From Lepidodermella squamata (lineage: Eukaryota > Animalia > Gastrotricha): a stretch of 64,000 bases of DNA. Positions 1 through 64,000 of the stretch are shown here, one piece after another. The notes beneath the pieces are model-generated. The model searched no databases, had not been told where the DNA came from, and saw nothing but the letters and a program-made list of their open reading frames with translations. The stretch is taken from contig JBLDXI010000054.1 of NCBI GenBank assembly GCA_047495785.1, positions 2,170,001-2,234,000 on the forward strand. Direction: 5' to 3'. Positions within the stretch are counted from its first letter, which is position 1. Each line of letters starts with the position of its first letter. The translations under genes and the position numbers were made by a program.

Positions 1-730
1 TCTCCTTGCTGCCGACTGACGCCAAGCTCGATCGTGGCTCGGTGGATGACCCAGTTTCTTGAAAGTCAACACCTTCTCCCTGAGAAATCAGTTTGCCTTC
101 CGTCCGCACCATTCCGCGCCAGATGTCCCACTTCGCATCGTTCATCGCGTCCACGTCAACCGCTCCCTGCGCAAGAAGACTGTTGTGGCAGGCCTGGATG
201 TTCAGGCGGCCTACGATTCCGTGTGGCACGCCGGCTGGCCAAGCTGCCTCTCCCGCGAAATTTGGTCGGCTGGTTGGCCGACTATCTTCGCGACCGTCGT
301 CTGCAAGCTCGCGTGGCGGGCTCGCTGAGTCGTCAAGTCGTCGTCCATTGCGGGGTGCCGCAGGGTTCCCCGTTGTCGCCGCTTCTCTACATTCTGTACA
401 CCGCCGATTTGCTGTCCGCCCCAAGCGTGGATGGCACGTTGCTGCAGGCCTACGCGGACGATCTAACTGTCGTCGGCGAGGGTGGCACGTTCCCTGCTGC
501 TCAGCGTCGCCTCCAATTGGAGCTCACTCGTATTTCCGACTGGGCCAAGAAATGGCGCCAGAAGTTTAATCCCGCGAAGAGCGAAGTTATGCCCTTTGGT
601 AACGCGTCCGTTGATGTTAGGCTCAACGGAGCCGTAATTCCGCAAGTCGAGTCGTTACGAGTTCTCGGTGTTCACTTGGACCCTAAACTGACGTGGAAAG
701 TTCATGTGGACAAGGTCTCTGACCGTTGCC
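1..730 (+). mobile_element. Non-LTR retrotransposon RT fragment (I/Jockey-like), frameshifted and 3'-truncated; abuts an intron of homeobox copy 1
   Basis: RT motifs NQFAFR, LDVQAAYDSVWH, GVPQGSPLSPLLY, YADD, LGVHLD across two frames; related to elements at 9488-13080 and 21000-21232; at 731 the sequence switches to homeobox-gene intron. Confidence 0.9.
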
Positions 731-766
731 CAATTATAATTGTTGGATAAAGAATAAGTCATTTAC

Positions 767-824
767 GTTTTCGAGAAGTTCAAGCTGCTCTTTTTTCAAA
801 TTGATTTTATTCCTTCGACTTGGA
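767..824 (-). pseudogene. Orphaned 3' end of coding exon 1 of homeobox copy 1 (start of HD5)
   Basis: 731-824 aligns with 16952-17045 and other copies; GT donor at 766; it is the continuation of sequence ending at 4631. Confidence 0.85.
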
Positions 825-907
825 TTGGAAAATATCTGCGTATCGATTTTCGAATTCTAAGATAGGAGACGTTTTATAAAAATAACTGATTGATTGCAAC
901 CTGACAA

Positions 908-1597
908 ATGGCTAGCAACACCTTGCGAATCAAACTTCTGCAGATGGCCGAAAGCGATGAAATAAGTGAATTAACCAAGAAACTTGGTTTCTCGATAGCT
1001 TCTATGCTCGGCGATTTGGTCTCGATCGAGACTGAGCGGAAGGATGAAATATTGCTGGTCACTCAACAGTACCAGCAATTTGTCGAAGAAGTCAAAGAAG
1101 ACTGTGCCGACAACGCCGAAAATGTGATTGATGCTATGAAACAAACCCTCAACGAGGTCAATGACAATGGACGTGTCATCGAGGCTGTACACGAGGCCAT
1201 GTCCCAGCGCGACAGGGCGAACAATCTGCTCATTACTGGCATCACGGTTCCGGATGGCAACACGTTCGGGGCCCTGAACGACCTCGTCAACTGTATGGGG
1301 ATCAAGGGATTTGATGTTAATGACCGTATTTGCCGAGCTAATATCATCGTTAACAACAAAGACGAACTGCCGTCCAAAATTATCGTCCAACTCAGGTACG
1401 GGTCCGACAAGAAGCTGTTCCTCGAAAACGCCCCGAAGTTGCGCAAAGTTAGGGGCTGGGAGAAGGTCTTCATCAGCAAGGACTTAACTCCTAGCCAAGC
1501 CAAGGTCGAATTCGAAAAGCGAGAAAGAAGAAGGCTTCAGCAAACACAGACTGGCGCACCGACCAAAAAGAAACTTGAACGCCCTGGTGAGGATTAG
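908..1597 (+). CDS. LINE ORF1 (coiled-coil + RRM-like nucleic-acid-binding protein)
   Basis: Heptad-rich N-terminus, then NNLLITGI...KIIVQL...VFISKDLTP motifs typical of CR1/L2-type ORF1. Confidence 0.8.
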   Translation: MASNTLRIKLLQMAESDEISELTKKLGFSIASMLGDLVSIETERKDEILLVTQQYQQFVEEVKEDCADNAENVIDAMKQTLNEVNDNGRVIEAVHEAMSQRDRANNLLITGITVPDGNTFGALNDLVNCMGIKGFDVNDRICRANIIVNNKDELPSKIIVQLRYGSDKKLFLENAPKLRKVRGWEKVFISKDLTPSQAKVEFEKRERRRLQQTQTGAPTKKKLERPGED

Positions 1598-1684
1598 GAA
1601 CTCGGCGCTCTGTCCTCCAAAGTGACGCTCGGAAACGGCACTCCAAACAATAATCAAATATTAACCGATGAATTATCTGTGAAT

Positions 1685-4483
1685 ATGCCATGCTACGTTA
1701 TTAATACGAGACAGTTAACTAAACCTTGTAAAATATCGAAACTACTCCTAGATCTTATTACTCTAAATATCATGTTTGCTTTCGTGACTGAAACCTGGCA
1801 CGATGAAGATGTTAATACCTCTTTCTTTGAAAATAATGGCTATAGTGTTCACAGAGCTAACCGCTCAGACAGAGGGCATGGAGGGTCTATGCTGTTAGTT
1901 CATAAATCGCTCGAATCTATTCTTATTGCCAATACCTCTATAAACGGATGGTGTGAGATTGTCATTTGTGATGTCCTAATCAACAAAACAAAGCTTCGTT
2001 TGTGCTGCGTGTATAAATCTCCTGGCGCTGACAGCACCGTAACAGAAGAAATGTGTAAGTTCATTGAGAATCACTTGACCGAATCTCTTTTTGTAATGGC
2101 TGGTGACTTCAATTTTCCGGACATAAAGTGGAACAATTTTTCTAATTGTGGAGGTGACAAAGAGCAACTGTTCATCAACTTAGTAAATGATATTAACGGA
2201 AATCAACTGGCCACCGAACCTAACGGACCAGATCGTAAAAACATTCTGAATCTTATTATCACAAATAATCCTATGTTTATTACTGACATTGTTACTGATA
2301 ACTCTTTCCCGAAAGAATTCACTGACCACTGCACTGTAAAATTTTCTATAAATATGAGTGGCGCTTCATCTTCTGAAAACGACAATGAAAGGTACATTGA
2401 TGATTTTTTTAATGCAGACTATGATGAAATATCAAAAATTCTCCAGAGTTTTGATTGGAATGATATACTCTCGGCATGCAAGGATGTTGATGAGCAATAT
2501 ATGCTTTTTCTGTCCATTTATAAAGATGTTTGTGACAAATTTATCGCAAAAAAACTTGTGAAAACCAAATTTAGGCTACCTTGGTGTAATCGCGAATTGC
2601 ATAGACTGGTGAGAAAGCGTGACCGAGTCTGGTCAAAATACATTCGCTGTGGACGAAGGAATATCGATCTCAATAAGTATTGTAAAATCTCTAGAAAAAC
2701 TATTGCCCTTAATAACTCACTCCGTGAATCATACGAGACTCAGCTTGCTAATAGTAATAACATGAAAAAACTTTGCAAATACGTTAACAGCCATTTGAAA
2801 TTTAAATCTCGAATACCATCAATGCTAGTGGATGGTAAAACGATATCTAATCATATAGAAAAAGCCGAACTATTTGCCGAATTCTTTAAATCTCACTTCA
2901 CTGTTGATGATAAATCTCAATTATATGTGCAAAATAAGACGTGTCCTGTTGATAATATACATTTTTCTGATTCACTAATTATTGAAACCCTTAAGGACAT
3001 AAAAATCAACTCGCCAGCTGGCCCTGATCTTGTTAATCCTTTCTTCGTTAGCAAAACTATTAATGCTATAGCTATACCTTTGTCGATAATATTTAACTCC
3101 AGCTACTCATCAGGTTCTATACCTTCTCTATGGAAATTAGCCAATGTGTCGCCTATATTCAAAAAGGGCTCTCCTAATCTGGTGAATAATTACAGACCGG
3201 TCAGTATTACTTGCTTGCCTTGCCGTGTTATGGAAACAATCATTAGGAAGCAATGGATCAGAGTTTTACTTGAAAACAAAATATTATCTTATGAACAATT
3301 CGGATTTATTTCTGAGAAGTCATGCGAGACCCAACTACTAGATTGTCTTAATAAGTGGTGTGAACTAATGGACAAAGGAATGTCGCTACATTGTATATAT
3401 TTCGACCTATCAAAAGCCTTCGACACTGTGCCACACTCTAAACTAATGAATGTCTTGGAATCTTTTAATGTTAATCGATGTCTGCTTAGCTGGATTTCTT
3501 CATTTCTAACTGGTCGCAAATTTAGAGTAAAAATACACAACTCGTTCTCTGATTGGTACGATGTTAGCAGCGGAGTCCCTCAAGGCAGTGTGCTGGGCCC
3601 TTTGCTATTCCTACTTTATATAAATGATCTTCCTAAATATATAAAATTTAGTATTATTCGTATGTTTGCCGACGACATCAAATTATTTCCGCACACTTCT
3701 CTTACTCCGGTTGACAAAGAAAAAAATATTTTTGACTACAGCTACATTCAAAAAGATGTTGATAGCATTGTAAATTATCTTAAAGAACGACAACTGATTC
3801 TAAATTCTGAAAAATGCGTTATATTAAAAATTAATACCTCTGAATCTGTAAATATAAAAATCGGGAATAACTATCTTGAATGTGTTGACGAAATTCGTGA
3901 CCTTGGTGTAATTGTCGATAGTAATCTGAACTTCTCTAATCACTGTGCTAAGACTGTGGCAAAAGCTAGAAAAATATGTGGCATGATACTTCACTCCTTC
4001 CAGACTAAGAAAGTTGATATATTAATGAAAGCTTTCGATATCTATGTACTACCTATAGTTCTTTATTGTAGCACAGTATGGTCTCCTAGGTTTATCGGTG
4101 ACCAGAAGTTGTTAGAAAGTGTTCAAAAAAATTTCACGTGGCGAGTCATGAAAACACACGACTATGAATTAAGGCTTCGTTCTCTTAATCGCTTAAGTAT
4201 TATTCAACGCCACCAAGTAAGGGACCTGTGCGTTACAACTGATATTCTAAAAGGAAATGTTAACTTGCATACCACTTGCTTTTTCGATATTAAAAAATCT
4301 AATTATGACACGCGTAGTCACAAGTATTATCTCTTAATGCGTAAATCTCATCTCGATGTATTGTATAATTTTTTCAGCTATAGAGTAGTTAATAAGTGGA
4401 ACAAATTGCCTGTAAATATTATTGATATCAAAGATAGACTTATCTTTAAAAATAATGTTAAAAATTCTATCTCAATGCTGTGA
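1685..4483 (+). CDS. LINE ORF2: apurinic-like endonuclease + reverse transcriptase
   Basis: APE motifs (VTETW, GGS, VYKSP, GDFNFP, TDH); RT motifs (NYRPVS, DLSKAFD, GVPQGSVLGP, FADD, DLGV); CR1-type C-terminus TRSH...FFSYRVVNKWNKLP; first ATG at 1685, frame open from 1598. Confidence 0.95.
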   Translation: MPCYVINTRQLTKPCKISKLLLDLITLNIMFAFVTETWHDEDVNTSFFENNGYSVHRANRSDRGHGGSMLLVHKSLESILIANTSINGWCEIVICDVLINKTKLRLCCVYKSPGADSTVTEEMCKFIENHLTESLFVMAGDFNFPDIKWNNFSNCGGDKEQLFINLVNDINGNQLATEPNGPDRKNILNLIITNNPMFITDIVTDNSFPKEFTDHCTVKFSINMSGASSSENDNERYIDDFFNADYDEISKILQSFDWNDILSACKDVDEQYMLFLSIYKDVCDKFIAKKLVKTKFRLPWCNRELHRLVRKRDRVWSKYIRCGRRNIDLNKYCKISRKTIALNNSLRESYETQLANSNNMKKLCKYVNSHLKFKSRIPSMLVDGKTISNHIEKAELFAEFFKSHFTVDDKSQLYVQNKTCPVDNIHFSDSLIIETLKDIKINSPAGPDLVNPFFVSKTINAIAIPLSIIFNSSYSSGSIPSLWKLANVSPIFKKGSPNLVNNYRPVSITCLPCRVMETIIRKQWIRVLLENKILSYEQFGFISEKSCETQLLDCLNKWCELMDKGMSLHCIYFDLSKAFDTVPHSKLMNVLESFNVNRCLLSWISSFLTGRKFRVKIHNSFSDWYDVSSGVPQGSVLGPLLFLLYINDLPKYIKFSIIRMFADDIKLFPHTSLTPVDKEKNIFDYSYIQKDVDSIVNYLKERQLILNSEKCVILKINTSESVNIKIGNNYLECVDEIRDLGVIVDSNLNFSNHCAKTVAKARKICGMILHSFQTKKVDILMKAFDIYVLPIVLYCSTVWSPRFIGDQKLLESVQKNFTWRVMKTHDYELRLRSLNRLSIIQRHQVRDLCVTTDILKGNVNLHTTCFFDIKKSNYDTRSHKYYLLMRKSHLDVLYNFFSYRVVNKWNKLPVNIIDIKDRLIFKNNVKNSISML

Positions 4484-4616
4484 TGCGGATGGACAGGGCG
4501 CATAAGTGTCCCTGGCTCCAGATTTATCAATATATATGTGATATATATAACTACTTAGTATCTATATGATAGATACCTAAAAAATTGTAACATGTTGGGA
4601 GCAAAAATAAAACTAA

Positions 4617-5447
4617 CTAACTAACTAACTGACGGTCTCGAAATCGACATCGCATCCGGCAGAACCACATTTTGATGCGCTCTACTGAAAAACCTGTTTT
4701 TACGGCCAGGTCTTCCACTTCCGCCTTCCCCGGGGAAGAATTGGCTAGAAAAGCGCTCCTCAATACGTCAAACTGATCCTTATTCATCGGACGCTTCTTG
4801 TGCTCCATTATTTTGGGGTCCCGATTCCTGAGAAGCCAACCATAAACTTTCCGTCGATTTTCGGACATTTCTCTGGCCACGGAGTAACTGAGTTTCGCTA
4901 GTGATTTATCCTGGTTTTTCCTCCAGGCTTCCAAGTGGCGGCGCAATTCTTCAAGCTGCCAGCTTTCGAATTTCTTATTTGCTGGAGTTGTCTCTGCAAA
5001 TGATTGTCGGCGCTGCTGATCTTGATACATTGCGTGCCATTCAGAGCCTACGGTTCCGCGTCTACGACGACGAAACCACTGACGAACCATCAACTCTTGT
5101 AATCCGGTGACATCTGCCAATTCCTTAATATCTTTCACTGCAGGATAGGCGTTGGCTTCGAATGCGTTGGCAAGTATTTCCTGTTGCGCTCTAGATGTGT
5201 AATATCGAGATTTAGCCCTTGCAACCGCTATGATCTTAGTGTCGCAACGGCGGTGGACCCAATTATAGACACGTTCCTTATCCTCTCCGATTTCTTCAGC
5301 TAAACGTTTGCTCATTACGCAGAGTCGCTCATCGGTACGGTTTTTCTGCCAATCTTCCAGCCTCTTCTGCATTATTTCAAGCTGCCATGGCTCATATCCA
5401 AGCCGCGGGCCATACTTCTTCCGCAGTTTTTCCTTGCCAACACTCAT
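4617..5447 (-). CDS. Multi-homeobox gene copy 1, truncated to 4 homeodomains by CR1 insertion (276 aa)
   Basis: ATG and HD1-HD4 open; the stop comes from the antisense (AACT)n tail; functional status unknown. Confidence 0.75.
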   Translation of the reverse strand: MSVGKEKLRKKYGPRLGYEPWQLEIMQKRLEDWQKNRTDERLCVMSKRLAEEIGEDKERVYNWVHRRCDTKIIAVARAKSRYYTSRAQQEILANAFEANAYPAVKDIKELADVTGLQELMVRQWFRRRRRGTVGSEWHAMYQDQQRRQSFAETTPANKKFESWQLEELRRHLEAWRKNQDKSLAKLSYSVAREMSENRRKVYGWLLRNRDPKIMEHKKRPMNKDQFDVLRSAFLANSSPGKAEVEDLAVKTGFSVERIKMWFCRMRCRFRDRQLVS

Positions 5448-5590
5448 TTGTTATTATGAAACCTAGTTCAGAAAGAATGCAATTTTACGACATCTGTCAA
5501 TGAATCGTTTCAACTTATAAAATAACGTTCGTCCATTATTTTAAAGAAGAAGGTATTTTATCGGATTGTTTAATCGGCATCTAGCAATAT

Positions 5591-5650
5591 CAGCTTGCCG
5601 AGAATAAACCGCATATGCGGTGAAACCCAGTTCACTCCATGCGCATTTCA
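5591..5650 (-). promoter_or_regulatory. Conserved 5' non-coding exon/promoter block of homeobox genes (copy 1)
   Basis: Block with splice donor and palindrome ACCGC-N4-GCGGT recurs at ~14871-14930, ~18412-18470 and ~23545-23600. Confidence 0.55.
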
Positions 5651-5704
5651 CTATTCTTGAGGGAATTTCGCGGCGTACAGAATCTCCCGTATGATTCTAG
5701 GGCC

Positions 5705-7300
5705 TACTAGTGCGCCAGTCGATCTACAAGGTCGTCTATGAAAATGCTGAAGAGCAAGGGCGAAAGTGGGTCACCCTGCTTGACACCGATGGACACCCGA
5801 ACTCGTTGTTAGAGAAGACGAAGGCATCGTAGCTCGTGTACACCGATGACGCGAATGAAGGCTTCGGGGACGCCGCGACAACGGAGCTTCTCGAGCAGCA
5901 TCCAGTGCGAGACAGAGTCGAACGCGGCGGAGGAATCGATGAACGCGCAAAAGACAGCCTCGCGCTTCAGACTGCTAGCGTTTTGTTATAACTCTCCATT
6001 TGACGGTATCTAAATGCTTGTGCGGTGAAACTATTAACGCCGCCGTATTTGCATGCTTGAGTGTCCCTGCGTATTGCCGGTTACGGTAAATTACGTATAA
6101 CTGCGTCGATCTTAGATGATCCCGGTACAATGCCAAATTGTTCGATATCGAGTGGTGAGAAGAGCCACTTTCGTAGGCGCTTTTCGCACAGCCTAGAAAA
6201 TAATTTCGCGACACGTTTCTGAAGGCAAATTGGCCTATAGTTTTCTACGTCTGACCTGATTCTGCCTATCTTGAAAATGATGGCGATTATAATTATAATT
6301 GGAAGCAGATGATGGCGTCATTCCAGTTTGATGGGAAAGCACCCTCGCTGAACACGCGCGTGTAGAGAATGACGAGGTAGTGCGCGAGCTTGTCCATGTC
6401 GGACGATGTCGGATTGTCTCTGATGTCGGCAAAGGAAAGGTCATCGAGACCGGCAGCTGAGTTGGCGTTGCAGACCGAGAGGCAGTCGCGTACCTCAGTC
6501 TCGGATACTGGACCAACGAGCATACCTTCTTTCGTATTAGGCGCTGTCTCGGCTGTGATTGCTGGTTCCCTTTTGCTGAAACTATTCCACCGCCAGAAAC
6601 TGTCCGTGTCCGATGTTTAGTATCGCGGCGTACGCAGAGATAGCGGTTCCGAAAGGTCGTGTCGGGAAGCGATGAGAGACTCACTGGTGGTTCCCGACAA
6701 TTCACGCCATCTCATAGCCATGCCATTCGGTGCTAGCTTGAATTCGAACAGACTTGTTGTTGACCCAGAGCGAATAAGCGGTGGGATGAGCCGCCGGAGG
6801 AGGTGCTGCCTCGAAAGGCGGGGGCTGGATGCCTTGACCCAGCAGATTGAGAAGGTAGGCACGGTAGGCAAAAGCCGGCGGGTGAAAAGAGGTACAATCA
6901 AGCGTTGAAGGAAGTATCAAAGACAGCTTAGCGTTATTTATACGAAGTCTGGTTGTTGGCGCTTGATTGCGGTTATCCGGGCATGATCGGTGTGAGAAGA
7001 AAAGTCCAAGGCTGCATTAATATGGCCAAGGGACCTCGGTCCCGCCTAGGTGGCGCCAACTCAGGAGGATCCAGTAGTAATGGTTGAGGAGGTGGCGCCG
7101 GCGGTTCCGTCCCTTCTGTCGAGCTGTTAGGTATAGCCGGCTGCAAGCTGCTGGTTGATTCCTACTGCAAGCTGCCGCCAGCGCGAGCTGTGATCTCCGG
7201 GAAGTGATGGTCGAAGTCAGAATCGTCTTCTCGCGATACGGACACAACTTCTTCACCGTCGACGTCCGACGAAGTAGGACCTCCTTTACACCTATCACCC
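5705..7300 (-). mobile_element. Decayed non-LTR retrotransposon (RT domain fragments) interrupted by ~325 bp of unrelated DNA (~5976-6300)
   Basis: SAAGLDDL...FPSNWNDAII (6293-6523), AVFCAFIDSSAAFDSVSH (~5900-5960), GVKQGDPLSPLLFSIFIDDL (~5720-5790); upstream limit approximate. Confidence 0.75.
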
Positions 7301-7560
7301 GTGCTCGCAGGCCGCGTACTTCGTAGTAGTTATTAGTTAGCCTGATGTTCGCACACGGCCGACAGTAAGCCGACAGCCCATGCTCTATTAACCATACGTT
7401 GACAGGAGAGAAGCTCCCGAAACAATAATGAGGCTACTTGAGCTCGATGTTCAAAACGTAGCAAAACGAAAATAATAGTCGCATAGTGATTAATTCGCAA
7501 TTAATGAAATTTGTTCGGAAAGCCAATCGACAAATGCAGTCACGACTCATCAATGATAGA

Positions 7561-7860
7561 GAAAATCGAGGTCGGTGTGGTCGGTGGTCGGACTCCGTTT
7601 CTTGAGGCTGCATCAAATTAGTCTGCTGTGAAATTAGTTTCGCACAACCATGGTGCAAATTTGTATGCAGTCGATTGTAGGCCGTGCATCCAATGATTAT
7701 CTAGGGCCGTGGGAGGTTCCGAAGTAATTGAGGCGGGTGCGAGCTTCACAAGATGCGGATTAAGCGGTGCTGAGGGACTGCAATGTCGACACTCCCGGGA
7801 AAATTGCTCAGTGTGGCTTTGCGTTGAAGCATAGCTATACATAGAGAGCGTAGACTTCAC
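7561..7860. repeat. Duplicated spacer segment of the array unit
   Basis: Similar to ~18968-19270 and partly ~15527-15585; a second shared block is at ~7030-7095 and ~16090-16165. Confidence 0.75.
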
Positions 7861-7927
7861 GCAAGTTTTGACGAAGAAATATTTAAATCTAAACCAAAAT
7901 GATTAAAATTTACTTCATGAAAAAGAT

Positions 7928-9438
7928 TCATTGTCCATCATTTGTTGATGTTTTCTATCTCTTGTTCCTTCGATAATCAAACCACCTCCTGAGACGCTTG
8001 ACACCAACGTTCATAACTGAGGAGAGATTTTCGTAATCTGACTGGTTTGGGCATCGCTTACGTCGACACAGCTCTTCCAATTGTTGAATTTGAAAACGCG
8101 TGAACAACTTTGTCTCTCCTTTTGATCCGATCTTCCCTGAGGATATGCCACTCAGGACGTTTCGCACTTTCGCCGGAGTCAGGTTTGTAACTGATGCCAA
8201 GTGTTCTAGCCGTTTAGCGTAGCGCCTGCACGGAATTGCTGCTTCTTTTTCGAGGATCGCAATTTGCCAGGGCTCTAACGCCCATGTGCGGCGTTTTCCA
8301 CCAATGGCGTTCAGTTTACGACTCTACGAATAATTAATTCGGAAACTACATGGTATATGGCTCAACTTACGTTTTCGACTGTCACTTTGTCGCACAGGCG
8401 AGTATTCGTTTGAATTCTTCTCCTTTGAAACCAACCTGCCACCGTAGACCTTTTGACCTGAAGAGCTCTAGCAAGCTCATCTTTACGCGTCCCTGTAGGC
8501 GCTACATTCACAGCAAATTCCTAATTGTTAAATAATTCAATCAAAAGGATTGAACAACGAATAAAATATTCACTTTTTCAAGAAGTTCAATCTGCTCTTT
8601 CTTCAAATTAATGTTATTCCTTCGACTTGAATTGTCTCGAAATCGAAATCGCATCCGGGCGAACCACATTTTCATTCGTTTTACCGACAAACCTCAGGGC
8701 CAGCTCTTCCAATTCCGCCTTCCCCGGGGAAGAATTGGCTAGAAAGGCGCCCCGCAATATGTCGAACTGCTCCTTTTTCATCCGAGGCTTTTTGCGCTCG
8801 ATATTTTTCGGGCCCCGACTCCTGAGAAGCCAGCGATAAACTGTATTTCGATTTGCGGATATTATTCTGGCAACGGAGTAACTGAGTTTCGCTAGCGATA
8901 TATCCTGGTTTTTCCTCCAGGCATCAAAGCGGTGGCTCAATTCTCCGATCTGCCAGCTCTCGAATTCTCTCTTTGCTGGAGTTTTCACGGTATTTGAAGT
9001 TCGGCGTCGCTGGTCTCGACATCTTGCGAGCCCTTTTGACCCTAGGGTTCCGCGTCTATGACAATGAACCCCCTCGTGAATCCTCAACGCCTGTAATCCG
9101 GTGATAGCTGCCAGTTTCTCAATATCTTTCCCTTCAGGATAGGCGTTGGCTTCGAATGCGTTTGCAAGTGTTTCATTTTGCGTTCTAGATTGGCAATATC
9201 GAGATTTAGTCTTTGCAACCGCCATGTCAGTGTCGCGACGGCAGTAGACCCAACGATAGACACGCTCATTATCCTCTCCGATTTCTTCAGCTAAACGTTT
9301 GCTCACTATGCAGAGTTTCTCATCGTTTCGGTTATTCTGCCAATCTTCTAGTCTCTTCTGCATTATTTCAAGCTGCCAAGGCTCAAATCCAAACCGAGGG
9401 CCATACTGCTTCGGCAGTCCTTCCTTGCCAACACTAAT
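7928..9438 (-). pseudogene. Multi-homeobox gene copy 2 (pseudogene)
   Basis: Exons 9438-8574, 8520-8371, 8323-7928; start codon ATG>ATT; 5-nt deletion frameshift in HD4 (~8695); HD2 helix 3 degenerate (IHEGVH); premature TAG at 7955. Confidence 0.85.
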
Positions 9439-9487
9439 TTGTTATAATCATGAAAAACTTGAGGAAACCTATGTCACAAAAAAAGAA

Positions 9488-12400
9488 GGATCAAACACCG
9501 AAGGTGGGCAGAGGACCCCGAGGAAGCCTGCTGGCGATCAGGGCCAGCAGAGACCGGGGCACCGGGTTCGCAGAGAGGCGTAGTTGCTCGACAGCTTCGC
9601 GGATCGGGAGGACGAAGCGGACAGCGTTGTCGGCGTAACGGCGCTGCGTCTGTTCAAAGAAACGAGGGAGACTTGGAACACCGGGGTGACGTTCGAGGCC
9701 CGAGACTCTGACGCGGTCATCGCGACCGACGTTCAGTATTGCCCGAAGGCAATCGTTCTGAAGGACATCAAGGCGCTTGAGTTGCCGCTTGGGTGCAGTG
9801 CAGAAAACGATGTTGCCATATGTTCTCGTGGTTCGAAGGAGGCTTAGATACGCGGTTCGACGCCACCGGCGAGAAAGGCCCGAGGCTCGACAGACACTGT
9901 GCGATAAATTGCGGGTGCAGCGGGTGATCACGCGGTCCATGTGGGCCTTCCAGGTCAACTTAGCATCGAGATGGACACCAAGAATGCGCATGACTGGTAA
10001 TTGCGGGATTGCCGAGACATCGAGAGTTAGTCGGGCATCGTAGCTGCGTCACGCGAATGGCATCACTTCACTCTTGGAGGCTTTGAACCTTTGCCGCCAC
10101 TCGAGGGCCCACGTTGCCATCCGGTCGATCTCATTATGGGTAGCACGCTCAGCTTCCGGAAAATACACCCCTTCTCCGACAACTGTTAGGTCATCAGCAT
10201 AGGCATCGAGATAACACCCTGGGGCAGGCGGCGCGGTCAGCAGATCTGAAGTATAGACGATATAGAACAGCGGTGACAGCGGCGAGCCTTGCGGTACGCC
10301 GCAGTTGACGATAACCTGCCGACAAAGGAAGCCCGCAACAGAAAGGAACACGAGCCTGCAAGTTGCGATCGCGAAGGAAATCGGTCAGCCACCGAACGAG
10401 GTTTCGAGGAAGCGGCAGTTTAGCAAGCTTGAACGCCAGGCCAGCACTCCACCTGGACGTCCAGGCCAACAGCGATCACTTTTCCGTGTCGAGAACGGGC
10501 AAAGTTAACGGTGTGGGCGACGCGTAGAGGGACATCTGGTGCAGAGTGGTGCGCTCGGAACGCATACTGGTTGTCGGGCAGGGCGTGGTGGCTCTTCAAA
10601 AACTCGCCAAACCAACGCGCCACGATAGACTCCAACAGCTTTCCGTCGACGGGAAACAACGAGATCGGTCGCTGGGACGAGACAGTGCCCAAAGGCTTGC
10701 CAGCTTTCGGCACGGGTATCACAGCAGCCTCCTTCAATTCGAGCAGTACGTAACGCGATCCGAGACTCAGGTTAAACAGGTGCCGGAGGTGGCGCTGCAG
10801 CACCGGTCCACCCCACTTGTAGAAGATGGGACGGCGGGCGGCGATACTCGACAAGACGCAGGAACGGGTCACCGGGAACAGGCATAGGAATTGCAATCAA
10901 CTGCTCGATCAGCGTACGCGAAAATTCGAGACGGTCAGGTGGGCGGCTGTCAACCGGGAAATCGACAGATATTGAGGTCGTATAATGATCGCTGGTGTAT
11001 CTATCGCCAACAATCACTCCACTGCGCAGCAGGCGCAGTGCGGCGTCGTTAAGGACCCAAACATCGAGGGTTGACAAGGTACCAGTGTCGAGGTGAAGGC
11101 GAGTCGGTTTCGGTGAGGGCAAGATCGTGAGGCCGAGGCGGGTTGTAGCATCGTGGAGCGAAAAGCCGCTGGGGTTCCGCTGAAGAAGCACGGGAGGCCG
11201 AGGCGGGCAGCAGCAGCAAACTCTTCGTCAAGCCACCGTTAGACGTCGGGGGACAGTAGCCGGTGATCACACGCACGGCTTATTCCTACGACAGTTAGGC
11301 TGCTCCGAGACGACGATCGTCCCTCTGCGAACCAGGATCGCCGACCCGCCATGTGCGTCGCCAATCAAGGCTTCTACAAGGTCCTGTGCCCTATCACAAC
11401 GGAAGGTAGCATACCCTTGCAAAGAGAAGGAAGTAGGAGTAAAAGAAGGATTCATTAATAAAAAGTGATGAAATTGATCTAGAACACATTAAAACTCAAC
11501 CACTTTGTCATTACTACCGCGGCAGTTCCATTGAGAAAGAAAACGACAGCCTACCATGTTGCGCTGGTGGTAGGCGGGCTAGACATCGGCGCAGCCGGGA
11601 ACAGATGAGTCGCGAGAAAACGACCACGACCGGACCCAAAAGCGGCGACAAATTCGTAGCCGGACCACAAGACCGCAGGAGCGTCTTGACAAGGTCAGTG
11701 ACCTCAACGAAGGCGGTTTTAAGCCGTTTAAGACGCAGGCTAGCAGCCACCTCTTTCGCCTTTCGCCTCAAACTGCTTCAGCAACATGTCCATCATCTCG
11801 AACAGGCGAGCACCATCAGGCGACTGGAACTGGTTACTGATGGCAGGGTTAACAGGCGGTTGTCGCGGGGCAGGTGGTGGCTGTTGACCGATGATGTCTC
11901 GGGTCGCGACCCGGTAAGTACGGCCTTGGGCACGTGTGGGCTTGGCGGGTTGCGGGGTTAACTGCTTCTGGCGAGCAATTCGGGCGCGTTTCGTTTCAGC
12001 GCGGGCAACACGGACCTCCGATTCTTGAATTTTAGCAGCCTTGAACTGGAGACAGCCACGCCACATACTCGAATGAGGAGGCGAACCACACACGGACATG
12101 TGACATGCAGGCTAGAGCTTCACGTGGCGCTTCACAGCCAGCCGTTTTGTGATTAGGCGAGGTGCAGCGACCACACAAGAGATCTTTCTCAGGAACAACG
12201 CAATCGGCCTCGATGTGTCCAAACCGGGCACATCGCATACACTTCGGAGGCAGGAGGCCATCTTTGAGCTCGCGGAATTTGACTCAACGATTCAGGAATT
12301 CAAGGCCGACCGTCAGAGCCTCATCGCGCAGCTTATGTGTCTTATGAACGACGAGCGGAGTGGGTAATCGCCGGGGTGTTGTACAGGCATGTCACGAATC

Positions 12401-13080
12401 TCCACGACGTCCTTGATGTGCTTCAGAAGCTGCTCAGTCGTATAGAACCCGGGCAGCCGAGCGGTAATGACCGACCGACTGTCTTTTTCCGCTTGAGGTG
12501 ACTTCGTGGCTAGGGCATCAGGTTGACCGGGTCGGTGTACGCGAATGGCGGAGCCCCGAAAGGCGCCGGGTGTGAAACCGTCCCGATCCAGAAGGCGTTT
12601 GGCATCGACAGCCGACTTGCAGATGATCCGCAAGCCGCCGCTAGCCATTACGATGACAGTCTCGGGAGTCAGCCACGGGACAGCCGTATAGAGCTGGGGC
12701 TCCAGTTCGCTTCGCCGAACTCCATGCACGTTGTCGATGATGACAGTGCGGAACGCACCGGTGCTTGCAGTCGTGGAAGGCCCGGTCGTAGCACCCGCAG
12801 GAGGAGTACTCCGATTCGGCGGGACGACAGGGGCGACAGGGGCTGTCGGGATTGACGGCGGGGGCTGGTAAGCGGCCACAGACGCGCCACGGTTGACCAG
12901 CGGCGGATCGTCGATGGAGTCATCAGCCGAGTCCATGTGGATCTCGCCAATAACGGACAGGGTCTCTGGACAGTTTTTCGCAACTTTTATTGAGTCGATC
13001 AGTTTTAGCACCTTGGCAACAACAGCGGTGTGAAGGCCTTGTGAAGACCTTGTGAAAGCGACTCAAGTTGAAAGCGCGGG
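9488..13080 (-). mobile_element. Near full-length decayed I/Jockey-like LINE (gag-like ORF1 with CCHC knuckles; APE-RT ORF2)
   Basis: ORF1 ~13011-11700 with CMRCARFGHIEADC and CGRCTSPNHKTAGC knuckles; ORF2 from ATG 11557 (QWNCRG; GGSAIL; YCPP; SDH; RPISL; NQYAFR; QGSPLSP; YADD; LGVHLD) to 9491; many frameshifts. Confidence 0.9.
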
Positions 13081-13176
13081 AATGTCAAAATTTACGCTAA
13101 GAAAAATGTATAGGTATCTAATTTATTATGATTAAAATGTGCAAAAGGGTACTTCGGGAACAAAAGGGAGAAAGAT

Positions 13177-14690
13177 TCAATGTTCATCATATTGTGACGC
13201 TTTTTCCCTGTACCTTCGGTTGCTGAACCAGTTCCTCAGACGCCTAATACCAACGTTCGTAACTGTGGAAAGATTTGTGAAGTCTGACTGGGTTGGCCAA
13301 GACGTACGCCGAAACAGCTCTGACATGTGTTGAAGTTGAGAACGTGTGAAATAGTTCACTCCCTTGGATCCGGTCATTCTTGAGGATATGCCTCGCAGGA
13401 AGCTTCTTACTTTCGCCGGAGTCAGGTTTGTAACCGCTGCCAAGTGTTCAAGCCGCTTGGCGTAGCGCTTGCACGGAACTGCAGCTTCTTTTTCCAGGAT
13501 TTCAATTTGCCAGGGTTCCAACGCCCATTTACGGCGGTCTCCGCCACCAGCGTTTAATTTACGCACCTACAAATAATTAATCCAGAAACTACTTGGTATA
13601 TGACTTAGGCTTACGTTTTCGACTGTCACATTGTCACTCAAGCGAATATTCGATTTATCTCTTCTCCTTTGAAACCAATGGGCTACAGTGGACCTTTTCA
13701 GCTGAAGAGCTTTAGCCAGCTCATCTTTACGCGGCATTGTAGGCGCTACATTTACAGCGAATTCCTAATTGACAAACAATCAAATTTTAGAGATTGAACA
13801 ACGAATAAGACATTCACTTTTTCGAGAATTTTAATCTGCTCTTCGTTTAGAGTTACTTTCTTCCTTCGGCAAGCATGGTCTCGAAATCGCCATCGACTTA
13901 CAGTAAACCAATTTCTGATGCGTTTTACTGACAAGCCTGTCTTTAGGGCCAGATTTTCCACTTCTACCTTTTCCGGGTGAGAGTTGGCAAGATAAGCGCC
14001 CCGCAATATGTCGATCTGCTCCTCATTCATCCAACGCTTCTTGTGCTGAATTATGTTCGGGTCCTGATTTCTGAGAAGCCAACGATAAACTTTCAGTCGA
14101 TTTGCAAACATTTTTCTGGCCACAGAGAAACTGAGCTTCCAGAGCGAAATAGCTTGTGGTTTCCTCAAGGCTTCTGATAAGTGGCGGTGCAATTCTTCAA
14201 TCTGCCAGGGCTGAAATTCCGTGCATGCTGGAATAGTCACGGTCAATGAACGGTGTTGCTTCTCTCGGTATATTGCGCGCCCTTTAGAGCCTAAGGTTGG
14301 GATTCTACGAGTCTGAAACCACTTGCGAATCTTCAACTTCTGTAATCCGGTGACAGCTGCCAGTTCCTCAATATCTTTCCTCCCAGGATAGGCGTTGGCG
14401 TCGAACGCGTTGGTAAGTATTACCTGTTGCGCTTTAGATTTGATGTAATTTCGAGGTTTAGCCCTTAAAACCGCTGTGTCAGTGTTGCGATGACGTTTGA
14501 CCCAACAATAGACACGCTCCTTATCCTCTCCGATTTCTTCAGCTAAACGTTTGCTCATTATGCAGCGTCTCTCATGGTTACAGTTATTCTGCCAATCTTC
14601 TAGCCTCTTCTGCATCACTTCGAGCTGCCAAGGCTCAAATCCAAGCCGGGGGCTACTCTGCTTCCGCAGTTTTTCCTTACCAACACTCAT
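13177..14690 (-). CDS. Multi-homeobox gene copy 3, intact, 470 aa, seven homeodomains
   Basis: Exons 14690-13818, 13764-13615, 13566-13177 joined by phase-0 GT-AG introns of 53 and 48 nt; repeated Q..IL...F....YP......LA..TGL....V..WF...R patterns. Confidence 0.88.
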
Positions 14691-14976
14691 TTGACATAAT
14701 GAAACCTGAGGAAACCTAGATCAGTAAAAATAACGCAAGTCACAAAAACACCACACTCGAAGCAATGAATTGTTTCAGCCCATGAAATAACGTTCGTCCA
14801 TTTTCTGACTTCATTTAAAGACGAAGTAAACTGTCTCTTTTGATTTTATCGGCACCTAGCATTTAGCATTCAGCTTACCGATACTACACCGCTAGTGCGG
14901 GGAAAGCCAGCTCTCTCGATGAGCGCTTCGAACGTGAGAGGAATTTTGACATCGGCGTAACCGATCAACCAAAATA

Positions 14977-15211
14977 CTAATGTTATATGTTCACGAACTG
15001 CTTCGGAGACGTGTCCGAAGTTTTAGTCTCCGAAGTCTCGCTGACCGAAGTTGTAGATTTTCGTTCACAAGCGCGCGCACAACGGACGAATCATGTCACG
15101 CTGGGAAATAGCTTCGGAAATAACGTCACCGAAGATTCACTGGAGTGTTCCGAAGTTTCAAGTTGGGTCTCCGAAGACACCCTCTCCGAAATTAGTTTGT
15201 GGACGCATTAG
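14977..15211. mobile_element. MITE-like insertion with internal CCGAAG repeats
   Basis: Imperfect terminal inverted repeats (ctaatg..gttcacgaact / agtttgtggacgcattag); absent from the homologous upstream region of copy 4 (~18500-18520). Confidence 0.65.
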
Positions 15212-15595
15212 ACGCCATAAAATTCGTCAAGAGGAAATTTTTATTTTTGCCCATATTTAAGGGTCCTCCTTTTACCAGAACCAAGTAGCGGAGCCAGATT
15301 CTCCTCTCAGCAGAACCAAATGTTTGGAATTTTCTAGTGACCTGAAATCACTTTTTGGGTATTTCGCAGGGGTCGAGATTGTCCGCTAAAAAATCACCAT
15401 TAAATTCAGTGTACAATTCAGAACAATATTATGGTAGGTTACCTGAATATGCATTAAATTGTTGACCTTTTTCGAACACATGATGTTAGCGACTACGGCC
15501 ATGGAACGTGAGGTTTCGGAGTATTTGAGCGGTTGCGAGCTTCACAAGGTGCGGATTAAGCGGCGTTGAGGGACTGCAATATCTACGATGACAGT

Positions 15596-15700
15596 CTGCC
15601 AAAGCTCATATCCCAGCCGTGGGCCAATCTTCCTCCTCAGTTCTTCCTAGCCCACACTCATTTGTTATAATGGAAACCTGAGGAAACCTATAGGTCACAA
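15596..15700 (-). pseudogene. Relic 5' end of a seventh homeobox copy
   Basis: ATG at 15661 then MSVG*EELRRKIGPRLGYELWQ, with the conserved acceptor ctatag/gtttcctcag upstream; fused to spacer sequence at ~15585. Confidence 0.75.
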
Positions 15701-16346
15701 AAATAATTTTCGAGTGCCCTGAAATCACGTTTTGGTATTTCTTAGTTGTCACGATCGATCGTACAAAAATCAATATTAATTCAGCGTAACATTCTCTATA
15801 AGGCGGAATGTCCAATCCAGAACTCATACAGCGCCTCGAAATAGTAGAATTATTCAAACAGTTACTCTTGGTATATTTCGACTTGGGTTCCGCTACAGCA
15901 CGTTCCACTCACCGCAAATTTGGTTCCGCTGAAAAAGATATTTGAGTTAATGCATCATACCTAAAATTAGGGGGTAAGGTTACCTAAATATGCATAAAAT
16001 TATCGGCGTGAGACGGCGTTCAACGATGGCTAAGACCTTGTGGGTAGGAAAGTTCAATGTTGTTTTAATATGCCCGAAGAACTTTGTGAAGGACTCGGTC
16101 CCGCCTAAGTAGCGCCACATCAGAAGGATCCGGAAGTGATGGCTGAGGCAGAGGAGCAGGTGGCGTACCTGACACGGGAAATATGCTCGGCATGGCTTGC
16201 GCTGAAGGCAAAGCCGCATAGCGAGCCGAAAGCCGAAAGTCTTGACTAGGAAATATGTAAATCTATAGATTTTTATGCTGTTTTTTACGTTTTATGTAAA
16301 TCAAGAGAAAATGTTAAAATGTAATTCGTGAGAAAGATTCATTGAT

Positions 16347-17822
16347 TCAAGATTCATCTTTCGACGCGTTTTTCATGTTCCTTCGGTTGTCAAACCACAT
16401 CTTGAGAAGCCTGATACCAACGTTCATAACTGAGGACAGATTTTCGTAGTCTGCCTGGGTTGGGCAATGCGTGCGTCGAAACAGCTCTTGCATTTGTTGA
16501 AGTTGAGAATGCGTGAAAAATTTGTTCGCTCCTTTTGATCCGATCCTTCCTGAAGATATGCTTCTCAGGACGCTTCTCACTTTTGCAGGAGTCATGTTTG
16601 TAGCCGATGCTATGTTTTCAATCCGCTTGGCGTAGAGCCTGCACGGAATTGCTGCTTCTTTTTCGAGGATCGCAATTTGCCAAGGCTCTAATCCCAAAAA
16701 GCGACACTCTCTGTCAGCAGCGTCCAATTTACGCATCTAAGAACGCCAAATGAAGAAATTACATTGGGCACGATTGAAGCTTACGTTTTCGAGAGTCACT
16801 TTGTCGCACAAGCGAATATTCGATTTATCTCTCTTCCTTTGAAACCAACGTGCTACAGCAGGCCTTTTCAGCTGAAGCGCTTTAGCAAGCTCATCTCTAC
16901 GCTGCACTGTAGGCGATACATTCACAGCGAATTCCTAATCGACAAATTATTCAATTACAAATATTGGACAACGAATAAGTCATTCACTTTTTCGAGAAAT
17001 TCAATCTGCTCTTCTTTCAAATTGATTTCATTCCTCCGACTTGGATAGTCTTGAGATCGCGATCGCATCCGGCAAAACCACTTTATGATTCGTTTTACAG
17101 ACAATCCTGTCTTTGAGGCCAGCTCTTCCACTTCCGCCTTTCCAGGGGAAGAATTGGCTAGAAAGGCGCCCCGCAGCATGTCGAACTGCTCCTTATTCAT
17201 CCGAGGTTTTCTGGGGTCGACTTTTTTCGGGTCCCGATTCCCGCGAAGCCAACGATGAACTTTGTCTCGATTCGCGGATATTTTCCTAGCCACGGAGAAA
17301 CTGAGCTTACCCGGCGAAATTTCCTGGGTTTTCCTCCATTCTTCCAAGTGGCGGCGCAATTCTTCAACCTGCCAGCTCTCGAATTGTCTCTTCGCTGGAG
17401 TTGTCGCGGTATCTGAAGTTGGGCGTCGCTGTTCTCGATGTCTACGCCAAAGAAACCACTGACGAATCTTCAACTCCTGTATTCCGCTGACAGCTGCCAG
17501 TCCCTTAATTTCTTTCACTGCAGGATAGGCGTTAGCTTCGAATGCGTTGGCAAGTATTTCCTGTTGCGCTATAGATTTGTAATTTTGAGATTCAGCCCTT
17601 ACAACCACCATGTCAGTGTCGCGACGGCAGTTGACCCAGCGATAGACACGCTCCTTATCCTCTCCGATTTCTTCAGCTAAACGTTTGCTCATTATGCAGT
17701 CTCTCATCATTACGGTTCTTCTGCCAATTTTCTAGCCTCTTCTGCATTAATTCATACTGCCATGGCTCATATCCACACCGTGGGCTTTTCTTCTTCCGCA
17801 GCTTTTCCTTGCCAACACTCAT
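16347..17822 (-). pseudogene. Multi-homeobox gene copy 4 (frameshift in HD1; could reinitiate at 17710)
   Basis: Exons 17822-16988, 16934-16785, 16736-16347; frameshifting indel at ~17700; in-frame deletion after HD2; remainder open. Confidence 0.75.
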
Positions 17823-17872
17823 TTGTTATAATGAGACCTAGGTCAGTAAAGAATGCAAGTTTATTACATCTC

Positions 17873-18292
17873 CACTTAAAACCACAGCGCAACACAAAAC
17901 ACCAATTTGCAGCAGGATAAAATTGCAACACAACTTATTTCTGTAACTTGTAAGTTCGATATAAGAAGAAGACATAGGAAAGGGGCAGTTTTTTACGCTC
18001 AATCCGAATATGAAAACCGAAAGGGACGATTTTCAATTTTTACCCGGGTAGTACCCAGTTTTACCCGGTTTTACCCGGTTTTTACCCGGTTTACCCGGTA
18101 CCAACGTCCCTGACATTCAAACAATTACCACGGTCGTATTCCGCGCCCCCGATAACATCTATTGGTATGCCTGAATTATACTTGTTTCACTTAATGCCAA
18201 AAACAAGGTCGTGTGTTGCAAAAATGTGTGCTGCAAAATATTAAATTTTGTGTTGCACTTTGGTTATTTCTGTTACGCTGTGGTGGTGAGCC
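17873..18292. mobile_element. Mutator-like MITE with 9-bp target-site duplication, containing a nested ~90-bp inverted-repeat element
   Basis: TTACATCTC at 17864-17872 and 18293-18301; subterminal inverted repeat ACCACAGCG(C/T)AACA; inner agggacg...cgtccct (~18022-18111) with (TTTACCCGG)n. Confidence 0.7.
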
Positions 18293-19361
18293 TTACATCT
18301 CACCACACTTGAAGGAATGAATTGTTTCAGCTTGTGATATGACGTTGACCCACGACGTGACTCTAAAAGACAAGGAAATTTTATTTGATTGTTTTATCCG
18401 CATGTAGCATTCAGGTTACCGAGAATACACCGCTCGTGCGGTAAAAGCCAGCTCACTTGATGCGCACTCCAAACTTACGGCATCGGCCTAACGGTTCAAT
18501 CAAAATACTTCCAGCCATCAAATTCTGCTAGAGGAATGAATGCTTTTCTTTTACCCATATTGTCCTCCATTTACCAGACCCAAGAAGCGGAACCAAATGT
18601 TGGAGTTTTCTGGTGGCCTGAAATAACGTTTTTGTTATTTATTGGGTGTCAAGATTGGCCGCTAATAAAAATTGGGGACTTTTTTCGAACACTTGCTGTT
18701 CCTCAACAATGAGGTTCCTCGGGCTCTCATTTAGACTATCAGCAGTCCGAACCCCTTTGCCCACAAAATCTAACGAGCCACACAATTGCTGCTCAAATTT
18801 GATAAAGAGAAAAATTGAAAACCTCTCGACGGGGTCCGAAGTTTGCATAAACTGTATAGATACCCTTCTAGCACAATAGAACGTTTTCAAATTCTTATAT
18901 AGCTCAAACAAGGGCCCTGTTCACGTCTCCACTAATGACTGATGGAATTGACAACTTGACTCGGTTGAAAATCGAGGTCGGGGTGTTCGTTTCTTGAGGC
19001 TGCATCGAATTTTAGGCTACTTTGAAATTCGTTTCGAACAGTGGCGCGAATTCGTATGCAGTCGATGGTAGTCCATGGATCTAGTGACTACTACTTCTAC
19101 GGCCGGGAGCTGGAAGGAGGTTTCGCGGATACATGAGGCGGTTGCAAGCTTTACGAGACGCGGATCTAGCGGCGCTGAGGGACTGCAATATCGACACTCC
19201 CGAGAGATTTTCTTGGCAAGGCACTGCGTTATAGCCAAAGTGGCATAGCAAGCCGAAAAAACAGACACATTTCACAAAATGTTATGACTATAAATGTATA
19301 GATTTAAATTAAAAGGATTAAAATGTACTTTGCGAATGAAAGGAAGGAATAAGATTCATTG

Positions 19362-20858
19362 TCAATCATTGTTTGACGCTTTGCTCCGCCTTCGATTATT
19401 AAACCACGTCCTCAGACGCCTGATACCAACGTTCATAACTGAGGAAAGATTTTCATAATCTGACTGCGTTGGGAAACGCTTACGTCGAAACAGCTCCTCC
19501 ATTTTTTCAAGTTGAGAAAACATTAAATAACGCAGCGCTGCTCTTGATTTCATCTTTCTTGAGGATAGACGTTGCAGGATGCATCTCACTTTAGCAGGAG
19601 TCAGATTTGTCACGGATGCTATGTGTTCTAACCGTTTGGCGTAGCGCCTGCACGGAATTGCGGCTTCTTTTTCGAGGATCGCAGTTTGCCAGGGCTCTAA
19701 TGCCCAGTTACGGCGCTCTCCGTCACCGGCGTTCAATTTACGCATCTACGTATGATATGAATTCGGAAATTACATGGTATATATGACTTATGCTTACGTT
19801 TTCGAGAGTCACTTTGTCGCACAGGCGAGTTTTCGTTTGATTTCTTTTCCTTTGAAACCAACCTGCTACCACGGACCTTTTCAGCTGAAGAGCTTTAGCC
19901 AGCTCATCTTTACGCGGCATTGTAGGCGCTACATTTACAGCGAATTCCTAATTGACAAACAATCAAATTTTAGAGATTGAACAACGAATAAGACATTCAC
20001 TTTTTCGAGAATTTTAATCTGCTCTTCGTTTAGAGTTACTTTCCGCTGAACAGGATGGTCTCGAAATCGCTCGCGACTTCCGGCAAACCACCTTCTGATG
20101 CTTTTTACTGACAAACCTGTCTTTCGGGCCAGCTCTTCCACTCCCGCCTTTCCCGGGTAAGGATTGGCTAGAAAAGCGCTCCTCAATATGTCGAACTGAT
20201 CATCATTTATTTTGCGCTTGGATATCTTCCGGTCCCGATTCCTGAGGAGCCAACGATAAACTTTCTGTCGATTTGCCGACATTTTCCTGGCCACAGAGAA
20301 ACTGAATTTACCCAGCGAAGTGTCCTGAGTTTTCTTCCAGGCTTCTAAGTGGTGGCGCAATTCTTCAATCTGGCAACTCTTGAATTCCGTCCTTGCTGGA
20401 GTTTTCACGGTCAATAAAGTTCGGCGTTGCTGCTCTCGGTATATTGCGCGCCCTTTAGAGCCTAAGGTTGCGTTTCTACGAGCCTGAAACCACACGCGAA
20501 CCTTCAACTCCTGTAATCCGGTGACAGCTGCCAGTTCCTCAAAATCTTTCCTCCCCGGATAGGCGTTGGCTTTGAACGCGTTGGCAAGTATTTCCTGTTG
20601 CGCTTTAGATTTAATGTAATTTACAGGTTTAGCCCTTACAACCACCATGTCAGTGTCGCGTCGGCAGTGGACCCAACGATAGACACGCTCCTTATCCTCT
20701 CCGATTTCTTCAGCTAAACGTTTACTCATTTTGCAGTGATCCTCGTTACGATTATTCTGCCAATCTTCTAGCCTCTTCTGCATTACTTCGAGCTGCCAAG
20801 GCTCAAATCCAAGCCGTGGGCTAATCTTCTTCCGTAGTTTTTCCTTGCCAACACTGAT
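19362..20858 (-). pseudogene. Multi-homeobox gene copy 5 (open frame but ATG>ATC; upstream exon lost)
   Basis: Exons 20858-20001, 19947-19798, 19745-19362 all open; next in-frame ATG at 20783 lies inside HD1. Confidence 0.65.
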
Positions 20859-20999
20859 TTGTTAAATAATGGAAACCAGAGGAAACCTAGGTCAATAAAA
20901 AAAATCCGACACTTCACCATGCAGTCGAAGCAATGGATGAATTGTTTCAACTTTTAACATCCTTGTTTATATCTCTAGAAGACGACATGGACAGGAGCA

Positions 21000-21232
21000 A
21001 GGCCGAAGGACATAACTTCGCTCTTGCTAGCATTGAACATTTGGCGCCGTTTGCACGCCCACGGTCGATACGGAGACTTCTGCACGGAAATAAGGTCGAG
21101 CTCCGCTTGGAGATAACGTTGGGCTAAGGGGAACTGCGGCATTTGCCAGCGACAGTCAAGTCATCAGCATACGCTTGCAGCAAAGTGCCATCCACGCTCG
21201 GTGCGGACAATAGATTAGCGGTGTACAAGATA
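21000..21232 (-). mobile_element. RT fragment of the same LINE family as 1-730
   Basis: Encodes ILYTANLLSAPSVDGTLLQAYADDLTV, nearly the same as the peptide at ~391-470. Confidence 0.85.
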
Positions 21233-21888
21233 TTTCGGCTCTTATTTTCGGTAAATTCTAAATTCGAAGTTTATTGTCCCTTAAGTTGTGTGACATGAAA
21301 TAAAAATAGAAATACAAAAGGCGAAAATGTCACCGCCAAACGTAAGGCTCGTGGTGGCTAGCCGAAACGCGCTTGCCAGCTTGAGCGGTAAGTAAACGTA
21401 ACTCGTTCTTCCATGTCGAGTTATGACTTATGATAGGCCAGGGTTGTCCACGAGTCGAAAAATCGAGGCCCGCGCGAGTAAATATCTCCGAAACCGTCGT
21501 CCTGTAGACAAGTTTGTGATAGGCCGGAGAGGCCAAAAATCGGCCACCCCAAATTCCAAAATTTTCTTTCTCTCACTTCTTTCGGCACACAATACGAAGA
21601 GCTAAAAAAACTGATCAAGTTAGAAGTGGAAAATGAACACACCGATACTCGACCAGGTGTGAAACGACGAGGATGTTTAAAGGGGACAGGTCGATTCCAA
21701 AAATAGCCCAGCCATTATTTCTTGAAAACCCTGTATAGCAATCACGCGAAGTTCGAAAGAATCGATTTTCGACAATCCATATCGATCGATTATCGATGTT
21801 TAGAAAATCGATTCGCCTATTCAGAAAAATTATCTTAATTTATCAAATTTATTAGAATTAGGACTTCGTGAACAAAAGGGAGAAAGAT

Positions 21889-23394
21889 TCATTGTTCATC
21901 ATTTTTTGACGGTTTTTTCTTGTTCCTTCGACTGCTGAACCAATTCCTGAGACGCCTGATACCAACGTTCACAACTGTGGAAAGATTTGTGAAGTCTGAC
22001 TGGGTTGGCCAAGACGTACGCCGAAACAGCTCTTGCATGTGTTGAAGTTGAGAACGTGTGAAAAACTTTGTCTCTCCTTTTGATCGGGCCTTTCTTGAGG
22101 ATGTGCCTCGCATGAAGTTTATTACTTTAGCCGGAGTCATGTTTGTAACCGATGCCAAGTGTTCGATCCGTTTGGCGTAGAGCCTGCACGGAATTGCGGC
22201 TTCTTTTTCGAGGATCGCAGTTTGCCAGGGCTCTAATGCCCAATTACGGCGCTCTCCGTCACCGGTGTTCAAATTACGCAACTGAGAAAGTTAAAGTCAG
22301 ATAAATTGAATGGAATACGATATAGGCTTACGTTTTCGAGAGTCACTTTGTCGCACAAGCGAGTATTCGTTTCATTTCTTCTCCTTTCAAACCAACGTGT
22401 CAGGAAAGACCTCTCGAGATTAAGAGCTTTAGCTAGCTCATCTCTACGCTGCACTGTAGGCGCTACATTCAAAGCGAATTCCTATAATTGATCACAAATT
22501 CAATTACAATGATTGAAAAACGAATAAGACATTCACATTTTCGAGAAGTTCAATCTGCTCTTCGTTTAGAGATACTTTCCGCTGAACTGGATGGTCTCGA
22601 AATCGCTGTCGACTTCCGGAAAACCACTTTTTGATGTACAGTCTTGGCAAACCTGTCTTTAGGGCCAGCTCTTCCTCTTCCGCCTTTCCCGGATAGGAAT
22701 TAGCAAGAAAAGCTCTCCTTAATATGTCGAATTGATCATCATTCACCTTACGCTTCTTAGGCTGGATTATTTTCGGGTCCCGATTACTGAGAAGCCAACG
22801 ATGAACTTTCTGTCGATTTGCGGACATTTTTCTCGCCACGGAGTAACTAAGTTTTCCTAGCGAAATGTCCTGTGTTTTCCTCCATTCTTCCAAGTGGCGG
22901 TGCAATTCTTCAATCTGCCAGCTCTTGAATTTCTCATTTGCCGGAGTTGTCTCTGCAAATGAAATTCGGCGTCGCTGATCTCGATATATTGCGAGCCCTT
23001 TAGAGCCTAATAATGCGCGTCTACCACGCGCAAACCAATAGCGAACCTTCAACTCTTGTAATCCGGTGACAGCTGCCAGTTCCTTAATATCTTTCCTTTC
23101 AGGATAGGCGTTGGCTTCGAATGCGTTGGCAAGTATTTCCTGTCTCGCTTTATTTTCTCGAGATTTAGCCCTTGCAACCGCCATGTCAGTGTCGCGACGC
23201 GAGTAGACCCAACAATAGACACGCCGCTCAGTCTCTCCGATTTCTTCTGCTAGACGTTTGCTCATTACGTAGTGTTCCTCGCTACGGTTTTTCTGCCAAT
23301 CTTCTAGCCTCTTCATCATCACTTCGAGCTGCCAAGGCTCATATCCAAGCAGTTGGCTACCCTTCTTCGGCAGTTTTTCCTTACCAACACTCAT
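21889..23394 (-). CDS. Multi-homeobox gene copy 6, intact, 466 aa, seven homeodomains
   Basis: Exons 23394-22537, 22481-22332, 22281-21889; same intron positions and phase as the other copies; upstream conserved block at ~23545-23600. Confidence 0.88.
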
Positions 23395-24215
23395 TTATTA
23401 TAATGAAACCGAGGAAACCTAGGTGAGTGAAAAATGCATTTTAACCACACTTGAAACAATTAATTGCTTTAAAGTTGGGATGTATAACGTCTGGCTGCTA
23501 AGACCAAGTAATGTTGTCTGTTAATTATATCGGCGTCTAGAATTCAGCTTACGGAGAATAACCGCTTGTGCGGTGAAAGCCAGCACGCTCGATGCGCACT
23601 TCAAAGTTGTCTCTAAAACGGATTAAAATTAGAATTAAAAATAAAAATATTTATATTATAAAAATCGAACTATTTTTAACTTAAATTTTCTTCATTTTTT
23701 TTATTTTTTTTTATATTACAATCTGTGAACCGATGTTGCTATTTTTATAGCTATAAGCAAATCGAAAAACGAAATGAACTCGCATCGGTCCACCAATGTC
23801 GTAGCCTAGCAGCCCCGAATTGCATCGGAAATATTCATTATTCACGACGCTTGCCTCGGCTGTTGGCTCGGCTAGTAACTGGCATATTGCGCAAAAAACA
23901 ACACAGAAAAAATTGGGCTCGCGCACATATGATTAATATCGATTTCACACACGAGTGCGCGCGCGATTGGTGTGTGCGCCTTTTTTGCGCCAGCCGCCTC
24001 AATGCGCGTCGCTACGGGCGACGCCACGTCGGATTGATTAAGGCACAACCGCCTTATTGTTATACACACACCATCCGTCTATTCAACTGGCCGTCGCAGG
24101 TTCCGAATCGAAGCCGTGTTTGTCGCTAGTTATCAACACTTCCTCGCCGGATATATGAAGCGCCGGGCAATTTCCGGTTGAAAATTGATTTTTATTGAAA
24201 AAAACGCGCGCTTCA

Positions 24216-27200
24216 ATGAAAGGCTGGTCTGGCTTTCGAGCGGCGCATGAAAGAAACAACAGCCATCATCAGTTGGATAGCTACGAGCCGCCGGCTCTTA
24301 AACAACCGCGCCGCGCTTCCTCGCCGTTTTTTAACACGCCGAAGCCAGCTGCCGTGACGGTTACACCCCGGCCGACGCCCGCTGTCGACTCCAGCAACAG
24401 CAGTTCCAGCGGCTATGTGAAATGGCAGCAGCAACAGCGGTTAAGTGATGACGTAACTGGGCTGCCAAGTATAGCAGAGCGCACAATGTCGGTGCGGCGG
24501 AAAGGTGAGCCTGTTTTTCACCAAGTATTATGTTGAGCCTCAATCCTCAATGTACATTGATTTTCTTTTCGGAATTTTTTAATTAGGAATCCAGAGCCTT
24601 TCTAAATTCAGGCTTCGAAATCTTGGTTTTCATGCCTGCATATGAACCTTGAGCCAATCAGTAAATATTTTATTGGCCACTGTCGATCTGTGTTGGAATT
24701 TTATAAATTCCAGAAAACAGCCAAAAATTATTCAGGTTTCGCGAAATATTTATTCCAAGTTCCCAAGCTCCCAGAGTTTATCAGTACAGTTGAAGTTAAT
24801 GGATTTTTGAGTCTGGATATCTGAAAATATGAACGATTAGAAGTTTGAGATTCCCAATACAATTCAGCGAACATTGAAATTATTTCAGTCGAATTCTGTC
24901 GAATCTTGGCTCAGATCTCCGAAGTCCTGTCACGAATAGTTGGAAAAAGCCAGTGAAGGCCACTTGAGGAATAAATTTCCAGCACTAATTTTCACCTCAG
25001 AACAGGCAAACCCTAAATTTACGCTCCCAGCACTAAATTTGAGTGATAAATTTTCCCAAAATGGGTTTGCAGTTTATTGTATCCATTTGAGGTTCTCATT
25101 TTTTATTTGCAGGGCTAAAATTGATTTTCGAACACTAATTATGCGTCCTGGCACTAAATTGTCCCGAGTCTTTGCGATTTTACGGCTTTTTCATATATCG
25201 ATAGATAGCCCTCCGTGAACCTGGGAATTTTATCTTGGCTAAATTGGGCCCTAAGCCAGTATGTAGAATGTTATCAAAAATAGGTTCCAAGACAGTTGAT
25301 ATCGGAAAAATCACCGATTCGTAAAATCGATAATTGGAATCGATATCGGCTTTGCAGCCTGAAGTACAACTCGTTAACTGACCGCTCATATAGCGAGAAA
25401 TATGCGTAATATGAATTTCTATAGGCTAGGTATGATAACAAACAAATTTAGATACTTGCGAAGACGTGAAACCCGAAAAGCTAACTTGGTGCAAATCTGG
25501 CGCTGGAGTCTTGCGCTTGAACCCTTAGTTGAGGTGTACACTTGGCCCGCGCCCTTCTGCTTATTTCTTAGGATATCTTGCTTAGCCGATTGCCCATTGA
25601 TCTCTGCGAATTCGCGCTATCAGTGGTTAGCTTTCCCAGTAAGACTTCTATTCAAGTACCGATATCGGTTTTTTGTATCGATTTTTCGGATATTAGCAAT
25701 GCAAAAAGCCAACATAAAAAATGTATCATCCTACTTTGAGATATCAGGTGGTGGTTATAATACAAAATATTCGGAATGTATGAGGTGACCTTTAGCGATA
25801 AAAAAATTTAATTCGAAATCGCAAAGAAAAAGGATAATTTGAAATGCTTAAATTTAGTGTTGGAACCTCTAATTTATTCGAAACTAAAGCGGAAGTTTCC
25901 GTATACAGCTCTATTTTAATGAGAAAACTTGACCAGGAATTCCCCAATGTCCTAAATTTTGAATTCCAAGACATAAATTATCAAATTTTACGGGTCATTT
26001 ATGGACATTTTCTGGCTGCATATGTATCGAGCCAAAATTACGGAAAAATCGTTTCACTCTGTTTCACTGGTGGCTTTAATTAGGTTTAGAATTCTGTGAC
26101 TTGACAATACTTCGGTCAATTTTTCTCCGGAAAAGTCATAATTTTTGTTTGTTTGTTATTTTTTTGCATATCGCGGCGTATCGAAAACAGAAAAAACACC
26201 GTACCTAGCCACGCCTAGCTACGAGCAGGCACAAGAAGCCATCCGGCGCCTATCGGCCGGAAATAGCTCGATCGGCGATCCGACGGGCGTCGTTTCACTC
26301 GCGGCGCACGCCCTGGCGGCGCGTTTCACGCACCAGGTGATGCAGCACCGAGCCAAGCTGAAATCACGCATGTCCGGCGGTCTCATCAGCGCAGCCTCAT
26401 TCGCCTCATCCATGCACGCCGGGCCTAGTCTGGCGTCCTACCGCCGCGACCCAACCCGCGTTCCGGTCCACCGCCTCTGGCTGGCCGCTGCCCATTCGAT
26501 CATCGCCTGGCTTCGGCTGTATAGACGGGCAGTTTTTATCGCCCATTCTGCGTACAATCTAAGTGATATTATGGCGCTTTCGAGTGACAACGGCAATAAC
26601 AGCGGCCAGGGTACAAGTGGCAGCGGGAAAAAAGATCAGAAAAAATCAGTCACCCGAACCGCCCTGGACGAACAGGGCAATGTTGTCAAATTCAACATGG
26701 ACAGCTTTAAATCTAACATTGTCGTAAGTTCTGCGATTTTTTTATTTAGAATTAATTTAGGAAAACAATCGGAAATTTTCTAAGGAGAAGTTACAGGTCA
26801 GCTCAATGCAGGAATCAGTTCAAGAATTGGTACACAATAATTTTTGCAATCTACATCACTCTGGATTTTTTCCAATTTTCTTGCCTGGTTTTTCAGCTAT
26901 CAATTTTTCCGGAAAATTCTACATACTGTCTATTTATTTCCAATTTTTGATTTTCGTAAATTTCAATTTTTTTATTTTTTCACTGAATTTTCTGCAATTT
27001 TTAAAATGATTGTTTTGCATATTTTTGCAGATGAAATTAACGGAAAGGGCGAAGCGTATTTTGACGAGGCACCCTAGCCACAGAACGGATGACGATATTC
27101 ACTATGTAAGTACCGCCTTTAATTTTGTTTACGCGTTTCCTTTCTTAATATATTTCACAATTTTTTCCTGTTTATTATTTTGATGTTTTTTCCCAGGTGA

Positions 27201-30200
27201 TGATTGCTCTTAAAGGTGTGCCACAAATATCAGAATTTCCGCAAACAATTCTCCGCCTTATCGTTCGATTCGGCTTTTTCGAAAGTTTCGAAGCTCGCCG
27301 CGTCCTTATTCGCCAGGGCCACACTCCAGTTGCTTTCTACTTCATCCTATACGGCGAGGGTGAGGAAAAAAACAAAACAAAAAATTGAACAGAAAAACCT
27401 GAAAGGTTTATATTTTTTGCAGTTGCCGTAGCTGTTACCGATGGGAATTCATCGATGGACCCCGCGAAATTAGCTGTTAAATTGAAGCGAGGCGAATCGT
27501 TTGGGGTAAATGTTGTTAAAATCAATGAAATTCTAGATTTCATCAATTTTTTCTGTGTTTAATTATTAATTTAATTATCCAGGAGTTAGCAATTATAACC
27601 GGTTTACCTAGACAATCGACCTGCGTGACGCTAGGTTACTGCGAAATTCTCAAACTATGGAAAGAGGTTGGTAAACAGTGACTAGACAGAGGCTGAAATC
27701 ATCTACCCTTTTGTCATTTCTATGCAGGAATACGTCAAAATCTTCAAAATAGGCGGCATGGCTAACTTCAATAACACGGAGGTGCTACAATTTCTTCGGT
27801 AATTTTTTCAAATTTTTCTAGAATTTTTACCTTGATTTTGCTTGATTTTTTCAGTGGTAGTGAGCTGATAACGGGCTGGCCGTTGGACCTGCTGAAAACC
27901 AACCCTGAGGTCATCATATTTTCCTACTTCAAAGCGGGCAGTGTTATCGTGAAAGACGTTAGGAAATCCCCCTGGCTTGTTATCCTAAAATCGGTATGAA
28001 TTCGACGAATTTGCTGAATTTTCGAGTAATTTTCTTTACTTTTAGGGCCGGGCAAATGCTGTGGCTGTGATTCCGAAACCGAAAACGACAGTTTCCGATA
28101 AATCGGGCCGGTTGAAGTTTGAGAGCGAAAAATCTGCTAGGAGAGCTCTCAGCATTTTGTTCCACCTGAGCAAGTAAGTATAGTAAATAGTAACGTTGAC
28201 ACTTCGAAAAAAATGGGCTTGAAAAGGTCTGAAAACATTGAAAAATATGGGTCATGAGACAATTTAGCCCAAGACAAAATAGCCCCGACAATATAGCCTC
28301 GACGGGCTATCCCAGTGACACATTTACCCCGGCGCTATCCCCCCGTCCCGCATCACGTGGAAAAACTGCGTGATGCTGCGGGTGGAATTTCTAACTGCTG
28401 GAAAGCCTAGACGGAAGTCAGAATGTCAGCATGAATTGCGATCCAGAGGAGAGCAATCACAGGCAAATCGCTCTTTCAAAGTTGATGACACATTGGCAGA
28501 ATGAATTGCTTTCTGCGATGTTTAAACTTGATAGCTATACTCGCGATGAATCATGTGGCCATAGGGCAACAGATCACGCGAAAACCAAAGTATTTAAAGA
28601 TAATGGCTAACACAGCGGACGATTACGGCTGTCGAATAGCCATGCAAGTCGCAGTCAACGCCGCTAATAACTTGACTGATGTCTTGCCCGATTACTATCT
28701 CGAGGCGGACTTCTACGACGAGGGAAATCAAGGTGCCAATATGGTTCGAAACTACTTCAACTTCACCAGCAAAAGCTCAATTGCCCCGATCAGTTTAGGA
28801 CCTGGCTTGAGTCCAAGTTGCGAGAAAACTGGCCCTTTCCTGCACCATTTGAAAATGACAAACGTAGCATTCGGATGCGGAGCGCCGAATCTTGTAGCTA
28901 ACCGAGTCAAGTACCCTAACGTCTACCGGGTTCGCATTCCAGGCCCGAACGTAGCTTACCTTCGAGCTGCAATTATCAAGAAGAAATCAAACTGGACTGA
29001 TGTCGCAATTCTCGCGTTTTCTGACAACAGCTTTGATGTAGGAACTGCCAAGCTATTCTTTCAACTCTGCGCTGATTCGGGCATCAAAGTACCTTGGTTC
29101 GATTTAGCCCCAAAAATTACAGATGAGCTGATCGGCTCCCTTAAAACAAGCAATGCGAGGATAATTTCAGTCGATTCGAATGATTCGAATTTTCTCATGT
29201 CTTTTTGGTGCAAGACGTACGAATTCGGCATCAAGGGACCACGATATGCATTCTTCTGCCAAACTTCCCTATTTTTCGATCCAACCAAACTAACTTTGCC
29301 TAGTGGATGCACTCTAAATATAGTTTACGAGCAGTATAAGGCAACGATTTGGCATGGGCCAATTTTATTCCCTGACAAGAGTTACGGACTAACACCGTTC
29401 GGGTATGATATCTTTGGCTTTGAGGAACGCTTCTCCGACCTGGCGAAGAAGCCAGTGGACCCCAAATCAAAGTACCATTGCCATGACGGAATGATGCAGG
29501 TGATTTTAGCTTTAGACAAAGCCGAGCGTAAATTGAGGAGTCTGAATTCGAGCCTGCAAGATTTTGACAAAGCGCCCAATCTTGTCATGAAAATCGCAAA
29601 TGAGAGTGTAGCTACTACTAATTTTATCGGTATCCGAGTAGGTCGCGCAGTTTATTCACCAAGATTGGAAATGGATTACGAGCCGCAGCTATACGGAGTC
29701 TTTACGCCCGAAAAGGGGTTAACTCAAGTTTACAGTGTTGCCCTAAATGAAAGTGCTGATTACGCTGATGTTATGGCTTACAACTTTATCGGGGATCAGC
29801 TCTACTGGCCTGGAACCCCGGACGGGGTATTGCCAAAAAATGGCTGGTCCATAAATAACTTGGCCGTAGGTGTGAAAACGGACGCTGTAATCACCCTGCA
29901 GGTTCTCGCATCCCTGAACTTCCTGTGGCTGGCTTACTGCACGATTAGATCAGTTAGGAAAATCGTCAACGATCGTGCATTGCTTCTTGCTAACATCGTT
30001 TTGATTTCTGGGTGCTTTCTTCTCTCCGTGTCTGCTGTCGCTTTCGCTGTCGAGCCGCAGGAAGAAGGAAGCTCAATTTGTTTGGTTCGTGTTGTTTTGT
30101 TGATAGCTAGTGCCTGTGGTGTCTCGTGCGGCTTGTGGATCAAGTTTAACATGATCGAATTGTGTCATGGGGTGCGGAAACACATTTGCAGAGGAAATAC

Positions 30201-32251
30201 GCAACAGACCCGATTGGCTGCTAATAGCATCAATCGCCTGAGTGTTGTTACACAGTTTCGTAGCCAAGCTGATTCATCTTCAGCATCTATTCAAGACATG
30301 CCCCTAGCCCCTGTCAGGGCATCCGATCATTCGCGCCGCGAAAGCATTCTGTCCAGGGAAACAGAAAAGCGCACCTACAATATTTCCCCCGAACATCGAT
30401 ATTTTCTTAACGCTCAAATTGCCTATTGTGCTTTGTTTGCGACGATAAATGGGCTGGTCCTTTCGCATTGGATTGCTTTGAATTACCGATCTCATTTCAC
30501 CATGATTGTAGATCTGGGAAGCTACTACGATGAACCAAGTGATACGATGTTTTTCTACCGAGGGCCAATTTGTAAGGCCTTTGAACAGTATAAATGGATT
30601 CTACCGTTCTTGTGTCTTCATTTCGTGATCATTTTGAACATCATCATTCATATGTTCAAGCTCAGCTGGCGTTACCGTGGAATCAACAATGATCGGGAGT
30701 TCAATTGCTTTAAAATGTCAGTGTTGAACTATTTGATAGCAGTGCTAGCGGCCGTGGCTATCATATTGATCGTTCGCGAACCCTATGCGCAGCTTGTGAT
30801 CGTCGCGACGTTTTGTCTCTTCATTTCCGCTACCACTGTGTCACTAAATTTCTTTTTCGCGTTTAAGAGCAATGACAGCTAAAACAAGTTTTTAATTAAT
30901 CTCACGAATGATTTCAATTTAGCTTGCTGATTTCTTTTTAAATAAACTGAATCGATTAAACCTATACCAGGCACCAGGCCCCACAGCATCTTTTTTTCAG
31001 CAATCTTTGGAGAACTTTACCCAATTAAGCGCAAGACAATATAGCCCCGACGGAAAGGTTGACAGCCAGCAGAACCCAAGATCCCAAAATTACCCTGTGT
31101 TTTTAAAAAAATTGAGAAAAAATGCATGAAAATTCATTGTTATATTTCATTTTCATTTTCTAGGCATGAGTTCGATCGCGAGTTGACTTCGACGCGTTTC
31201 CAGAAGATTCAATCCAGCTGGAGTATGCCTAAACCCATGCTGCCCCGCGCTGCGACCACAGCCGCTAATTTTTTCATGGACGACGAAGACATCGACCAAC
31301 GCGCGGCCACGTTTTCACCCGGCCTCGTCGACCGGTCCCGCCGTAAATCAGCCGCAGCTGCTGTCATCGCAGCCGCCCGCGATCTAGCCCTCGGAATACC
31401 ACACGGTGGCGATCCGCAAAGTTTGTCCCCGAATCGAGGTCAACCGCACCATGCCCACCATCGAAGGTCACCCGGCAGTCGACGCGGGTCGTCTCGAAGT
31501 AACGATTCGTTAACATTCGTCGGCGAGGAGTCGACTGATGACGAAACTGCGTCGTCGAAACTATCGGCGAGTAAAGCCGGTCGCAAAACGATGTTCAATT
31601 TGCTGAATGCGGGCGATGACGATGACGACGAGACGCAGAATGATGACCCGAGTCGCATGAGCCCGCGCGACCGCAGCCAGTACGGCTTTGTGGGCCTGCA
31701 AGAGCTTGGCGCGGGCAACGTGTTCGGCCTGGAGAGTCACATGAAGTTGACCGACTGCCGGCTGTTGCTGCTCAGCCAGGGCTGTGAATGCATCCTGTTG
31801 AACTGGGAATTTTTCCTACAACACTGCTCCAATGTGAAACGAGCTCAACTTCAAACCTGGGTAAGAAAAATATCGATTTTTTATAGTTTAACCCAGCTAT
31901 AAAATCGTCCGTGTCCTATAATCACGGACTAATTTCACCTTTTATTTATTCCGATTTGGATCGGGTATTACCGGGTTTTAGCGCGAAATCCTCAGCTTTT
32001 TTTTTTATTTTAATCGGATAAAATTAATTACCATAGGGTTTTTCCAGGGTGCCTGAAGCTTGAAAGTTTTCGCGTTATTTTTTGTAATCTCCCACTTATT
32101 TTTTTGTAATTTTTTCCAGGCTGTCTCGTCGAACTATCCAACGAACAAGGTGCTTGAAGAAATGTACCTTGATGAAGTGAACTGGGATTCTTTCCGGAAA
32201 TTCACCTTGAATTCGGCAGTTCCGCCCGAACGAAGTCACACCGTCTTATAA
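24216..32251 (+). CDS. Cyclic-nucleotide-binding-domain protein (CNBD2-like), ~11 exons
   Basis: Spliced frame 24216-24504, ~26209-26723, 27031-27105, 27198-~27360, several short exons to 28173, 31164-31860, 32120-32251; CNB motifs LIRQGH..VAFYFILYG, RGESFGELAI...PRQST and GAGNVFGL; linkage of the first exon is least certain. Confidence 0.75.
28501..30882 (+). CDS. Intronless class C GPCR, GABA-B-receptor-like (Venus flytrap + 7TM), nested in a CNBD2-like intron
   Basis: Signal peptide, VFT (A...AN...VLPDYYL; GPGLSPSC; YPNVYR), no cysteine-rich domain, seven hydrophobic helices, NND and MSVLNY at TM6. Confidence 0.85.
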   Translation: MNCFLRCLNLIAILAMNHVAIGQQITRKPKYLKIMANTADDYGCRIAMQVAVNAANNLTDVLPDYYLEADFYDEGNQGANMVRNYFNFTSKSSIAPISLGPGLSPSCEKTGPFLHHLKMTNVAFGCGAPNLVANRVKYPNVYRVRIPGPNVAYLRAAIIKKKSNWTDVAILAFSDNSFDVGTAKLFFQLCADSGIKVPWFDLAPKITDELIGSLKTSNARIISVDSNDSNFLMSFWCKTYEFGIKGPRYAFFCQTSLFFDPTKLTLPSGCTLNIVYEQYKATIWHGPILFPDKSYGLTPFGYDIFGFEERFSDLAKKPVDPKSKYHCHDGMMQVILALDKAERKLRSLNSSLQDFDKAPNLVMKIANESVATTNFIGIRVGRAVYSPRLEMDYEPQLYGVFTPEKGLTQVYSVALNESADYADVMAYNFIGDQLYWPGTPDGVLPKNGWSINNLAVGVKTDAVITLQVLASLNFLWLAYCTIRSVRKIVNDRALLLANIVLISGCFLLSVSAVAFAVEPQEEGSSICLVRVVLLIASACGVSCGLWIKFNMIELCHGVRKHICRGNTQQTRLAANSINRLSVVTQFRSQADSSSASIQDMPLAPVRASDHSRRESILSRETEKRTYNISPEHRYFLNAQIAYCALFATINGLVLSHWIALNYRSHFTMIVDLGSYYDEPSDTMFFYRGPICKAFEQYKWILPFLCLHFVIILNIIIHMFKLSWRYRGINNDREFNCFKMSVLNYLIAVLAAVAIILIVREPYAQLVIVATFCLFISATTVSLNFFFAFKSNDS

Positions 32252-35034
32252 TATAATATAACTCAATCACTCCTCTTATTTTTTTTAATTTGCAATAAAA
32301 ATAAGCAGTAAATTCCCGTTTGAATTTTTGAAATGTGTGTCTTATTGAAATAAGGGGCAATTTATTACACCTAAACGATGCGTGACCTGGAATCGAAAAT
32401 TATTGTCTCATAAATGATGACGTCAATGCCGCCGATTTCGTTGTCGATTCAACATTTGTGTGGCGTCGGAAATTTTTTCCAGCCGGATGGTCATTTTTTA
32501 CGATGAATCCAATTTGCCGCAAGGTGGATCATGGATTTTTTCCGTTATTTTATTACTAGAGCGTAGCCTCTCAATTATATAAGCCCCAGCTTTATTTGCT
32601 CATCTTATATTCGCGAAAAACACTATAACAATAAAATCCTAGCGTATTACAACAGGCTGAAGCGGGCCGAAAAATAGTAGTATAAGGCAATAGGCGCTGA
32701 AAAAAGTCAGTCTTTAACGCCAGCCAGCCACATAACAACAACAACAGCTAGCAACAACAACAACGCGAGCGTGAAGAGCGTTGTGGCCTCATTTTTATAT
32801 TTTGTTTACCATCAACAATATAAGCGCGTCGTCACTTTCGCCGAATGCTATTTACACAGCAAAGCTGCAGTGCGGTATAAAATGCCTAAAATGCAAAATA
32901 CACGGCCTCTCGCTCGCGAGTTGATACAGCAAATGTAATATTATTAGGCGTCTCTTAGTTACTCGGAAATTGCCCGCGGGATCCAGTGTAAAGTGGGGAT
33001 CGAGGCAATATCATCGCGTAAATTCAGTGATTGATTGATCGAGCTGTATAATAATTAAAATATGCACAGATTGCTACACGGTTAATAATTTATGCTTATT
33101 TCGAGTATTTTGCCAAATTAATCTTTAATGCGAAAAATCCAAAAATATAATCGAAAAGTCCGCCTTAATACAGGATAAAGTTAAGCGCAATCGAAAACCT
33201 GATTGGATGCGGCACAATTCCTATTTTTATTAGGGAGCAAGTGCGACCTTAAATCAGGAAAATATAGGAACCGCCAAAAAACGAAAAAAACTGGAAAATT
33301 TATGAAATTTTGGGACCCAATGAAAAAGTCTCAATTTTCCTATTTTCATCTAATTGTCTCTGGATTTCTGAATCCCTCATTTGCCCATTCAATTGGAAAT
33401 TACTGCTTTGACTCGATAGCGCTGAAATTAATCGAAAGTTTAACGAAAATTATCATTACAAAAGTCGGAAATGTTTACGCTCGCAAGGCTTGTACTTTTT
33501 TATTTATAACTTTCACAAAAGCTATACAATATTACTGAATCATCATCCATCATCATCGTTTGATACGCAGAGCAGGCCCCCGAATTTCGACAAGACACAT
33601 CTCGTGTTCTCGAAATAGCGGCTATAATTATCATATAAATCATCATCATCATCAATCATCATCGAAAGTCGAGAAATATCTTTTCGAGAAAAACGAAAAA
33701 ATCGGGCGCCGGAGAAGACAGAAAAATCCTATAATCTTTTAAATAGAAAAACGCTTCGCATTCCGTTTTAAACATATCAATAAAAAAGAAAGAGAAAGAG
33801 GAAAACATATCGCCGTTTCTTCCCAAAACTATCTTCTGAGTTGTAGTAGTAGTAGCAGAATAGATTACTAAAGCAAAACAACTGCTTTGATGTTGGATGG
33901 TTTTATTTGTTTCCGAACGAGGAGATAGACAATTTCGATGTTTGTGCCATAAAACAACACGAGCGACGAGGAGAAACCGACTTTTCCGAAAAAATTTTGA
34001 AGTAGGATGCATATATATTTTTTTACCTTGATTTCTATATCCAGTGCATATTTCAATGACTAATTTACAACGCTAGTTTATTTTTCAACTATCGGCTCCG
34101 GGTTTTCACCTCATCATCGAGTGAGAAAAACAATTGAGAAAGAAACGAATTTCAAGACGCCGCGCGCTTCAAACCAGACAAAAAACTTGATTGCAAGGTG
34201 TTTGAAATGATTTTTCCGAGATGATGAATATAATATAATATACCATAATATTATATAGAAAAAACAGGGAAATTTATTTCCGTTAAATCGAGCACCGTCG
34301 CTCGGAGAAATTTCATCATCATCATCATAGGTCTAAAACGAGATTATTCATCATCATCATTATCATCCGAAGTAAGCATGCGGCAGCGAAAGATTTTTTT
34401 CATAAAATTATTTACAAAAGAAAGGGCTCTGCGTTTTTGTTGTTGTTTGAAGAATCGAAGTGTAATTTATCATCAATTTGTAGAGTAACCAACGAAACAA
34501 ACAAATTAGTAACTATTATATAATTAATTAATTATTCGAAATAACAATAATCTTCGAGTGTCAAGATTTTTTCCAGTTCTCTGCGTATCAAAAATTTTAT
34601 TTAAAACCAGCAACAATTTGCAAATAGAGCGGATTTTTTACATTATTATTATTATTATTTGGGATGAAAAAGAGAGAAGACGAGATTGGTTCAACGTTAA
34701 GTTGTGCAGAGCCTTATCATCGCGCGGAGATCAGAGAAAAATTTTGAATTTTTTCATCATCATCATCATAGTAGAGAGAAAACACAACAATATTCAATTT
34801 TTTTTGAAATTCGTCCTAGATATAAATCGAGGGCAAGATCGAGATCGCCGCCCGCCTTTTTTCGTGTAAAGAATTGAGTTAAAATTTGATCATAAAATTT
34901 TAGCTGCAACCACAATCGACTTTTGATATCATCATAATTTTTTTATAAACAACAGTGTATGTATTATGATCGTTTCAGAGTGTTTTATAAAGACCAGGGT
35001 GAGAAGTTGATGGGATAGATTATCGTCGGCGTTG

Positions 35035-38000
35035 TCATTGATCCGGCATGCGCGATCGCACGTTCGCCGGCATGTTCATGCCCGACTGAGCGAGTTGGCC
35101 CGGGATCATGATCGCCTGGATGCGGCCGGGCATGGCGCCGGGCGCCGCCGCCGGCGCAGTCTCCTGCACCACGTCGCCGCCCATGTCGAGGCGCCGCTGG
35201 TCGGGCTTGCGCAGGATCCACGGGTGCCGCAGCGCCTGCACCGGGGTCATGCGCGTGTCTGGGTCCCAGTCGAGGCAGCGGCGGATGAAGTCGACGAAGA
35301 GCGGGTCGTCGCAGTTTTTGAGCGCCTGCGACCAGTCGCGCGAGCCGGGCGGGCCGCGTAGCTTGCCGCGCCGCGACCGCCCGCCCTGCAGCACGACCGA
35401 GCCGTCGGCGGCCTGCGCGACCGTGCAGTAGCGCGGGTAGCCTTTCGACGAGAAGAAGTTGCGCGCGCGCTTCGAGCGGTCGAGCAGCTTCTGCGAGGGG
35501 ACACCGAGCAGTTCGATGATGCAGGCGAGCTGGTCGCCTTCATCTTCGCCAGGAAACAGCGGGTAGCCGGTCAGCAGTTCCGCCAGAATGCAGCCGAACG
35601 ACCAGATGTCGATCGGCATGCCGTACTTGGCGCCGAGAATCACCTCGGGCGCGCGGTAGAACCGCGACTGGATGTACGTGTAGATGCGCTGGTGTTCGAA
35701 GCACGACGACCCGAAATCGATCACCTAAAACACAAAAAAATCAATCAATTATCGATTCCCCAAAAATGCAACTAATTTGTTAATAATTCATCAGCTTAGA
35801 AACCGTCTCTACGCTACTATTCCCCGATGAATCATCGCGACCTGTATCATATAAATACGGCCTTTAATTTAATTCGGGTTAAAAAGTAGGTCGCGTAATA
35901 AAATCAGCACTAAACTGGTGACCTAGATGAAAAATCATTGGGGAAAAATGTCGATTATTTACCTTGATTCCGGACCGGCCCTGCTGCTTGAGCAAAATGT
36001 TTTCTGGCTTGAGATCACAGTGGATGATGTGGTTGCGAAAGAGGGAATTCAGGCACTGCAGAATCGAATGAGCGAACTTCCGAACCAACTGCAGCGAGAA
36101 TCCTTGGAATTTGTTCTTTTTGATCAATTCATACAGATTTATACTAGAAAATTAGGCAAAAATTAAACATCTTTAAATTCAAATAATTCACAATAAATAC
36201 CTGAGCAGTTCAAAAGTGATGCATTTGTGATTGCGGAACATGAAATGGTCCAGCATGTGAATGATGTTCATTGTGTTGTCTTTATCCTGCTTCTTCAAAT
36301 GGTCCAGGATTTTGATCTCCTCCTCGGCCTGCCGGTGGAAGCGCTTCTCGTTGCGAATCAACTTGAGAGCCGTGTAAGTTTTCGTCTTATGATCGTACGC
36401 CTTCACGACCTGGCCGAAAGACCCTTTGCCTAGGATTTTCAACACCTCGTACCGGTACGACACGTGATCGTGCGGCACACAAATGTAAGACCCGTTCTCC
36501 TCATCATAACCGCAGTTGTTCGGACCACCTAAAAAATAGAACACAAAATTTAGTCATATTATCCTCCTTAATTATTCTCGTTTTTATTTCGCTCATTTTT
36601 TTAATGAAAAATCGCCCCTTTTGACAAATGTACTCAGTAAACGATAAACTCCCAACGGCACTTCACTAAAATACTCGCTATTGAAGTAGCCCATTTTAAT
36701 TTCTTGGAAGGCCCGCTGGCGAAAAAAAACTAATTAATTACAGAGCGCGCCGCGGCGGATGTATGAACGTATCTATAGAGATAGCGTTCGACTCGAGAAG
36801 TCAACGCCTAGCAACGAGCGAATTTATCACGTTTTTCTCGCAATACGATAGAAAAAAAACTACTCCGCACTCACCTACAACACCGGGGCGTTTTTTGGCA
36901 TTCTGACCGACGAAGTAGATTTCGGGATACTGGAAGATTTCGTGGTGCTCGTATGTCGATAGCTTATTCATGTACAGCTTCATCGCAGTCTCGGGCGAGA
37001 TACAACCGGATCGCCGACCGCTGGAGCTTTCCTAAAATTAAAATAAAACAAATTAAAATAGAAAATAAATCAATTAATTCTAGATTATTCGAAATAAATT
37101 TTATCGATTTTTTTCTAAATTCATTTAACGTTGCTAACCTTTAGCAACGAAGCTGACTGATTAGGCTTTTCCTGATCTGCGACCATGGCCTGTTGCTGAC
37201 TTTGGGGTTGTTGCGGCTGGGGTTGCGACGACTGTTTCGCGGCCGGCATGAACGAGCGCCAGTCGGCAACCGCGCCGCCCTGAGCCGCTGTCTGTGAAAG
37301 CACTTGGCCGCCGGCGCCGAACGCCATCGCGCCGTTGCCGCCGACGACCTGGCCGTTGGCGGGCGCCTGTTGCGACGCGGACATGAGCCGAAGCGGCGGC
37401 AGTTTCGCCGTACCTGACGGAGGCACCGCCGCTGCACCGCGCCATGACGTTTTATTCGCATCGGCTTCCTCTGCAAACTCGTCGCTTTGAAACAACGGCT
37501 GCACGTGCACCTTAATAATAACAATCAAAAACCCGGGTTAAAAATAATCCGCTCAATTTTTGTTACCCAGGGTAGAGGAAGCGTCGCGAAAGGCATTGCT
37601 CACATATTATTCATTTTTTGCTTGCAATTAATAAAGCGGCTTTATTTTTGATATAATCTAAAGCTAACAAACAAGTAATCGAAGCGATAATAAACACTTG
37701 TTTACATGACGCTAATAAAATAGCGGCGTGATTTCAGCGCACAGATAAAAAGGGCGCGCGTTAATTTCGAGGAATTTCTCTCGAGGTCGTCGATGTCGGC
37801 ACTTCCGCGTCGGAAGCCATATAATAATCGCACAGCAAGACATGGCAAGTGTGGCGGCCGGCGGCCGGGCGTTCGTTCGTTCGTTCGCCCAATTCAAAAA
37901 CAAACGCGACGACGACGACGACGAATGAAAGTGCTACTGTTTTCTGTTTCGCATTGCGCGAGTAGTGAGAAACAGTAATAAGCGACGCGCAGTAGTGAGG

Positions 38001-38786
38001 TTTGCTGCGCGCGTAAAACGCATCGACGCATCAACAACAACAACAAACACGAAATTCTCTCGTATAAAATTTATGACGAACGACGACGCGCGCGAAGAAT
38101 TTTAAGGTAGATTTCTTATTCTTCTTTGGCCTCTCTCTCTCTATCAGGCAAGTATTATTCTTAGCACGAGCATTGTCGCCGTAGTGAAAAGCGAGCTGTG
38201 CTAAACGCCATAAAGTTTATCATTGTTATTATGATGTGACTCATAGCTAACGACAAAAGCCGCTCGCGGCACGGGGTCAACTGGGTTTAAAGTCATTTCT
38301 GCGTTCAAACTCACTTTGTCCTGAGTCTTGAGGTAGGGAAGATGATTCGGAGCGCCGCCTAGGCCCGGCTGCTGTTGCTGCTGGGGAGGGCCGACGGCGC
38401 CGGTCGACTGGGCATTAATAGGTGGTAGGTGTTGGCCGGGCACCGGTGGGGCACCCGGCTGACCCGGTTGCGTTTGCGTTTGAGATTTGTCCATGTAAAT
38501 TGCGTAGAGTGTATCGAGATCCTACATTGTGTTCGAAAACATAAAAAATAGACGTGAGTAAAATGACACGCCTAGTAGAAAACAACCGCAGTTTTAATTA
38601 AAAAATCAAATCAGAGCGAATTAGGCTCCGAGCGAGCTCACAATTAAATCCTCTAGAAAATCGATGAAAAAATGTTGCACGGAGAAAAATTGCGCGTAAA
38701 CTGACCATTACTTGACGCTGGCCATTTGGCTGTTGCGATTCAGCATGTGAAGCAAAAGACGGACGCGCAATGGCTGTTGCAGACAT
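35035..38786 (-). CDS. DYRK2: Dual-specificity tyrosine-phosphorylation-regulated kinase, class II (~671 aa)
   Basis: Exons 38786-38706, 38521-38315, 37510-37139, 37031-36875, 36528-36201, 36143-35963, 35724-35035 give a continuous frame; DH box, [35 protein letters not shown]; first exon tentative. Confidence 0.92.
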
Positions 38787-41700
38787 AAGACGAAGTGGTG
38801 GTTAGTGGTTGTAACAACGACGTTGATGAGCTTGAACAACAACACGGAAGGACGAACGATTTCGCTGGTGAGTAAACTGCTGTCGGCAACAGGTTTGCTG
38901 CGTTTTCGGATTACCAACAATTAAAATATCGAGACGAATCGAAGTAGATCGGGGGTCGGCACGAGAAAACAAGCGCGAAACAACGCCACAACACTGGTGT
39001 TCAGGTAAAACAAGGCGGAAGTGTGTGTTCGTGGCCTGCCGCGCCCTTTTCTCTGCTCTGTTTCGTAACAAAGTAATCAACCCTAGACAACACAACGAGA
39101 GAAAAAACAGCGTGAAAAATCATTGCTGGTGAGTGAAAATGAGGCTACTAATTAAGAGCCGCGCACAGTGGTTGTGTGCGTGTTTGTGGCCGTTGCTGGT
39201 GAGAGGCCGGGCGTTCACTCGGCCAGATTTGTATAAATATAACACCAGCGAGCAAATATTGTAGTAATAGAACAACACGGAACGCGAGGAGCAGCTCGCC
39301 ATCTGCGCTTTCATAAAATGTGGGCGAGGTCGTGGACGCGCGATGCACCATCAGTTTCCAATATTGCACGATTACACACGCATAGAAGAGTCTATCTATT
39401 CTATCTAGGGCTAGCTGCGGTAGTAGTAATAAGCCATGGCCGAAGGCGAGTACGTGCGCTGCGTCGAGAAATAAGAAGAGGAAGCTATTACGAATCGCGC
39501 GCAATTTTGAACTCGCTCGCACCAGCGTATTGTAACGCAATTAGAAGAGTACGTGGTGGTAATAATAACGGCAACAAAGCGTTGCCGCCTTAACATCATC
39601 GCGCAGACGAGGTAATAAAAACGCAACGGTCATTAGCCGATGAACGAGAACAAAAAATCATCGCCATTATTGGCTCGGAACTAATACTAATCACCGCTAA
39701 AAAATACTGTTTATTCGATTAAAACGTTTGATCTACTTCCGAATAAACAAATGAGGCTGGCTGAAAACATCTGTCTGATAATTGTTGTATTAATAGCCGA
39801 TGATTGAAGCGCTGAAAAAACTCGGCTGTTGCTGTACCTATCGAAGAAAAAACATGATAGAAAAATCGCAGTTGCACTGTTGGTTCGAGTAAGTATAGTA
39901 ACCAAGAACGACGAAAGGGCAATGGTATAGAAAAAATACAAAGGCTGTGAATAACAAATTAAGGCAGCAGCAGCAGAACACATGGTTAGGTTTGGCCGTC
40001 GTCGATGTGTCTCTCCTCCTTCGTCGCGTTGTTTATGTGTGAGAGCGAGGCGATGAGGGAGCGACGAATGCTAGCAACCACACACACAACCGTGTGTATT
40101 GACGTGTGTGCATAGCTAGGTAATGCTAATTCTTCGCGCGCGCGAATAGAGCCATATGACGACGACGACAACGACGACGACGAGCGAGCGAATCGACTGC
40201 GTAACCAAGGGTGCGCGCGACAATCGAAATCCTCGGCGCACATTCAACTTAATCAAAAGGGCGCGCGTATACATACGTATTGTTGTTATTATTATTATAA
40301 CGAGTATTACTACTACGACGAACGTTATTACGTATGCCCGCTACTGCTGCAAATTTAGTCACTTTGGTCGATCGACAGGGGTCGGCGTCGACGGCAAGGT
40401 AGCCTATCGAGACAAGAGGAGCGGCGGTATTTCATCAATGAAGAAATAGCCACATGAATGTTTCATTGCTGCTTAGAGAAGCGACGCTACTGCTCCCGAC
40501 CACCACCAATTTTTACTCGGTAGCACATACACACATCACATACACATATACAGATACACCACCTTAAAAATAACTAGCGGTGATGGTGGTGGTGGTGCAA
40601 ACGTATGGCTTAATAACCGCAGCTGCCGTCATCTATATGACAGCAGCAGCAGCCTGACGTTTTGCATGAGAAGGGAAGTGCTATACGTGCAAATGATGTC
40701 CAGTTATAGTATAGACAAGACAAGAGGATGGATGACCGTGCGCAGGCGAACGAACGAACGAGAGAAGAATAGCAGCCGGCATATGGCTGGTATAATGTAA
40801 GCAAGTAAGCAAGCACGCCGGCGTATTATTACGACATCGTCGCCGTCGTTGAGTCACACGAGGGCCAAAAGGTGAAAGTTTCGCAGCGAACACTCGCTCA
40901 CTAAAAACTGAATTTTTTTTCATCACTCTTCTCGTAAACAACAACGACGAAGACGACGAAAAATTTGTGGTGACTCTGCCGGTATAATTAAACAAACAGC
41001 GGCGGCGGTAAAAACACAGAAAATAAATTGCTACGGATCATTTACAGGCGGTGGTGGTTTCTTAGTAGAAGTAGTAGTTGTAGTAGCCCGCAGCCACAGC
41101 AGTGCTACCTACCTCTTGTATTATTTGGCAACATATGTGTCTGCGGCGTGCGTGTGCAAAAATTTCTGCTGGTGCGCTCGTGCTGTTGCTGGTGGCTGAA
41201 CGTGCGTATGTGCATCAGCCTCGATACTACTAATAATAATATTTTTAAATGCATGTTAATTTTACGGTCAGCTGTACACCAGTAAACATCTGTAAGACCG
41301 CGCGCGCGCTTCCGCCAGTAGTAGCATGTGTTGCTTGTTTTAAAATTACACAAACTCGAATTGAGTGAAGTGGCGGAGCAAGAAAAAAAAAGATTGCTGC
41401 TGGAAAGTGCGCGCGTTAAGGCGGACGTTTTTATTTTAGGTCATTTTTGAAAAGCGCACGCGTTTTGTAACACCAGGCCTATGAAATTTGGCGGCGGCGG
41501 CGAACGCGTGTGTGCGATAAAACGAGTCCACTACTACTACTAATTCCTGGTGTGCGACGACGCAAAACTAGTTAATAAGTTGAAGAGCTGCGGCCTTATC
41601 TGTGACGGCGAAACACAACGATCGCGTTGCCTTGAGAAAAATACGTACCTTCAAGTAATAGTGTAGTTAATAACAACACAATAATCGGGCACGATAAATA

Positions 41701-44700
41701 AGCCGGTGGTTTTGTGCGAGCAACAACGCCAAATTAAAGACATACGCCACACAAGGCAGGTAGAAAGAGCAGCAACACAAACAACAGAAAATAAAGCAGA
41801 GAAAGTGGTGCTCGGTTGTTTCGCGTCGGGGCCGGGCGGTGGTGGTGGTGGTGGGAAGGGGATGAAGAAAACTAGCGTAGTTTTAGTTGCCATAGCGTTA
41901 TTATTACCCGAGAATACAGAACACACTACAACGCGATGGCCGAAATAGAAATACAAACACGCCGCATCCATCAATGAAAGTAGTACAAGCGCAAAACAAG
42001 CGCGCATATTTTCTCCATCAGCGGCCCGGCTGACTGGCTGGCCCGGGCCGGACAGCGGGAGGGGGAACTACGCCGCTGCTGCTGCTGCCGCCGCCGCCGC
42101 GCCGCGTTGTAACGAAATGCTGCGAGGCAAAAATGCGAGAGTCTGCGCGGTCGCCGAAACGCAGCCGCTCATTTTCTAACCTAATGTTGGCCTGCGAACG
42201 AACCACTACTACGAAATAAATGTTGATGATGGCCGCGGCTGTGACGACGTTGTTTATTGAGCAGCGTAATCGGCGCGCATGCAACAAAATACGTACCGGA
42301 ATAACGACGATGTCGGGCGCCTCGTTTTTATTGTTATTTACCACTACTACAACTAATAATGCTACAGCTATTTTTGTTTATCGGAGAAAAATTGGCGCGA
42401 TTTTTAACAAAAAAAAATTCATCCTCTTCTGCCGCAGCGCAAAAGTTACAAATCAAATTAACCTGCGATTGCTATTCGAAATGCGATACAGCTAAAATTC
42501 AATCAATGTCATCAGAATCAAGAAAATTAAATAATTTTTGGCTTGAACTAGAGGTTTCAGATTTTTCCATTTTGACAAAAGGGCGGATTTTTTCAAGTCA
42601 ACGAGATTTTTCCAAATTTTCAGGCAAAATTGGCTAACATTTATGAACTAAACTGCTGGTAAAAATGCACCTCAAAAATAATTAGAAAAAAAAAATCGGC
42701 GATATATTCAGATGATTTAGTTAATGTTCTTAAAGCTTCTAGTGCTAATTCGAATAAAATATCATGTGATTGATAGCTGGTGAAGTGGCCTGTGGGAACG
42801 CACTTGACATACTTTATACCTGAGAACTAAGAACTGCGCAGGCAACTATAAAAAAAATCGAAGAAAAGCAACCTGCGCTATGTATTTAGGTGCGAATGAG
42901 TAGGAAAAACGATCCGAACTGGCGCGGCTAGGCAACACAACCGGCGACTGACAAGCAAGACGCCAAATCACAAAAATGTTGCTCTGATCCGATACTTACA
43001 CACATAATCATAGCGAGAGTAGCAAAAAAGCGCAGCGCCTAAATTGCATGTAATCGATGACCGAAAGAAGTTGGGAGTTGAGTTGCGGGTGGTCGCGCGG
43101 CTTTCTTCCTGTAATCAAGAGCGAGTAGTGAGAAGCAGCAAAAAAAGTCGACGACTAGCCCGCGCGCGGTTTCGATTACTAGCTATGTATTTAATGACGG
43201 CGACGATTGCTGCAAATTAAAATCGCGCGCACGCCGCTATTATTTATTATTTGCGACTGTGAGTGTGTGTCATGTCTCGCGCATTTTTCTCTTCTCTCGA
43301 CTCCTCTCAATCACGATCTGCATCGTCGTGCAAAAAGTAGTAATAAATAATAATAATAGCCATCGATTGCGAAACAAGACACGCTTCATCGTCATCATTA
43401 TTTTCGCCACCACCACCATCGTCGTCGTCATCAGACGCACTTACTAGTAATAAATGTTCCCAAAGCGCTTGAAATTTTTTGAGAAACATAGCGACGCGCA
43501 ATTTTTTTCCTCGAAATTTTTCCGTTGTTTACAGCGAAGCGTCACACCTAAAATAAATTATTTGCCAAGCGGGCTAAATGTCGCAAAAGTCACACCTTGT
43601 CGACAAATACTCGCAGGAAAAAAGCAAGCAATTTTTGCGGCGTTACCAGGTGAAAAACATGGCTCTAACAGCCCTGCGATATGATGATACAGAAGCGCAT
43701 TCTAAGTTGAATCAATAAAAGGAGGCATTAAATGCAGCTTGCTACTGAGAATAGCGGGTGGATGAAAAAAACCCGAGTAATTCTAGCTGCTCAGACGCGG
43801 GTAGAATGTATCATAAAAAAGCTGGATAATCGAGTTACACAAGTCAAGTGAATACATTTATTCAACTGGGCTCACACGTGACAAGAAAAACACGAGATAG
43901 TGACTATAAAAAAAGAAGGCAGACATTAAAAAACATAAACAATTAAGCAATACGCTTCTTCGTGCAAGTAAATGTCAGCGTTGGCTGATTCAACCATTAA
44001 AAAACCCACGCCACAATAGTAATGCATTGACAGCCATTACGTTGCGGCTACATTAGAAACAATGAGCGCATTTCAATCGGCAGTAATGAGTGCTTTTGTA
44101 AAATGAGAACGTACTCATGGGAGATGGTTTTGTTTCGTAGGAAATAGCGACATTACAATCGTTACTCTTTCGATTTGACACACACATTCCGGGCCCAGTT
44201 CCAGGGATGCAGTTTCAAAAAAATCGCCAAGTTCTCAAAATGTTGACCTTTGACCCCTTCAAGTGTTATAAAGGTAGTGAAAATAGGGCTTTTTTAACGA
44301 GAACGACACCTCTAAGCTTTGCTCACAAGCATACTGATCCACGAAGGAAGCGCGTGCAAAAAGACTTACGAGTCCGAGAAGTGAAACCGAGAAGTGCTGT
44401 AAATAAAAATGGAGACAATAATCCAAAAAATGCGTTCTAAGTAATCTAAGCCTCCGCAGGTTGTCTAGTTGATCATGTCAAACAGTGATAATTTATGCCA
44501 TTTCAAAACTAACAGAAATCTGAAGATCATTCAAAACTGCCAGTCTGTCAAAAACCAATATGCCAAAACAGTGTGCCATTGATGAGTAGGACGTTACAAG
44601 AATAGAAAATAGCAGTGAATCCAGTTATAACAACATATTTCCCAGTTCTTTCCTCCATCAGATGGAAACCCATGGGATGAGAGCCCGCTTGGCGGAATTC

Positions 44701-45839
44701 TAAATCCATTTTTGCGATGCATGAGGGTGAAGAAAGATGAAAGACGTTGAGCGTCCACTCCTTTTCTAACATGGAATGTAGCCAATGGCTAATGGCTTGA
44801 AGTATGTCAGTTAAACCTGACAGTGAGACGGCAAATAAAGATTAACACTACGAAAGCTACAAAATGATACAACACAGCAACGATCGATTTTAGGCAGAGC
44901 AAGTAACGAGGGCAACACGAGTGTAACGATTTGACTGACAATTTGTCCAAATGTCTGAAGCTGAAAAAAATCAAACACAAGCTATAAAAAACCTCTGAGA
45001 GAAACTCAGCGCCAATACCGGATTCATCAAAATTTGAATTTACCGCTCAAAATTCATAAAATATATAATTTTCTGGGTAAATAATATTTTAATTGAGTTA
45101 TAGTAATTTGTTTTATTAGAGTGAAGACTAATTTGGGTCAGCTGCTCTGTCACGTGGTACATGATGCGATTTTTTTTCGCATTTTTGCATTCAACGAGCC
45201 CGCGGCTGCATCCAAGCAAGAGTAGCTCTTTCGTCTTTCAGCCTCCCGGTTCCTCATGTTAACGTTGGCTGTTCAGACCCTCTGATCCTATTCTACAGCT
45301 TCTGCTGCTTATTATCACGGGGGAAAACTAACGCAAAACCAAATTGGTACACAATATCTTCAAGTGCTAATGCGAGCTTTTTCTCGTCCAGCGGAGCTTC
45401 TTGCTATTCCAAGCACATTCAACATAATGATGAACATAATTATGCTTTCTGGTCTTGTGCTTCTTAAGCTTGGAATATTCTCGATAGGTCAAGCGCAGTG
45501 GTTGCTTGTTTACTTAGTTGGTGTTAGGAAGTGGAAATGTTAACTGCTGCATTCGGCTGGGAACATAGGTATCATACAAATTAGCCTTTATGACACTTTG
45601 ATTATTGCAAAACGAGTACAGTCTTGGGTGCACCCAGGTTTCTTAGGGGTAAAGTTTAGTTATATTAGGGATTCTTTTTACTCTTCGTGAACCCCCACAA
45701 GCTTACTTATACGCAATTTTAAATGTCAGCTTTTGCGTAAAAGTGCATCTAACTTGTTATTATCTTGCCTTTATCTTCATTGTTAACCCCAATTTTTTTT
45801 GTTTATTTAGGATTTATTATTAATAATCAGATCCTAAGA

Positions 45840-47522
45840 ATGTCGCGAACATTTGATGAGGAGATGAAGTATCTCGAAAAGTTGAGCCCAAGCTCGTGGC
45901 GCATTAAAAAAGGTTTCGTACCTAATATGAACGTATGCTGCAAAAGTAGAATTCCTATCGAAGATTTGGCTATTTCAATATTTTTTGAAGGTTGAGGGTG
46001 TGTTTTATGTCAACGAAGCATTAGAGAAACTAATGTTCGAGGAGCTTCGCGCAGCTTGTGGATCAAAAGGCTTTGGAGGGTTTTTACCAGCTATGAAGCA
46101 AATTGCTAACGTTGCCGCTCTTCCAGGCATAGTATCTGTAAGTTTTTCCGTCGAAGAATTATAAGCATGCTTCAACTGTCTAACTCCAATAGAAATCTGT
46201 CGGCTTACCGGATTGCCATTCGGGTTACGGATTTGCCATTGGAAACATGGCTGCGTTCGACATGTCAGACCCTCGCGCTGTGGTTAGCCCGGGCGGCGTT
46301 GGCTTTGACATAAATTGCGGCGTCCGTCTTCTACGAACTAATCTCACCGAAAAAGACGTGCAACCGGTCAAAGAACAACTTGCACAAGCCATGTTCGACC
46401 ACATTCCTGTAGGCGTTGGCTCGAAAGGCTTCATCCCAATGACGGCTAAGTACGCCTTTCAACTTATTAGGAACTTTTAATTCATATTAATTTTCTGTTA
46501 GGGATCTTGAGGAGGCGTTAGAAATGGGCATGGACTGGTCATTAAGAGAAGGTTACGCCTGGGCTGAAGATAAGGAGCATTGCGAGGAGTACGGCAGAAT
46601 GTTACAAGCCGACCCGTCGAAAGTGTCGATGAGGGCGAAGAAACGTGGCTTGCCCCAACTTGGAACCCTCGGCGCTGGCAACCACTACGCGGAAATTCAG
46701 GTTGTCGACGAAATTTTCGACTCGCACGTCGCTAAAACGATGGGCATTGAACATAAAGGACAGATCTGCATCATGATTCATTCGGGCAGTCGTGGCCTTG
46801 GCCATCAAGTTGCGACGGACGCCTTGGTTGCTATGGAAAAAGCAATGAAACGCGATAAAATCGAAGTTAACGACCGTCAATTAGCCTGTGCTTTAATCAG
46901 CTCACCCGAGGGCCAGGACTACCTCAAAGGAATGGCTGCAGCGGCTAATTACGCCTGGGTTAACCGGTCATCGATGACATTTTTAACCCGGCAGGCGTTT
47001 TCAAAAGTTTTCAACCAAAGCCCGGATGATTTAGACATGCATTTGATCTACGATGTTTCTCACAATATTGCGAAAGTGGAGGAGCATCTGATTGATGGAA
47101 AAATGAAAACGCTTCTTGTTCATCGAAAAGGTTCAACCCGAGCTTTCGGACCTCATCATCCGTTAATCCCGGTTGATTACCAATTAACTGGCCAGCCTGT
47201 GTTAATTGGCGGAACTATGGGCACTTGCTCGTATGTTTTGAACGGAACTGATCAAGGAATGGCCGAAACTTTCGGAACTACTTGCCATGGAGCAGGTCGA
47301 GCCTGGTCCCGTGCGAAATCTCGTCGTAATTTGGACTATAACGACGTGTTACGGGCCCTTGAAACCAAAGGAATTTCGATTCGAGTTGCTTCTCCGAAAC
47401 TTGTCATGGAAGAGGCGCCTGAATCGTATAAAAACGTCACCGATGTTGTGGACACTTGCCACGCTGCTGGCATTAGCAAGAAGTGCATCAAGCTGAGGCC
47501 TATTGCTGTTATTAAAGGATAA
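45840..47522 (+). CDS. RTCB: RNA-splicing ligase RtcB (505 aa)
   Basis: Exons 45840-45932, 45991-46137, 46193-46449, 46502-47522; [52 protein letters not shown]. Confidence 0.97.
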
Positions 47523-47660
47523 ATTCCCATGTGATATGATATATTGTTCTGGTCTTTTTATTTTCCGATATGTTCAATATTACGAGACTGCTGTAACGAA
47601 ACAGCTCATGTATGATGATATCTCAATTTTTGAGAAAATGAATAAATTTTCATTGGAAAT

Positions 47661-50024
47661 TCACAATATTCTATTGTTTTTCAAGCTCGAGTAAAATAAT
47701 ATAAAAAATGCGCAGGTACAGGAAATGAATAGCGAAAATGAGGCGGTTATCATGAGATGGGCATAAGGTTCTGTGAGAATCAGCAGAATCGCAGTAGCCG
47801 CGAGAATAGCAACAGTGTAATTAGAAACGGCCATTTTCAAGCAATTTAATTCGTGACACGAGTTAACGCGTGGGTACCGCCATTTCAGGTCAAAAATGTT
47901 AATTACAATTTTAGCGATGACAAGTAGGTGAAGCGATAACAGGGGCAAGATCCAAGTCACGCGATAGAATGAACGACAAATTGGGCCATGGTAGAAGAAT
48001 TTAGTATCACTGCGTTCATCGTAGGAGGTACCCAATTCAACGATTTTCGTGAAGTGATCCGGATAGTCTGAAACAATCCAAAGAGCTAGCACAGACCCAT
48101 TTATCGTGGCAAAGAGCATGCAGTAAGCAATTTGAGTCTTCTGGGTGGAAACTTGCTCAGATGCGAGCATAAGGTTGTTAGAAGATCGGCTGAGATCTGG
48201 TTTCGATAGAATAGAGCTTGGAGTTCGCAGTTCAAAAGTTTGATTTCCGAGCTGACCCTCTTCTTGAGATACGACTGACGGTCTAGTTTGAACCATAGCG
48301 TTAGCCGCTAATCGTGACATCCGCATCCTATCACGTTTCACGAACCTGATCACTCCTGGCGCGAACTTCACCATGTTAGATGTCATCAGAAGACCACAAG
48401 TGACACAACAAAGCCCGAGAAGGAGTAAAGCCACTCGCACGACGCAAATAAAGCTACTTTCATCTTTCGGCTCGAAAACGAAAATCGCAGCAGCGAGGGT
48501 GAGGAGGAAGCACCCTGCTAGACTTATCGCTTCGGCAAGAAAAAGAGCTTGAGTCAAAGTAATCTTATCGAATTTCCTGAAGGCAAGGTAGACGAGCCAT
48601 AGGACATTTACCGCCGCTAAATTGTAGAACACAACTTCTGCTACGAATGGAACAGCTAGAATCCGAGTCTCGACAAACCAGCCACTTCTTGGTAATTTAC
48701 CATCAGGACTCCCCGGCCATACGAAGTTGTCTCCCGTGAAAATATAACCGTCGACGTTTGTGAAATCAGCGCTCTGGTTAAGAGTGACTGTATAAACTTG
48801 AGTTAAGCCCTTTTCTTGGGTGTAAACTCCGTAGAACATTGGCTCGTAATCCATTTCCAATCTGGGCGAATAGACAGATTGCCCAACTCGCAATCCTACG
48901 AAGTTCGTCAAAGCCACGCTCTCGTTAGCAGCTGTCATGACGTCATCGGGGAAGTCTGCAAAATCTCGAAGTGTCATATTACGTGCCTGTAGTTTCTGCT
49001 CTGTCTTATTGAGGGCAAGAATTGTCTGTAAGATCCCGTCGTGGCATTGATATTTCGTCCTCTGATCTGCCGATCTCTTCGCCAGTTCCGAGTAACGCTT
49101 TTCGAACCCAGCAAGGTCGTACCCTAGCAATGTCGGCTCGTAGCTACGCTCCGGCTGCAGAATCGCTCCTAACCAGATAGTGATACGATATTGCTCGTAT
49201 ACAATCTCCGGTGTACAACCCGCAGGCAAATTCAGTTTAGTTGGATCGAAAAAAATCGAAGTTTGGCAAATATAAGCGTAACGAGGTCCTCTCATCCCAA
49301 ACTCGTAGGTCTTGCACCAGAAGGTCATCAAGAAAGTCGAGTCGTTCGAGTCTATCGAAATGATCCGGGTATTACTCGCCTTTAGGGATGTTATGAGTTC
49401 ATCGGTGACTTTTGGGGCAAGATCAAACCAAGGAACTTTGATCCCTTGCTCACCGCAGACCTGATAGAAGAGTTTTGCAGTTCCTACGTCAAAACTGTTC
49501 TCGGAAAAAGCGAGAACAGCTACGCGTGTCCAGTCAGCCTGTCGCTTAACAACTGCAGCGCGTTGGTATGCAAGATTCAAACCAGGAATTCGAAGTCTGT
49601 AAACATTAGGGTACCTTACTCGGTTTGCGACGAGATTTGGAGCTCCGCAACCATAGACAACGTTTGTCATTTTGAGGTGATGCAAAAACGTGCCGGTCTT
49701 TTCACAGCTCGGGCTCAAACCAGGTCCAAAGCTTATTGGAGCGATGGATTGCAAATTCGTGAAATTGAAGTAGTTCCTCACCATATTCATGCCCTGTGAG
49801 CCTTCATCGTAATAGATAGCTTCAAGGCGGTAGTCAGGTAGTATGTCAGTATTGCTGTTCGCCGCGTTTATTGCGACTTGAATCGCAGTTCTACAGCCGT
49901 AGTCGTCTTGAGAATTGATCATAACTTGCAACAAATTCTGCTTTCTACTACCAAATTGACTTCGACATGACGGGCAGACTGTCAGAAGCAGTCCGAAGTA
50001 AATCAGAACTAAGTCAAATCGCAT
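47661..50024 (-). CDS. Intronless GABA-B-like class C GPCR paralog (787 aa from ATG)
   Basis: Colinear with the 28501 ORF over its full length; more divergent paralog. Confidence 0.85.
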   Translation of the reverse strand: MRFDLVLIYFGLLLTVCPSCRSQFGSRKQNLLQVMINSQDDYGCRTAIQVAINAANSNTDILPDYRLEAIYYDEGSQGMNMVRNYFNFTNLQSIAPISFGPGLSPSCEKTGTFLHHLKMTNVVYGCGAPNLVANRVRYPNVYRLRIPGLNLAYQRAAVVKRQADWTRVAVLAFSENSFDVGTAKLFYQVCGEQGIKVPWFDLAPKVTDELITSLKASNTRIISIDSNDSTFLMTFWCKTYEFGMRGPRYAYICQTSIFFDPTKLNLPAGCTPEIVYEQYRITIWLGAILQPERSYEPTLLGYDLAGFEKRYSELAKRSADQRTKYQCHDGILQTILALNKTEQKLQARNMTLRDFADFPDDVMTAANESVALTNFVGLRVGQSVYSPRLEMDYEPMFYGVYTQEKGLTQVYTVTLNQSADFTNVDGYIFTGDNFVWPGSPDGKLPRSGWFVETRILAVPFVAEVVFYNLAAVNVLWLVYLAFRKFDKITLTQALFLAEAISLAGCFLLTLAAAIFVFEPKDESSFICVVRVALLLLGLCCVTCGLLMTSNMVKFAPGVIRFVKRDRMRMSRLAANAMVQTRPSVVSQEEGQLGNQTFELRTPSSILSKPDLSRSSNNLMLASEQVSTQKTQIAYCMLFATINGSVLALWIVSDYPDHFTKIVELGTSYDERSDTKFFYHGPICRSFYRVTWILPLLSLHLLVIAKIVINIFDLKWRYPRVNSCHELNCLKMAVSNYTVAILAATAILLILTEPYAHLMITASFSLFISCTCAFFILFYSSLKNNRIL

Positions 50025-50552
50025 TTCTGTTCCAAGCAAAAACAATGTTCTGCAGGGTTTTTCTAAAATGCACCGCGCATTTCCCTAATTGGCTTGATCA
50101 CCAGCATAGGGCGTGCTAAATGACTCTTAGAGGTGGTTCATCTCAAATGAAGATAATTAGAAATGACAAGAATTCTGCTAGTATCAATAATCAGCTCTGT
50201 TATTCAGATTATTCGAGATTCGAATCGTATCGAACCTTTCATTTATTGGGGCACTCATCTCTTGTCAGTAAGTTGTCCGACCTGTCCATCAGGTTATTTA
50301 AGGTCACATTCGAAGAGTTGCATCGATATCGGAAACCGCAGGGGGCGGGTTCCCAACCTTGGTGTTACAGAAGTTAAATTTGTCTCGGTTGTCACATGAA
50401 AAGATTTTGAATAACTTATTTGTGTCAGCATTCTCGGGCAAAGATCACCTATATGGGCTGTTAACTTCAAGGTTTAATCGATTCGGTTTATCAAATGAAA
50501 AACAGTGTGCAGAAAATCATTCGTGAGATTTATTTAACACAAGTGACTTGTT

Positions 50553-52934
50553 TTAGTTTTCTTTACTATTAAACGCGAAAAAGAAATTAAGCGAAGCAGT
50601 CGTTGCGGAAATAAAGAGACAAAACGTCGCGACGATCACAAGCTGCGAATAGGGTTCGTGAACGATCAATATGATAGCCACGGCCGCTAGCACTGCTATC
50701 AAGTAATTTAACACAGACATTTTCAAGCAATTGAACTCTCGGGCATTGTTGATTCCACGGTAACGCCATCTGAGCTTGAAAATATGAATGACAATCCTCA
50801 AAATTAAAACGAAATGAAGACACAAGAAAGGTAGAATCCATTTATACTGTTCAAAGGCCTTACAAATAGGCCCTCGGTAGAAAAACATCGTATCACTTGG
50901 TTCATCGTAGTAGCTTCCGAGATCTACAATAATGGTGAAATGAGATCGGTAATTCAAAGCAATCCAATGCGAAAGGACCAGCCCATTTATCGTCGCAAAC
51001 AAAGCACAATAGGCAATTTGAGCTTTTAGAAAAGATCTATGATCGATGGAGCTATTATGGGTGCGCTTTTCTGTTTCCCTGGACAGAATGCTCTCATAGC
51101 GCGCATGATCTGATGTCTTGACAGGGACAAGGGGAATGTCTTGAATTGGTGCTGAAGACGAATTAGCTTGATTATGAAAATGCACTACAACGCTTTGCTG
51201 ATTTATGCTATTAGCAGCCAATCGAGACTGTTGCGTATTTCCTCTCTTAATGAGTTTCCGCAGCCCGTGAGATAACTTGATCATGCTCGACTTCATCCAC
51301 AATCCGCATGTGATTCCACAGACACTAGCTATCAACATAACAACACGATAGACACAAATTGAGCTTCCTTCTTCCTGCGGTTCGACAGCGAAAGCGACAG
51401 CAGACACGGAGAGAAGAAAGCATCCAGTAATCAAAACGATGTTAGCAAGAAGCAATGCACGATCGTTGACGATTTTCCTAAATGATCTAATCGTGCAGTA
51501 AGCCAGCCACAGGAAGTTCAGGGATGCGAGAACGAGCAGGGTGATTTCAGCGTCCATTGTCACACCTATGGCGAAGTTATTTATGGACCAGCCATTTTTC
51601 GGCAATATTCCGTCCGAGGTTCCAGGCCAGTAAAACTGATCTCCAATGAAGTTATAAGCCATAACATCGGAGTAATCACCACCTTCATTGAGGGCAACGC
51701 TGTAAACTTGAGTCAACCCCTTTTCAGGCGTAAAGACTCCGTATAGCATCGGCTCGTAATCCATTTCCAACCTTGATGAATAAACTGCGCGACCCACTCG
51801 GATCCCCATAAAATCAGTGGTAGTTACACTCTCATTTGCGACTTTCATAACAAGATCGGGAGCTTTGCCAAAATCTTGCAGGCTCGAATTCAGACTTTTC
51901 AATTTTCGCTCGGCTTTGTCTAGGGCTAAAATCACCTGCATCATTCCGTCATGGCAATGGTACTTTGATTTCGGATCCACTGGCTTCTTCGCCAGGTCGG
52001 AGAAACGTTTTTCAAATCCAGCTATATCATACCCGAATGGTGTTGATCCGTAACTCTTATCGGGGAATAAAATTGTTCCATGCCAAATCGTTGCCTTATA
52101 CTGCTCGTAAACTATATTTAGAGTGCATCCTCGAGGCAAAGTTAGCTTAGTTGGATCGAAAAATATGGAAGTTTGGCACAGGAATGCATATCGTGGCCCC
52201 TTGATGCCGAATTCATAAGTCTTGCACCAAAATGACATGAGAAAATTCGAATCATTCGAATCGACTGAAATTATCCTCGCATTGCTTGTTTTAAGGGAGC
52301 CGATCAGCTCATCTGTAATTTTTGGGGCTAAATCGAACCAAGGTACTCTAATACCCAAATCAGCGCAGAGTTGATAGAATAACTTGGCGGTCCCTACATC
52401 AAAGCTGTTGTCAGAAAACGCGAGAACTGCGACATCAGTCCAGTTTGATTTCTTCTTGATAATTGCGGCTCGCAGGTAGGCTACGTTCAGGCCTGGAATG
52501 CGAACCCGGTAGACGTTAGGGTACTTGACTCGGTTAGCCACTAGATTAGGCGCACCACATCCGAATGCTACGTTCGTCATTTTCAGATGGTGCATGAAAG
52601 GGCCAGTTTTCTCGCAACTAGGACTCAAGCCAGGTCCTAAACTGATCGGGGCAATTGAGCTTTGGCTGGTGAAGTTGAAGTAATTTCGAACCATATTGGC
52701 ACCTTGATTTCCCTCGTCGTAGAAGTCTGCCTCGAGATGGTAATCAGGCAAAACATTAGTCAAGTTATTAGCGGCGGTGACTGCGACTTGAATGGCTATT
52801 CGACAGCCGTAATCGTCGGCTGTGTTAGCCATTACCTTCAAATATTTCGCTTTTCGCGTCATTTGTTGCCCGATGGCCCCCTGGTTTATCGCCAGCATAA
52901 CTAATAAAGTTAACAATCGCAGAAAGCAATTCAT
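50553..52934 (-). CDS. Intronless GABA-B-like class C GPCR paralog (793 aa), closest to the nested copy
   Basis: Same length and gap-free alignment with 28501-30882; flanking non-coding homology. Confidence 0.85.
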   Translation of the reverse strand: MNCFLRLLTLLVMLAINQGAIGQQMTRKAKYLKVMANTADDYGCRIAIQVAVTAANNLTNVLPDYHLEADFYDEGNQGANMVRNYFNFTSQSSIAPISLGPGLSPSCEKTGPFMHHLKMTNVAFGCGAPNLVANRVKYPNVYRVRIPGLNVAYLRAAIIKKKSNWTDVAVLAFSDNSFDVGTAKLFYQLCADLGIRVPWFDLAPKITDELIGSLKTSNARIISVDSNDSNFLMSFWCKTYEFGIKGPRYAFLCQTSIFFDPTKLTLPRGCTLNIVYEQYKATIWHGTILFPDKSYGSTPFGYDIAGFEKRFSDLAKKPVDPKSKYHCHDGMMQVILALDKAERKLKSLNSSLQDFGKAPDLVMKVANESVTTTDFMGIRVGRAVYSSRLEMDYEPMLYGVFTPEKGLTQVYSVALNEGGDYSDVMAYNFIGDQFYWPGTSDGILPKNGWSINNFAIGVTMDAEITLLVLASLNFLWLAYCTIRSFRKIVNDRALLLANIVLITGCFLLSVSAVAFAVEPQEEGSSICVYRVVMLIASVCGITCGLWMKSSMIKLSHGLRKLIKRGNTQQSRLAANSINQQSVVVHFHNQANSSSAPIQDIPLVPVKTSDHARYESILSRETEKRTHNSSIDHRSFLKAQIAYCALFATINGLVLSHWIALNYRSHFTIIVDLGSYYDEPSDTMFFYRGPICKAFEQYKWILPFLCLHFVLILRIVIHIFKLRWRYRGINNAREFNCLKMSVLNYLIAVLAAVAIILIVHEPYSQLVIVATFCLFISATTASLNFFFAFNSKEN

Positions 52935-53527
52935 TGTGCCTATAATAAACTTTGAAAAAGCGATTCGCGTTGGATAGCTTTCCTATGGATAGCAATTCAC
53001 GCTTAGATTCTGACTTCCGCCTAAGCTCTCCAGCAGTTTAGAATTTCCTGCTGTAATCAGCATAAGCAACGATGCACGCCCTTCGTACGACCACGTATTG
53101 CAGACGGGCGATAGATCACATATTAATTCCGAAAATATAGGCTCTGTTTTATTCAGCCATAATGTTGTTATTCTGCAATGAAAGATACTGGCCGCAGCGT
53201 TCCATTGTTTCACTAGCCGGCTCTCTATTGTGCAATTTTTTGACCCGAAAAGTGCTCGCGTCATGTGAACTTGCTGCAAGATGTAAACATTGTCTATATC
53301 TAAGCGGCACACACTACATGAATTAGGCAGTGAGTAGTGAGGCAGTTGATGATATTGTAAAATGCTGTGCTTAAGTATTTCCTGTACCTGTTCAGACTGG
53401 TGGTGAAGTTGGCGAAAGCAACTGAGCAAACTTGAGACTACCGATGAGCAAGAGTAGGCGCGTGCGCATTCGCAGTTATTTTTATCTCGGGTCAACTACT
53501 CATATGTCTGCATAAAATTATAAAGCC

Positions 53528-55401
53528 ATGGCAGAAAAACAACTCTCTGGTGAGAATGAAGCTTCGGCGAAAGAGATGAAGCGTAATCATAGTCTTGAGG
53601 CAGACTCCGATATATCGGCAAAACCTGGATTCCGCTTCACACATTATCACGTCGTTGTTTTCACTACAACTTTTATAGCGTTAGTTCCAATTAGAAATGT
53701 CTCCATTTTTCTCAAGTTCTTTTTTATAGAGCATCGTTGGTCTACGTATGTCGAAAAGGGTTCAACAACATCAAAGCTGTGGTTGCAGAAGAGTGGTCTC
53801 CTTCCAGCAATACGCTATCAAGTCTTCCGGCGAAAACACCTTACAAGGTTATTAGCAAAATCCAGTTTTACGCAGTTACAGCCTAAATTCCTTCCTGTTT
53901 CAGATATGGAATTCTCACGAGCTGTTCCCACATAGCGACGATCCTACATTAAAGGCCTTCCTTGGTGTTTTGGATACAAGCTTTCAGTTTTTCTATGCAA
54001 TCGTAAATTCAAAGCTACAAGCTCATTTCTGTTCTCTAGATATATAATCGCTTTACAGGCAATGATCTTCACCGGAGCTCTTGGTGACCATTTTAATCCA
54101 AGATACGTGCTGCTCATCAGTCTTTCTGGCAATGCCATTTCTCAGATCTTAATGTCTTGCTTACCCGAATGGATCGAATGGTACAATCTGCCTTGGTACT
54201 TGATTCTAATGATCATTAATGGATTGTTCCAATCAATCCACTGGCCTGTAATGATCGCCGTTTTAGGGAACTGGTTCACCAAAACGCAGTAAGGCCCTAT
54301 GAATAGTTCTATCATGTCAGAAAATCTGTAAATTTTCAGTCGTGGCCTGATATTTGGCACATGGAGCATCGGCCAGTCGCTAGGTAACATAATCGGGGCC
54401 CTCTCAACAGCTGTCTTGCTGCGCTATGGCTACGACTTCGCTATTCTGGTGCCGAATATCCTTCTGCTTTCCAGCAGCATTATTCTCTTTTTCGGTCTCG
54501 TCTCGTCGCCTAGCGATGTTGGATTGGTGAATGTTGAAGAGGATGAAGATTCAAAAGGTGCATCTGAGGAGGAACCTTTGGAGAAAGCCGTTCCAAGACC
54601 GATTGGCTTATTGGAAGCCATACTGTTGCCAAATGTGATAACGGTAAAATTTTCTTTATTCCAGAATAATGCCCATCATAATCTGGAATCTTACAGTACT
54701 CGCTAGCATACGGGGCTGTTAAGATAGTCAATCAATCACTGTATGGATGGCTAACATTCTATTTGGGGCGAAGGTACAACTGGTCGGCAGAAGACGCATC
54801 GGCCCTCTCCAGTTGGTTCGACGTCGGCAGCATTATCGGAGCTATTTTGGGCGGACTGGCATCCGACAAATGCGGCAGATCTGTTGTCCTCACACTAATG
54901 GTAGCTGCCGCAATTCCATCGTTATTTATTTACAAAAGTAATTCCTTGAATTTTCGGATCCAATCGCTAAAAATCAATGTTTGATGCAGCTTTACCCGAT
55001 GACCGAGTTCTGAACTCAATCGTTCTGACAGCCATAGGTTTCTTCATCGGGGGCAATAAAAACCTCATGAGTTCTGCCATCGCCGCTGACTTGGGCCGCC
55101 AACCGCACCTCAAGGAGAATACGTTAGCTCTATCCACTGTAACTGGCGTCATGAGCGGATTGAGCAGCATCGGTGCAGCTCTAAGCCAAATACTGGTACC
55201 CCTCATACAAACGACTTTGGGGTGGGAAGCCGTTTTCAACACACTGATCTTAGCCGTGAGTTGCCCGAGAAACTTTTTAGCGACTGAAATATATTATAAA
55301 TCCATTCACAGTGTTTTCTCTCCATCATCTTCATGGTTCCTCTCATGGTCAAAGATTTTTGCATGCCTGATGTTACCAATTGCAAGCGAAGAGAGGAATA
55401 G
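53528..55401 (+). CDS. MFS sugar-phosphate exchanger (SLC37-like), multi-exon
   Basis: CRKGF, LGVLDTSF, GALGDHFNPR, GLFQSIHWP...VLGNWF, RGLIFGTWS, WFDVGSIIG, SSAIAADLG, ALSTVTG; short GT-AG introns; stop at 55399-55401. Confidence 0.88.
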
Positions 55402-56188
55402 GAAACAATGGGTACTCGAGGCATTCCAGATTTACTGGCTGTCAAACAAAACCCGGTTCTGTAGCGTCATGCTTATACAAGTTGCTATCTTATCAAATTA
55501 TAAATAAAGTATTTTAATGAATCAAAAGTTAATAGCCCGTTGAAAGCCCGCAACAAGCACCACACTGGTGGCTTGACTCACAAATGAATACCATTGTGGT
55601 TGGGCTTTTTAAAAGAAATGACAAAAATAATTTTCTTGCTGAAGGTCGCAAATATCATCGCGCTTGTCCTCTTCATCTTCAGTTCAAATTTTAGGCTGAA
55701 AATAATTGGCAATTTGGCGAGTAAGCGTTTGGTATAATTATTATTTTACTTACATACAGGAAAATATATTCTTTACAGCTGAGAAAATATGGCGGAAGAT
55801 AGAGCTTAAAATAACCTGATTGTATAAGTACGTTACCGAATGATAGCATAGCTCGGCTGAGTTCACTAAAATACCGCCTAACTCTAGAGACAATTAAGCA
55901 AGATGGTAGAAGCTGAAACAAATAATGAAGAAACATTGCATAAAGATCGCATATACCCCTAGGCCAAGTATATGTTAGGGCTATATGTAATTATATGTTT
56001 ACATAATTTTACATATTGGACAGTTGATTTTCACATATTGGACACTTGATTTTTTAAGGAGGAGCACATATTGGACAGTTGTCTATTGTTCAGACCCGTG
56101 AAACTCATGAAACCCAAGAAACCCGAGGAACCCAAAATAGCTTTATTATTCAAAATCAAACAATCTCTTGGAAAAGCTGGGGCGGCTC

Positions 56189-56430
56189 GAAACTCTGGCA
56201 GCATTCACCCCTGATACCAAGAAAATCGAGCAGCATTCGGCCCCTATTTCGAGAAAATCGAGCAGCAATCGTCCCCAATTCCGACAAAATCGAGCAGCAT
56301 TCGGCCCCAATTTCGAGAAAATCGAGCAGCAGTCAGCTCCTATGTCGATAAAACCCAGAGCTCCACCGGGACAATTGCGAAATCCGACCAGCAGTCGCCC
56401 TCAATGTTGAGAAAATCGCGCAGCATTCCT
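56189..56430. repeat. Minisatellite, 32-bp unit (GAAAATCGAGCAGCATTCGGCCCCAATTTCGA), ~7 copies degenerating at the ends
   Basis: Units start at 56221, 56253, 56285 and 56317. Confidence 0.9.
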
Positions 56431-58255
56431 CTTGGATCCTGGAAATTGTCAAAACGGCGCCGTATTCGTCTTGCATTTCGTACCATTCCATCAGCCTTCG
56501 TTCCTGGCTCGAACTGGTTCGACGACACGCCTCCTCGTACGGGATGGAAACCTTGATTGAGCTTGAGATCGACAATAACCAGATCGGCGAACTAGTTGCC
56601 ATGAGCCATGAGCCGAATTCACTCGCCTGGTTGATTTGATGAGCCGACAGTTCAAATAGCTCGAGCCATTGTGCGATTCTTCATCGTAGCAGCGTGCCAG
56701 TTTGACGCGAAGATCCGGCGGCAAAAAAGCGAGTGAAAATCAAAACGAAAATCGACCGAATGAGCGTTTGATTTAAAAATGGCGAAAAGCTCAGTTTTTG
56801 ATGAACAATTAAGTTGGATGTTTTATTTTCCCATTTTCCATGATTTTTTATCCTTCGCAACGTGGGGGTAGGTATTTCAATGGAGCCCTGGCAATCGGTA
56901 GATGCTACTATGCCTCGGGGTATATGCAAATATTGGACTTAGAGTCGTAAATATGTTAAAAAACCTCACATAAAACGTCCTCGCCTGCGGCTCCGCCATT
57001 ATATGTTCGGTTTTTCAACATATTTCCTCCTCTATGTCCAATATATACACATATTAAGGTCAAAATCAACATTGCGCAGCTACCACAGATGTTATTATGT
57101 CCTCTGATATTCATAAAAAAATGAATTCGCGCTATTTTCTCTCGTAGCTGGTTATTCAATTCCCGCTTGCGAAGTTTTAGCCTCGTTACCAACGCGAATC
57201 TATTTTCTTTATGTGTATATTTTTGATTGAAAGAGTGGCAATAGAGTTCGGCTGAACAGTGTTCCGATTTCCCCAAGAGCTAGAAACAAATTCCAAGTTC
57301 TGAATCATGCCTATTATAATTTCGTTTGGCGACGCGCCTTAGCCACTGGTGTCGTGCACTGACAAAAGTTGATTTCTAACGTTATACCGCGTCTCTAGCT
57401 ATATCTCTTATTTTCGAGGTGCTAGTTTCTTTTAACATTAAACGGTGCGGTTGTTGACAGCCTGTTAAATTATTTTATTGGCTTACTGATTTTATTTATT
57501 TAAGAGGTATAATATCCAAGAGAGGGCAGCTCTACATAGTTGAAAATTGAAAGAAAACATAAAACTGCTGGACAGTTACAAAGATGTAGGACAATGGCAA
57601 ATGATATACGAGCAATAAATCATAAACAAGCGACAAGTAAGGCTGATCAGCAATTTTAAAATTATATGAAACGATATTGATAAAGGTTTTAACGATTAAA
57701 CAGAACACACGATTTAATTCACTAAAGTAAAATGCAAACATACAAATATTTTATTTGAAGGAAATGGTAGGAAACTATTTACTAAAAGCAGTTTCCTGGA
57801 AAAGTGCGAGTGGGTGGCTTTCCGACATTTTGAGGCATAGATAAAAAATATTGAAGATATGACACTCACGATCTTATGTGAAAATGAAAACCACGCTTTC
57901 GACGATATACAAATGTATGGCAAAACATCGACAAATTTATTTTCCAAACCATTCATCTCGACAAAAATATGGAAAATTCGTAATTTTTCGCATGCTGATC
58001 ATAAAATTCAAGGGCACGGTTCCAAGTAATAAGCAACTAGTGAAAATACCACATCTTCATTCTAGCCTGTATTGTCTATGAAGCATTTCGCAACCATGAC
58101 TTTTTTAAAAGATGATCCCAGTTCGCCCAGAAGCAATTTGAAAGCTATTGGACCGGCTTGGTTTGCTTGGTTTGCCGGAGACTCAAGACTCAAGACATAT
58201 ATAAACAACAACTCAATAACCAGGATTTCATTAAACTGCCCAGGGCTTCATCGCC

Positions 58256-58831
58256 TGTTGGGGCCCGAGCCCCATTTCAGCCCGTACGCGTTCGGGCCGG
58301 CCCGTATGCGACCGGGTAACAGCACTTTCCCACTCCGCGCTCGGGCCAGTCTGTAACGTGCCCGTATGCGACGTTTACTGTAAATTTAAAAAATTCGAAA
58401 GAATCACGCTTCACCGCAGACGAGGTGTTGGCCCGAGCACGGCGGAAAACAATAGGAACCAGCGCTATTGTTAGGCGCTCGCGTGGGCCTTACTCGGGCC
58501 GTCGGGTTTGGGCCGGGACTTGATAAAGTTATCGGGTAGGAACGGTAGGGCATTGGTTGTAGGATGACCCAAGCCCGGCAGCTCGATTCCAGAGGCTCGA
58601 GCCCGGCGGCCCTAGCGCGGCGCTGAACAATAGCGCTGGTTATCATTGCTCTCCGCCGTGCTCGGGCCAACACCTCGGCTGGCCCGTGTGCGGTGAAGCG
58701 TGATTCTTTCGAATTTGTCAAATTTACAGGAAACGTCGCATTTGGGCATGTTTCGAAGCGGCCCGAGCGCGGAGCGGCAAATCAATCTTACCCGTCTTCG
58801 TACGGGCAGAAGTCGGACTCGGGCCCCAACA
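58256..58831. mobile_element. Foldback/MITE with ~220-bp inverted arms
   Basis: tgttggggcccgag..cccgtacg at both ends; inner arm cgacgttt..gtaaattt..aaattcgaaagaatcacgcttcaccgca..gaggtgttggcccgagcacggcgg..accagcgctattgtt inverted at ~58620-58745. Confidence 0.85.
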
Positions 58832-59607
58832 AATTCCATGGAGTAATGTGACATCGCAGGGAAAGAATACTTATTTTTGTCCGAATGGAATGCAAGGGGC
58901 TACAAGAAGGGCCGAAATCTGGACGCTAACTTTGGGCCCCATTTGTTTCGTCAATCGGTTCAGGCGATGATATTGATTTGATTTCTTCAAATATTCGAGG
59001 TTCAAGGGTGAAAATTACTGCGGCATTTTCATGCTGGTAAATCAATTAAGAAAGTGCATTTTATTATAAAGATTAATTACAATAAATTAGGAAAAAATTC
59101 AGAAATCTTATTTGGCGCGCATTTATTTTATTGCGGGCTTTTCCTGAAATAAAATTCTGAAAGAAGTCACCGCAGCTCCTAACCCTTCGAGGCCTAAGCC
59201 TTGAGCTTTGAGTTTGGGAAAATATCCAATCCGTCACGATGTTCACACTTCATTTGCGAGTGTAAAGAGCTTTTACGGTATTTTCAAAACCAGGTGAGGC
59301 TCCAAAATCGCGAGAAAAGTGGATGTTTTAGGTTTTCGGATGATTTCACATGAAAATGGAAAACGGATTATCTCAAACCGCAACTTCGCTTTTAGATTCA
59401 GTGCTGCTGTTTTTTGACTGAAGCTGTCTTCTAAGGCAGACGCCCTTTGTTGAAGAAAGGGGAGCATTTGTCTCTGTCACACTATTGTCCCTATCATTGT
59501 CTACTTTTGAAGTCCTTTTGCTTTTCGGCACCTTGGCAGGGGCAGCTTAACTCGGACCTTTTTTACTTCTCTGCAGCATAATAAGTAAGATATCTTTCTC
59601 TTAGGCG

Positions 59608-60411
59608 ATGCAAGATTCGATGGATTTTGAATGCGTCCTATGTTACGACATTGCCGATGCTGCGCTTGAATCGCAGTGTTGCAACAAGTTAATGTGCGAT
59701 AAATGCGGTGATCAGACTCGCGATGGATCATGTCCAATGTGTCGATATGCCCCGCTCTTACTAAAGCGGAATGTATTCGTCCACAGACTCATTAGTAATT
59801 GGTCGGTTAACTGTACTGTTCCCGATTGTACGGCAAAACTGACACGCGGGACCTTGTCAAGCCATGTTGCTTCGGAGCACAGGCAGTTCAGCTGTCCTAA
59901 AGACGGTTGCTCGTTTCTTACCTTTAAAAAGTCAGACTTCATTCAGCATGTTACTTCTGTTCATGAGAAGGAACTTGTGGCAAACGTCTCGCGCTTGTTC
60001 GACCCTAAACCGCAAGAAGCGCCTCTCGATGTTATTGACACGAAATTAAATCGTGCTGGATTGCCAGCTAGACTGGGGAGTACTGGCAAGTATTATTGCG
60101 AACGATTGAATGCCCTTTATTGCACGTGTTGCGATGGTGCTTGTGGCCCAACTAATGGTTGCAATTGTTTAGACTGCATGATTCTAGACATAGCAACTCG
60201 TAGATTGCCACCTGGTTATCTCGTTAATCGAGAAGGATTTGCTGCCAGAAAAGCGCCCGAAGGCCGATTTTATTGTGGCCGGCGTGTTTTGATCGACGAT
60301 CCAATGACCGATGGCTACTGCGGTCCTAACGATGGGAACAACTGTGCTTCCTGTAAAGTTTTAGACGCCCAAGCCCTAAATTTTTACATGCCTTGTCTTC
60401 CTAATAAGTAA
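59608..60411 (+). CDS. Intronless RING-type E3-like protein with two Zn fingers and two tandem Cys-rich repeats
   Basis: CVLC..CCNKLMCDKC..CPMC; CTVPDC..H....H; CPKDGC..H....H; NR.G..AR....G.(Y/F)YC...DG.CGP..G.NC..C twice. Confidence 0.8.
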   Translation: MQDSMDFECVLCYDIADAALESQCCNKLMCDKCGDQTRDGSCPMCRYAPLLLKRNVFVHRLISNWSVNCTVPDCTAKLTRGTLSSHVASEHRQFSCPKDGCSFLTFKKSDFIQHVTSVHEKELVANVSRLFDPKPQEAPLDVIDTKLNRAGLPARLGSTGKYYCERLNALYCTCCDGACGPTNGCNCLDCMILDIATRRLPPGYLVNREGFAARKAPEGRFYCGRRVLIDDPMTDGYCGPNDGNNCASCKVLDAQALNFYMPCLPNK

Positions 60412-60527
60412 GCTCAAAGCTGAATTGATTTTGATTCAAACTTATTCGTCACCACTTCTGCTACTTCAATATTCAAGCAATAAATTTTGTTTAAATTTAT
60501 TAACTCTAGTGAATAGTTTTAATAAGT

Positions 60528-63022
60528 ATGGCTCAACCTTTATCAGCTGAAAAGCTGCAGCAGTTTGAAATGTCGGTGAAACTACAAGATTCATCGAAAT
60601 TGAAAGCGCTTCTTCCGCAAGGTTCGCTTGATAATTTGTCAGTCGCGATTTGCAATTTTCTTGATTTAGTCGTGGTGGATACTCCGTTATACCGAGGATG
60701 GTCTGCTCTTATGATAGCATGCAGCAATGCTAGCCTGGAAAAAGTTGAACTACTTCTCAATGCTGGGGCTAATCCGTGCTTTGTATCGAGTAGGTTACAA
60801 CAAATTGACCAATCTGGTTCACCTTGGCTCGTTTTTAGGCCCAGATATGGATACGGCTTTCACTGTTTGTGCGACGTCTAAAGGATCAGATGACGACTGC
60901 ACTGAGTGCATTCGAGCTCTGTTAAAAAGAGTGCCTCCCAGCCAGCGTGATTCCATAATCAACTCAAAGACGCGAGTCCATACGACCGCCTTAATGTTGG
61001 CTGCCAACAACAAGAAGATAAATTTGTTAACTACCTTGATTCGAAATGGTGCTAAGGTTAACGAGGCCGATCAAAGGGGCAAAACTGTAAGCATTTTTTA
61101 AAAGAATTTCACCTTATATTTTTGTTGATATTTTTAGGCTCTTCATTTCGCGGTTTCCTCTCGGAACACTGCTATATGCAGAATTTTAATGGTTGAAGGT
61201 GCAAACCCTGATTTGAGGGATAAAGATGGCCTAAGTGCCTTGAATCGAGCTGAAAATCTCGGAGTGCCGCAAGTCATTGAAATTCTCAAGAAAATCGATT
61301 CAACCAATGGCACTAGCACCAGCCCGTTGAATAAAACTGACAGTGGCTCTCGAACTTCGTTGAATAACGTGGCGGCTAAAGTTGATTCCGGTCTGAATCG
61401 AGCCTCGGAGCCGCTGAGAATTACACCTCTAGCGTCTCCAGCTAGGCCGTTAACTGCCAATTCTGGCGAGAAATCGCTTAGTTCGTCGAAAACTTCGTTG
61501 AATAACGTCCCGGCTCGAGTTGATTCGGGCCTTCACAGCTCGCGAGGTTCACTTCACGAGCCTGAAAAAGCCCTGGGCTCTGCCCAGAAATTCAACACGT
61601 TACCCAATGCCAAGTCGATTCGAGGGCCAAGGCCGCCGGAAAACGGAGTGGCGAGACAAGTGTCTGTAAATGACATTCTTCGCACGTCGAATTCAAGCTT
61701 GAATAAAACACCGCTTAATAAGCATGAATTGAAGCGGACTAGTCCGAGCGAAACTGAGAATAATTCACATCAATTAGCTGCTAGCCAGTCTATTTTAGAG
61801 CGTACAAATTCAATGTGCGACAATTTAGACTCGACCGCCCCTGTCAAGCTATCGCGGTCTGAATCGCTGAAACCCACTGTTTCAAATAATGACGATCAAG
61901 TGGACTGGGGCGAGCCTGCGGCGAAACCAGTTGCGCCTATTGAAGTGTCAGAAGGAAAGGAATTAGAGCAAAATGCGGCGAAAAAAATCGATCAATCCGA
62001 AAAGATAGCAAATATTGAAGCAGCCGCTGCGATTCCAGAGGGAACTACGGCCGAGGAAGACGTGTATTTAGCCGCTTCATCAGTGTAAATTTTTATCATT
62101 TCAATTTCTAATTCTTGCAATATTAGTTAAATTGATCGATTTCTTTATTTTCGCAAAATTTCAAAATATGCGTTTTTAAGGCGGATTTTTTAAATTATTA
62201 TTTTTGTTAAATTTTGATGATTTTTCTCATTTTTTTCAAATAATTTTAGAACGCAAATGGACGAGCTTGAAATGATGTTATCGTCTTTGAATCTCACAAA
62301 TCTCCTGCCGATATTTCGCGACAACAACATAACCATGCAGGAGTTGCTGTGCCTCGACGATGAAGATCTGAAAAAACTCGGCGTTCAATCGATGGGCGCG
62401 CGCAAGAAAATCATGGAAGGCGCTCATTTATTCACAGTCACGCCATTCGACGACAAAACCAGCTTGCCATCAGTCTATGATCGCCAGTTAACCTGCAAGG
62501 ACTGTGTTCATGTTTTCTCGAATATTTCCAGCCATTTGAGCTGCATTGTTGGATCGACCCAGTACGCGAGGCGACAAGTCTGCCGATTACCCCATCTCAT
62601 CCTAAATACTGAAGCGGTGAATTTTTTACTCTTTCATCAATTTTTTAAAAATTAAGGAGGAATTATTATAAAAAATTGTTTATTTATTTTAGGGTCCCAA
62701 CTCAAATATTGACGCTTTGTTGAGTTATATCGATGATTCGGAGCACTGCGCCGCTCAACTTCAGGCCGAGTTGAAATTACTCAAGTCGAATTTGCAGCAA
62801 ATTCAAACAAAAACAGAAATTATGCCTCAATTCCACGACTTGCGGCAAAAAACACCGCCTCGTTCTAGCCGTAGCAATTCCAAGTCGTGGACGATTCGGA
62901 GCTTTCTTCTCGGCGGTGTTGTCGGAGCCGGTCTATTAGGCGCCGGTTATTTTGTCTATAAAAATCCGGATATAATTCCGCAAAAATTATCGGATAAATT
63001 TCAAAAACTTCTTCGTTATTAA
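60528..63022 (+). CDS. ASZ1: Ankyrin repeat, SAM, leucine-zipper and C-terminal transmembrane protein (GASZ/ASZ1-like)
   Basis: Ankyrin repeats (GWSALMIAC, TALMLAA, TALHFA), SAM (LTNLLPIFRDNNITMQELLCLDDEDLKKLGVQSMGARKKI), coiled coil, terminal hydrophobic anchor FLLGGVVGAGLLGAGYFVY; architecture matches the piRNA factor GASZ. Confidence 0.75.
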
Positions 63023-63374
63023 TTATGTGATCTTTCTCTTTGAATCTTGAAGTGCTTCATCTCACGCCTGGTGATGGAAATTTGCATAATAACAAGCTGC
63101 AATAATCTTTCAGATTTGAGACAAACTATCCATGATTCGTCTATTGTTGCCGTTGTGTGCTAGAATTGCCTGACAAATTTCATGTTTTTTCTCTCTATCT
63201 CTGCCATAATATTGTGCTCAGAAATAGCTAAGTCATATCGCCGCTTTCTTCGTCGTTTTTCATCGTTGCTATTCACGTTAGTTGCTTCTTAATATAAAAA
63301 CACCAGTATTTACCTTGATTAAAAATTGAATGGTACAAATATATTAATTTTTGATGTTTTTTTTGTGTAGGAAA

Positions 63375-63788
63375 ATGACCTTAATATTCAGAGAAAATTC
63401 GCAGAAAATTGATAATTTGCCGGCCAATCGACCCCCGGTTGAGTTAATCAGTTGGCGTCTATTGCCGAGTGACGATTTTAAATCGATTTTTCTATATGGA
63501 GTCAACAACAAAACGCGAATCCTCGCCAAAACATCGCCGATTGTTGATCGTATCGATTTTAGGACGGTTCGAACTCAGAGCGGCTCTACAATCGTTCTGA
63601 CGGGATCGACTCGTCGTGATGACATGGCGAAAATTTTCCAGCCCGGCTTCGTCGACATGTTTTGGGATGGTTTTCCTGAAAATTGGAGCAGCCTAGTCCG
63701 CGAAGAGTTGCTTCGAATTTCGCTGTCGAGCGATAGAAGCAAAATCGCGCAGCTCGTCAGAAATATTTCTGGATATCACCTTGGCAAG
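63375..63788 (+). CDS. First coding exon of a SANTA-domain protein (KNL2/M18BP1-like); gene continues beyond the window
   Basis: L..W.L...SPIVDR....VRTQSGSTIVLTG...F.DGFPENW matches the SANTA pattern; GT donor at 63789. Confidence 0.65.
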
Positions 63789-64000
63789 GTAAAATTATAT
63801 TAATCATTTCTACCTGTATATGGGGTAACATTTAAATTTTTCGGTTCACAATATTTAAATTGCATTTAAAAAATTTCAAAATGAAAAAAATTGAAAAGAA
63901 TTACCTCGCTTCACGCTTGAAAATAGAATTTAAATTGGCGTCGGATACAAAAATTGTTTACTTCCGCTGAAGTAAAAAATATCAAGTCTTCTTAAAAAAT

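What the first reader, a model, noticed from the sequence alone, without database searches (positions are those of the whole stretch)
767..23600. Tandem array of seven-homeodomain genes under birth-and-death evolution
Seen: once the 48-55 nt introns are spliced out, the fragments in the ORF track form one ~470-aa protein made almost entirely of seven back-to-back homeodomains with no other domain. There are six head-to-tail copies plus a relic: two intact, one truncated, three damaged. Known: multi-homeobox genes are rare and lineage-specific (mammalian DUX arrays, ZHX, nematode and amphioxus multi-homeobox genes), and I do not recognise this one as any named class. Inference: a lineage-specific polydactyl homeodomain family, possibly acting in germline or early embryo.
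Basis: partly seen in the sequence, partly recalled or inferred. Interest (0 to 1): 0.9.

Follow-up and report, generated by a model that had tools for sequence, protein, structure and literature searches.

The report
Fast-diversifying seven-homeodomain gene array
A microscopic animal (probably the gastrotrich Lepidodermella squamata) carries a row of duplicated genes for a very basic protein made of seven DNA-binding-type homeodomain modules; most copies have decayed, but the residues that read DNA bases changed two to three times faster than neutral, so selection seems to keep switching what these proteins bind, though their targets and expression are unknown.

Summary
The array is real: six minus-strand copies plus a deleted relic. 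Copies 3 and 6 are intact (470 and 466 aa, pI above 10). Introns are 47-55 nt GT-AG, and splicing intron 1 completes homeodomain 5 without a gap. Only four of the seven units (HD2, 4, 5, 7) are clear homeodomains. HD1 and HD6 score weakly, HD3 only through HD1, and HD6 lacks Trp48 and Arg53. Asn51 is missing from all units except HD7 of three copies. Purifying selection is weak overall (pN/pS 0.71), but base-contact positions 47/50/51/54 have omega 2.3-3.1 (p about 1e-8). This holds with per-segment trees and multi-base mutations, and control surfaces stay at or below 0.9. Gene-conversion tracts and LINE-broken copies fit birth-and-death evolution. I found no orthologue or RNA run. Multi-homeodomain proteins are known (CEH-100, DUX, ZHX), and a fungal-looking metagenome contig carries a convergent eight-homeodomain cluster. 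The scan has already reported similar arrays at five or more other loci of this genome. Best guess: effector-less DNA binders tracking fast-changing repeats (about 45%). Verdict: new variant of a known kind.

The parts
4635..5447 (-). Copy 1, coding exon 1 up to the end of HD4; open frame, cut by a LINE insertion
767..826 (-). Copy 1, rest of exon 1 (helix 1 of HD5) beyond the LINE; intron 1 donor follows at 766, then a second LINE remnant
827..4634 (+). Full-looking non-LTR retrotransposon (ORF1 908-1597; ORF2 1622-4483 with endonuclease and RT; short tandem-repeat tail), inserted with a 1-nt overlap and no loss of host sequence
1..730 (+). Remnant of a second LINE family (RT) that cuts copy 1 in intron 1
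5463..5598 (-). Inferred 5'-UTR intron of copy 1 (GC donor, 136 nt)
   Evidence: inferred, no RNA
7955..9438 (-). Copy 2, damaged: start codon ATT, HD2 Trp-Phe lost, 5-nt deletion in HD4, early stop after HD7; introns 8573-8521 and 8370-8324
9485..13100 (-). Decayed LINE that replaces the 5' exon and promoter of copy 2 and part of the 3' flank of copy 3 (ends approximate)
13818..14690 (-). Copy 3 (intact) coding exon 1: HD1, HD2, HD3, HD4 and helix 1 of HD5
13765..13817 (-). Copy 3 intron 1, 53 nt GT-AG, phase 0, inside HD5; identical to intron 1 of copy 5 (conversion tract)
13615..13764 (-). Copy 3 exon 2: helices 2-3 of HD5 and linker
13567..13614 (-). Copy 3 intron 2, 48 nt GT-AG, phase 0
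13177..13566 (-). Copy 3 exon 3: degenerate HD6, canonical HD7, stop; AATAAA at 13127
14716..14878 (-). Inferred 5'-UTR intron of copy 3 (163 nt), with a conserved non-coding exon upstream
   Evidence: inferred, no RNA
15596..15706 (-). Relic copy: acceptor, ATG and about 22 codons (nonsense codon at 6), fused to 3'-flank sequence at 15510-15586
16347..17822 (-). Copy 4, damaged: 2-nt deletion near 17700 (stop at codon 50) and 33-nt deletion after HD2; introns 16987-16935 and 16784-16737
   Evidence: the frameshift lies inside a run contig with no differences (record 8)
17838..18476 (-). 5' exon of copy 4 and its 5'-UTR intron (18419-17838), enlarged by an insertion of about 450 nt
19362..20858 (-). 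Copy 5: frame open (463 codons) but start codon ATC, 5' exon replaced by a LINE fragment, no AATAAA; introns 20000-19948 and 19797-19746
21005..21231 (-). LINE (RT) fragment upstream of copy 5
21889..23394 (-). Copy 6 (intact, 466 aa): exons 23394-22537, 22481-22332, 22281-21889; introns 55 and 50 nt; AATAAA at 21853
23419..23608 (-). Copy 6 inferred 5'-UTR intron (23552-23419) and conserved 5' exon
   Evidence: inferred

Best explanation
A lineage-specific family of four-exon genes (one non-coding exon inferred) encodes 55-kDa, very basic nuclear proteins that are a chain of homeodomain folds. Shown: gene structure, domain content, weak purifying selection on the fold, and positive selection on the DNA-facing surface of the recognition helices, mainly in HD2, 4, 5 and 7. 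Inferred: these four domains dock in the major groove and together read a long composite site; without Asn51 they are free of the usual TAAT core, so each paralogue reads a different site. The degenerate HD1, HD3 and HD6 are more constrained and probably serve as spacers, backbone clamps or partner surfaces. With no effector domain, the protein most likely acts by occupying and packaging its sites. The most likely driver of repeated specificity change is a fast-changing set of targets inside the genome (transposons or satellites), as with zinc-finger arrays. Duplication and gene conversion make new domain combinations; obsolete copies die by LINE insertion and point lesions.
For: omega at positions 47/50/51/54 is 2.29 (all seven units) and 2.92 (HD2/4/5/7), LRT for omega>1 p=4e-8 and 7e-9. 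With per-segment trees and double/triple mutations it is 2.35 and 3.08, and 3.79 without copies 2 and 4; three control sets of other helix positions give 0.90, 0.67, 0.72. A site model blind to structure (M1a vs M2a, p=1.7e-7; 2.8e-5 with double mutations) peaks at positions 50, 47, 54, 44, 51. Core positions are conserved (pN/pS 0.43). These are the known specificity positions, and domains without Asn51 tend to have divergent motifs (PMC3371834). pI 10.2-10.6. Conversion tracts copy 3/5 and copy 3/6. Only the two intact copies keep AATAAA. Precedent for a fast-evolving homeodomain binding satellite DNA: OdsH (PMC3335601).
Against: No binding, target, localisation or expression data; no RNA run holds the locus. 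Nothing tested here links the proteins to repeats; the LINE remnants within the array are equally explained by relaxed selection on redundant copies. No repressor or effector domain. Loss of Asn51 normally weakens binding. Only six sequences, two of them pseudogenes, analysed with my own codon-model code. About two thirds of sites fit omega near 1, so constraint is weak.
Confidence: 0.45

Rival explanations
1. DUX/ETCHbox-like developmental regulators: transcription factors of the oocyte or early embryo whose tandem copies neofunctionalise towards new gene targets, with no conflict involved.
For: Mammalian ETCHbox genes show tandem arrays, 45-79% pseudogenes, gene conversion and positive selection in the homeodomain (PMC8208926). 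DUX4 double homeodomains are the top PDB matches, by domain count.
Against: No activation domain: the protein has about 10 residues outside the domains at either end. In ETCHbox genes selected sites are scattered (N-terminal arm, helices 1-2, position 43), not centred on 47/50/51/54. No phylogenetic link to DUX. No expression data.
Confidence: 0.3
2. Sequence-independent basic chromatin proteins (protamine-like or spacer role) whose recognition residues merely drift.
For: 21% Lys+Arg and pI above 10; Asn51 lost; overall pN/pS as high as 0.71.
Against: Drift gives omega up to 1, not 2.3-3.8 confined to base-contact positions while neighbouring exposed positions stay at 0.9.
Confidence: 0.1
3. 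The recognition helices have become a surface for RNA or for a fast-evolving protein partner or antagonist, and selection acts on that interface.
For: Helix 3 of some homeodomains also binds proteins (title cited in PMC8208926) and Bicoid binds RNA (own knowledge). HD6 lacks Trp48 and Arg53.
Against: Trp48, Phe49 and Arg53, which dock the helix on DNA, are kept in HD2, 4, 5 and 7, and the selected residues are precisely the base-reading ones.
Confidence: 0.08
4. A decaying, silent array, or an artefact of whole-genome amplification.
For: Four of six copies are broken; no RNA evidence; the probable source genome was made from amplified DNA (PMC11660948).
Against: Copies are about 80% identical, far too divergent for amplification chimeras. 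pN/pS 0.71 (95% CI 0.60-0.83) with a quarter to a third of sites strongly constrained. Splice sites, start and poly(A) signal are intact in copies 3 and 6. Run contigs match the assembly without differences over several pieces, though that run is probably the source.
Confidence: 0.07

Closest known systems
C. elegans CEH-100, CEH-99, CEH-83, DUXL-1 and neighbours (PMC4448998)
   Same: Tightly packed, divergent multiple homeodomains (12 in CEH-100); lineage-restricted; lying in a duplication-rich region; intragenic domain duplication.
   Different: Those are single or paired genes with no orthologues even in sister species. Here there is a multi-copy array with a fixed seven-position layout and measured positive selection. 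Orthology was not tested directly; CEH-100 did not stand out among the named hits.
Mammalian DUX4/Dux arrays and ETCHbox genes (PMC8208926)
   Same: Tandem arrays of fast-evolving homeobox genes with pseudogenes, gene conversion and positive selection; DUX4 is the top PDB hit.
   Different: One or two PRD-class domains that keep Asn51 (WFQN in the DUX-named hit) plus an activation domain (own knowledge). No clade with the window domains.
ZHX/HOMEZ and ZFHX (ZF class)
   Same: Four or five divergent homeodomains per protein; nearest rows in the atlas shape search, at TM only 0.33.
   Different: They carry C2H2 zinc fingers and long linkers and are conserved low-copy genes; no zinc finger here.
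HOCHOB double homeodomain (Caenorhabditis ceh-91/92/93; PMC4448998)
   Same: A pair of divergent homeodomains duplicated as a unit, like the HD1-HD2/HD3-HD4 repeat here.
   Different: HOCHOB has a linker of about 17 residues with two invariant cysteines; the linkers here have none.
Drosophila OdsH (PMC3335601)
   Same: Rapidly diverging homeodomain; binds satellite DNA; the mechanistic precedent for the best explanation.
   Different: One gene with one homeodomain; no sequence link tested.
KRAB zinc-finger clusters and PRDM9 (own knowledge)
   Same: Works-like comparison: polydactyl DNA-binding arrays, birth-and-death clusters, positive selection on base-contact residues.
   Different: Different fold; they have an effector domain (KRAB, SET), absent here; their repeat targets are proven, here only inferred.
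Unnamed eight-homeodomain cluster on fungal-looking metagenome contigs (P0122, P0125, L003)
   Same: Tandem genes, 506-554 aa, pI 9.3-9.8, almost only homeodomains, Asn51 mostly missing, positions 47/50/51/54 among the least conserved.
   Different: Intronless, all eight domains canonical, no shared clade with the window domains: convergent, not orthologous.

Membership tests
Homeodomain (PF00046) | Profile match above the curated cut-off | tested here: met
   HD2, HD4, HD7 above cut-off; the exon-2 half of HD5 scores 25.2 vs 22.9; spliced HD5 36-49 bits on a local profile. Not met for HD1, HD3, HD6.
Homeodomain (PF00046) | Three-helix fold with helix-turn-helix in each of seven units | tested here: inconclusive
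   Predicted for HD1-4 and HD7; HD4 and HD7 superpose on solved homeodomains at Z 9.4 and 8.8. HD6 modelled with fused helices at pLDDT about 50. HD1 and HD3 not searched alone; HD5 not folded because it spans an intron.
Homeodomain (PF00046) | Trp48-Phe49 and Arg53 in helix 3 | tested here: met
   Kept in HD2, 4, 5, 7 of intact copies; Trp48 with Val/Leu49 in HD1 and HD3; absent in HD6.
Canonical TAAT-binding homeodomain | Asn51 | tested here: not met
   Present only in HD7 of copies 3, 4, 5, out of 39 domain copies.
DUX (PRD class) | Two PRD-class homeodomains forming a clade with DUX | tested here: not met
   Seven units; no supported grouping with DUX-named domains in a quick, poorly resolved tree; best identities about 30-40%.
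ZHX/ZFHX (ZF class) | C2H2 zinc fingers with the homeodomains | tested here: not met
   No zinc-finger hit in any exon; the protein is almost all homeodomain.
HOCHOB | Two invariant cysteines in the inter-domain linker | tested here: not met
   No invariant cysteine in exon 1; one in exon 3 lies inside HD6.
CEH-99/CEH-100 and amphioxus Muxa/Muxb | Position-by-position orthology of the domains | not tested
Birth-and-death multigene family | Tandem paralogues, pseudogenes and divergence among surviving copies | tested here: met
   Six copies, four broken, dS 0.21-0.36, local conversion tracts.
Repeat-tracking DNA-binding arrays (KRAB-ZFP-like, works-like only) | Positive selection on base-contact residues | tested here: met
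   omega 2.3-3.8, p<=5.5e-7; controls at or below 0.9.
Repeat-tracking DNA-binding arrays (KRAB-ZFP-like, works-like only) | Effector domain that recruits silencing | tested here: not met
   No other Pfam domain above cut-off apart from generic HTH models; no room outside the domains.
Repeat-tracking DNA-binding arrays (KRAB-ZFP-like, works-like only) | Binding to transposon or satellite DNA in vivo | not testable with these tools
   Needs SELEX, DAP-seq or ChIP.

The most novel reading that the evidence does not exclude
A homeodomain-based counterpart of the KRAB zinc-finger repertoire: dozens of polydactyl homeodomain genes that gave up the Asn51-TAAT rule, recombine domains by gene conversion and are repeatedly selected to recognise new transposon or satellite sequences, with the same design arising independently in fungi and nematodes.
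Probability: 0.25. Interest if true: 0.85.

Novelty: new variant of a known kind. Interest (0 to 1): 0.55.

Why it matters
Homeodomains are the textbook case of conserved, low-diversity DNA recognition. Here the fold is used as a repeated module whose base-reading residues are under diversifying selection, a pattern usually tied to zinc-finger arrays. The intact paralogues differ at most specificity positions of HD2, 4, 5 and 7, so they are a natural test set for what homeodomains without Asn51 can read. If the targets are repeats, this would be an independent origin of sequence-specific repeat surveillance in a barely studied phylum. The architecture itself is not new, and the scan has already noted similar arrays elsewhere in this genome.

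Tried and rejected
Word-index protein searches with exon 1 and with the exon-3 alignment: no hit at E<=0.001; these see only proteins of 0.55-1.75 times the query length. Metagenome contig scan: nothing confirmed. Exhaustive profile search: 1209 hits, the top ones ranking by homeodomain count, none with a position-matched layout. ESM Atlas by features: generic homeodomain clusters at 0.79 or below; by shape TM 0.33 or below. Species identification from RtcB: uninformative, 85-89% to all animals; exact look-ups of three window proteins were blank. RNA evidence: no RNA run listed; both runs laid were contigs, one probably the source DNA. Literature searches for seven-, eight- or multi-homeodomain families and for gastrotrich homeobox expansions found no description; the L. 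squamata genome paper analysed Hox genes only and filtered out aberrant homeodomains. The careful domain tree did not finish; the quick tree has few supported inner branches. Rejected: a coding 5' exon (in-frame stop directly before the ATG in copy 6); amplification artefact; plain relaxed selection. Following the operators' note, the spliced protein was built and analysed only inside local scripts; remote searches and folds were run exon by exon, so HD5 and the full-length protein were not searched or folded.
Full report
Observation. Self-comparison shows six minus-strand copies of a 1.5-1.9-kb unit between 4.6 and 23.6 kb at 76-83% identity, plus short pieces. The same sites exist in copies 2, 4, 5 and 6, with introns of 47-55 nt and a 150-nt middle exon in all. 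Copy 6 gives 466 aa. The proteins are about 55 kDa, pI 10.2-10.6, 21-23% Lys+Arg. Intron 1 has internal support: helix 1 of HD5 ends exon 1, helices 2-3 start exon 2, and the join at this site aligns to a homeodomain profile without a gap (36-49 bits). Intron 2 lies in a linker and rests on conserved GT/AG and frame alone. No RNA run holds the locus, so splicing and expression are inferred.

State of the copies. Copies 3 and 6 are intact and are the only two with AATAAA 35-50 nt after the stop. Copy 1 has an open exon 1 split by a full-looking LINE (827-4634; ORF2 with endonuclease and RT). The gene resumes at 826 with a 1-nt overlap and no loss, and a second LINE remnant then cuts intron 1. 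Copy 2 has ATT for ATG, a 5-nt deletion in HD4, loss of Trp-Phe in HD2, and a LINE in place of its 5' region. Copy 4 has a 2-nt deletion near 17700 and a 33-nt deletion. Copy 5 is open but starts with ATC and has lost its 5' exon. The relic at 15596-15706 is a 5' start fused to 3' flank. A conserved donor and acceptor upstream of the ATG imply a 5'-UTR intron of 134-163 nt in copies 1, 3 and 6, and 582 nt in copy 4; this is inferred. All RT-like remnants found with these queries lie within 1-21.3 kb.

How many homeodomains. Pfam finds HD2, HD4, HD7 and the exon-2 half of HD5. A profile built only from database proteins gives 36-57 bits for these four, 10-12 bits for HD1 and HD6, and about zero for HD3. 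Profile-profile scores against that set are 26.5 for HD1 and 24.3 for HD6 (shuffled maxima 10.6 and 8.6). HD3 scores 11.6 but matches HD1 at 93.6% probability, and HD2 matches HD4 at 96.8%. So the first four units arose by duplication of an HD1-HD2 pair. AlphaFold with shallow alignments predicts four three-helix units in exon 1 (mean pLDDT 67) and a normal HD7, but a fused, low-confidence HD6. HD4 and HD7 superpose on engrailed-type domains at Z 9.4 (rmsd 0.9, 53 residues) and Z 8.8 (rmsd 2.2, 58 residues). The fair description is four clear homeodomains and three degenerate homeodomain-derived units. Asn51 is present only in HD7 of copies 3, 4 and 5; HD6 also lacks Trp48 and Arg53.

Selection. 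Pairwise dS is 0.21-0.36 and dN/dS 0.54-0.80; pooled pN/pS is 0.71 (95% CI 0.60-0.83). Core positions are conserved (0.43), and HD1 is the most constrained unit (0.51). Positions 47, 50 and 54 are established specificity determinants and 51 reads adenine (PMC3371834). In a fixed-sites codon model their omega is 2.29 over all units and 2.92 in HD2/4/5/7, against 0.7 elsewhere (p=4e-8 and 7e-9 for omega>1; similar on a star tree). With a separate tree for each of five segments and double and triple mutations allowed, omega is 2.35 and 3.08, and 3.79 when copies 2 and 4 are dropped. Three control sets give 0.90, 0.67 and 0.72. A site model with no structural input also rejects neutrality (p=1.7e-7; 2.8e-5 with double mutations; 0.007 in the weakest subset), and its signal in the four clear domains peaks at 50, 47, 54, 44 and 51, one face of helix 3. 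Intron distances (0.23 and 0.35) agree with pS 0.24, so synonymous sites are a fair neutral yardstick. Limits: six sequences, own code, recombination handled only approximately. Conversion tracts are clear between copies 3 and 5 (13860-13690, intron 1 identical) and copies 3 and 6 (13321-13266, HD7), and segment trees differ.

Host and relatives. The host is probably the gastrotrich Lepidodermella squamata (about 90%, circumstantial). The window is 44% GC against 43% in PMC11660948. The scan's 1993 windows on 147 pieces fit 122 Mb in 157 contigs, and the second run of the same study has 101 million letters and no match, like the paper's 102-Mb C. elegans assembly. No orthologue turned up in 5.8 billion clustered proteins, in metagenome contigs or in the atlas. 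The exhaustive profile search returns multi-homeodomain proteins ranked by domain count, many unannotated with 7-17 domains and often without Asn51. In a quick tree each window position is its own clade, HD1 joins HD3, and none joins DUX, ZFH or the other families with support. One of those families is a tandem cluster of intronless eight-domain genes on contigs with fungal-looking neighbours, also variable at 47/50/51/54 (identity 0.23-0.29 against a mean of 0.48, though 43, 46, 55 and 57 are as variable). It looks like an independent origin of the same design. Earlier notes of this scan report seven- and eight-homeodomain arrays at five or more other loci of this genome, and just upstream of this window; I could not compare their sequences.

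How it most likely works. Shown: a real multigene family whose fold is conserved while its base-reading surface is driven to change. Inferred: the four clear domains bind double-stranded DNA as a chain and read a long site that differs between paralogues; the degenerate units serve as spacers or partner surfaces; with no effector domain the protein acts by occupancy. Recurrent selection on contact residues needs targets that keep changing, and the simplest such targets are transposons and satellites. OdsH is a precedent for a diverging homeodomain on satellite DNA (PMC3335601); KRAB zinc-finger clusters and PRDM9 are the analogy in form (own knowledge). I put this at 0.45, a DUX/ETCHbox-like developmental role at 0.30 (arrays, pseudogenes, conversion and selection are all known there, PMC8208926), non-specific packaging at 0.10, a non-DNA ligand at 0.08, and a dead or artefactual array at 0.07.

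Novelty. Proteins packed with divergent homeodomains are described: CEH-100 has twelve, and related genes sit on a duplication-rich arm in C. elegans (PMC4448998); multi-homeobox genes are listed as rare in PMC6118893. This family fails the defining tests for DUX, ZHX/ZFHX and HOCHOB, and I found no paper on it. What is unusual is the combination of a fixed seven-unit layout, wholesale loss of Asn51 and strong positive selection on the base-contact face. I rate it a new variant of a known kind, interest 0.55. Remote searches and folds were run exon by exon; the joined protein was analysed only in local scripts.

Noticed in passing
window 827-4634 (+): Apparently complete, young non-LTR retrotransposon (both ORFs open, short tandem-repeat tail, no clear target-site duplication; CR1/L2-like by these traits, clade not tested).
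   Followed up: partly
L003:10001-18479; L001:551-2215; L002:3306-4742 (ENA ERZ26273096): Tandem cluster of intronless genes for basic proteins of up to eight homeodomains, mostly without Asn51, on contigs whose neighbours look fungal; unannotated, and convergent with this family.
   Followed up: partly
P0121, P0124, P0128, P0130-P0133: Further unannotated proteins with 8-17 homeodomains in metagenome or transcriptome assemblies of unknown hosts; poly-homeodomain proteins seem commoner than the literature suggests.
   Followed up: no
window 28501-30882 (+), 47661-50045 (-), 50553-52934 (-): Three intronless 793-794-aa receptor-like genes; the one scanned has an ANF_receptor ligand-binding region (class C GPCR-like) and no transmembrane family hit. 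28.4-31.0 kb and 50.5-53.0 kb form an 89% identical inverted duplicate 20 kb apart.
   Followed up: no
window 46524-47522 (+); 35035-38494 (-): Ordinary single-copy genes: RtcB RNA ligase (up to 89% identical to animal RtcB) and a DYRK-like kinase recognised by eye from its ORFs.
   Followed up: partly
   Followed up: no
window 12900-18000: Run X1 holds many contigs 90-99% identical to copies 3 and 4 and very deep repeats at about 14950-15460, 15800-15980 and 17860-18000: closer paralogues or alleles and high-copy elements exist elsewhere in the genome.
   Followed up: no
window 59608-60411 (+): 267-aa ORF with an N-terminal RING-like finger and a cysteine-rich repeated C-terminal part not assigned by Pfam.
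   Followed up: no

What the first reader, a model, noticed from the sequence alone, without database searches (positions are those of the whole stretch)
4650..23060. Paralogs differ most at the base-contacting residues of recognition helices
Seen (x47-W48-F49-x50-x51-x52-R53). HD2: QWFRRRR, KWFQTRR, QWFLWRR, VWFQARR, YWFARGR. HD4: MWFCRMR, NWFTVSR, KWFCRMR, RWFAGSR, KWFSGSR. HD7: RWFDYRR, NWFSNRR, MWFDNRR, TWFNNRR, NWFSSRR. W48/F49/R53 and helices 1-2 (NAFEANAYP, LAAVTGLQ) stay nearly constant. Known: positions 47, 50 and 51 set HD specificity and N51 is normally near-invariant; here it survives only in some HD7s. Inference: diversifying selection on DNA recognition, as in KRAB-ZFP or PRDM9 finger arrays. 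This could be a homeodomain-based system tracking fast-evolving targets such as transposons or satellites.
Basis: partly seen in the sequence, partly recalled or inferred. Interest (0 to 1): 0.82.

Follow-up and report, generated by a model that had tools for sequence, protein, structure and literature searches.

The report
Multi-homeodomain gene array, hypervariable DNA-reading residues
Six neighbouring copies of an animal gene encode proteins made of seven homeodomain-type modules, and the copies differ fastest, faster than neutral drift, at the residues that normally read DNA bases, much as in fast-evolving zinc-finger families, though expression and DNA binding are untested.

Summary
Window 4617-23394 (minus strand) holds six tandem paralogs of a three-exon gene. 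Its product is about 466 aa with pI about 10.4 and has seven homeodomain (HD)-like units.

- **Where the variation sits:** in the four Pfam-recognised HDs (HD2, 4, 5, 7) it concentrates at the classical base-contact positions. Positions 47, 7, 50 and 54 rank highest of 60. W48, F49 and R53 never change. N51 survives only in HD7 of three copies.
- **Faster than neutral:** my own codon-model fits give omega about 3 at positions 47/50/51/54, against 0.7 elsewhere (LRT 34, p 6e-9). This holds without the damaged copies, with a rate of its own for those codons (p 0.005), in a tree-free count against introns, and in an unsupervised M1a/M2a test (p 2e-8).
- **Limits of the signal:** it comes from HD2 and HD4. 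HD5 and HD7 are not significant.
- **State of the copies:** only c3 and c6 are intact. The damaged copies stayed free of stop codons far longer than neutrality allows.

Diversifying selection is supported. Targeting of transposons or satellites is untested, and no RNA data exist. The scan noted similar arrays elsewhere in this genome. I rate it a new variant of a known kind.

The parts
21889..23394 (-). Copy c6, intact. Exons 22537-23394, 22332-22481 and 21889-22281; two phase-0 introns of about 50-55 nt. 466 aa, seven HD-like units.
   Evidence: ORFs and splice motifs. Pfam Homeodomain on exons 1, 2 and 3. Conceptual protein. pI 10.2.
19362..20858 (-). Copy c5. The start codon is ATC instead of ATG, and the next Met is at 20783. 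The rest is open. Exons 20001-20858, 19798-19947, 19362-19745.
   Evidence: A read unitig covering 20801-21000 shows no differences. The frame stays stop-free despite about 136 substitutions, P about 0.003.
16347..17822 (-). Copy c4. A 2-nt deletion in HD1 near 17697 shifts the frame; an alternative ATG lies at 17710. Exons 16988-17822, 16785-16934, 16347-16736.
   Evidence: A unitig covering 17670-17900 shows no differences. A MITE sits 58 nt upstream.
13177..14690 (-). Copy c3, intact. Exons 13818-14690, 13615-13764, 13177-13566. 470 aa.
   Evidence: pI 10.5.
7955..9438 (-). Copy c2, a pseudogene. Start is ATT, HD2 carries W48G/F49V, HD4 has a 5-nt deletion, and the C-terminus is shortened.
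4620..5447 (-). Copy c1. Exon 1 is open through HD4, then cut off by a LINE insertion.
   Evidence: The junction carries a (GTTA)n run at about 4600-4620.
1622..4483 (+). Open 953-aa LINE ORF (endonuclease plus reverse transcriptase). The element ends at about 4620, inside c1.
   Evidence: Pfam RVT_1 and Exo_endo_phos_2.
9491..13011 (-). Decayed non-LTR retrotransposon between c3 and c2, ending just upstream of c2.
   Evidence: Broken RT ORFs, RVT_1 at 10420-10896.
17880..18284 (.). High-copy MITE-like element, about 405 nt. It has 34-nt terminal inverted repeats and internal 10-11-nt repeats, and lies immediately upstream of c4.
   Evidence: Inverted and direct repeats. Summed unitig depth is 1100-1900 here against about 60 on single unitigs.

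Best explanation
This is a lineage-specific tandem family of genes that is continually gaining and losing copies. The proteins are very basic and are built almost entirely of seven homeodomain-type three-helix modules.

Shown:
- The fold-forming residues and the phosphate-contacting R53 are kept by purifying selection.
- The exposed face of the recognition helix (positions 47, 50, 54, partly 51) and the N-terminal arm (positions 5-7) are driven apart between paralogs by diversifying selection. This is strongest in HD2 and HD4.
- Gene conversion homogenises the rest of the gene.

Inferred:
- These residues contact DNA bases as in canonical homeodomains.
- Each paralog therefore reads a different composite DNA site through several modules in a row, in the way polydactyl zinc-finger arrays do.
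- Copies are made, diversified and discarded as their targets change.

The identity of the targets is unknown. Repeats are one candidate.
For: - **Architecture and homeodomain identity:**. AlphaFold gives four three-helix units for exon 1. Foldseek matches DUX4 and other homeodomains at TM 0.85-0.93 by target.
- **Position-specific hypervariability:** permutation P is 2e-4 or lower in all three copy sets tested. No random 4-position set out of 30,000 beats 47/50/51/54.
- **Faster than neutral:**
  - Minimum changes per site at codon positions 1+2 of the 16 contact codons are 1.06-1.22, against 0.56-0.66 in introns and 0.44-0.52 at 4-fold sites.
  - The fixed-sites codon model gives omega 2.98 against 0.71, LRT 33.8.
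  - Omega stays at 3.0-3.9 without c2, without c2+c4, and without c1+c2+c4.
  - With a rate of its own for the 16 codons, omega is 3.6, p 0.005.
  - Neutral simulation reaches at most LRT 7.4 in 300 replicates.
  - M2a beats M1a, LRT 35. The top sites are HD4:54, HD2:51, HD4:50, HD2:47, HD2:50, HD1:50/51/47, HD4:7, HD2:7 and HD7:5.
- **Not CpG hypermutation:** CpG observed/expected is 1.21, and the CGA codons at R52/R53 are unchanged.
- **The genes are, or recently were, functional:**
  - Controls give omega 0.35 at 48/49/52/53 and 0.54 in helices 1-2.
  - Splice sites are conserved in all five full copies.
  - Frames stayed stop-free with P 0.0005-0.014 under neutrality.
- **The two intact copies:** they differ at 13 of 16 contact positions against 32% overall, Fisher p 5e-5.
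- **A related 8-HD family from other assemblies:** it shows the same tendency, P about 0.01.
Against: - No RNA run holds the locus, so expression and the splice model are unverified.
- Only two of six copies are intact.
- N51, the most conserved DNA-contacting residue of homeodomains, is absent from HD2, HD4 and HD5. Canonical docking is therefore not assured.
- Backbone-face positions 43/46/55/57 evolve at omega about 1.
- HD5 and HD7 show no significant excess.
- Only six sequences were available, and they carry evidence of gene conversion. My codon model is home-made and is not PAML or HyPhy.
Confidence: 0.55

Rival explanations
1. The same exposed helix-3 face is under diversifying selection, but it binds something other than DNA bases. 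Candidates are a protein partner, RNA, or a parasite-encoded factor. On this view the modules have given up canonical DNA reading.
For: - N51 is lost in HD2, HD4 and HD5.
- Backbone-face positions are near neutral.
- Other selected sites lie off the DNA face: HD1:26 and linker column 12.
Against: - R53, W48 and F49 are invariant, and the proteins have pI above 10 with arginine-rich third helices.
- The top-ranked positions 47, 50, 54 and 7 are exactly the known DNA specificity determinants.
Confidence: 0.2
2. Relaxed constraint only. The family is decaying, and the surface residues of helix 3 simply drift once DNA binding no longer matters.
For: - Four of six copies are damaged.
- Gene-wide omega is 0.6-0.76, and about 62% of codons fit omega = 1.
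- Earlier notes of the scan describe mostly decayed arrays elsewhere in the genome.
Against: - Drift cannot push omega above 1. Here omega is about 3, and omega = 1 is rejected.
- The contact codons change about twice as fast as introns.
- Frames stayed open far longer than neutrality allows.
Confidence: 0.1
3. Statistical artefact. Gene conversion lowers the apparent synonymous and intron divergence, or multi-nucleotide mutations or a local mutation hot spot inflate dN. On this view omega > 1 does not reflect faster adaptive substitution.
For: - Segment trees conflict: c3+c5 has 94% support in HD1-2, and c3+c6 has 99% in HD6-7.
- Several contact codons differ by 2-3 nucleotides.
Against: - I used per-segment trees, and the tree-free test agrees.
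- With a rate of its own for these codons, omega is still 3.6, p 0.005.
- Neighbouring codons 48/49/52/53 are conserved, so no local hot spot is present.
- If conversion spares only these codons, that is itself selection for diversity.
Confidence: 0.1

Closest known systems
C. elegans CEH-100 / CEH-99 multi-homeodomain genes (Hench et al. 2015, PMC4448998; Burglin and Affolter 2015, PMC4901127)
   Same: The proteins consist of many tightly packed, divergent homeodomains (12 in CEH-100, 4 in CEH-99). They are lineage-specific, lack orthologs in sister species, and lie in duplication-rich regions.
   Different: Those are single genes, not a six-copy tandem array. No site-specific positive selection at contact residues is reported in the passages I read. 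I did not test sequence relatedness to the genes here.
Mammalian fast-evolving PRD-like homeobox arrays (ETCHbox: LEUTX, TPRX, ARGFX, DPRX; Obox; DUX) (PMC8208926)
   Same: - They show tandem duplication, gene loss and gene conversion, with positive and relaxed selection together.
- Some selected sites lie in the N-terminal arm (including residue 7) and in the recognition helix.
- DUX4 homeodomains are the best solved-structure matches here.
   Different: - They have one or two homeodomains per protein, and N51 is kept.
- Selected sites are spread over the protein, not focused on 47/50/54.
- Identity to DUX4 is only 22-25% in the Foldseek alignments, so this is fold and class-level similarity, not orthology.
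KRAB zinc-finger and PRDM9 arrays
   Same: Each protein carries an array of small DNA-reading modules. The genes sit in tandem clusters with rapid gain and loss of copies, and omega exceeds 1 at the base-contacting residues while scaffold residues stay fixed. This comparison rests on my own knowledge, not on a tool result.
   Different: The fold is different (homeodomain, not C2H2). Pfam finds no effector domain such as KRAB or SET. Targets are unknown.
Drosophila OdsH (Odysseus) (reviews PMC3335601, PMC10917504)
   Same: It is a duplicated homeobox gene with a rapidly evolving homeodomain.
   Different: It has a single homeodomain and is a single gene. I found these papers by search and saw only their titles and abstracts.

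Membership tests
Homeodomain (Pfam PF00046) | Profile match above the curated cut-off | tested here: met
   Exon 1 of c6, c3 and c1 scores 67-78 bits with two stretches each (HD2, HD4). Exon 3 scores 45.9 bits (HD7). The cut-off is 22.9. The 3' part of HD5, which is split by an intron, scores 21.8 bits.
Homeodomain (Pfam PF00046) | Three-helix helix-turn-helix fold | tested here: met
   AlphaFold of exon 1 gives four three-helix units with core pLDDT 80-90. Foldseek gives TM 0.85-0.93 by target to DUX4-HD2, Paired and Aristaless. For HD6-HD7 the model is poor (pLDDT 56), so that part is inconclusive.
Homeodomain (Pfam PF00046) | Signature residues W48, F49, R53 | tested here: met
   These are invariant in HD2, 4, 5 and 7 of all copies, except W48G/F49V in HD2 of pseudogene c2. 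HD1 and HD3 keep W48 but have V/L49. HD6 has no W48.
Homeodomain (Pfam PF00046) | Asn51 | tested here: not met
   Position 51 reads, in copy order:
- HD2: R, C, T, W, A, R.
- HD4: R, R, V, R, G, G.
- HD5: R in all copies.
- HD7: Y, N, N, N, S.
N is present only in HD7 of c3, c4 and c5.
Homeodomain (Pfam PF00046) | Sequence-specific DNA binding | not testable with these tools
   This needs SELEX, PBM or DAP-seq.
TALE-class homeodomain | Three-residue extension between helices 1 and 2 | tested here: not met
   Homeobox_KN hits HD4, but the F20-W48 spacing in HD2/4/5/7 is canonical. HD1 and HD3 carry 1-2 extra residues, not three.
Arms-race DNA-binding arrays (KRAB-ZFP / PRDM9 type; 'works like', not membership) | omega > 1 confined to base-contact residues, with a conserved scaffold | tested here: met
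   Omega is about 3 at 47/50/51/54, against 0.35 at 48/49/52/53 and 0.54 in helices 1-2.
Arms-race DNA-binding arrays (KRAB-ZFP / PRDM9 type; 'works like', not membership) | Effector or repressor domain attached to the array | tested here: not met
   Pfam finds only homeodomain-type matches in the exons.
Arms-race DNA-binding arrays (KRAB-ZFP / PRDM9 type; 'works like', not membership) | Binding to transposons, satellites or other fast-evolving DNA | not testable with these tools
   There are no binding data and no RNA data.
Multi-homeodomain proteins of CEH-100 type | Four or more tightly packed, divergent homeodomains in a lineage-restricted gene | tested here: met
   The protein has seven units in 466 aa. 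The word-based search found no close relatives. The exhaustive search found one protein at E up to 1e-30, at 26% identity.

The most novel reading that the evidence does not exclude
This genome runs a 'polydactyl homeodomain' system that plays the part KRAB zinc-finger genes play in tetrapods. By this scan's own notes there are several tandem arrays elsewhere in the genome. It would be a large, constantly renewed family of multi-homeodomain proteins whose base-reading residues are selected to keep up with changing repeats (LINEs, MITEs, satellites) or with other selfish DNA.
Probability: 0.2. Interest if true: 0.85.

Novelty: new variant of a known kind. Interest (0 to 1): 0.64.

Why it matters
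Homeodomains are the textbook case of a DNA-binding domain whose specificity residues are frozen across animals. This is a family in which positions 47, 50 and 54 are the fastest-changing residues, in several modules of one protein and across tandem paralogs. If it holds up, it shows that homeodomains can be used as an evolvable, modular recognition array in the way C2H2 zinc fingers are.

It also offers natural variants for working out how residues 47/50/51/54 set specificity when N51 is absent. And it gives a concrete candidate for genome-defence or early-embryo regulators in an invertebrate lineage.

Tried and rejected
- **Word-based protein search with c6 exon 1:** no hit.
- **RtcB search to name the organism:** identity is 84-89% to animals of many phyla, with Brachionus among the best hits. 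The taxon stays unresolved.
- **Sequencing runs:** one DNA holder was found, probably the source sample, and no RNA run. The reads could only confirm that the c4 frameshift region and the c5 ATC are real.
- **AlphaFold of exon 3 (HD6-HD7):** confidence is too low to judge HD6.
- **hhalign between unit types:** HD1~HD3 and HD2~HD4 match at 98% probability, which points to an internal duplication of a two-unit module. The link between atypical and canonical units is weak (24% or less, except HD5~HD6 at 90%). That the atypical units derive from homeodomains rests on the phmmer alignment to HD1-HD2 of the 8-HD relatives and on the predicted fold.
- **A first joint optimisation of many partitions:** it timed out. 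I replaced it with profile likelihoods on fixed branch lengths, which reproduce the joint fit.
- **CpG hypermutation:** rejected.
- **TALE class:** rejected.
- Exons were searched by reference only. Exons were joined only inside local scripts for the codon alignment.
Full report
**What is there**

The window is animal DNA. It has short introns of about 50 nt, LINEs, and an RtcB gene that is 84-89% identical to those of many phyla, so the species is not resolved. Between 4617 and 23394 the minus strand carries six head-to-tail paralogs, which I call c1 to c6 in order of rising coordinate. Conserved splice motifs define three exons and two phase-0 introns:
- Donor 1 is GAAAA(A/T)|GTGAAT, inside helix 1 of the fifth unit.
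- Acceptor 1 is TAG|GAATT.
- Donor 2 is GAAAAC|GTAAG.
- Acceptor 2 is (C/T)AG.

These are found in all five full-length copies. The conceptual products of the intact copies are 466 aa (c6) and 470 aa (c3), about 55 kDa, with pI 10.2-10.5.

**The seven units**

Each protein has seven units of about 60 residues.
- HD2, HD4, HD5 and HD7 are recognised by Pfam Homeodomain.
- HD1, HD3 and HD6 are atypical, with helix 1 reading E-P/S-W-Q. HD1 and HD3 keep W48 but not F49. Only HD1 and HD3 were modelled with useful confidence.
- AlphaFold models exon 1 as four three-helix bundles. Foldseek matches DUX4, Paired, ZHX and other homeodomains.
- The model of exon 3 is too poor to judge HD6.
- hhalign shows HD1~HD3 and HD2~HD4, so the N-terminal half arose by internal duplication of a two-unit module.

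**State of the copies**

| Copy | State |
|---|---|
| c3, c6 | Intact |
| c1 | Open through HD4, then cut by a LINE whose 953-aa endonuclease/RT ORF is still open |
| c2 | Pseudogene: ATT start, W48G/F49V in HD2, 5-nt deletion in HD4 |
| c4 | 2-nt deletion in HD1; a high-copy MITE lies 58 nt upstream of its start |
| c5 | ATC in place of the start codon |

- Short-read unitigs of the only public run that holds this DNA reproduce the c4 and c5 lesions without a difference.
- Only c1, c3 and c6 share about 250 nt of upstream sequence.
- The frames of c1, c4 and c5 have stayed free of stop codons over roughly 84-151 substitutions on their own branches. Under neutrality that has P about 0.001-0.014. 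Their damage is therefore recent, or it is tolerated.

**The observation**

I aligned the six copies codon by codon and numbered each unit from W48. The table shows:
- W48, F49 and R53 are invariant.
- Helices 1-2 are nearly constant.
- Position 51 is Asn only in HD7 of c3, c4 and c5.

Averaged over the four canonical units, the most variable of the 60 positions are 47, 7, 50 and 54. These are the classical major-groove contacts and an N-terminal-arm contact, by established homeodomain structural knowledge.

As the a priori set I used 47/50/51/54. For the a priori set:
- Mean pairwise amino-acid difference is 0.74, against 0.32 at the other HD columns. Permutation P is 2e-4 or lower in all three copy sets tested, and no random position set matched it with all six copies or with c3/c5/c6.
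- The two intact copies differ at 13 of 16 such positions, against 32% overall. Fisher p is 5e-5.

**Selection or relaxation?**

Gene-wide omega is high: 0.6 by Nei-Gojobori and 0.76 by maximum likelihood. The contact codons nevertheless exceed neutral expectation by every measure I could apply.
1. **Tree-free count.** The minimum number of changes per site at codon positions 1+2 of the 16 contact codons is 1.06-1.22. It is 0.56-0.66 in introns and 0.44-0.52 at four-fold sites. Mann-Whitney p is 1e-3 to 6e-6.
2. **Fixed-sites codon model.** I wrote a GY94-type model with F3x4 frequencies, a shared synonymous rate and separate trees for four gene segments. Separate trees were needed because the topologies conflict: c3+c5 has 94% support in HD1-2, and c3+c6 has 99% in HD6-7. 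The joint fit gives omega 2.98 at the contact set and 0.71 elsewhere. The LRT against omega = 1 is 33.8, p 6e-9.
3. **Without the damaged copies.** Dropping c2, c2+c4, or c1+c2+c4 leaves omega at 3.0-3.9 and the LRT at 24-36.
4. **A rate of its own for the 16 codons.** Omega is still 3.6, p 0.005.
5. **Calibration.** 300 neutral simulations on the fitted trees never exceed LRT 7.4 or omega 1.74. None of 30,000 random four-position sets beats the a priori set, and the best random sets contain 7, 47, 50, 51 and 54.
6. **Unsupervised test.** M2a beats M1a, LRT 35.1, p 2e-8. The classes are about 4% of codons at omega about 5, 62% at omega 1, and 33% at omega 0.13. A per-site scan ranks HD4:54, HD2:51, HD4:50, HD2:47, HD2:50, HD1:50/51/47, HD4:7, HD2:7 and HD7:5 among its top sites.
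7. **Controls.** Positions 48/49/52/53 give omega 0.35. Helices 1-2 give 0.54. The backbone-face set 43/46/55/57 gives 0.98.
8. **CpG.** Observed/expected CpG is 1.21 in the window, and the CGA Arg codons at positions 52/53 do not change. CpG hypermutation is therefore not the cause.

Broken down:

| Set | omega | p |
|---|---|---|
| HD2, 47/50/51/54 | 5.6 | 4e-8 |
| HD4, 47/50/51/54 | 3.8 | 1.5e-5 |
| HD5, 47/50/51/54 | 1.3 | not significant |
| HD7, 47/50/51/54 | 1.7 | not significant |
| Position 47, four HDs | 3.3 | 2.5e-4 |
| Position 50, four HDs | 3.1 | 1.3e-3 |
| Position 51, four HDs | 1.85 | 0.11 |
| Position 54, four HDs | 3.6 | 1.7e-4 |

**Relatives**

- The word-based search found nothing.
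- The exhaustive search found 401 proteins at E up to 1e-3, but only one at E up to 1e-30, and that at 26% identity.
- The informative hits are unnamed proteins from ENA assemblies. P0003, P0005, P0010 and P0013 are 478-555 aa; Pfam finds eight homeodomain stretches in the two I scanned, P0005 and P0013, and the alignment shows eight W48 columns across the set. Most end in a short conserved acidic motif. P0013 sits next to a 515-aa paralog.
- Their HD1-HD2 aligns with the atypical HD1 plus HD2 of the window genes. That supports a homeodomain origin for the atypical units.
- In that family N51 is also mostly absent, and 47/50/51/54 are again more variable than average, P about 0.01.
- Mammalian hits are mostly mis-joined DUX-type arrays.
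- Earlier notes of this scan report several more arrays of seven- and eight-homeodomain genes elsewhere in this genome, mostly decayed. One reports faster-than-neutral change at residue 50 only. These were leads, not evidence. In the array studied here, positions 47 and 54 are as strong as 50.

**How it most likely works**

Shown:
- The scaffold is conserved.
- A hypervariable surface, changing faster than neutral, sits on helix 3 and the N-terminal arm.
- Copies turn over rapidly, helped by transposon insertions.
- Gene conversion acts between copies.

Inferred:
- The surface is the DNA-reading surface, so the paralogs differ in DNA specificity.
- Several modules in a row could read long composite sites.

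Points in favour of DNA binding are the invariant R53, the arginine-rich third helices, and pI above 10. Points against are the missing N51 and the near-neutral backbone-face positions.

The proposed targets (transposons, satellites) are plausible by analogy with KRAB zinc-finger genes and OdsH. Nothing here tests them.

**Comparison with what is known**

- Multi-homeodomain proteins exist. CEH-100 has 12 homeodomains, is lineage-specific, and was called the most extreme case (PMC4448998, PMC4901127).
- Fast-evolving tandem homeobox genes with positive selection also exist. In ETCHbox genes a few selected sites lie in the N-terminal arm and one in the recognition helix, together with gene conversion and relaxed selection (PMC8208926).

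What I did not find described is the combination seen here: a tandem array of polydactyl homeodomain genes, loss of N51, and omega > 1 focused on 47/50/54 in more than one module. I therefore rate it a new variant of a known kind.

**Limits**

- Only six sequences were available, and two are intact.
- There are no expression data.
- The codon models are my own, not PAML or HyPhy.

Noticed in passing
window 1622-4620 (+): A LINE with an uninterrupted 953-aa endonuclease/reverse-transcriptase ORF. Its 3' end abuts a (GTTA)n run (minus-strand reading) and truncates homeobox copy c1 after HD4. It looks like a recent insertion, and the element may still be active.
   Followed up: partly
window 17880-18284: A MITE-like element of about 405 nt, with 34-nt terminal inverted repeats and an internal run of 10-11-nt TTTACCCGG-type repeats. 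Summed unitig depth is 1100-1900 here against about 60 on single unitigs, so it is a very high-copy repeat in this genome. It sits 58 nt upstream of c4.
   Followed up: partly
window 28501-30882 (+), 47661-50045 (-), 50553-52934 (-): Three intronless ORFs of about 793 aa with an ANF_receptor ligand-binding domain. They look like paralogous receptor genes scattered around the homeobox array.
   Followed up: no
L002:181-5181 (P0001, ENA ERZ27289317): A single 1666-aa ORF on a metagenome contig with 16 Pfam homeodomain stretches. That is more than the 12 of C. elegans CEH-100, which a 2015 review called the most extreme case.
   Followed up: partly
L001:10001-13749 (ENA ERZ26273096): Two tandem single-exon genes of 511 and 515 aa. 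Pfam finds eight homeodomain stretches in the 511-aa product (P0013). Both share a conserved acidic C-terminal motif of the V-E-I-K-M-E-P type, which resembles a sumoylation consensus.
   Followed up: no
window 56198-56331: A tandem repeat of a 32-nt unit, 4.2 copies, 84% matches.
   Followed up: no
window 13177-14690 vs 19362-20858 vs 21889-23394: The paralogs are mosaics. Intron 1 and HD1-2 group c3 with c5, while HD6-7 groups c3 with c6 at 99% support. This indicates gene conversion or unequal crossing-over within the array.
   Followed up: partly
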